The notes under the pieces: generated by a model
The model's input: only the letters and a program-made list of their open reading frames with translations
Database searches by the model: none
What the model was told of the DNA's origin: nothing
Program-made: the position numbers and the translations under genes
Shown here: positions 1 through 27,706 of the stretch, in pieces
How positions within the stretch are numbered: position 1 is the first letter of the stretch
Layout: each line of letters starts with the position of its first letter
DNA from: a virus
Lineage: Duplodnaviria; Caudoviricetes
Length of the DNA stretch: 27,706 bases
IMG/VR virus record: IMGVR_UViG_3300020045_003736
Coordinates: 1 to 27,706 of that record
Reading direction: 5' to 3' (one strand)

Positions 1-14
1 GTAGAAATTAAACC

Positions 15-473
15 ATGAAACAGATATCTACCCTTGTGCCAATGACGCAATTTATACTGGATGCAAAATATGTAGGACAGGAAACATTGAACTACGCCAA
101 ATTCATAACCACACCCCTACGCCTCGGCTTTTTCGTTCCCTGTACGCTGGATGATGTGCCGCTTAGTGAGCCCCCTGCCTATGCTAAAACATTCGCTGAG
201 AACAACGATGCCAATGCTAAGGCGTACCTGAAAGAATATGCTGATGCAAAATCCCGCTGCTTATTTGAGGGGTTTGAACTTGAATATGTTAATAAAGATG
301 AAAGCGGCACATGTATTCGTAAAGGCGATTTAAAAATCATTTTTTATTCAAACAGAATAGAGTTTGATAGCGATATACAGAGTGATTGGCAAATATTGAG
401 AGATTTAGACCAACTTAAATATGCCGATATAAAACTAACCCCCACCGCAATACAGCAGATATATGGAAGGTAA
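15..473 (+). CDS. hypothetical phage protein
   Basis: 152-aa ORF with an A-rich start context; the motif LGFFVPC...EP...EY..AK.R.LFEGF is of a kind I associate with Flavobacteriales phage accessory genes. Confidence 0.75.
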   Translation: MKQISTLVPMTQFILDAKYVGQETLNYAKFITTPLRLGFFVPCTLDDVPLSEPPAYAKTFAENNDANAKAYLKEYADAKSRCLFEGFELEYVNKDESGTCIRKGDLKIIFYSNRIEFDSDIQSDWQILRDLDQLKYADIKLTPTAIQQIYGR

Positions 474-591
474 AAGTAACCTAAAAGAGTACTTTGTATT
501 TTGGCTAATAATGATGTGCTTATATGGGTGCTTAGATAGCTGCGATACGGAAAAACCAAGTACAGAACATGTTAACGAAAACCCACTTTAG
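463..591 (+). CDS. small putative lipoprotein or membrane protein (42 aa, not in ORF track)
   Basis: ATG 463 overlaps the upstream gene end; MEGKSNLKEYFVFWLIMMCLYGCLDSCDTEKPSTEHVNENPL*; hydrophobic stretch followed by Cys. Confidence 0.5.
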   Translation: MEGKSNLKEYFVFWLIMMCLYGCLDSCDTEKPSTEHVNENPL

Positions 592-662
592 TTAACACGT
601 TTAAAAAATACGTTAACGAAAACTAACCGACGGGTGCGCCTGTCTTAAAAATTATAGGAATT

Positions 663-854
663 ATGAAATATGAAAATCAACTTTGGGTAGTATGGGCAAA
701 CGGAATGTGCCATAATGAAAGTGCAAGTTATTTAAAACAGACCGCTATAGACGGCTTCATAAAAGACGGTAGCCTAACGTGGCAGCAATGGCAGCAAATG
801 CACGGTGCCGTATGCCTTAGAACTAATATAACATTTGACACTAATATTTTGTGA
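663..854 (+). CDS. hypothetical protein, apparent paralog of 1786..1980
   Basis: 63 aa; the stop overlaps the next start (GTGA). Confidence 0.7.
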   Translation: MKYENQLWVVWANGMCHNESASYLKQTAIDGFIKDGSLTWQQWQQMHGAVCLRTNITFDTNIL

Positions 855-1330
855 TTACAAAACAAACAGCCGCACTCCTGTATGCTTACGGGTATAAATT
901 GGTGGATGCCAACGGACATAAATATTTAGTAGAATGTTGCCTTGAAAACGAATTAAGCATCAGGAAAGTAGAACCGTTAAGAGCGCCATTCTTAACCGCT
1001 ATTGAGTTTGACCAAATTGGTAAAGACTACTTTATTCTCGCCCGCCCAATGGCAGACCTAACAAAGGAAATAACCATAGACGGGGAGAGCTTTGTGCCGA
1101 TTGTGGAAATTGCAAAACTTGCGTATCCAGGTAAAACAGACTTTGAAGTTAAAACGGATGATGGCGGTTATTTAGATGATGGGTTTATGACTACGTTTTT
1201 CTATGAAGATGGCAATTTCAATTCGAGCAATAAATCAAGATTTGCAAACCAATCCGCCCTATTCAAAAAACTTTCAGAATGGCACTTTAGCCACGACCTA
1301 CCGGCGGGCAGTTGGAAACCTTTAATGTAA
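851..1330 (+). CDS. hypothetical phage protein
   Basis: 159 aa, coupled to the upstream gene; motif ILARPMADLTKEITIDGESFVPI. Confidence 0.75.
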   Translation: MITKQTAALLYAYGYKLVDANGHKYLVECCLENELSIRKVEPLRAPFLTAIEFDQIGKDYFILARPMADLTKEITIDGESFVPIVEIAKLAYPGKTDFEVKTDDGGYLDDGFMTTFFYEDGNFNSSNKSRFANQSALFKKLSEWHFSHDLPAGSWKPLM

Positions 1331-1360
1331 CAACAAGTTAAAAACACATAACATTTTAAC

Positions 1361-1795
1361 ATGAAAACAACCACCTACACCGCAGACCAAATGATACTTT
1401 CCGATGGGGAGGTGTCAATATATTCAAAAGACATGAGAACTCGACATGCAACTACTGATGATGTTGCAGGAATCCCCCAATTAGACCGCAACCGCTTTGT
1501 TAGAGGGGTTGATGTTGAGTTGTTGGCTACCGATTATGCAATGCAAACGCATGGTATTGAGTATACAGAACCTGACATGCAAAGGGATGTAAATGCCACT
1601 AAAAGGGACTTCATAGCAGGCTACAACGCCAATAAGAATGAGTTTACCCTTGACGAAATAAAACAGGCTTGGCAATCTGCTTATGAGCTGTCAGAAAGCT
1701 TTGACCAGGTAATTAAGAGGTTAAGACCTTTAGAACTCCCCGCCTCAATTGAAGTAGACGAAATTTTTAATGTAATAAATGTGAAATGGGAGTAG
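1361..1795 (+). CDS. hypothetical phage protein
   Basis: 144 aa, co-oriented, contains a DFIAGY motif. Confidence 0.7.
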   Translation: MKTTTYTADQMILSDGEVSIYSKDMRTRHATTDDVAGIPQLDRNRFVRGVDVELLATDYAMQTHGIEYTEPDMQRDVNATKRDFIAGYNANKNEFTLDEIKQAWQSAYELSESFDQVIKRLRPLELPASIEVDEIFNVINVKWE

Positions 1796-1980
1796 AGAAA
1801 ACATTCAAAAACTACTGGTGCATTGTGCATCCTAATGGACTACCTCTTTTATACACTTTTCAAAGTACACGAAAATACTGTATAGCATATTTTATGCAGG
1901 AAGATTCAATGACTTGGGCAGAATACCAAAAACTTGGCTGGTCAGTAAAAAAAGTAAACGTAACAATAACTGAGGTATGA
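1786..1980 (+). CDS. hypothetical protein, apparent paralog of 663..854
   Basis: 64 aa, overlaps both neighbours (translational coupling). Confidence 0.7.
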   Translation: MGVEKTFKNYWCIVHPNGLPLLYTFQSTRKYCIAYFMQEDSMTWAEYQKLGWSVKKVNVTITEV

Positions 1981-2381
1981 CAAACGATAAAAAACAACAG
2001 GCTATTATTGAGGCCTACAAGGCGCTGGGCATGAACGTGCCCAAAGACTGTAATGAAAATGGATGGTCTGACGATTCAGCATTTAAAAATGTGGGCTATG
2101 CATTTTATGATACACAGGTACATTTTGACTGTATATTAGCTCGCCCTATACTTTTAGAGGGCATCGAAAGCAACAACGGCTGGGAGCGTATTCTTGAAGA
2201 TGGCAGTAATTTGCCCACTGAAGAAGGACAATATTTCGTATACAGCAAAGTTAGTTGGCATCCATTTTATAGGATGGACATTTTTACAGGCAGGCTTTCT
2301 AACAGCTTTAATCCCCTTACAGGCAATTGTGTATTTACCCACTACCAGCCCATAGTAAAACCTAAACCACCGATATACTGA
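1977..2381 (+). CDS. hypothetical protein with a DUF551-like C-terminal domain
   Basis: GWERI...LP.EEG.Y.V ... FTHYQPI.KP.PP pattern. Confidence 0.65.
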   Translation: MTNDKKQQAIIEAYKALGMNVPKDCNENGWSDDSAFKNVGYAFYDTQVHFDCILARPILLEGIESNNGWERILEDGSNLPTEEGQYFVYSKVSWHPFYRMDIFTGRLSNSFNPLTGNCVFTHYQPIVKPKPPIY

Positions 2382-2582
2382 TGCAGTCTATTTACCGCCA
2401 CTTCAATATTAAGCTAAACCAGCCTCCTGTATATATAGGATGCCATAGGCATACCGGCGCTTACTAAGTTAGTAGGCAAGAAACGCGCAGCCATCCTTAT
2501 AGAAGGCGCATTGAACAGCCACGAGCAGGTTATAGTGATTAAGCTACGTAATGGCGGTAAATTAAGATTTTATAGTAAATAA
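2381..2582 (+). pseudogene. frameshifted small phage gene (about 66 aa if joined)
   Basis: Coupled ATG at 2381 gives MQSIYRHFNIKLNQPPVYIG; the +1 frame, open from 2439, continues DAIGIPALTKLVGKKRAAILIEGALNSHEQVIVIKLRNGGKLRFYSK* with no ATG of its own. Confidence 0.55.
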
Positions 2583-2608
2583 CTTGTAAGAATAAAATTG
2601 TAGGAATT

Positions 2609-3154
2609 ATGACGGACTTAATCGATAAGGCAAGAGAAGTTTTTAAAGAAGACCCTTTAGAGAATAGCAGAAGGGAGCGTGTGGTCTGGGCAAGGATGGC
2701 AATTTACGCACTTATGAGAGATGCGGGTGTATCTTTGAATAAAGTAGCGGAAACTTTTAAGAAAGACAGGGCTACAGTTATGCATGCTTTAAAAACACAC
2801 AAGGATTACATTAAAAACGATAAAGAATATATAGACCTGTTTAATCAACTTATAGGTAATGATTTTATTTACATCGCTGGCGCTATAACAAACGAGCCGG
2901 AATATGCCGCCTTATTTGAAGCTGCTGAAAAGAAACTAAGACGGGATGGATTGATACCTGTTAATCCAGTTGCCCTAAACCACGCCCACGATAAAACATG
3001 GCTTAGCTATATGCGTGAGGACTTAGCCGCCTTAGTCCGGTGCAGTAAAGTATACGCCCTTAGCAACTGGCAAACAAGCAAGGGGGCTATGATTGAGGTT
3101 AATTTAGCAATTAGTTTAGGAATTGAGGTAATTTATGAGGCCAGCTCAATGTAA
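2609..3154 (+). CDS. DnaA C-terminal-like HTH fused to a DUF4406 (nucleoside 2-deoxyribosyltransferase-like) domain
   Basis: N-term RRERVVWARM...SL..VA..F.KDRATVMHA; C-term IYIAGAIT...NP...YMREDL..L..C...W..SKGA..E..LA..LG. Confidence 0.75.
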   Translation: MTDLIDKAREVFKEDPLENSRRERVVWARMAIYALMRDAGVSLNKVAETFKKDRATVMHALKTHKDYIKNDKEYIDLFNQLIGNDFIYIAGAITNEPEYAALFEAAEKKLRRDGLIPVNPVALNHAHDKTWLSYMREDLAALVRCSKVYALSNWQTSKGAMIEVNLAISLGIEVIYEASSM

Positions 3155-3159
3155 TTTTG

Positions 3160-3167
3160 TATATTTG
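3160..3167 (+). promoter_or_regulatory. Bacteroidota sigmaA -7 element (TATATTTG)
   Basis: Matches TAnnTTTG in an intergenic gap, directly before a structured leader. Confidence 0.65.
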
Positions 3168-3172
3168 TAAAC

Positions 3173-3254
3173 GTAGAGTGGTCGCTACAAATAAAAACAT
3201 TATATGAATTCCCTTTCATGATGAGACGACCACCTCTGATTGAAAGGGTTTTTT
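3173..3254 (+). ncRNA. kissing-loop leader RNA, copy 1 (before helicase)
   Basis: P1 GTAG/CTAC with loop AGTGGTCG; P2 CCCTTTCA/TGAAAGGG followed by T6, loop contains CGACCAC (3227-3233). Confidence 0.7.
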
Positions 3255-3261
3255 ATTTTAT

Positions 3262-4896
3262 ATGAAGCCAATCCCATATTACTACCAGGAGGCTATGATA
3301 ACCTCAATATTCGACAAAATTGGATTATTCGACAGCGTTTTATGCCAGTCAGCAACCGGAAGTGGTAAGACAGTTATAATGTCAGAATTTATTAGAAGGT
3401 GGTTAGAATTGAATGAAGGCTCTGTTTTAATATCTGTACATAGGGATGAGTTGGTAGACCAAACATCTGAGACTTTAGCAAATTTCGGTATATTAAACGA
3501 AAAGATAAAATCTAAATCAAAGAATAATTTTAATACTCGCGTTTACGTTGGTATGACCCAAACAATATGGAGCCGTAAGTTATCAATAAATATAGGGCTG
3601 CATGTGGTAGATGAGGCACACGAACAGGTTCACGTGAAAACTTTTGATTTGTTTCCTGAATGTAAGCGTGTCGCTTTTACGGCAACACCAATAATAAATA
3701 AAAGAAGGACGGTTTATATTTGTCCATATTGCGATAAAAAACACGAAACCCGTGTTACATGCTGCTACAATGAAAAAGTAGACAAGTGGTCAATGCCTGT
3801 TACAATGTCAGAAACATATCAATCCTTTATTCCAGGAATACCAATTAAAACATTGATTGAAGAAGGGCATTTAGTAGACGAGTTTATATTTTCTTATGAT
3901 TATTATGCAAACTTAGAAGCAAAGGAAAATGACGATTTTGACGAAAACGAAATTGCCGAGGAGAGTACCAAGCATGATTTAGACGTTTTAGAAGAATACA
4001 AAGAAAAGGCTTTGGGTAAAAAAACAATGATTTTTACCGCATCGACAAAACAAAACCTTTCTCTTTTAGATGTCTTTGAGGGATATAATATAAAGTCCTA
4101 CGATAGCGTAAATAACGATGTTTCAGAGCGTAAAAAAATAGTTGAATGGTATCGTAATACTCAGGACGGTATATTAGTGAGTACAGGTACATTTACAACA
4201 GGGTTTGATGATAAAGAAGTGGAGTGTATAATAGTTAACCGACCTACAAAATCATTATCGCTTTGGCATCAAATAGTAGGGCGTGGCGGGCGCACAAGCA
4301 CAAAAATTTACAAACCTTTCTTTACCCTTATAGACTTAGGGGGCAACGTTAAAAGGCTTGGGAAATGGTCGGATAATTTAGATTGGGAGAACATTTTCTA
4401 TAACGGGCTAATACCGCCACGCAAAAAAAAGGAGGTATTAGTACAATGTGGGCGATGTGCTTACAATTGGATTGGCAACATGAGCGATGAATGTCCCGAC
4501 TGCAATTATGTTACTGAAGCACCTAAACGTGAGGTTGCGCCAAAAGGGGATAATGAGCCGGAACGTGCTGAATTAAAAACTACTGCAATATCGGTTATAC
4601 CAATACCCAATGGTAAAAAAATAGCTGAATTTGTAAAGCGAACTACTGACAACAAGAATGACTACTACAACATAATCATAGATAGATATGTAGAACTTTG
4701 GAAGCTGAACCGTGTAAGCCGTGACATATACGTTCAAAGGATTCGAACAGGCTACCTTAATACTCGTATTTCAGAGTATTTAGAGCGAAATTACGGTTAT
4801 GTGAATAGTTTAAAGCATGGTGTGCCACGTACGTACTATTACTTAGCGGGCAAAATAAGAGATAAACTCGCTGATATTTACAAGTTAAACCCTTAA
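3262..4896 (+). CDS. SF2 DEAH-box helicase (RadD/YejH-like) with Zn ribbons
   Basis: Walker A QSATGSGKT, VVDEAH, motif III TAT, motif VI QIVGRGGR; CPYC and CGRC..CPDC. Confidence 0.9.
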   Translation: MKPIPYYYQEAMITSIFDKIGLFDSVLCQSATGSGKTVIMSEFIRRWLELNEGSVLISVHRDELVDQTSETLANFGILNEKIKSKSKNNFNTRVYVGMTQTIWSRKLSINIGLHVVDEAHEQVHVKTFDLFPECKRVAFTATPIINKRRTVYICPYCDKKHETRVTCCYNEKVDKWSMPVTMSETYQSFIPGIPIKTLIEEGHLVDEFIFSYDYYANLEAKENDDFDENEIAEESTKHDLDVLEEYKEKALGKKTMIFTASTKQNLSLLDVFEGYNIKSYDSVNNDVSERKKIVEWYRNTQDGILVSTGTFTTGFDDKEVECIIVNRPTKSLSLWHQIVGRGGRTSTKIYKPFFTLIDLGGNVKRLGKWSDNLDWENIFYNGLIPPRKKKEVLVQCGRCAYNWIGNMSDECPDCNYVTEAPKREVAPKGDNEPERAELKTTAISVIPIPNGKKIAEFVKRTTDNKNDYYNIIIDRYVELWKLNRVSRDIYVQRIRTGYLNTRISEYLERNYGYVNSLKHGVPRTYYYLAGKIRDKLADIYKLNP

Positions 4897-4920
4897 TAAT
4901 CAAATATTAAGGGTTTTTTT
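4887..4920 (+). terminator. intrinsic terminator
   Basis: AAACCCTTAATA-ATCAAA-TATTAAGGGTTT followed by Ts, spanning the helicase stop. Confidence 0.75.
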
Positions 4921-4929
4921 ATGTGATAG

Positions 4930-5036
4930 CGTGTCACATGTTTTATATTTATCCTACTACTATATAGGCTTTTTTTTAATAATAGTCTGTTTTTATATTA
5001 CCACACTTGAAGCTAAAAACATAAACATGTGACACG
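4930..5036. repeat. 14-bp perfect inverted repeat with 79-nt spacer
   Basis: CGTGTCACATGTTT (4930-4943) / AAACATGTGACACG (5023-5036). Confidence 0.85.
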
Positions 5037-5123
5037 AATTAGATTAAACCCCAATAAAATAAGGCTTTTACAGCGTGTTTTATATTTATTTTAATTAATC
5101 ATACATAGTATAATAATATTTAC

Positions 5124-5131
5124 TATATTTG
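5124..5131 (+). promoter_or_regulatory. -7 element (TATATTTG)
   Basis: TAnnTTTG before the primase leader. Confidence 0.65.
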
Positions 5132-5134
5132 CAT

Positions 5135-5232
5135 TAGAGACCATCTACCTCTATTTAAGAAACTGGTTAACTTAACCAAAACAACCCTTGAATGAACTGA
5201 GTAGATGCAGTGATTTTGGGGGTTTTGTTTTT
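5135..5232 (+). ncRNA. kissing-loop leader RNA, copy 2 (before primase-helicase)
   Basis: P1 TAGAG/CTCTA with loop ACCATCTAC; P2 CCCTTGAA-TGA-ACTG[AGTAGATG]CAGT-GAT-TTTGGGGG followed by a T-rich tail; extra hairpin TGGTTAA/TTAACCA in the linker. Confidence 0.7.
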
Positions 5233-5235
5233 ATT

Positions 5236-7587
5236 ATGAGCACAGTATCATTATTCAAGTCTGTAAGAGACCCAAACAATCCGTTTAATAAATCTATTAC
5301 TTATGCCCTTAGCAGAATAAAGGAAGGTAAATCAAAAGACCTTATAGAGCAGCTAAGGATGATGAGTGAGGATGATTATAATAAAAATAAGGCATCACTG
5401 CCAGGTACATGCTTTAACGGTAAATTTAGTACACGTTCTGTTACCGGGCTAATAGAACATTCAGGATTTATTGTTTTAGACATTGACAAACTAACCAAAG
5501 AAGATGCAATAACACTTAGGGATAGTATAAGCAGCGACGAGTACGTTTATTCTGCATGGATAAGTCCAAGCGGTAAGGGTTTAAAGTTGTTGGTTAAGGT
5601 TCCTGCTAAAGCAGAAAATCACAAAGGATATTTTCAAGCATTAAAAAAACATTTTGACCACCCAAACTGGGATGATAGCGGTAGCGACGTTAGCAGGTTT
5701 TGTTTTGAAAGCTACGACCCCGATATTTATATTAATCCTGAAAGTTCTGTTTGGATTGATTTAGAAGAACCTGAATTAGAAGATATAGGTGTTTCTGATC
5801 CAATTGTTAGGATGGTTTCTGAAAACCAAATAATAGAAAATCTTCTCGTTTGGTGGACTAAAAAATATGGAATGACGATAGGCAAGAAGAATACAAACCT
5901 GTATATTCTCGCCAGCGCTTTTTATGATTTTGGAATATCAAAAACCGATGCTGAACATGAGTGCCTTAAATTTAATTCAGGGGGTAAAGAAAAGGAAATA
6001 CTAAGTATTGTAAAATCTTCTTATAAAAAGTCAACCCCCCCAGGAACAAAGCATTTTGAAGATGTTATTACTGCTGAAAGGGTTAAAAAAATGGTTCGCA
6101 ACGGTGCGTCTACTAAAGACATACAAAACACCTTCAAGGGGGTAGATGTAAGCCGTATAAAGCAAAATTTAGATATAGATGAGTTTTGGTATTACAACGA
6201 TAAAAATAAGATAGTACTATCTACTCATAAATTTAAGTTTTGGTTAGAACAAAACAACTTCTTTAAGTACTACCCAAGTGAAACCAGTAATACTTTTACA
6301 TTCATTAAAAAAGAACAGAATTTACTTGAAGAAACAAACGATAAAAGGATAAAGGATTACGTTTTAAACGATATATTACAACGAACCAGTATAGGTTATG
6401 CCCCGTATGATTTCATGGCTGGTAATACGTCTTATTTTAAGTCTGACTTTCTTTCTATGTTGTCTACTACGGAAATATCTATTAAAGAAGATACAAAAGA
6501 AAAATGCTATTTGTATTATAAAAATTGTGTAGTTGAAATAACACCTGATAGCGTTAAAGAAATTGATTATATTGATGTTGATGGTTACATTTGGAAAAGG
6601 CAAATTATTGACCGTAATTTCCAAAAATCAGACCACCATACCGCTGTATTTAGAAAATTCCTTTGGCTTATATCAGGTCAAAACGTGCAAAAATACAATT
6701 CTTTTAAATCTGTTATAGGCTACCTTCTGCACTCTTTTAAAACCAGCGCAAACAATAAGGCTATTATTTTTAATGATGAAACAATATCGGAAAACCCTAA
6801 TGGGGGGAGCGGTAAGGGGTTGTTTTGGAATGCTTTAAAAAACATGAAAAAGGTATCTTCTATTGATGGTAAAACATTTGAGTTCACTAAATCATTCCCT
6901 TATCAAACAGTAAGTACGGATACACAAATATTGGTTTTTGATGATGTTAAAAAGAACTTCAATTTTGAAAGCCTATTCTCATTGATTACAGAAGGTATAA
7001 CGTTAGAGTATAAAGGACAGGATGCCATATCTATACCGGTTGAGCGTTCCCCAAAGATTTTGATAACAACTAACTACACTATAGGTGGAGTAGGAGGTTC
7101 TTTTGAGAGGCGTAAATTTGAGGTTGAGATGAGCGCATACTTTAGCTATAAACATACCCCCTTAGATGAATTTGGGCATATGCTTTTTTCTGACTGGGAT
7201 AATCAAGAGTGGTTAAGGTTTGACAATTTTATGATTAATTGCAGCCAGTACTATTTACAAAATGGATTGGTTAGCCACGACTTCAACAACCTTGATGTTC
7301 GTAAATTTATTAAAGAAACATCATTTGAGTTTTACGAATGGTCAAAAGATGAAGAAAACATTCCCAAAAACATACGTAATGATAAGACGGAATTGTTTAA
7401 TAAGTTTTTACAAGAGTACCAGGACTTTAGAAAATGGCTTAGCCAAAAGCGTTTTACTATGTGGTTAGAACAATATGGCTCATTCTATAAAATTGAAACA
7501 GCACAGGGGCGTACACACGCCATGAGATACATTGAATTTATAACAGATAACAAACTAAGAGAAAATGACGAAGATATTCCGTTCTGA
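5236..7587 (+). CDS. primase-helicase (VirE_N/BT4734-like N-terminal domain, PriCT-like region, SF3 helicase)
   Basis: K.SLP...F.G.F, HSGFIVLDID, SPSGKGLK, D.SR.CF.SYDP; Walker A GGSGKG, Walker B ILVFDD, motif C ITTN; start moved from TTG 5188 (inside the leader hairpin) to ATG 5236. Confidence 0.88.
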   Translation: MSTVSLFKSVRDPNNPFNKSITYALSRIKEGKSKDLIEQLRMMSEDDYNKNKASLPGTCFNGKFSTRSVTGLIEHSGFIVLDIDKLTKEDAITLRDSISSDEYVYSAWISPSGKGLKLLVKVPAKAENHKGYFQALKKHFDHPNWDDSGSDVSRFCFESYDPDIYINPESSVWIDLEEPELEDIGVSDPIVRMVSENQIIENLLVWWTKKYGMTIGKKNTNLYILASAFYDFGISKTDAEHECLKFNSGGKEKEILSIVKSSYKKSTPPGTKHFEDVITAERVKKMVRNGASTKDIQNTFKGVDVSRIKQNLDIDEFWYYNDKNKIVLSTHKFKFWLEQNNFFKYYPSETSNTFTFIKKEQNLLEETNDKRIKDYVLNDILQRTSIGYAPYDFMAGNTSYFKSDFLSMLSTTEISIKEDTKEKCYLYYKNCVVEITPDSVKEIDYIDVDGYIWKRQIIDRNFQKSDHHTAVFRKFLWLISGQNVQKYNSFKSVIGYLLHSFKTSANNKAIIFNDETISENPNGGSGKGLFWNALKNMKKVSSIDGKTFEFTKSFPYQTVSTDTQILVFDDVKKNFNFESLFSLITEGITLEYKGQDAISIPVERSPKILITTNYTIGGVGGSFERRKFEVEMSAYFSYKHTPLDEFGHMLFSDWDNQEWLRFDNFMINCSQYYLQNGLVSHDFNNLDVRKFIKETSFEFYEWSKDEENIPKNIRNDKTELFNKFLQEYQDFRKWLSQKRFTMWLEQYGSFYKIETAQGRTHAMRYIEFITDNKLRENDEDIPF

Positions 7588-7894
7588 GAGCTTTATACAG
7601 GCTAATTGTATTGCGTGGTTCCGCAATGAATATGAGAGGCATGGCAAAGGCGTTATAATACCTGTGCCAAACGAATTAGCAGCGAAGCGAAAAGATGTAA
7701 TTATACGTGTAGGTTGCTCCGATTTAATAATTGCGTTAAAAGGTAAAGTGATATTCGTGGAAATGAAAACAGCTTATAACGGACAGTCAGACGCTCAATT
7801 AGAGTTCCAACAATCAGTAGAAGCATTAGGCTTTGAATATAAAATAATCCGCACATTAGAGGCGTTTAAAGAATTGGTTTATGAGAATTTATAG
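7565..7894 (+). CDS. VRR-NUC domain nuclease / Holliday junction resolvase
   Basis: ES.IQ, VPNE, GCSDL, FVEMKT..GQS..Q. Confidence 0.85.
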   Translation: MTKIFRSESFIQANCIAWFRNEYERHGKGVIIPVPNELAAKRKDVIIRVGCSDLIIALKGKVIFVEMKTAYNGQSDAQLEFQQSVEALGFEYKIIRTLEAFKELVYENL

Positions 7895-8990
7895 AACAGG
7901 TTCAGACTTTTCAGGAGTTGGTGCATTTGACCAAGCTTTAGAATATTTAAGCATTAAGCAGGAAAAAATATTTGCGTGCGATATGGATAAATATGCCCGT
8001 GAAACTTACGTTTTGAATTATGGGGAGCCGGCATATTACCCAAAAGATGTTTATGATCGTGAAATACCAAAAGAGCCTTTAGACATTTATATGACTTCCC
8101 CACCCTGTCAGGGTTTTAGTTTAGCCGGACAAAGGGGTGGGAGCATATTGTTTTTAAATTCGCACGAGTTCATTAAAATTAATAAGCCGAGGTATTTTAT
8201 TTTTGAGAATGTTAAGGGGCTTTTAAGCCATGATAAGCGGGACAAGCAAAATGAATATGGTTATACTTTTAATCAATGGTTAGCCTACTTAGGGGGTAAA
8301 TCTGTAAATGGAAACCCTATAATATTCCCGCACGAAGAAAGCGTTCCTTATCACATTTATCACGCTGTTTTAAATGCTAAGGATTACGGTGTTCCGCAAA
8401 ATAGGGAACGTGTTTTTATAATTGGCATACGTGATGATGCTGATAATGAATTTTCGTTTCCCAAGCCAATACATTTAACTATAAGGTTAAAAGATGTTTT
8501 AGAAAGAAATGTTGATAAGAGATATAACTTAAGTATAAAATATATCGATAGCCTTATTAAACATTCTACAGAACAAAAAAAAAAAGGAAACGGATTTAAA
8601 TTTAGCCCTACTTACGGTTTAAAAATAGCCAATGCTATCACAACAAAGGCGGGACAAAGAACTACGGATAATTATGTTTTTATAAAATCAAATACAGAAA
8701 ATGGTTATGAAATATTAAATGACGGAGATAGTTTAAATTACACTTTTCCCGAAAGTAAGACAAGGCGTGGACGTGTTGGTAAGGAGGTAGGACAAACAAT
8801 AGACACAGCATGCAATCAGGGTGTATTTATAGATAAAAGAATAAGGCGTTTAACACCTCGTGAGTGCTTTAGGCTAATGGGTTTTCCTGATACGTTTAAA
8901 TGGGTTTGTAGCGATACACAAGCATATAAGCAGGCAGGCAATAGTATCGTAAAAGATGTTTTGGCAGCAATATTAAAGCAATTACTATGA
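7881..8990 (+). CDS. DNA (cytosine-5)-methyltransferase
   Basis: Motif I FSGVG, IV SPPCQ, VI FENVKG, VIII PQNRERVF, IX RRLTPREC.RLMGFP, X YKQAGNSI. Confidence 0.93.
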   Translation: MRIYRTGSDFSGVGAFDQALEYLSIKQEKIFACDMDKYARETYVLNYGEPAYYPKDVYDREIPKEPLDIYMTSPPCQGFSLAGQRGGSILFLNSHEFIKINKPRYFIFENVKGLLSHDKRDKQNEYGYTFNQWLAYLGGKSVNGNPIIFPHEESVPYHIYHAVLNAKDYGVPQNRERVFIIGIRDDADNEFSFPKPIHLTIRLKDVLERNVDKRYNLSIKYIDSLIKHSTEQKKKGNGFKFSPTYGLKIANAITTKAGQRTTDNYVFIKSNTENGYEILNDGDSLNYTFPESKTRRGRVGKEVGQTIDTACNQGVFIDKRIRRLTPRECFRLMGFPDTFKWVCSDTQAYKQAGNSIVKDVLAAILKQLL

Positions 8991-9484
8991 AATGCGGCGA
9001 AACTAATCCAACCATACTAACAGCGCCGTCAGGACGACCGTATTACGTTAGCGGCATTGAGCAGCAAGACGGGAAGTGGTACTGCAAAATCAGGTACACT
9101 GATAATTTAGAATACAAAGATGTGCCGTATAGCCAGATATACCCAACACGCCTAATAATTGCAGGCACACGTACGTTTGATAATTATAACTTGCTCGTTA
9201 GCTCAGTTATTAATTTTGTCGATGCTAAAGAAATAGTTTCAGGATGTGCTAATGGAGCAGATACCTTAGGGGAGCAATATGCTAAACAGTACGGTAAAAC
9301 TGTAGTTAAATACCCTGCCGACTGGAATAAATATGGTAAGGGTGCTGGACATATCAGGAATAAAGAAATGGCTTTGTATGCCAGCCATTGTATTGTGTTT
9401 TGGGATGGTAAAAGCAAAGGGACTGAAAACATGATTAGTTTAGCTAAAGAAAACGGTTTAACATTAAAAGTTGTTAGATATTAA
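8987..9484 (+). CDS. DUF2493/YspA-like SLOG-family protein with an N-terminal extra domain
   Basis: IIAGTRTF, EIVSGCANGAD, YPADWNKYGKGAG.IRN.EMA, FWDGKSKGT. Confidence 0.82.
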   Translation: MKCGETNPTILTAPSGRPYYVSGIEQQDGKWYCKIRYTDNLEYKDVPYSQIYPTRLIIAGTRTFDNYNLLVSSVINFVDAKEIVSGCANGADTLGEQYAKQYGKTVVKYPADWNKYGKGAGHIRNKEMALYASHCIVFWDGKSKGTENMISLAKENGLTLKVVRY

Positions 9485-9501
9485 ATTTTTCCGTAAGTTT
9501 G
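9471..9501 (+). promoter_or_regulatory. Bacteroidota promoter (TTG-20 nt-TAAGTTTG) for the tRNA-like pair and terminase
   Basis: -33 TTG at 9471-9473, -7 at 9494-9501. Confidence 0.65.
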
Positions 9502-9506
9502 TGGTT

Positions 9507-9576
9507 ACTACCGTAGCATAAACCTAATGCATGTGGTTCGCTACCACAAGATGCCAGCAAGATTTGGTCGGTAGTT
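9507..9576 (+). ncRNA. tRNA-like cloverleaf (CGC at the anticodon position) with a non-canonical T-loop
   Basis: Acceptor ACTACCG/CGGTAGT 7/7, D stem GCAT/ATGC, anticodon stem TGTGG/CCACA with loop TTCGCTA, T stem GCCAG/TTGGT with loop CAAGAT. Confidence 0.65.
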
Positions 9577-9582
9577 TTAAAT

Positions 9583-9653
9583 ACTTGTGTAGTTCAACGG
9601 TAGAACAACGGTATCCAAAACCGCAGATAGCAGTTCGAATCTGTTCACTCGTG
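9583..9653 (+). tRNA. tRNA-Trp(CCA), variant or pseudo-tRNA
   Basis: D arm GTTC-AACGGTA-GAAC, anticodon loop ATCCAAA (CCA 9615-9617), T arm AGCAG-TTCGAAT-CTGTT, G discriminator; two acceptor-stem mismatches and A27-C43. Confidence 0.7.
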
Positions 9654-9665
9654 CAAATTAATATT

Positions 9666-10181
9666 ATGGCAGCACCTAAAGGAAATAAATATTGGGAATT
9701 TAGAGGTAAGCATGGTACCAACTTTGCGTATACCCCTGAAAACCTATGGTTAGAGGCTGTTAAATACTTCGATTGGATTAGCGAAAAAGTTTGGAATAAG
9801 AAAGAGGCTATCAAGTCGGGAGAAATGGCAGGTGCGCTAATTGATATTCCTACATCAACACCTATGAGCATTAAAAGCTTTTGCTTATATGCTGACATAA
9901 GCCACCAAACGTTTCTTAACTATGAAGCTAATAATGATTTTGTTGAAGTCATAACACGTATCAGGTCGATTATTGAAAGTCAACAGTTTGAAGGTGCTAC
10001 TGTAGGAGCTTATAACCCTAACATTATTGCCCGTACACTTGGACTAACCGAGAGAACAGACCTAACCACTAACGGGCAAAACTTACCGGCTGCCGGCACA
10101 ACGATTAATATATCCAAACTTTCAGATGCTGCATTAGCCGAACTTGAAGCCGCCTCAGCCGATGAAGAGCAAGACGATTAA
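9666..10181 (+). CDS. terS: terminase small subunit (P22 gp3-like)
   Basis: MAAPKGNKYW...HG, TPE.LW..A..YF.W, I..QQFEGA.VG.YNPNIIAR.LGL; start moved to ATG 9666 because the ORF-track start lies inside the tRNA-like elements. Confidence 0.9.
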   Translation: MAAPKGNKYWEFRGKHGTNFAYTPENLWLEAVKYFDWISEKVWNKKEAIKSGEMAGALIDIPTSTPMSIKSFCLYADISHQTFLNYEANNDFVEVITRIRSIIESQQFEGATVGAYNPNIIARTLGLTERTDLTTNGQNLPAAGTTINISKLSDAALAELEAASADEEQDD

Positions 10182-11664
10182 CCTACCCACATTATCGGAA
10201 ATTAAAGCCGAAAGATGCAAACGCTCACTATTCTACTTTTTAAAAGAATTTTGGGGGCATGTTATAAAAGACGAATTTGTTTATAACTGGCATTTGGAGT
10301 ATTTATGTGATGAAGTGCAGCTGGTAATAGATAAATTTGTATTGGACAGGCAGCCACATATACCCAACGACAAATGGTATGTTGGCATAACAGAAGATAT
10401 AAAGCAAAACCTTATTGGTAACGTACCCCCAGGAACAACTAAGAGTACAATATTAAGCAGGGTAGTACCGGCTTGGCTGCCATGCATAGATGATAGTAAA
10501 ACAATTATAGGCAACACCATTGACAGTAAGAATGCTACTGAGTTTGCCATGGCCTCTTTAGATATCATAAAAAGCAATAAATATCAAAGATATTTCCCTA
10601 ATGTAAAAATAAGGCATGATGCAAGCGCTAAGACATTCTACAAGTTTACAGGCGGCGGCATAAGGTACAGCCTAACCACCCGGGGTAGCTCAACGGGAAA
10701 GCATGCCCACTTGCAATTAGACGATGACCCTATGGACTATCAAACGGCACAAAGCCCTGTTGCGGCTAAGGAATGTATAGAGGGCTTTAAGGCGTTGCAA
10801 TCTCGTAAAAAAGACAAAGACAAAACCCCTTATATACTTTTTATGCAGAAGCTGTCTAACCGTGATACATCTGCACACGCCTTAAAGGCACTAAAGGGCA
10901 ACGTAAGGCATATTTGTCTGCCTGCTGAGGATTTATATAACAACATTGAGCCTGTTTCAATGCGTAGCCAATATGTAGACGGATTACTTGACCCAAATCG
11001 ATTAAGCAGGCAAACGCTATTAAAGCAAAAGTTAGGGCTTACAGATGATGGCAAGCCGATTAGCGATATAGCTTACAATATTCAATATAACCAGGCTTCT
11101 GAAACTGGAGAAGATTTGCTTTACCAAGCGTTTAACATGGTGCCGTCATTACCAACCAACAGGGAGGGTATTATACGATACAGCTTTACCGATGTAGCCG
11201 ATACCGGTGCAGATTACTTCTGCACGTGGTTTTGTGAGGTTAACGCAGGTAAAATTTACGTTTACGATGCTGTTTACACTCAGGAGCCGTCCGCTACAAC
11301 AAGCGGTAAGATTAAGGGTAAGATTGATTTACATGGTTCATTAGTTAATAAAATGGAAACTAATAATCAAGGCAGTGTCTTTATAACCATGCTGCAAGGC
11401 TTAGGAGTGAGTATAAGCGGTTATTATAGTCAAGGTAACAAAGAGCAACGAATATCAGCTTTCGCTCAATTCTCGTCGTTTATTTACTTTGTTGAACCAA
11501 ATACTCAAGCCTACCACACCAACGAATACGCCCATGCTATTAAACACATGAAGTCTTACCCGAAAGTGGGCAAAGCCGAGGACGGACACGACGATGCTGA
11601 GGATGCTTTTACCGAATTAATGCGCTATTTATATACCAACCATAGGTATTTGTTTGTATCTTAG
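10162..11664 (+). CDS. terL: terminase large subunit
   Basis: SLF.F.KEFW, YNWHL, Walker A NVPPGTTKST, Walker B LQLDDDP, nuclease FTDVADTG.DY and HDDAEDA; ATG 10162 preferred as start. Confidence 0.92.
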   Translation: MKSKTINLPTLSEIKAERCKRSLFYFLKEFWGHVIKDEFVYNWHLEYLCDEVQLVIDKFVLDRQPHIPNDKWYVGITEDIKQNLIGNVPPGTTKSTILSRVVPAWLPCIDDSKTIIGNTIDSKNATEFAMASLDIIKSNKYQRYFPNVKIRHDASAKTFYKFTGGGIRYSLTTRGSSTGKHAHLQLDDDPMDYQTAQSPVAAKECIEGFKALQSRKKDKDKTPYILFMQKLSNRDTSAHALKALKGNVRHICLPAEDLYNNIEPVSMRSQYVDGLLDPNRLSRQTLLKQKLGLTDDGKPISDIAYNIQYNQASETGEDLLYQAFNMVPSLPTNREGIIRYSFTDVADTGADYFCTWFCEVNAGKIYVYDAVYTQEPSATTSGKIKGKIDLHGSLVNKMETNNQGSVFITMLQGLGVSISGYYSQGNKEQRISAFAQFSSFIYFVEPNTQAYHTNEYAHAIKHMKSYPKVGKAEDGHDDAEDAFTELMRYLYTNHRYLFVS

Positions 11665-11668
11665 CGGT

Positions 11669-11757
11669 CTATTCCATTCGTGCAGGCTTGGAATAGTTGA
11701 ACAATTTAAAATTAAATGCTCATGTTGATACCTTGCACGGTTGATATGTGGGCTTTT
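11669..11757 (+). ncRNA. kissing-loop leader RNA, copy 3 (before the insert between terL and portal)
   Basis: Follows variant -7 TATCTTAG (11657-11664); P1 CTATTCCA/TGGAATAG with loop TTCGTGCAGGCT; P2 GCTCATGT-TGA-T-ACC[TTGCAC]GGT-T-GAT-ATGTGGGC followed by TTTT. Confidence 0.68.
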
Positions 11758-11766
11758 ATTATTATT

Positions 11767-12015
11767 ATGACATTCGCACATGCATACATAGCCTTAGCTG
11801 TTATTTCGGTTGTATACCTTTTTTTGCTATATTATAATTTTGGTATTAAGAAGATTAAGAAGATTAAGAAGATTAAGAAACATGAGTATCTTACGATAAG
11901 TGTGCCTATGGCTCACAATACAGCGGCTAAAATAACCTATTACGAAAAAGATGGATGGGAGTTAATTCATATACACAGTCAAAAATCAGAAACGTATTTA
12001 ACTTTTAAGAAATGA
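11767..12015 (+). CDS. small membrane-anchored protein with an (IKK)4 repeat
   Basis: N-terminal hydrophobic helix; C-term Y.KDGWELI..Y.TFKK; start moved to ATG 11767, after the leader. Confidence 0.65.
   Translation: MTFAHAYIALAVISVVYLFLLYYNFGIKKIKKIKKIKKHEYLTISVPMAHNTAAKITYYEKDGWELIHIHSQKSETYLTFKK
11845..11880 (+). repeat. 9-bp tandem repeat ATTAAGAAG x4
   Basis: Three perfect units plus ATTAAGAAA, in frame. Confidence 0.9.
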
Positions 12016-12281
12016 ACTTAGAAACTATACAAATAGATGGCGAAACAGTATGTGTGTCAGGGGTAGGACGTATGTTTTTTGAAAATGGATTACCAATAGG
12101 TATTACTGTTTCAGAAATGGCTAAGAAAGGAATTAAAGTTAGTTTACTTAATTTAGCTGATGAACTTATTAAAAATGGTTGGAAGCCAAAAACGGTTACA
12201 AATCGAATAATATCGGATTTTAATGATAGCGGGATAATACTGGATGATGCTACTATAAACCTGCTAAAAAGTGTTTTGTAA
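12012..12281 (+). CDS. hypothetical protein with weak resemblance to an AlaRS helical motif
   Basis: G.MFFENGLPIGIT..EM.KKG..V; coupled to the upstream gene by ATGA. Confidence 0.6.
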   Translation: MNLETIQIDGETVCVSGVGRMFFENGLPIGITVSEMAKKGIKVSLLNLADELIKNGWKPKTVTNRIISDFNDSGIILDDATINLLKSVL

Positions 12282-12368
12282 TACTGATTATGAAACGCAA
12301 AGGAACATGATATTTGATTACTTATGGAAGGATAAAAATAAGGCAAAGGATTGGTTAAAGGAAATAAT

Positions 12369-12824
12369 ATGATATTCGCAACATACAACTACAAGGAGTA
12401 CCACAACGGCAATAAGTCAGAATGGCCGATACAGCCGCCTACACAGGAGGCTTGGAATATAATGGTTAATTCAGATTACACCTACTGTCAAAATCACAAT
12501 CTGCTTCGGGGGGCAAACAATATCCCTAAACATCATCTTCCCTCATATCATCCTTACTGGCAAAAGCAAAGCATTAAAAACACAAAAAATTACGTATATA
12601 CTCTTATTGAAAAATTAAAAAAATGTATTAAAGACCCTGAGTTATACAAAATTGAGTTTAGAAAGGGAGCTAATTATTACACCGTTATTTCATTTGACAT
12701 AAACCCAATTATTAAAAGAGAAGGTTTAAAGATAAGGTTGCCTGAGAACAATAAAAAAAATATAAAAGAAGATATTGTAACGCTTTCATTGGTAAAAAAC
12801 GGCATTAATTTATCTTGGAATTAA
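12369..12824 (+). CDS. hypothetical protein
   Basis: AT-rich ORF; ATG 12369 preferred over TTG 12351. Confidence 0.6.
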   Translation: MIFATYNYKEYHNGNKSEWPIQPPTQEAWNIMVNSDYTYCQNHNLLRGANNIPKHHLPSYHPYWQKQSIKNTKNYVYTLIEKLKKCIKDPELYKIEFRKGANYYTVISFDINPIIKREGLKIRLPENNKKNIKEDIVTLSLVKNGINLSWN

Positions 12825-12831
12825 CGTTTTG

Positions 12832-12861
12832 TTGCACGCATAACATTTTTTCCTATATTTG
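12832..12861 (+). promoter_or_regulatory. promoter for the head genes (TTG-19 nt-TATATTTG)
   Basis: Canonical Bacteroidota -33/-7 spacing. Confidence 0.7.
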
Positions 12862-12915
12862 CTCAAATTAACTATGTGAAGATGCGTAGTACCATTGCCA
12901 TAACGAAATAAAAAT

Positions 12916-12954
12916 AAAGGACTACCTGTATTAATTTACGGGCAGTCCTTTTTT
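12916..12954 (+). terminator. terminator or attenuator hairpin in the portal leader
   Basis: AAAGGACTACCTGTA-TTAATT-TACGGGCAGTCCTTT followed by TTT. Confidence 0.7.
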
Positions 12955-12963
12955 ACTTTATAT

Positions 12964-14148
12964 ATGAATCTTATTCAAAAACTTTGGAATCGAATTGTCC
13001 CTGATGTGTATTATGGCACTATAGCAGGACAACGCACAAGGTTTGAAATTGACAGGTTTAGTAGTGGTTGCATAACGCAAACACATTACCCTACACACTA
13101 CAGAAAGTATGTAGAACTGGCTAAGGACGTTTATGTAATTGAGGACGCCATTAGCAAGATAGGTAAAATCGTAAGCCAGGTTAACTTTGTATCGGACAGA
13201 CCGCAGGATAAAATAGTAAAGCTGCTTAATAATCCTAACGACAAGCAAAGCGAGCAGGAGTTTTTAAAGGAGTTTTCGTTCTATATAAAATCGGCAGGCT
13301 GGACGGTAATATGGAAAAAATATAAAAGCTTCGGTAATATTGAGGGAATGCAGTTGATTAACCTTAATCCTGATAAAACCAGCTTTACAGATACCGGCGA
13401 TATTGAAACGGAATACGAAGAAAAAGAAGAGCGCATAAAATTAGATGATGTTATTATATTTTACGATAGCATCAGGGAAAGCAATAATAAAGGCTATTCA
13501 GTATTAAAGCCGCTACGCTCACAAGTAAATAATATACTTGACGCTCAAAGGGCAAAAGGCATACAGATTGAAAAATCAGGAACCACAATAGTTAGTCCCA
13601 AAGTGGCTACAGCTGCCAATCCAACAGATGAGGGTTTAAACTCAATAGTTCATCCTGATGTGCCAGGGCATCAAAGCCAAAAGCAACAGATTGAGGATAA
13701 GCTCAACACAAGAGGCTTAGAAAACAATATTATTGTTTCATCAAAAGGTTTAGATGCACTTAGCCTTGCACAGGGGCTTAACGCTTTTGACTTCAACAGT
13801 ACAGTAGAGCCTGATGCAATTGCTATTTATAGCGCACTTGGTGTAGATGTTGAGTTAACGCCATATGGTAAAAATAATACCTACGAGAACAAGGCGGTTG
13901 CTGAGCTTAAGTTGGTGCAAAGTGAGGCTATACCGTTAGTAAACAACCTCATTAACTCGCTTAAGTCTGAGTTTAACTCAACTGCAATAATAGAGGGTAA
14001 ATTTGACCACCTTGATTGTATGAGCATTGTTGAAAAAAGGATGCAGGAAACGAAGACCGTTAGGATTGAACATGTAATAACCCTGCAACAAAACAACCTG
14101 ATTGACGAAAACAAGGCAAAAGAAATGCTTAAAGATATAATAGGATGA
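12964..14148 (+). CDS. portal protein (HK97-like)
   Basis: 394 aa; I.KI..IVS, LLNNPN..QS..EF, GYS.L.PL, NTYEN...AE; position before protease and capsid. Confidence 0.85.
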   Translation: MNLIQKLWNRIVPDVYYGTIAGQRTRFEIDRFSSGCITQTHYPTHYRKYVELAKDVYVIEDAISKIGKIVSQVNFVSDRPQDKIVKLLNNPNDKQSEQEFLKEFSFYIKSAGWTVIWKKYKSFGNIEGMQLINLNPDKTSFTDTGDIETEYEEKEERIKLDDVIIFYDSIRESNNKGYSVLKPLRSQVNNILDAQRAKGIQIEKSGTTIVSPKVATAANPTDEGLNSIVHPDVPGHQSQKQQIEDKLNTRGLENNIIVSSKGLDALSLAQGLNAFDFNSTVEPDAIAIYSALGVDVELTPYGKNNTYENKAVAELKLVQSEAIPLVNNLINSLKSEFNSTAIIEGKFDHLDCMSIVEKRMQETKTVRIEHVITLQQNNLIDENKAKEMLKDIIG

Positions 14149-14279
14149 CCGACGTAAAAACCGAAAATACAGTAAAGCGATTAGAGGCTACGCTTCAAAA
14201 AGCAGAAAACCCTGATGTAAAAAAGGAATTACAGGCAAAAATAAATGCCCTTAAAGGCAGCAAAATTGTACAGAAATGA
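14145..14279 (+). CDS. small 44-aa protein (not in ORF track)
   Basis: MTDVKTENTVKRLEATLQKAENPDVKKELQAKINALKGSKIVQK*; ATGA overlaps at both ends. Confidence 0.75.
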   Translation: MTDVKTENTVKRLEATLQKAENPDVKKELQAKINALKGSKIVQK

Positions 14280-15106
14280 TATACTGCAAAGAATTTCCTG
14301 AACGTTCATTTACAAGCCAGCAAGAAATGCTTAAGGCTATTGTGGATAATAAGAGGAATATTTTAGCCCTTAAAAAATCTGCAATTAAAGAAAGCGATAG
14401 TTTCGCTTTTGGATATGTAGAGGCTGCCGAAAAAGGAGAAGTTATTAAGGCAAATGAGCCAGTAGCTGATGCTGAATTAGGACAGGTAAAAGTAAAGGTG
14501 GTAATCAACACTATCGGTCTATTAGACAGCCATAGGGACGTTCATATAAAAGGAATTTGGAAGCGAAGCCTGGAGCATTCCAATGTTAAGTTACACTTAC
14601 AGGAGCATAACAAAAAGTTTGCTGATGTGATAGCCGATGATGCTTTAGCCTATACCCGTTATGTTACATGGAAATCTTTAGGTGCCGATTACGAAGGAAG
14701 TACAGAAGCCCTAATATTTGAAAGCACCGTTAAAGCAAGTCGTAATGAGGAAATGTTTAAGCAATACTCAAATGGCTGGGTTAGAAACCACTCCGTTGGC
14801 ATGCAATACGTAGATATAAAAGTTTGCATTAACTCAGAAGAGAAATGGGCTGCTGAGGAAAAAGAAAACTGGGATAAGTATTATCCTATGGTAGCAAACA
14901 AAGAGGATGCCGACGCTATTGGTTATTTTTACGCAGTAACAGAGGCAAAAGTTATCGAAGGTTCAGCTGTTGTAATAGGCAGTAACTGGGCTACCCCTAC
15001 ACTTGAAAATGACATGAAGACCGCCCCGGCACCTTCTGAAAATAACGACCCGCCAACTGGCACTCAAACGAGAACAAAAACGTATTATTCAGGATTTTTA
15101 AACTAA
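14276..15106 (+). CDS. prohead (maturation) protease
   Basis: LLDSH.DVH..G.W, HLQEH, NHSVGM, IEGSAV..GSN..TP. Confidence 0.85.
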   Translation: MIYCKEFPERSFTSQQEMLKAIVDNKRNILALKKSAIKESDSFAFGYVEAAEKGEVIKANEPVADAELGQVKVKVVINTIGLLDSHRDVHIKGIWKRSLEHSNVKLHLQEHNKKFADVIADDALAYTRYVTWKSLGADYEGSTEALIFESTVKASRNEEMFKQYSNGWVRNHSVGMQYVDIKVCINSEEKWAAEEKENWDKYYPMVANKEDADAIGYFYAVTEAKVIEGSAVVIGSNWATPTLENDMKTAPAPSENNDPPTGTQTRTKTYYSGFLN

Positions 15107-15110
15107 AGAA

Positions 15111-16460
15111 ATGAACAGATTTAAACAATTTCTACTTACTAAAGGCATTTCAGACGATGCCTTTAACAAGCTGGATGCCGCCGACCAGGCAAAACTACAC
15201 GGCGAGTTTATAGAAAAAATTGCCGATAGCGCTGATGGCGCTGCCAAAACATCTGATATTGCCGAAGCAGTAAAAGAAGCTACTAAAGACCTTCCCACTA
15301 AGGAGGAGCTTAAAGCCCTAACGGATAAAAACGAAGAGCTTAAAGGCATCGTTGACAAACAGGGCGAAAAGATTGTTGAGATGAGCAAAGGCACAGGTTC
15401 AGCAGCTAAACAGGACATCATGGATGTGTTTAAAGAGCAGTATGATGCCGCTGAAAAAGACGGCGATTACTCTGTTAAACAAAAGCTTACCATCGACGTA
15501 TCTAAAGTAACAGTTTCTACCGATGTACTTACGGCCGGCGTTGTAAGCTCTGGTACTTTACCTGCTGGTGGTGGCACACGGGCTATAGACGGCAGCATAG
15601 CTGTGCTTAACGCTCAGAACTTAGGATTTGCATCGTACCGTAAACCATACTCGCAAATCATGGAGGTGGTAGACGTAATGCCGCTAACTGGAGAAAACTT
15701 ATTGGTAGTTAACGAGACAGTAACAGGCGATGCAGCTATTACCGCTGAGGGCGCACTTAAGCCAATTGTTAAGGTAGTTTATTCTACACAAACAAGCGTG
15801 GCTTCTTTTGTAGCTGCTGAATATGCCACAACTACACAACTAAGGAAATTTTATCCAACTATTGCAAACAGGATGCAGGCTAAAATTGCCGAGCTTGTTA
15901 TGGATAAAACCCCCGCTTCAGTACTGGCAGCAGTTGTTGCAGGTGGTACAGCCTTTACAGCTAACGCAGCACTTGCCATTAATACTGACCCTAACAACTA
16001 TGATGCTCTTGGTGCAGCTATTGCCCAGCTTCAAAAATTAGGCTTCTTACCAAACGCTATCATCCTAAGCCCGGAGGCTTGGTATGCTATGGTACACACA
16101 AAAGCAGAGGACGGACACTATTCTGTGTGGAATGGTAACGCAATTAGCCTTGTGGGGGATATAGGGCTTAACTACCAAGGCAGGCTTATACGCTGGGTTA
16201 TTGACCCTACTATTGCCGCTGACAGGTTTATTGTAGGCGACCTTCTACAAGCCGTTAAAGTAGGTTTGGATAACGAACTTATGTATTTTGAGACAGATGG
16301 CCGTACAGACGGTGTTTCTACTGTAGCCTCAGGTCTTTCACGCAACATACGTACTCACGTGCTTGAGCGTGCTGTAGCAACCCTTATACCTACGCCTACA
16401 GCTATCGGTATTATATCAGACACTTTTGCAAACGTAAAAACACTAATAACAGCAGAGTAA
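15111..16460 (+). CDS. major capsid protein (HK97 fold, N-terminal scaffold/delta domain)
   Basis: 449 aa; coiled-coil N-term; A.ITAEGA.KP, PNAI.LSP..W, KAEDGHY, FIVGD. Confidence 0.88.
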   Translation: MNRFKQFLLTKGISDDAFNKLDAADQAKLHGEFIEKIADSADGAAKTSDIAEAVKEATKDLPTKEELKALTDKNEELKGIVDKQGEKIVEMSKGTGSAAKQDIMDVFKEQYDAAEKDGDYSVKQKLTIDVSKVTVSTDVLTAGVVSSGTLPAGGGTRAIDGSIAVLNAQNLGFASYRKPYSQIMEVVDVMPLTGENLLVVNETVTGDAAITAEGALKPIVKVVYSTQTSVASFVAAEYATTTQLRKFYPTIANRMQAKIAELVMDKTPASVLAAVVAGGTAFTANAALAINTDPNNYDALGAAIAQLQKLGFLPNAIILSPEAWYAMVHTKAEDGHYSVWNGNAISLVGDIGLNYQGRLIRWVIDPTIAADRFIVGDLLQAVKVGLDNELMYFETDGRTDGVSTVASGLSRNIRTHVLERAVATLIPTPTAIGIISDTFANVKTLITAE

Positions 16461-16462
16461 TC

Positions 16463-16726
16463 ATGGCTAAAGAACAAGAAAAAACAGAAGTTATCGGCAA
16501 AAATGAAGCTGCCGGTGTTACACAAGCTTATTTTAAGGAGCAGGCGGCAAAAACGATAGAAAACAGGAAAAAGGGAGGAGAAGATGTTAAGATAAGCCTA
16601 ACCAACAAAACAGCGGTTAGGTTTGTAAAAGACTTCGGTAAACACCTAAAAGAGGGCGATGAGATGGAAATTTCTGACATGGCCTTAGCTGTTTATGAGA
16701 AAGCCGGCGTAATCGAAAAAATATAA
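16463..16726 (+). CDS. small head-associated protein
   Basis: 87 aa directly after the capsid gene; K.GD..E.....A....K.G motif. Confidence 0.65.
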   Translation: MAKEQEKTEVIGKNEAAGVTQAYFKEQAAKTIENRKKGGEDVKISLTNKTAVRFVKDFGKHLKEGDEMEISDMALAVYEKAGVIEKI

Positions 16727-16729
16727 CAA

Positions 16730-17308
16730 ATGATAATTGATACTTCATACTTCATTAATAACCCTCTGCAAATACCTAATGCGGTTGTACAGCCTGCCAT
16801 TGGCACGAATACACCCAACAATTTAGAGAAGTTGCAAACGGCTATTAGTAACATGGAGTATCAATTTCTTTTAAACGCTTTAGGTAAAGTTCAGACAACG
16901 GAACTATTGGCACAGTTTGAAAGTGATGGTGCATGGATAGTTGACCCCATACAAAAATGGGTTGACTTGGTTGATGGCAAGGATGACTGGTTAGGGCTTA
17001 GGGATAGCACTCGTAAAACAAGCTTAATCGCTAATTACGTTTACTACAACTTTTTGCTTAACGACCAGGTTTATTACAGCATAACAGGATTGCAACGCCC
17101 TGATGCAGCAAACTCAAATGCGGTAAATCCTGACACCAAACTAACAAGGGAGTGGAATATATTTTTATTCCACTATCAGGGTTATTACATAGGCTGTAAC
17201 CCAACGCCAAAAACCTTTAGCATGTATAATTACATGGCTGCTAATACTGACCTTTACGATTCGACTTACTTCAGCATTTATGAATATCTAAATGCCTGGG
17301 GTATATGA
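16730..17308 (+). CDS. putative head-tail adaptor
   Basis: MIID.SYF...L.IPN, E..FL..ALG, S.IANYVYY; synteny. Confidence 0.65.
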   Translation: MIIDTSYFINNPLQIPNAVVQPAIGTNTPNNLEKLQTAISNMEYQFLLNALGKVQTTELLAQFESDGAWIVDPIQKWVDLVDGKDDWLGLRDSTRKTSLIANYVYYNFLLNDQVYYSITGLQRPDAANSNAVNPDTKLTREWNIFLFHYQGYYIGCNPTPKTFSMYNYMAANTDLYDSTYFSIYEYLNAWGI

Positions 17309-17787
17309 TAGTAGTAGAGGAATGTTTGATGCAACTGTTTAACACCTTTATACCTGAGGCGAAGTACCATTTTGGAGACGATAAAGAGGCTAATGCTTTT
17401 ATAAAAGGAAGTAACGGCAACTCTTACCCACTTATCTATCAAACCTCAAACAATTGGAGAGATGGTGTTAACAAGCGGTTTATTGAAACTGATTTGGTTT
17501 TTATTTTAGCGGTTAGGAACGAGCATACCGATATGTACAATACTAACAGGTGGGCAACAAGCTACAGAAATGTGCTACTGCCATTGTACGAGAAGGTAAA
17601 GGCTATTTTTACCCAGTCTAAGATAATACTTTCGGCTACCGATTACGAAGTTACCAACCATCCTAATTACAGCGAGGTTGAAACTACAAAAGCTAAAAAC
17701 AAATTTATTGACATAATAGATGCGTTGGAGGTTAGAGTTACATTAAAAATTACTAATGGGTGCATTGACACCTTCATAAAACTTTAA
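17305..17787 (+). CDS. putative tail terminator / head-tail joining protein
   Basis: 160 aa with YPLIY, immediately before the tail tube gene. Confidence 0.6.
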   Translation: MIVVEECLMQLFNTFIPEAKYHFGDDKEANAFIKGSNGNSYPLIYQTSNNWRDGVNKRFIETDLVFILAVRNEHTDMYNTNRWATSYRNVLLPLYEKVKAIFTQSKIILSATDYEVTNHPNYSEVETTKAKNKFIDIIDALEVRVTLKITNGCIDTFIKL

Positions 17788-17792
17788 AAATT

Positions 17793-18734
17793 ATGCCACA
17801 AATAAACGCATTGAATTGCAACAAGACTTTCTTAGGTCTTGGCTTTGGCTCATGTGAGATATTCACAAAGGCATTAACGGGGTTTATCCTGGTTCCTAAA
17901 GGTTGGAGCATAAGCGCTACTGCCCTGAACACGTTTACACTTGCGGATGCCATTGAATTGGTTCAGCGTACTACATGGGATATCGCCCTAAACGCTGATG
18001 ATTTTACTCAAAATACACCCGAGCCTACTACGAAGGACTATACGGGAGGTAAAAAAGCAGTTATTAGGAACGGACTTCCTGAGTACTCATTTGAGTTTAA
18101 CAACGGTATAGGCTTCCATAAGGCGGCTTACAGCAAAAACTCATTTAGGAGATATGATGTTTTACTTCTTGACGATGGTGGTAATATTATAGGGGCATCA
18201 AGCGTTGATGGACTAAGCTTTACTGGATTCCCTATTACAATGTTTAATACAAGGACTTACCAGCAAGTACAAGGCGATAATACCGCCGCTACAATTGTTG
18301 ATTTCCAAATTGCCGATGAGGAAATGTTTAACTCACAAATGACTGTATTGACCAAGGACAACTTAGGATTCAACATCAACCAACAGGTTAACGCCATACA
18401 GTCTGTAACAATAACAGTAGTTGGCACACCTGAGGCAGGCGACCCTATTGTTGTTAACGTAAACACATACGGAAACAGCATTACAGGTATTGAAAGCCTA
18501 ACAACTGCCCAATTCATGCTTGTGAACAACACAACAGGTGCAGAAGCACCCGCAACCGTTGCGGCTGTTACAGGTTTCCCCGGTCGTTACTCGCTAACGC
18601 CTACCACACCAACCACATCAGGACAAACGTATGTTGTTTATATGTACGATAGCGCACTTGATGTGTACACCGCTATACTTGATGACGATTTGCTTTACAA
18701 AGGAGCAAGCAATATCATCACGGTCTCAGCGTGA
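17793..18734 (+). CDS. major tail (tube) protein with a C-terminal Ig-like region
   Basis: N-term C...G.G.C, ILVPKG; Thr/Val-rich beta C-terminus; synteny. Confidence 0.75.
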   Translation: MPQINALNCNKTFLGLGFGSCEIFTKALTGFILVPKGWSISATALNTFTLADAIELVQRTTWDIALNADDFTQNTPEPTTKDYTGGKKAVIRNGLPEYSFEFNNGIGFHKAAYSKNSFRRYDVLLLDDGGNIIGASSVDGLSFTGFPITMFNTRTYQQVQGDNTAATIVDFQIADEEMFNSQMTVLTKDNLGFNINQQVNAIQSVTITVVGTPEAGDPIVVNVNTYGNSITGIESLTTAQFMLVNNTTGAEAPATVAAVTGFPGRYSLTPTTPTTSGQTYVVYMYDSALDVYTAILDDDLLYKGASNIITVSA

Positions 18735-18737
18735 ATA

Positions 18738-18779
18738 ATGCAAATATTTGAGTATCAATTTGAAACGCAATTTGAATAA
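18738..18779 (+). other. in-frame peptide MQIFEYQFETQFE after the tail-gene UGA (readthrough extension or mini-ORF)
   Basis: GCG TGA ATA ATG CAA ATA TTT GAG TAT CAA TTT GAA ACG CAA TTT GAA TAA, same frame as 17793..18734. Confidence 0.55.
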
Positions 18780-18782
18780 ATT

Positions 18783-19739
18783 ATGCCAACAAGTATAGAA
18801 ATAAAAAATAATGTTGACGAGCAGATAATTGAGCAAACAGCAGCGCAATCTATTACCCGCGAGAACGTAGGCAATATACTTAAAAGTATGGTTGACTATA
18901 CTGATCAGGAAACGGATGCAATATTACAAAACAGCATGGCGCCTACCATATTCAAGGCGCCTACTGTTACTGCTGTTAACACGGCGATTGCTGCGGCTCT
19001 TGTGGGTGTATATCAACAAGCGGGTTCATGGGATGCGTCTGGTGGCACATTTCCGACTGTCGGCACTGGTGGAGGTGGCTCAGTACAATCGGGAGACGTG
19101 TACAGGGTGTCTGTTGCTGGTACTCTTGGAGGTGTTGCCTATAGTGTAGACAACACTTTTTATGCCATTGTAGATAATCCGGGGCAAACGGCAGGAAACT
19201 GGGATAGGTGGCAATACGACCCATCACAAGCGACCGAGACAACGGCGGGAACAGCAAGGATAGCCACAAGCGAGGAGGCTATAGAGGCCGATAGCGATGA
19301 GCTTATGATGACACCTGTTAAGACTAAGCTGCTTGTTAACGACCTGATTGATGAATTGCCTACTGTTGGGGAGGTGCAAGACCTTATAGAACAGGATGGT
19401 TATTCGCCGCCTTACACTTCATTTGTTTTTAGAGCAACACAGTCGGGAACTTCAGCCCCAACAGTAACCACTATTTACAACAACACAGGTATAACACCTA
19501 ATATTGGATATGCCGCAGTAGGAGCTATTGGTATTATACTTACTGGCTATGCTGGTGTTGTTGATGAAAAGGTGCAGGTTACTGTTTCGCCAAAAACATC
19601 TACATCAAAAAGGCTAATACCTTTTGTTAGTGTAAATGGTTCTGGAGTAATAACGATAAGGACTTACAACCTTGCTAATGCAGCCTACGAGAATGATATG
19701 TTACTAAATACTCAAATAGAGCTTAAAATTTATAACTAA
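18783..19739 (+). CDS. tail fibre / decoration-like structural protein
   Basis: N-term I.EQ.....IT..NVG.IL..MVDY; GSWDAS module; T4 fibre-type repeat QATETTAGTARIAT.EE......MTP.K. Confidence 0.65.
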   Translation: MPTSIEIKNNVDEQIIEQTAAQSITRENVGNILKSMVDYTDQETDAILQNSMAPTIFKAPTVTAVNTAIAAALVGVYQQAGSWDASGGTFPTVGTGGGGSVQSGDVYRVSVAGTLGGVAYSVDNTFYAIVDNPGQTAGNWDRWQYDPSQATETTAGTARIATSEEAIEADSDELMMTPVKTKLLVNDLIDELPTVGEVQDLIEQDGYSPPYTSFVFRATQSGTSAPTVTTIYNNTGITPNIGYAAVGAIGIILTGYAGVVDEKVQVTVSPKTSTSKRLIPFVSVNGSGVITIRTYNLANAAYENDMLLNTQIELKIYN

Positions 19740-19740
19740 C

Positions 19741-20040
19741 ATGAGCAAATCAAAACAAATAGGCGGCTTAAGTTTAAGCCATGAGGCGTACGAAAAATTT
19801 GTATCTTTGGATAAGTCCGAGCAGGTAAGGCAGGTAGCGGAAACGCTAAGCCCAATAAGCGAAAGAAGGGCTACCAAACTACTAACACACGTACCACATG
19901 GCGATATCGGCAGCGGAAATGATAAGAAGGCTGAAAAAGTCGATACCACAGACGGAAGAGCAAGTGCGGAGGATAATAATGCGAGACCCGAATCTGCTGA
20001 AGGAAAAAGTAAACGAGTACAAAAAGGGCGAAAATCCTGA
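19741..20040 (+). CDS. hypothetical tail-region protein (possible assembly chaperone)
   Basis: 99 aa; the last 143 nt overlap the next ORF. Confidence 0.55.
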   Translation: MSKSKQIGGLSLSHEAYEKFVSLDKSEQVRQVAETLSPISERRATKLLTHVPHGDIGSGNDKKAEKVDTTDGRASAEDNNARPESAEGKSKRVQKGRKS

Positions 20041-20341
20041 CGGCAGTATAATAGGCTATTACCATAGCACTAATTACAGATTATTTAAGCAACAACTTAA
20101 CCCCCTTGCTGGTGGCACAGTCGATTTAATATTGACAGGTGGCTACACACGGGGGTTGTTTGTTGAAAGTTATGGCAACGGACGGTTTTTATTCGATAGC
20201 CACGACGATAAAACGCCTGATTTGGTGGGCAAATACGGACTTCAAATATTAGGTATAAATCAAAACGAATGGTTAAGACTGCAAAAAGAGGTTTACGCAC
20301 CGTTGCTAATAAAGCAGAAAAAGAGAGACTTAGGTATATAG
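19898..20341 (+). CDS. putative tail completion / neck protein
   Basis: G.NPDG..IG.Y, V.L..TG.Y, L..KYG..ILG. Confidence 0.65.
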   Translation: MAISAAEMIRRLKKSIPQTEEQVRRIIMRDPNLLKEKVNEYKKGENPDGSIIGYYHSTNYRLFKQQLNPLAGGTVDLILTGGYTRGLFVESYGNGRFLFDSHDDKTPDLVGKYGLQILGINQNEWLRLQKEVYAPLLIKQKKRDLGI

Positions 20342-20886
20342 ATTGCAATATACCGGCTAAGCTATTCTTTCATATACTGTCAACCGAGGATTATACGCTT
20401 TGCGATGAGGCAGACTTTGACAATATATTTGATGAGTACTTTTTGTTGAAGCCTAATAAGCGGCTAATAAACTGGATGCGAAAAAAAGCAAAGGTAAACT
20501 ACCTTACAGCGGTAAAAGAAGGCATAAGGGCTACACTAATGCAGATATATTACGTGCCTATGCCGCCTGAATTGCTTGTTAAAACCATAGAAATACTAAA
20601 CAATTACGACGAGGTTAAGCCTAAATTTAATCTTAGTAAGGGGTTGGAAGTAGAGGTACAGCGAATTCAAAACAGCGTACTTGGCATCCTTCAAAACCGT
20701 ATTAATATGGAGACTGAGGATAAGCAAAAGAAAACCGAGGAAGTGAAAAACAGCTTTTACCGTGAAAAGATACTTTTAGGCAGGGCTGTAGGGGTGGAAA
20801 TTAAGGAAGACATTACAATGTACGAGTGGATTGAAATGGTTAACATAGCTGAGGAAGAACAAAAACAACGCAAAAATGGCAAGTAA
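20269..20886 (+). CDS. pre-tape-measure protein (tail assembly chaperone-like); start uncertain
   Basis: IPAK.FF, F..IFDEY, C-term I...ITMYEW; directly before the tape measure gene. Confidence 0.6.
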   Translation: MVKTAKRGLRTVANKAEKERLRYIDCNIPAKLFFHILSTEDYTLCDEADFDNIFDEYFLLKPNKRLINWMRKKAKVNYLTAVKEGIRATLMQIYYVPMPPELLVKTIEILNNYDEVKPKFNLSKGLEVEVQRIQNSVLGILQNRINMETEDKQKKTEEVKNSFYREKILLGRAVGVEIKEDITMYEWIEMVNIAEEEQKQRKNGK

Positions 20887-23800
20887 CAATGAGTTTATAG
20901 AATACGTAAGTAAGGATGCCAACGCGCAACTCCTTGAAAGCGTTAACCTTTTAGAGCGTGTAAATTCACAGATAAAAGCTATTAATGCCACCCCTATAAA
21001 GCTGCCAAGCCAGGCTAAGGCTAATGGTCAACAATCAGCATCCGCTATAAATCAAACCAACACCGCTATAAGGCAACAGGAGCAGCTTACAATACGTTTA
21101 GCAGCTGCCCGAACTAAAGATGCCATTGAGATAGCAAAGCAGCGTATACAGCTTGCGGAGTTAACGAAAGAAAATAAGAAACAGGCGCAGGAGGTACTTG
21201 GGGTTATAGATGCGTATGGTAGGCTCAATAATGAGCTAAATACAACACGAGCTCAAGCAAAGGCTGTAGCTGCTGATATGTTTATTTTAGAGCAGGCAGG
21301 AGATACAACCTCTGATACCTACAATAAACTTTCCGGTACTTACGCAAACCTATCAGGGAGGGTTAACTTGCTCGATACAGGTTTAAAAAAAATAGATTCA
21401 GGTTTAGGCCAATCACAAAGACATGTAGGGGACTATGCCCGGGGATGGAACGGACTTGGAAACGCCATAAACCAATTAACCCGTGAGGCTCCTGCCTTTG
21501 CTGTATCGCTTAACACAGGGTTTTTGGCAATATCAAACAACTTACCTATACTTTTCGATGAGATAAGCAATCTAACAAAAGCAAATAAAGAATTGGCTGC
21601 GCAAGGAAAGCCTACTAATAGTGTGTTAAAAGCTTTAGCTGGATCGTTATTTAGTTTGCAAACCGCTCTTAGTGTTGGAGTAACATTGCTAACTCTTTAC
21701 GGTAAAGAGTTAGTGAATTGGGCATCAAGTTTATTTTCGGTTAAGACAAACATTGATCAAGTTGTAGAGAGTCAGGTTAAGCTTTCGGATGCACAATCAA
21801 AGTCCGCCGCAGCAATTCGATCAACAGCGGAAGAGCTAAAGGGTCTTTTTTATGTTACCACAGACCCTCTTGGTAACATAGATGCAAGAAATGAATCTTT
21901 GAAACAATTGAGGGCTACATATTATTACTTTCTTAAGGACTTTACAGACACTGAAATATTGGCTGGAAAGGCAAATACAGCTATAGAGAAAATTAACGCC
22001 TCAATTGCTGCTCAAAGCAGATTAAGAGGCTTAGAGGGCTATAAAGATGAGACGGTTCAAAGGATAGAGGATATAAACAAGGAGTTAGAGGTTAGGGTGG
22101 ATTTCAATAGAGAAGCTCAAAAGCTTAATCAGGAATACCAAAAGATAGCTGCGGATAATTATAAAAAGTTACAGGCTGGCACACGAACTGAGACTGATGG
22201 TAAAAGACAGGAGGAAGCCTTAAAAGCCGTTCAGACAATTTACAAAGAACGAGACGCGCGCGTTGCATTGCTTAAAACGAAAAATGATGATGTTTTGGCC
22301 ACATGGACTGAAATAGATTTGGCTAATGAAATTATAAGATTAAATGAAACTGCACTAACCACAAATAAAGATATTCAAAAAGATAGAGAGTTAGCTTTAT
22401 TGCTGGATATAAAAGAAGATAAGGCAGCTAAAGAACAAAAAATACAAACTGAAAACCTTGCCGATGTAGAGTCATCACTATACGCTGCCCGGGTAAAGAA
22501 CTTAGAGACCTTAGCCGCTATAAACGATAATATTCTAACTAATGAAGAGCAAAACTTTAGTGATAGGGCTGCTGCGAGTGAGAGATACTATGACATTCAA
22601 AGCGAATTAGCCGAAATGGCATATAACGAAACTGTAAGGCTCGCTAATTTACAAACCAAAGAAGAGATTGCGCAGATAGAGAAACGGGCTAAGGATGGCG
22701 AGATAAGCCAAAAGAACGCCAACCAAGTTATATACAGCCTGCAACAAAAACTAAATGCCGACACGCTTGTGGCTAAAGAGGACTGGGCATCTAAAAACTT
22801 TGAGATTGACTTAGCGTTACAGAATAGCCTTAAGGGTGTTTACAACCAAATATCAGACCAGGGCAGGCAAAACTTACTTGATGAAAAGGCGTTAGCAGAT
22901 TTAAGGGAACTATCAAGGCTTTACCAAAACGTAGATGGTAACACTACTGTTGAGCAGTTCCAAAAGTTAGAGAAAACCGCTAAGAAATTAGAAGAGGAAG
23001 GACTGGAAAGGGAGCGTGAAAGCCTGCGTATTGACTTGCAGCGTGTCCAGTCTGAAATGGAGCGCATAAGGCTACAAGAAGGCTTTACTGAAAACAATGA
23101 GGCATACAACAAGCTAAAAGAGCAGGAGCTTGGATTACAAACCAAGATAGAGGAAAGCACATTAAGGGAGGCACAGGCTAAGGCAGCCATACAGGAGCAA
23201 CTGGTTAAAGCTACTAACGACTACCTTAAGGCTATAAGTGATAGCACCCTAAGTGATTTTGGTTTAGGTGCACTAAACAACCTGTTAGCTATAGATGAGC
23301 AGGGCAAGTCTACCTTTGAGAAACTATTAGAAGGCGCTGAGACATTCGGTGCTAAATTCGCGGTTGCTTTTAACGCTATAACGGAAGTAGCACAAGAGGC
23401 GTTTGCGTTCTTACAACAAAATCAGGATAAGTATTACGATGCCCGTTTTGCGGACTTAAAAAGGCAGTACGAAATTGATACAGCCTTTGCAGGAGATAGT
23501 GCAGACGCTAAAGCAGAGATAGACAGGCAATATGAGGAACAACAAAGGGCGTTACGTATACAACAAGCTAAAGCGCAAAAAGAAACCGCTATATTCAACG
23601 CTGTTATAAATACAGCACAGGGCATTACAGCCGCTTTGGCATCTTTTCCGCCTAATCCTATACTTGCAGCTGTTATCGCCGCCGTTGGTGCCGCACAGAT
23701 AGCTACAATAAGCTCACAGCCATTACCTGCTTATGCTGAGGGTACAGATTACCACATGGGAGGTAAAGCGATAGTAGGGGATGGTGGGCGACCTGAGGTT

Positions 23801-24121
23801 ATACAGCTACCAAGCGGAAGGCGTATGATTACACCTAGCGTTAGTACTGTTGTAGATTTGCCGCGTGGCTCTAAAGTATACCCCGATATTGCTGCTGCTG
23901 GTTTATTAGATAGCCGTTTACCAGGCGTTCCTGTTAATGGGGATGGTGGGCAGGTACTAGATGCCTTAAATAAGATATACGGTGCTGTTAACGGTTCATC
24001 TTACCACGTTAATATTGATAAGGCAGGCGTTAGCAGCTGGGCATCATCAGGGCATAACCGTAAGGTAGACCATAGTAATAGGGTGTCGTTTAAAGGCACG
24101 GTAATTGGCAGGAAAGGATAA
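20876..24121 (+). CDS. tape measure protein
   Basis: 1081 aa, Ala/Glu/Gln/Lys-rich helical; QR.VG.Y, QLTREAP, C-term GAAQIA.I.SQP.P.YA.GT...G.A.VGDGG..E. Confidence 0.9.
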   Translation: MASNNEFIEYVSKDANAQLLESVNLLERVNSQIKAINATPIKLPSQAKANGQQSASAINQTNTAIRQQEQLTIRLAAARTKDAIEIAKQRIQLAELTKENKKQAQEVLGVIDAYGRLNNELNTTRAQAKAVAADMFILEQAGDTTSDTYNKLSGTYANLSGRVNLLDTGLKKIDSGLGQSQRHVGDYARGWNGLGNAINQLTREAPAFAVSLNTGFLAISNNLPILFDEISNLTKANKELAAQGKPTNSVLKALAGSLFSLQTALSVGVTLLTLYGKELVNWASSLFSVKTNIDQVVESQVKLSDAQSKSAAAIRSTAEELKGLFYVTTDPLGNIDARNESLKQLRATYYYFLKDFTDTEILAGKANTAIEKINASIAAQSRLRGLEGYKDETVQRIEDINKELEVRVDFNREAQKLNQEYQKIAADNYKKLQAGTRTETDGKRQEEALKAVQTIYKERDARVALLKTKNDDVLATWTEIDLANEIIRLNETALTTNKDIQKDRELALLLDIKEDKAAKEQKIQTENLADVESSLYAARVKNLETLAAINDNILTNEEQNFSDRAAASERYYDIQSELAEMAYNETVRLANLQTKEEIAQIEKRAKDGEISQKNANQVIYSLQQKLNADTLVAKEDWASKNFEIDLALQNSLKGVYNQISDQGRQNLLDEKALADLRELSRLYQNVDGNTTVEQFQKLEKTAKKLEEEGLERERESLRIDLQRVQSEMERIRLQEGFTENNEAYNKLKEQELGLQTKIEESTLREAQAKAAIQEQLVKATNDYLKAISDSTLSDFGLGALNNLLAIDEQGKSTFEKLLEGAETFGAKFAVAFNAITEVAQEAFAFLQQNQDKYYDARFADLKRQYEIDTAFAGDSADAKAEIDRQYEEQQRALRIQQAKAQKETAIFNAVINTAQGITAALASFPPNPILAAVIAAVGAAQIATISSQPLPAYAEGTDYHMGGKAIVGDGGRPEVIQLPSGRRMITPSVSTVVDLPRGSKVYPDIAAAGLLDSRLPGVPVNGDGGQVLDALNKIYGAVNGSSYHVNIDKAGVSSWASSGHNRKVDHSNRVSFKGTVIGRKG

Positions 24122-24149
24122 AAAAAGCCCCAACCTTACGGAAGGGGCT
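24121..24149 (-). terminator. intrinsic terminator for the minus-strand block
   Basis: Minus strand reads AGCCCC-TTCCGTAAGGTT-GGGGCT followed by a T-run. Confidence 0.8.
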
Positions 24150-24210
24150 ACGCCATAATCTCTAAAATTATAGCAAATATAACATCTACTTTTACAAATA
24201 TATTGAATTT

Positions 24211-24573
24211 TTATTTTGTTTCAATAAGAGTATCTACAAGTTTATATATTATATCTTTATTTTTATTTGACAAAAATCCATTATCAAAATATTTGCCTGT
24301 CCAGTCATAAATACCAATGCCATAAGACAAAGGACGGTTAAAAGGAATAGGTTTGTATTTAACCATATTAATACGGTAATCATTTACAGTTATTTGTAAA
24401 TGAATTTCAGTATCAAAAATATGTTTAATATATATAAAATCATTAGACAAAAGGCCGAATTTTATTTTATTATTTTCTTTACGCCTTTTAATTAAAAAAA
24501 AAATATATTTATGCCACAAGCATGTTGTCGTAAAAAAAAACACCGAAATAATTATTGTCAAGGGAATATACAT
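24211..24573 (-). CDS. very AT-rich hypothetical membrane protein
   Basis: 120 aa with a hydrophobic N-term; starts 2 nt after the upstream stop; T9 and T10 runs on the coding strand. Confidence 0.55.
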   Translation of the reverse strand: MYIPLTIIISVFFFTTTCLWHKYIFFLIKRRKENNKIKFGLLSNDFIYIKHIFDTEIHLQITVNDYRINMVKYKPIPFNRPLSYGIGIYDWTGKYFDNGFLSNKNKDIIYKLVDTLIETK

Positions 24574-24574
24574 T

Positions 24575-25717
24575 TTACTTAAGTGTTATTGGTTCGCCTG
24601 TGTAGGGTTTGAAGTCTTCAATATCCCAGTTGTCGCTGTATTCGCCTTTGTTGGTATCGCTATCTTCAATTAAGCACACACCGCTAAAGGTGTTGTTTAG
24701 ACTGCCGGTGCCTGTAATCATAAAAATAGCATTACCGCTAATACCTTGCGCATAATTTCCTTGTTTCCCCCAGTCAAACTTTTCTTTAGGCTCAGCATCC
24801 AGCACAAGTCGTTTGAAGTCTGATTCGGATAGTAGGGTGTAGCCTTCAGGAATATCCTTTAGTCCTTCGCCATTATGAGCTATAAAATCATATTCATAAG
24901 CATCGCCTGTAAAAAAACCATTTGATACTTCTATTTTCCACTCGGTTAACGTTTCTGCATTCTCGGTCGTTACTCTTACAACCCACTTCTCAGGCAATTC
25001 AGTTAAAGGCTGCTCAACAATTTCTGCCCATTGGCCGTCTCTGTAGAGCCATGGGTTTGAATGGTTTTTATCCCAGTCTTTTTCAGCAGTCTTGCCTTGA
25101 ACGGTGTAATTACAGCACTCAAAATAATCATCGCTTAGTTTGCAATTTTCAGCACCTAGTGATTTCGCCAATGAATTAATTACATCCCCGACTTTATACC
25201 TCCTTTTCGCCTCGTTTATCAAAGAGGTAGATACTTCTTCGGGGGTGGCTGGTGTCCAAAAATCAGGTGTCCATACAGGGCAATAGTCTACCCATTCGGC
25301 ACGAGTGTTAAAACCATAACCTTCGCTTTCAGATGATTTAAAAACTATAGATAAAGGGTCTTTAATTGCTTTATACCACTTACCAGCCTCTAATTTGGTA
25401 GGCTGCACATGCTCCGATACTGTTTGTATTTCTTCAACTAAATTAAATGGATTTTTTACAAAACGTTCTAAAGCGGTAAGCCTTCTCTCTAACGCCTTTA
25501 GTTTGTTCTTGCGCTTAGGTATGAAGTCTGAGGCGGGGAGTTGTAAGCCATTCCATATTGCTTGCCATTCCCAAACGGAACCATTAGACCAAAGGTATCG
25601 GGCTATTAATTCTTTGTGGTATACTTTATTGGTTAGCTTACAAATAGCCTTAGCCTCTTTCTTATTGGCTATGTAAATTGCCTCATTGGGCTGTAGTGAT
25701 GATAATTTGCGTTTCAT
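24575..25717 (-). CDS. mosaic hypothetical phage protein
   Basis: Start moved to 25717 (ATGA overlap); modules LEAGKWYK, PATPEEV..SLI.EAKRRY, G.WAEIV, LPEKW. Confidence 0.75.
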   Translation of the reverse strand: MKRKLSSLQPNEAIYIANKKEAKAICKLTNKVYHKELIARYLWSNGSVWEWQAIWNGLQLPASDFIPKRKNKLKALERRLTALERFVKNPFNLVEEIQTVSEHVQPTKLEAGKWYKAIKDPLSIVFKSSESEGYGFNTRAEWVDYCPVWTPDFWTPATPEEVSTSLINEAKRRYKVGDVINSLAKSLGAENCKLSDDYFECCNYTVQGKTAEKDWDKNHSNPWLYRDGQWAEIVEQPLTELPEKWVVRVTTENAETLTEWKIEVSNGFFTGDAYEYDFIAHNGEGLKDIPEGYTLLSESDFKRLVLDAEPKEKFDWGKQGNYAQGISGNAIFMITGTGSLNNTFSGVCLIEDSDTNKGEYSDNWDIEDFKPYTGEPITLK

Positions 25718-25872
25718 AATGTTATTTGTTGTTGGTTTATATATTCCTTTATTCTTAAGCAAGCTATTTCCAGTATATCAATGTGAGTTTGTATACAACC
25801 TCTGTTTTTAAACTGAAAAGACACGTCTATAATATTTTTTATCTCTCTTTCCTCTTCCGTTATTGGGGTCAT
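25714..25872 (-). CDS. small hypothetical protein (52 aa)
   Basis: MTPITEEEREIK...; ATGA-coupled on both sides when started at 25872. Confidence 0.55.
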   Translation of the reverse strand: MTPITEEEREIKNIIDVSFQFKNRGCIQTHIDILEIACLRIKEYINQQQITL

Positions 25873-26471
25873 AAACATTGTAAAATCCCACTTAGGAGGT
25901 TCGTTTTTTTGTTTTTTATCTCCAAACATAATATTATTTGTTGTTGGTTAGTAATTCGGGGTTTAGTGTTTCTTCTGTTTTTAGCTTGTTGATTATTAGG
26001 TATCCATGTACAATTTAATGGTTCATAATTACCATTTACATTAATTCTTTCTATAGTTAAATTATTTTCATATCCATTTGATAAAGCCCAAGATTTGAAT
26101 AAAGAATAATCATTTATCCATTCAGGACAAACAATAATGCCTCTACCTCCATAATTTATATAATCTTTACTATTTTCTTCATAGCACCTTTTAATCATAT
26201 CTGTGTATGTTCTGTGAAGCCTTTGCCTACTTTCTCCATGTTTGTAATTTGTACTGTAAATCCCAGTTATACATTCCTTATTTTGCAATTTCCAGTTTAC
26301 ATAACAATATCTATTACAGTATTTTTTATTTACTGATGGTTTAGTAACAGGTAATTTTTCGCTACAAAATTTACAATCTTTATCAGATAAAAGTATTTTG
26401 CCGCAAGAACCTCTTTTATGATTAGAATATGACTTTGCGTTGTTTGTCTTATACCCGCACTTGCATTCCAT
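25869..26471 (-). CDS. HNH endonuclease with N-terminal Zn-finger motifs
   Basis: HG...RL...Y..M..RCY, YGGRGI.VC.EW, LTIERI.VNGNYEP.NC.W; C.CG, CKFC, YCNRYC. Confidence 0.85.
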   Translation of the reverse strand: MECKCGYKTNNAKSYSNHKRGSCGKILLSDKDCKFCSEKLPVTKPSVNKKYCNRYCYVNWKLQNKECITGIYSTNYKHGESRQRLHRTYTDMIKRCYEENSKDYINYGGRGIIVCPEWINDYSLFKSWALSNGYENNLTIERINVNGNYEPLNCTWIPNNQQAKNRRNTKPRITNQQQIILCLEIKNKKTNLLSGILQCL

Positions 26472-26486
26472 AATATTTTATAATAA

Positions 26487-26511
26487 AGAAACCCCTACAC
26501 ACTTTTAAGGG
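26487..26511 (-). terminator. weak hairpin or terminator between the repeat protein and HNH genes
   Basis: Minus strand reads AACCCTTA-AAAGTGTG-TAGGGGTT followed by TCTTT. Confidence 0.45.
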
Positions 26512-26521
26512 TTAATGTGGT

Positions 26522-27463
26522 TTATACTCTAACTCCTGTTATATCAAAAAATACATCAGCATCAAAATTTGGCAAATCAATAAATGACTGTTTGGCGCTA
26601 TCGCTCCAATTGTTCCAAGCATTAATGAAAGACTCTTTATAGGGTAAATATTTAATATAACCGCCTGTGGTTATAAAATAAGGATAAAGTGATTTTTCTT
26701 CTTCACTCATTTTGTAGCCGGGAACCCACAAAGTAGTGTCTATTGATTGCAACAATGAATATGCATCTGATTTAACAAATTCTTCATAAGACCATTTAGA
26801 CGGCTTATTAAACATAATGTAATTTGGTTTTTCCAAATTATTAAATGCGCCTGCGTTGTCGTTGCCTGCGTTGCTGTTGCCTGCGTTTTTGTTGCCTGCG
26901 TTGTAGTTGCCTGCGTTGTCGTTGCCTGCGTTGCTGTAGCCTGCGTTTCTGTTGCCTGCGTTGTAGTTGCCTGCGTTGTCGTTGCCTGCGTTGCTGTTGC
27001 CTGCGTTGTCGTTGCCTGCGTTGCTGTAGCCTGCGTTTCTGTTGCCTGCGTTGTAGTTGCCTGCGTTTCTGTTGCCTGCGTTGTAGTTGCCTGCGTTGCT
27101 GTTGCCTGCGTTTCTGTTGCCTGCGTTGCTGTAGCCTGCGTTTCCTATCCCCGTATTACCTTTTCCAATATTTACAATATTGAGAACTTCTAACCAAGAT
27201 ATTTCTTTTATAAACTTAATTTTTTCTACACAATGCTTATCTCCATCGGTATCAAAATTACCGTATCCTTCAACTTCAAAAACTCTATTGTTAGGGTTAA
27301 AAGAGTAATAATTAAAACAGTCTTTAAGCTCAACACAAAAGTGAAAGCCGTTATTACATGCTTTAATATTTCCTTTTTCTTTATACTCTTTGTCAACTTC
27401 AAATTGAAAACCTCGGCACTGCATATTTTCGTCAGTTACCTTAAATCCTTTAATTACTTCCAT
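26522..27463 (-). CDS. DUF7666-like N-terminal domain plus NAG(N/Y)x pentapeptide-repeat protein
   Basis: KGFK......CRGFQFE, C..GFHFC...DCF.YY, R.FEV; 20 NAG repeats; C-term LPNFDADVF..ITG. Confidence 0.85.
   Translation of the reverse strand: MEVIKGFKVTDENMQCRGFQFEVDKEYKEKGNIKACNNGFHFCVELKDCFNYYSFNPNNRVFEVEGYGNFDTDGDKHCVEKIKFIKEISWLEVLNIVNIGKGNTGIGNAGYSNAGNRNAGNSNAGNYNAGNRNAGNYNAGNRNAGYSNAGNDNAGNSNAGNDNAGNYNAGNRNAGYSNAGNDNAGNYNAGNKNAGNSNAGNDNAGAFNNLEKPNYIMFNKPSKWSYEEFVKSDAYSLLQSIDTTLWVPGYKMSEEEKSLYPYFITTGGYIKYLPYKESFINAWNNWSDSAKQSFIDLPNFDADVFFDITGVRV
26849..27142 (-). repeat. 15-bp tandem repeat, 20 units with invariant core AACGCAGGC
   Basis: GCCTGCGTT recurs every 15 nt on the + strand from 26849 to 27134. 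Confidence 0.95.
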
Positions 27464-27485
27464 TGGTTAAATATATTTTAAAATA

Positions 27486-27578
27486 CAAAACCCGTATAAT
27501 CCGGATGCGCTTCACTTCATCTTTCATATACGGGTAGTATAATGTTTTTTTGGTTGCGTATTGTGAAGCGGCAACACG
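27486..27578 (-). ncRNA. kissing-loop leader RNA, copy 4 (before the repeat protein)
   Basis: P1 CGTGTTG/CAATACG with loop CCGCTTCA; P2 CCCGTATA-TGA-AA-GATG[AAGTGAAGCG]CATC-CG-GAT-TATACGGG followed by TTTT. Confidence 0.7.
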
Positions 27579-27579
27579 A

Positions 27580-27611
27580 CAAATGTACAAATATTTTCAT
27601 TACTTTTACAA
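27580..27611 (-). promoter_or_regulatory. promoter (TTG-21 nt-TACATTTG) for the minus-strand block
   Basis: Canonical Bacteroidota -33/-7 arrangement on the minus strand. Confidence 0.7.
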
Positions 27612-27612
27612 C

Positions 27613-27706
27613 ATGCTAAAACATTATTTCAATTTTATCACATCACAGCGCGGCTGGGTAGAAACGGATGAGCCTGTAGGATGGGATGCAACGGGTTTTA
27701 GCATCA
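27613..27706 (+). CDS. 5' end of a putative tail structural protein (truncated by the window)
   Basis: MLKHYFNFITSQRGWVETDEPVGWDATGFSI..., open to the edge; I associate an N-terminal EP.GWD motif with post-tape-measure proteins of Bacteroidota phages. Confidence 0.55.
   Translation, partial: MLKHYFNFITSQRGWVETDEPVGWDATGFSI

Follow-up and report, generated by a model that had tools for sequence, protein, structure and literature searches.

How do phages that depend on host promoters, and carry no recognisable antiterminator gene, express helicase, primase and initiator genes that nevertheless lie behind a terminator? The window analysed here, a 27,706-nt IMG/VR record of a tailed phage, raises this question four times, and its leaders offer a testable answer to how replication and nuclease genes are dosed. 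An initial annotation had placed leaders at 3173-3254 (+), 5135-5232 (+), 11669-11757 (+) and 27486-27578 (-) and described them as copies of one design: promoter, small hairpin P1, linker and a long terminator hairpin P2, with the P1 loop (the seed) complementary to the P2 apex. We found all four at these positions and confirmed the shared design (Table 1). The predicted start sites are based on the position of the -7 box, at -12 to -5 relative to +1 (PMC9723704).

Table 1. Leader elements and adjoining genes in the window
Feature	Position	Strand	Remark
Copy 1 -7 box, TAnnTTTG (Bacteroidota)	3160..3167	+	predicted +1 at 3172
Copy 1 P1: 4-bp stem, 8-nt loop, seed 3178-3184	3173..3188	+	
Copy 1 A-rich linker, 22 nt, with motif common to copy 4	3189..3210	+	
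Copy 1 P2 3211-3248 (tandem GA 3219-3221/3238-3240; apex 3227-3233) and U tract 3249-3259	3211..3259	+	
DNA helicase gene (SF2, ResIII/Helicase_C) behind copy 1	3262..4896	+	
Intrinsic terminator at end of helicase unit	4887..4916	+	
Copy 2 -7 box	5124..5131	+	predicted +1 at 5136
Copy 2 P1: 5-bp stem, 9-nt loop, seed 5142-5148	5135..5153	+	
Copy 2 linker, 31 nt; extra hairpin 5164-5178; effective length ~19 nt	5154..5184	+	
Copy 2 P2 5185-5222 (apex 5201-5207) and U tract 5223-5233	5185..5233	+	
Primase/helicase-type gene (BT4734-like N domain) behind copy 2	5236..7587	+	
Copy 3 degenerate -7 box, one mismatch, on terL stop codon	11657..11664	+	predicted +1 at 11669
Copy 3 P1: 8-bp stem, 12-nt loop, seed 11679-11685	11669..11696	+	
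Copy 3 P2 11718-11753 (apex 11733-11739) and U tract 11754-11764	11718..11764	+	
82-aa ORF behind copy 3, first of three small ORFs between terL and portal; no family match	11767..12015	+	
Copy 4 -7 box	27580..27587	-	predicted +1 at 27575
Copy 4 P1, seed 27570-27564	27557..27578	-	
Copy 4 P2 27534-27491 (apex 27515-27508) and U tract 27490-27480	27480..27534	-	
DUF7666 + pentapeptide-repeat gene behind copy 4	26522..27463	-	
HNH endonuclease gene, next after the DUF7666 + pentapeptide-repeat gene	25869-26471	-	

Folding of each copy gave P1, a linker, a long P2 and a U tract, with z about -2 for every copy. We built a descriptor from the four copies, and this descriptor (8-bp basal stem, TGA...GAT, U tract and P1 loop-apex pairing of at least 6) had four matches in the window, exactly the four leaders, compared with a mean of 0.01 per local dinucleotide shuffle (one of 100 shuffles held a match). 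The seed/apex pairs are those originally read, namely GTGGTCG/CGACCAC, CATCTAC/GTAGATG, CGTGCAG/TTGCACG and CGCTTCA/TGAAGCG. In copy 3 this kiss consists of six Watson-Crick pairs and a G-U, and the pairing invades the 3-bp inner stem; copy 2 carries an additional hairpin in its linker. The linker motif ascribed to copies 1 and 4 is indeed common to them and measures 11 nt. A -7 element had been assigned to every copy and is present in copies 1, 2 and 4, but the box of copy 3 is degenerate and overlaps the end of terL. Likewise, an ATG within about 25 nt of the U tract holds for copies 1 to 3 but not for copy 4, where the distance is 27 nt.

The earlier statement that the leaders belong to no named family agrees with a search of the window against Rfam 15, which returned only a tRNA. 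The four leaders alone gave a best E of 0.47, far below the gathering score, and 13 homologous loci gave no match on the leaders (Flavo-1, Pedo-repair, C4 and Bacteroidales-1 included). As given in the supplement of PMC2864571, the alignments of Pedo-repair, Flavo-1 and Chlorobi-1 look unrelated; C4 appears in Table 1 of that paper. We found no description of the design in the literature, with the large supplements of Fremin 2023 (PMC10690425) covered in part, and an unnamed entry may be present there.

The same design, about 90 bases long, occurs in dozens of related phages, including the cultured FCL-2, mumin6-1 and hattifnatt9-1. The small P1 hairpin, originally attributed to each leader, is found in all four window copies and in 52 of 67 family members, but 15 members have a bare 5' seed. 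A model built from copy-2-type leaders only recovers copies 1 and 4 (E about 1e-3) and misses copy 3. No passing member was detected in BT-TP2, lotta8-1, phi46:1, P12024S, Leef_1 or six IMG/VR records, and BLAST with copy 4, copy 3 and one further leader (L031) gave no full-length match among cultured phages. Searching more widely, we found no relative in GTDB with the primase, and a subfamily pattern gave 12 GTDB matches of which none passed the descriptor. In 401 genomes belonging to the same family as G036, a second pattern matched once while its control matched twice; model R2 found nothing among the 62 candidates scored per genome in 61 genomes of its phylum; and one query against plasmids gave no match. 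The leader was thus not found in the bacterial chromosomes and plasmids searched.

For the loop-loop pairing, we collected 46 promoter-terminator-ORF units from 35 records, chosen blind to pairing. Pairing of at least 7 was present in 35 of the 46 units, versus 14 of 2060 in the swap control. Across 15 aligned leaders the kiss helix is 100% paired and three of its seven pairs have changed on both sides (0/500 shuffles), and the differences between the mumin6-1 and hattifnatt9-1 orthologues are compensatory changes. The covariation proposed from the window is therefore present in homologues, which supports a family of leaders that lie close to their promoter and combine a terminator-like P2 with a covarying kissing pseudoknot. 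Shuffles, swap control and pair counts rule out a chance origin of the design. A count of G-U against A-C pairs was left out, being biased by the descriptor. Pairing in cis can be lost, since one primase leader of G004 has kept its apex and lost its seed, and L206 has one mismatch in the kiss. Kiss-less terminator leaders also stand in front of structural genes of the same phages (7 of the 46 units).

The letters of the kiss vary widely, with 48 distinct seeds among the 67 leaders and no invariant position in 22 distinct flush 7-mers. The initial annotation saw in this a set of orthogonal codes that prevent cross-talk, a view that the counts do not support. Counted in Watson-Crick pairs, cognate pairings in the window reach 6-7 and non-cognate ones 2-4, and the codes are strictly orthogonal at that level only; once G-U pairs are counted as well, two of the non-cognate combinations of the four copies reach 7 and 8. 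Non-cognate pairing is equal within genomes (mean 2.83, n=82) and between genomes (2.93, n=1988), and one phage (G003) has a single code for both its helicase and primase leaders. Diversifying selection on the codes was likewise not supported, as kiss columns vary no more than stem columns (3/7 versus 3/5 and 5/8). Both results speak against a reading in which released leaders act in trans, capturing the nascent seed or apex of the same code, blocking the cis kiss and throttling their own gene as copy number rises, as feedback or to exclude co-infecting relatives. The genes behind the leaders are dosage-sensitive, a 7-8-bp kiss is in general stable in trans (PMC10907184), and the helicase seed of G003 forms 9 bp with the primase apex, all of which would suit such a role. 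However, a released RNA can also kiss itself, with both loops hidden, and we consider action in trans quite improbable.

The P2 loop has no unpaired base 3' of the pairing in 61/67 members, and 33 of the 67 combine a 7-bp kiss with one bridging base and 13 an 8-bp kiss with two; in the predicted structures the loops thus have the shape of a stacked kissing complex. Linkers are constrained in length and measure 20.0 nt without a linker hairpin and 32.1 nt with one, or 17.3 nt once the hairpin is collapsed, and their length scales with that of P2 (rho 0.35, p 0.004, for sequences that are not independent). They are long enough for the kiss and the full terminator to exist together by a straight path in 61/67 and a major-groove path in 57/67, and the minor-groove path is too long for most (17/67 fit). 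The basal stem is retained in the minimum-energy fold of 65/67 members, and 61/67 have a U tract with at least 6 T of 8. A G/C-based stem leads directly into the U tract, as in intrinsic terminators, a feature that also served as a search criterion. With the 3' arm removed, the 5' arm of P2 is mostly paired upstream in 21/67.

UGA opposite GAU was described as constant and is so in the four window copies, but its exact form occurs in 22/67 members. Tandem sheared G-A pairs beside a U-U pair are found in the core of kink-turns, box C/D and SECIS RNAs, and the kink-turn has a 3-nt bulge 5' of the GA on one strand. The leaders share the tandem GA (40/67 members, across different codes), whereas they lack this bulge, have symmetric 3x3 or 4x4 internal loops in most rows and are without tandem GA in 27/67; a few asymmetric loops have their extra bases 3' of the GA. 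We therefore rejected a kink-turn. These counts also lend no support to the tandem GA as an invariant protein site.

The tandem GA does persist across codes, as does a linker motif (20/67), which favours a gate opened by a phage or host factor, be it a small molecule or a protein that sits on the linker or the tandem GA. The gate would be closed by default, the kiss favouring termination by propping a weak P2 apex. Indeed, on its own the apex hairpin is of marginal stability (a median of -1.1 kcal/mol over 46 split P2s), and the linker can span the fully folded structure. Nevertheless, 21/67 P2s depart from the simple split form, and several run unbroken for 11-13 bp and keep the kiss although such stems require no support. 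The absence of an invariant loop base is a further objection, and no NusG-family gene was found in 20/20 records. A scan of 115 ORFs from two complete relatives gave neither an antiterminator nor an RNA-binding domain, and the sole natural precedent (guanidine-IV) acts in the opposite direction. We regard this reading as unlikely.

As initially annotated, the window leaders stand in front of helicase, primase and accessory genes. A scan of 36 downstream ORFs together with the window genes gave helicases, primases, initiators, nucleases, methylases and unknowns. Most small ORFs of these phages are without a known family, and an unrecognised antiterminator may be among them.

The primase gene lies 13 nt behind the U tract of copy 2 and also behind a separate upstream terminator, the one that ends the helicase unit, and therefore depends on the copy 2 promoter. 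As helicase and primase can be transcribed only through a leader terminator, read-through must occur. One way to sort transcripts would be an insulator, in which the ribosome that ends the upstream gene masks the seed, so that upstream transcripts stop and those from the leader's own promoter pass. In copies 1 and 3 an upstream stop codon does precede the seed by 23 and 13 nt, but among the 59 members for which this distance could be measured it is at most 35 nt in only 14 and exceeds 60 nt in 32, copy 2 included; we hold an insulator to be highly improbable. It is also improbable that the leader is not a working terminator and serves instead as a compact pseudoknot that protects the 5' end and leaves a U/A-rich stretch free for initiation lacking a Shine-Dalgarno sequence. 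P1 starts at -3 to +4 of the predicted +1 in 33/34, the ATG follows 8-31 nt from the U tract and essential genes come directly behind the leader, consistent with this role, but the U tract adjoins the G/C-rich stem base whatever the ATG distance, and the kiss-less terminator leaders at structural genes suggest that termination control is a general habit.

Our preferred reading, to which we give an even chance, is that each copy, fused to its promoter, attenuates transcription in cis and needs no ligand. The kiss would impede the base of the terminator as it closes, and some polymerases would continue into the gene, much as in a guanidine-IV riboswitch, although the leaders are not members of that class. 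In favour of this reading are the covarying kiss and its stacked geometry, the constrained linker, the retained basal stem and U tract, the read-through that primase requires, the guanidine-IV precedent and the lack of a recognised antiterminator in the records and ORFs scanned. Host sigma-A polymerase would start at or next to P1, and the apex would be captured by the seed on leaving the polymerase. The kiss is predicted to be the strongest early helix (about -9 kcal/mol, whereas the inner stem and P1 reach -1 to -2). Together with these two helices it may stack into a single stiff rod, along which the 19-22-nt linker doubles back. Below the tandem-GA hinge, the 8-bp basal stem would then have to wind with its 3' end in the polymerase and its 5' arm in a closed ring. 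Slow or strained winding would let the U tract be passed, and a base that zips first would give termination and release of an 80-100-nt RNA. The kiss letters would be free because only pairing matters. The outcome would be a portable valve that sets the output of dosage-sensitive DNA genes (helicases, primases, initiators, endonucleases, methylases), and polymerase speed, Mg2+, temperature, a host factor or released leaders are candidate physiological inputs; both the direction of the switch and its input are what we infer. Against the attenuator, it is just as conceivable that the kiss steadies the weak P2 apex and favours termination, and a weak promoter could be a simpler route to a fixed dose. 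The lost or mismatched cis pairing in G004 and L206, and linkers long enough for kiss and full terminator to coexist, also count against it. Quite unlikely, in our view, is that a recodable kiss gates the terminator by topology, free of ligand and protein, with released leaders competing in trans for the same code; if true, lytic Bacteroidota phages and their mobile nuclease cassettes would possess a feedback of their own by which copy number acts on replication genes.

The closest relatives in design are the guanidine-IV (GGAM-1/mepA) riboswitches and their Gd4v variant, which likewise have two linked hairpins in cis before a gene (PMC7736828, PMC11611296, PMC9788692). In riboswitches and phage leaders alike, loop-loop pairing joins the 5' hairpin to a 3' intrinsic-terminator hairpin, which for the phage leaders is predicted from structure and covariation. 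In guanidine-IV the kiss onto the terminator loop gives read-through (PMC7736828, PMC11611296). How it does so is left open in these two papers, and the phage leaders may provide a natural ligand-independent system for how such a kiss changes termination. Simple stretching as in guanidine-IV is not transferable, because the linker spans the kiss plus full terminator in most members; it is about twice as long as that of guanidine-IV (~10 nt by eye). The phage leaders differ from guanidine-IV and Gd4v in lacking conserved loop bases or a pocket, as their many seeds illustrate, and in their 7-9-bp free-letter kiss, tandem-GA hinge and fused Bacteroidota promoter. They precede DNA genes, whereas those described for guanidine-IV/Gd4v are SugE, PnuC, MATE, NimA, B3/B4 or GNAT genes. 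Since the leaders occur in cultured phages with cultured hosts, the promoter and 90-nt valve, with 48 natural codes, could become a genetic part with which expression in Bacteroidota is tuned.

In the rep attenuators of plasmids pT181 and pIP501 and the phage P1 C4 and P4 CI RNAs, too, loops that recognise each other by changeable codes control termination before replication or lytic genes. In those systems a loop meets its partner on a separate or antisense RNA, and there is an alternative antiterminator helix, whereas both loops lie within one phage leader here. Considering -7 type promoters only, an antisense -7 box within 150 nt downstream is present in 5/67 members versus a background of 9.3%, and is not enriched. 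The put RNAs of HK022 are factor-free, promoter-proximal two-hairpin phage RNAs that act on the transcribing polymerase, binding the beta-prime zinc-binding domain for processive antitermination. By this general description, the leaders resemble put in being factor-free, promoter-proximal and two-hairpin and in that they would act on the transcribing polymerase; put differs in being conserved in sequence, in lacking a loop-loop code and in not forming a terminator itself.

Endonuclease genes lie behind 14/67 members and replication genes behind most, and a leader specific to homing endonucleases was rejected on this count. The endonuclease cases recall mobE, segF and I-TevI of phage T4, homing endonuclease genes whose dose is limited by a leaky terminator close to their start (PMC2988022). 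The T4 structures, as described there, are plain hairpins within or at the coding start, without an upstream seed or pseudoknot, whereas the phage leaders stand mostly at replication genes, each with its own promoter.

We found four leaders in the window at the positions that the initial annotation had assigned to them: a descriptor fitted to these leaders themselves has exactly four matches there, whereas 100 shuffles gave 0.01 on average. Each carries a -7 promoter box, a P1 hairpin with a 5' seed in its loop, an A-rich linker, a terminator-like P2 hairpin whose apex loop pairs with the seed (the kiss), a U tract and an ATG. According to PMC9723704, the -7 box of Bacteroidota spans -12 to -5. 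From the position of the box, transcription is predicted to start at the first base of P1 or at the adjoining base (see table). Copy 3 is the outlier, with one mismatch in a -7 box that overlaps the terL stop and a kiss of six Watson-Crick pairs plus a G-U that extends into the inner stem; leaders of a similar subtype are present at four other loci (L001, L033, L064, and L149). The window is an entire virus record of 27,706 bases. Besides the helicase and a primase-type protein, its genes code for a DNA methylase, a portal protein, tail proteins and subunits of the terminase. We infer Flavobacteriia as the probable host, because the cultured-phage relatives of this primase are mostly phages of Flavobacterium, Nonlabens, Polaribacter, and Cellulophaga.

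Leaders and other features located in the window and in related loci
Feature	Record	Position	Strand	Predicted start
Leader copy 1, helicase	window	3173-3254	+	3172
Leader copy 2, primase	window	5135-5232	+	5136
Leader copy 3, 82-aa ORF	window	11669-11757	+	11669
Leader copy 4, DUF7666 gene	window	27486-27578	-	27575
Portal gene leader	window	12854-12958	+	
Helicase terminator and AT-rich gap, candidate origin	window	4887-5036	+	
Inverted 7-mer pair in this gap	window	4931, 5028		
Gene-free stretch	window	2382-2608	+	
tRNA-Trp(CCA)	window	9583-9654	+	
Weak terminator-like hairpin	window	26478-26570	-	
HNH gene behind this hairpin	window	25869-26471		
HNH insertion behind copy-2 ortholog	L008	5599-6001		
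HNH insertion behind copy-2 ortholog	L002	7852-8322		
Primase leader lacking the seed	L073 (G004)	8628-8692		

The leaders belong to a real phage RNA family that is undescribed in the literature searched, which included few subscription papers and part of the supplements of PMC10690425. Consistent with the initial annotation, which recognised no named family, Rfam 15 matches none of them, whether in the window, alone, or within 13 homologous loci. Loci were collected as relatives of the helicase, primase, terminase, and DUF7666 genes, as whole or nearly whole records, and with two linker patterns. A unit was called where a -7 box and a terminator-like hairpin accompanied an ORF, and the choice was blind to pairing; pairing was scored for the terminator loop against the leading 26 nt. 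Among the 46 units in 35 records (1.53 Mb), 35 pair at least 7 bases, compared with 14/2060 in a loop-swap control, and 39 pair at least 6; several of the seven non-pairing units precede genes that resemble portal, head-protease or terminase genes. A second search pattern, containing neither P2 nor the pairing, gave 108 distinct matches, and all 10 of those with a called terminator pair 7 bases. Four further members overlooked by the terminator caller were spotted by eye and scored by the leader model R2, one of them with a kiss mismatch. After removal of the doubtful L022:7801 from 68 P2s, the family set holds 67 distinct P2s and 48 seeds; 58/67 pair at least 7 bases against 21/4320 unrelated pairs, a figure good for comparison only because the set was selected for pairing.

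The loop-loop covariation first noticed among the four copies is borne out by 15 aligned leaders of the copy-2 type, in which the kiss is 100% paired and three of seven pairs have changed on both sides, a covariation score reached by 0/500 shuffles. In 10 aligned copy-1-type leaders, pairing holds in 84% of the kiss cells and some rows are shifted in register, and orthologous leaders of the cultured mumin and hattifnatt phages show compensatory differences within the kiss. No kiss position is invariant across the family. The loop codes had been taken as orthogonal, preventing cross-talk, and this was not supported: non-cognate loops pair to the same extent whether they come from one genome (2.83, n = 82) or from different genomes (2.93, n = 1988), and the helicase and primase leaders of one record (G003) use a single code. 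For these reasons the codes look like compensatory drift rather than selected insulation. Feedback in trans by released leaders seems quite unlikely to us.

In 61/67 members no gap separates the paired segment from the 3' side of the P2 loop, and the loop retains one bridging base with 7 pairs (33 cases) or two with 8 pairs (13 cases); this geometry fits a kiss stacked between both stems and not strand invasion. A P1 hairpin, noted earlier in each of the four copies, exists in 52/67 family members, its loops following the same geometry. Likewise, UGA opposite GAU above the basal stem of P2 is no constant feature of the family, since a tandem GA occurs in 40/67 and the exact form in 22/67. We compared the tandem GA with the general definition of a K-turn and rejected this assignment, the internal loops being mostly symmetric. 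The linker is 50% A and measures 20.0 nt without an internal hairpin, 32.1 nt with one and 17.3 nt after collapsing it; longer P2 stems go with longer linkers (rho 0.35, with optimistic significance as the sequences are related).

As a duplex, the kiss has a computed median of -9.1 kcal/mol, exceeding P1 (-2.3) and the P2 apex (-1.1). With textbook dimensions, the linker reaches along the fully folded rod by a straight path in 61/67 members, by a major-groove wrap in 57/67 and by a minor-groove wrap in 17/67, and thus plain linker stretching of the guanidine-IV type does not apply. We give an even chance to a kinetic valve, in which kissing first would lead to read-through and closing the base first to termination. 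The kiss could form ahead of synthesis of the basal stem's 3' arm, closing a ring while the polymerase grips the 3' end; P2, of about 1.4 turns, could then zip only with the linker wrapped round it. We favor this valve because the linker would be near the limit of such a wrap. The reverse direction of the switch, with an outside factor, is unlikely. A NusG-family gene or tyrosine integrase was found in 0/20 records (controls positive in 10 and 14 of 14). The complete relatives G002 and G004 have 156 called ORFs, of which 115 were scanned and show no antiterminator or RNA-binding Pfam domain, the scan leaving out ORFs that were structural, already assigned or >700 aa.

In the window, the helicase unit ends at a terminator of its own, and the primase ATG lies 13 nt 3' of the U tract, so the primase mRNA must pass P2. 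That the leader is a non-terminating platform for stability and translation is unlikely, and that it is an insulator masked by the ribosome is very improbable. Where an HNH gene has been inserted between the copy-2 ortholog and the primase (L008 and L002), the leader thus keeps its place with or without the nuclease.

Antisense attenuators, C4, CI, and put RNA are further systems for comparison; an antisense -7 box is not enriched at the leaders (5/67 vs a background of 9.3%). In the guanidine-IV riboswitch, read-through results when the terminator loop is engaged in a kiss, an effect put down to linker stretching as a proposal (PMC7736828, PMC11611296, PMC10907184, and PMC9788692). The phage leader would work alike, but differs from that class in conserved pocket bases and gene context, and its linker is twice that of the Lactococcus example, estimated by eye at ~10 bases for a 19-bp stem (PMC7736828). 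The T4 mobE and segF terminators, as described in PMC2988022, share the dose-limiting idea and have no kiss.

Searches of bacterial genomes and plasmids, of weak sensitivity, detected no leader. Among cultured phages, FCL-2 carries one before gp54, a replication initiator, mumin6-1 has leaders ahead of an endonuclease and of the helicase operon, hattifnatt9-1 has three copies and elemoF one. The 67 members head, judged by eye, 17 helicases, 14 primases (both counts inflated because loci were fetched by those genes), 3 initiators, 14 endonucleases, 3 methylases, 1 RecT, and 15 others; 36 ORFs were scanned, and the remainder assigned from homologue or domain results, annotation or resemblance.

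The primase leader of L073 has kept P2 and its apex and lost the 5' seed; its primase-type apex is matched by the helicase-leader seed of G003 and, by eye, of G004. Many chance pattern matches in the metagenome contigs Ga03079xx (L236-L352) stem from a single dispersed repeat family, which varies in its 3' flanks and has no relation to the leader. The AT-rich gap after the strong terminator 3' of the helicase is a candidate replication origin, and repeats resembling its inverted 7-mer pair occur upstream of the primase in L019, L036, L038, and L039-L045. The gene-free stretch of 227 nt, 5' of a DnaA-HTH/DUF4406 gene, exceeds other gaps in G+C and has no Rfam match. The tRNA gene lies directly 5' of the terminase small subunit gene, and the weak hairpin 5' of the HNH gene has no convincing kiss. 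A different leader precedes the portal gene, with a -7 box, small hairpin, terminator, U tract and ATG and without a kiss. The purine-rich loop of its hairpin is conserved in sequence, the motif recurs in L020, L021, L055, and L066, and this leader is a candidate protein-binding late-gene leader.
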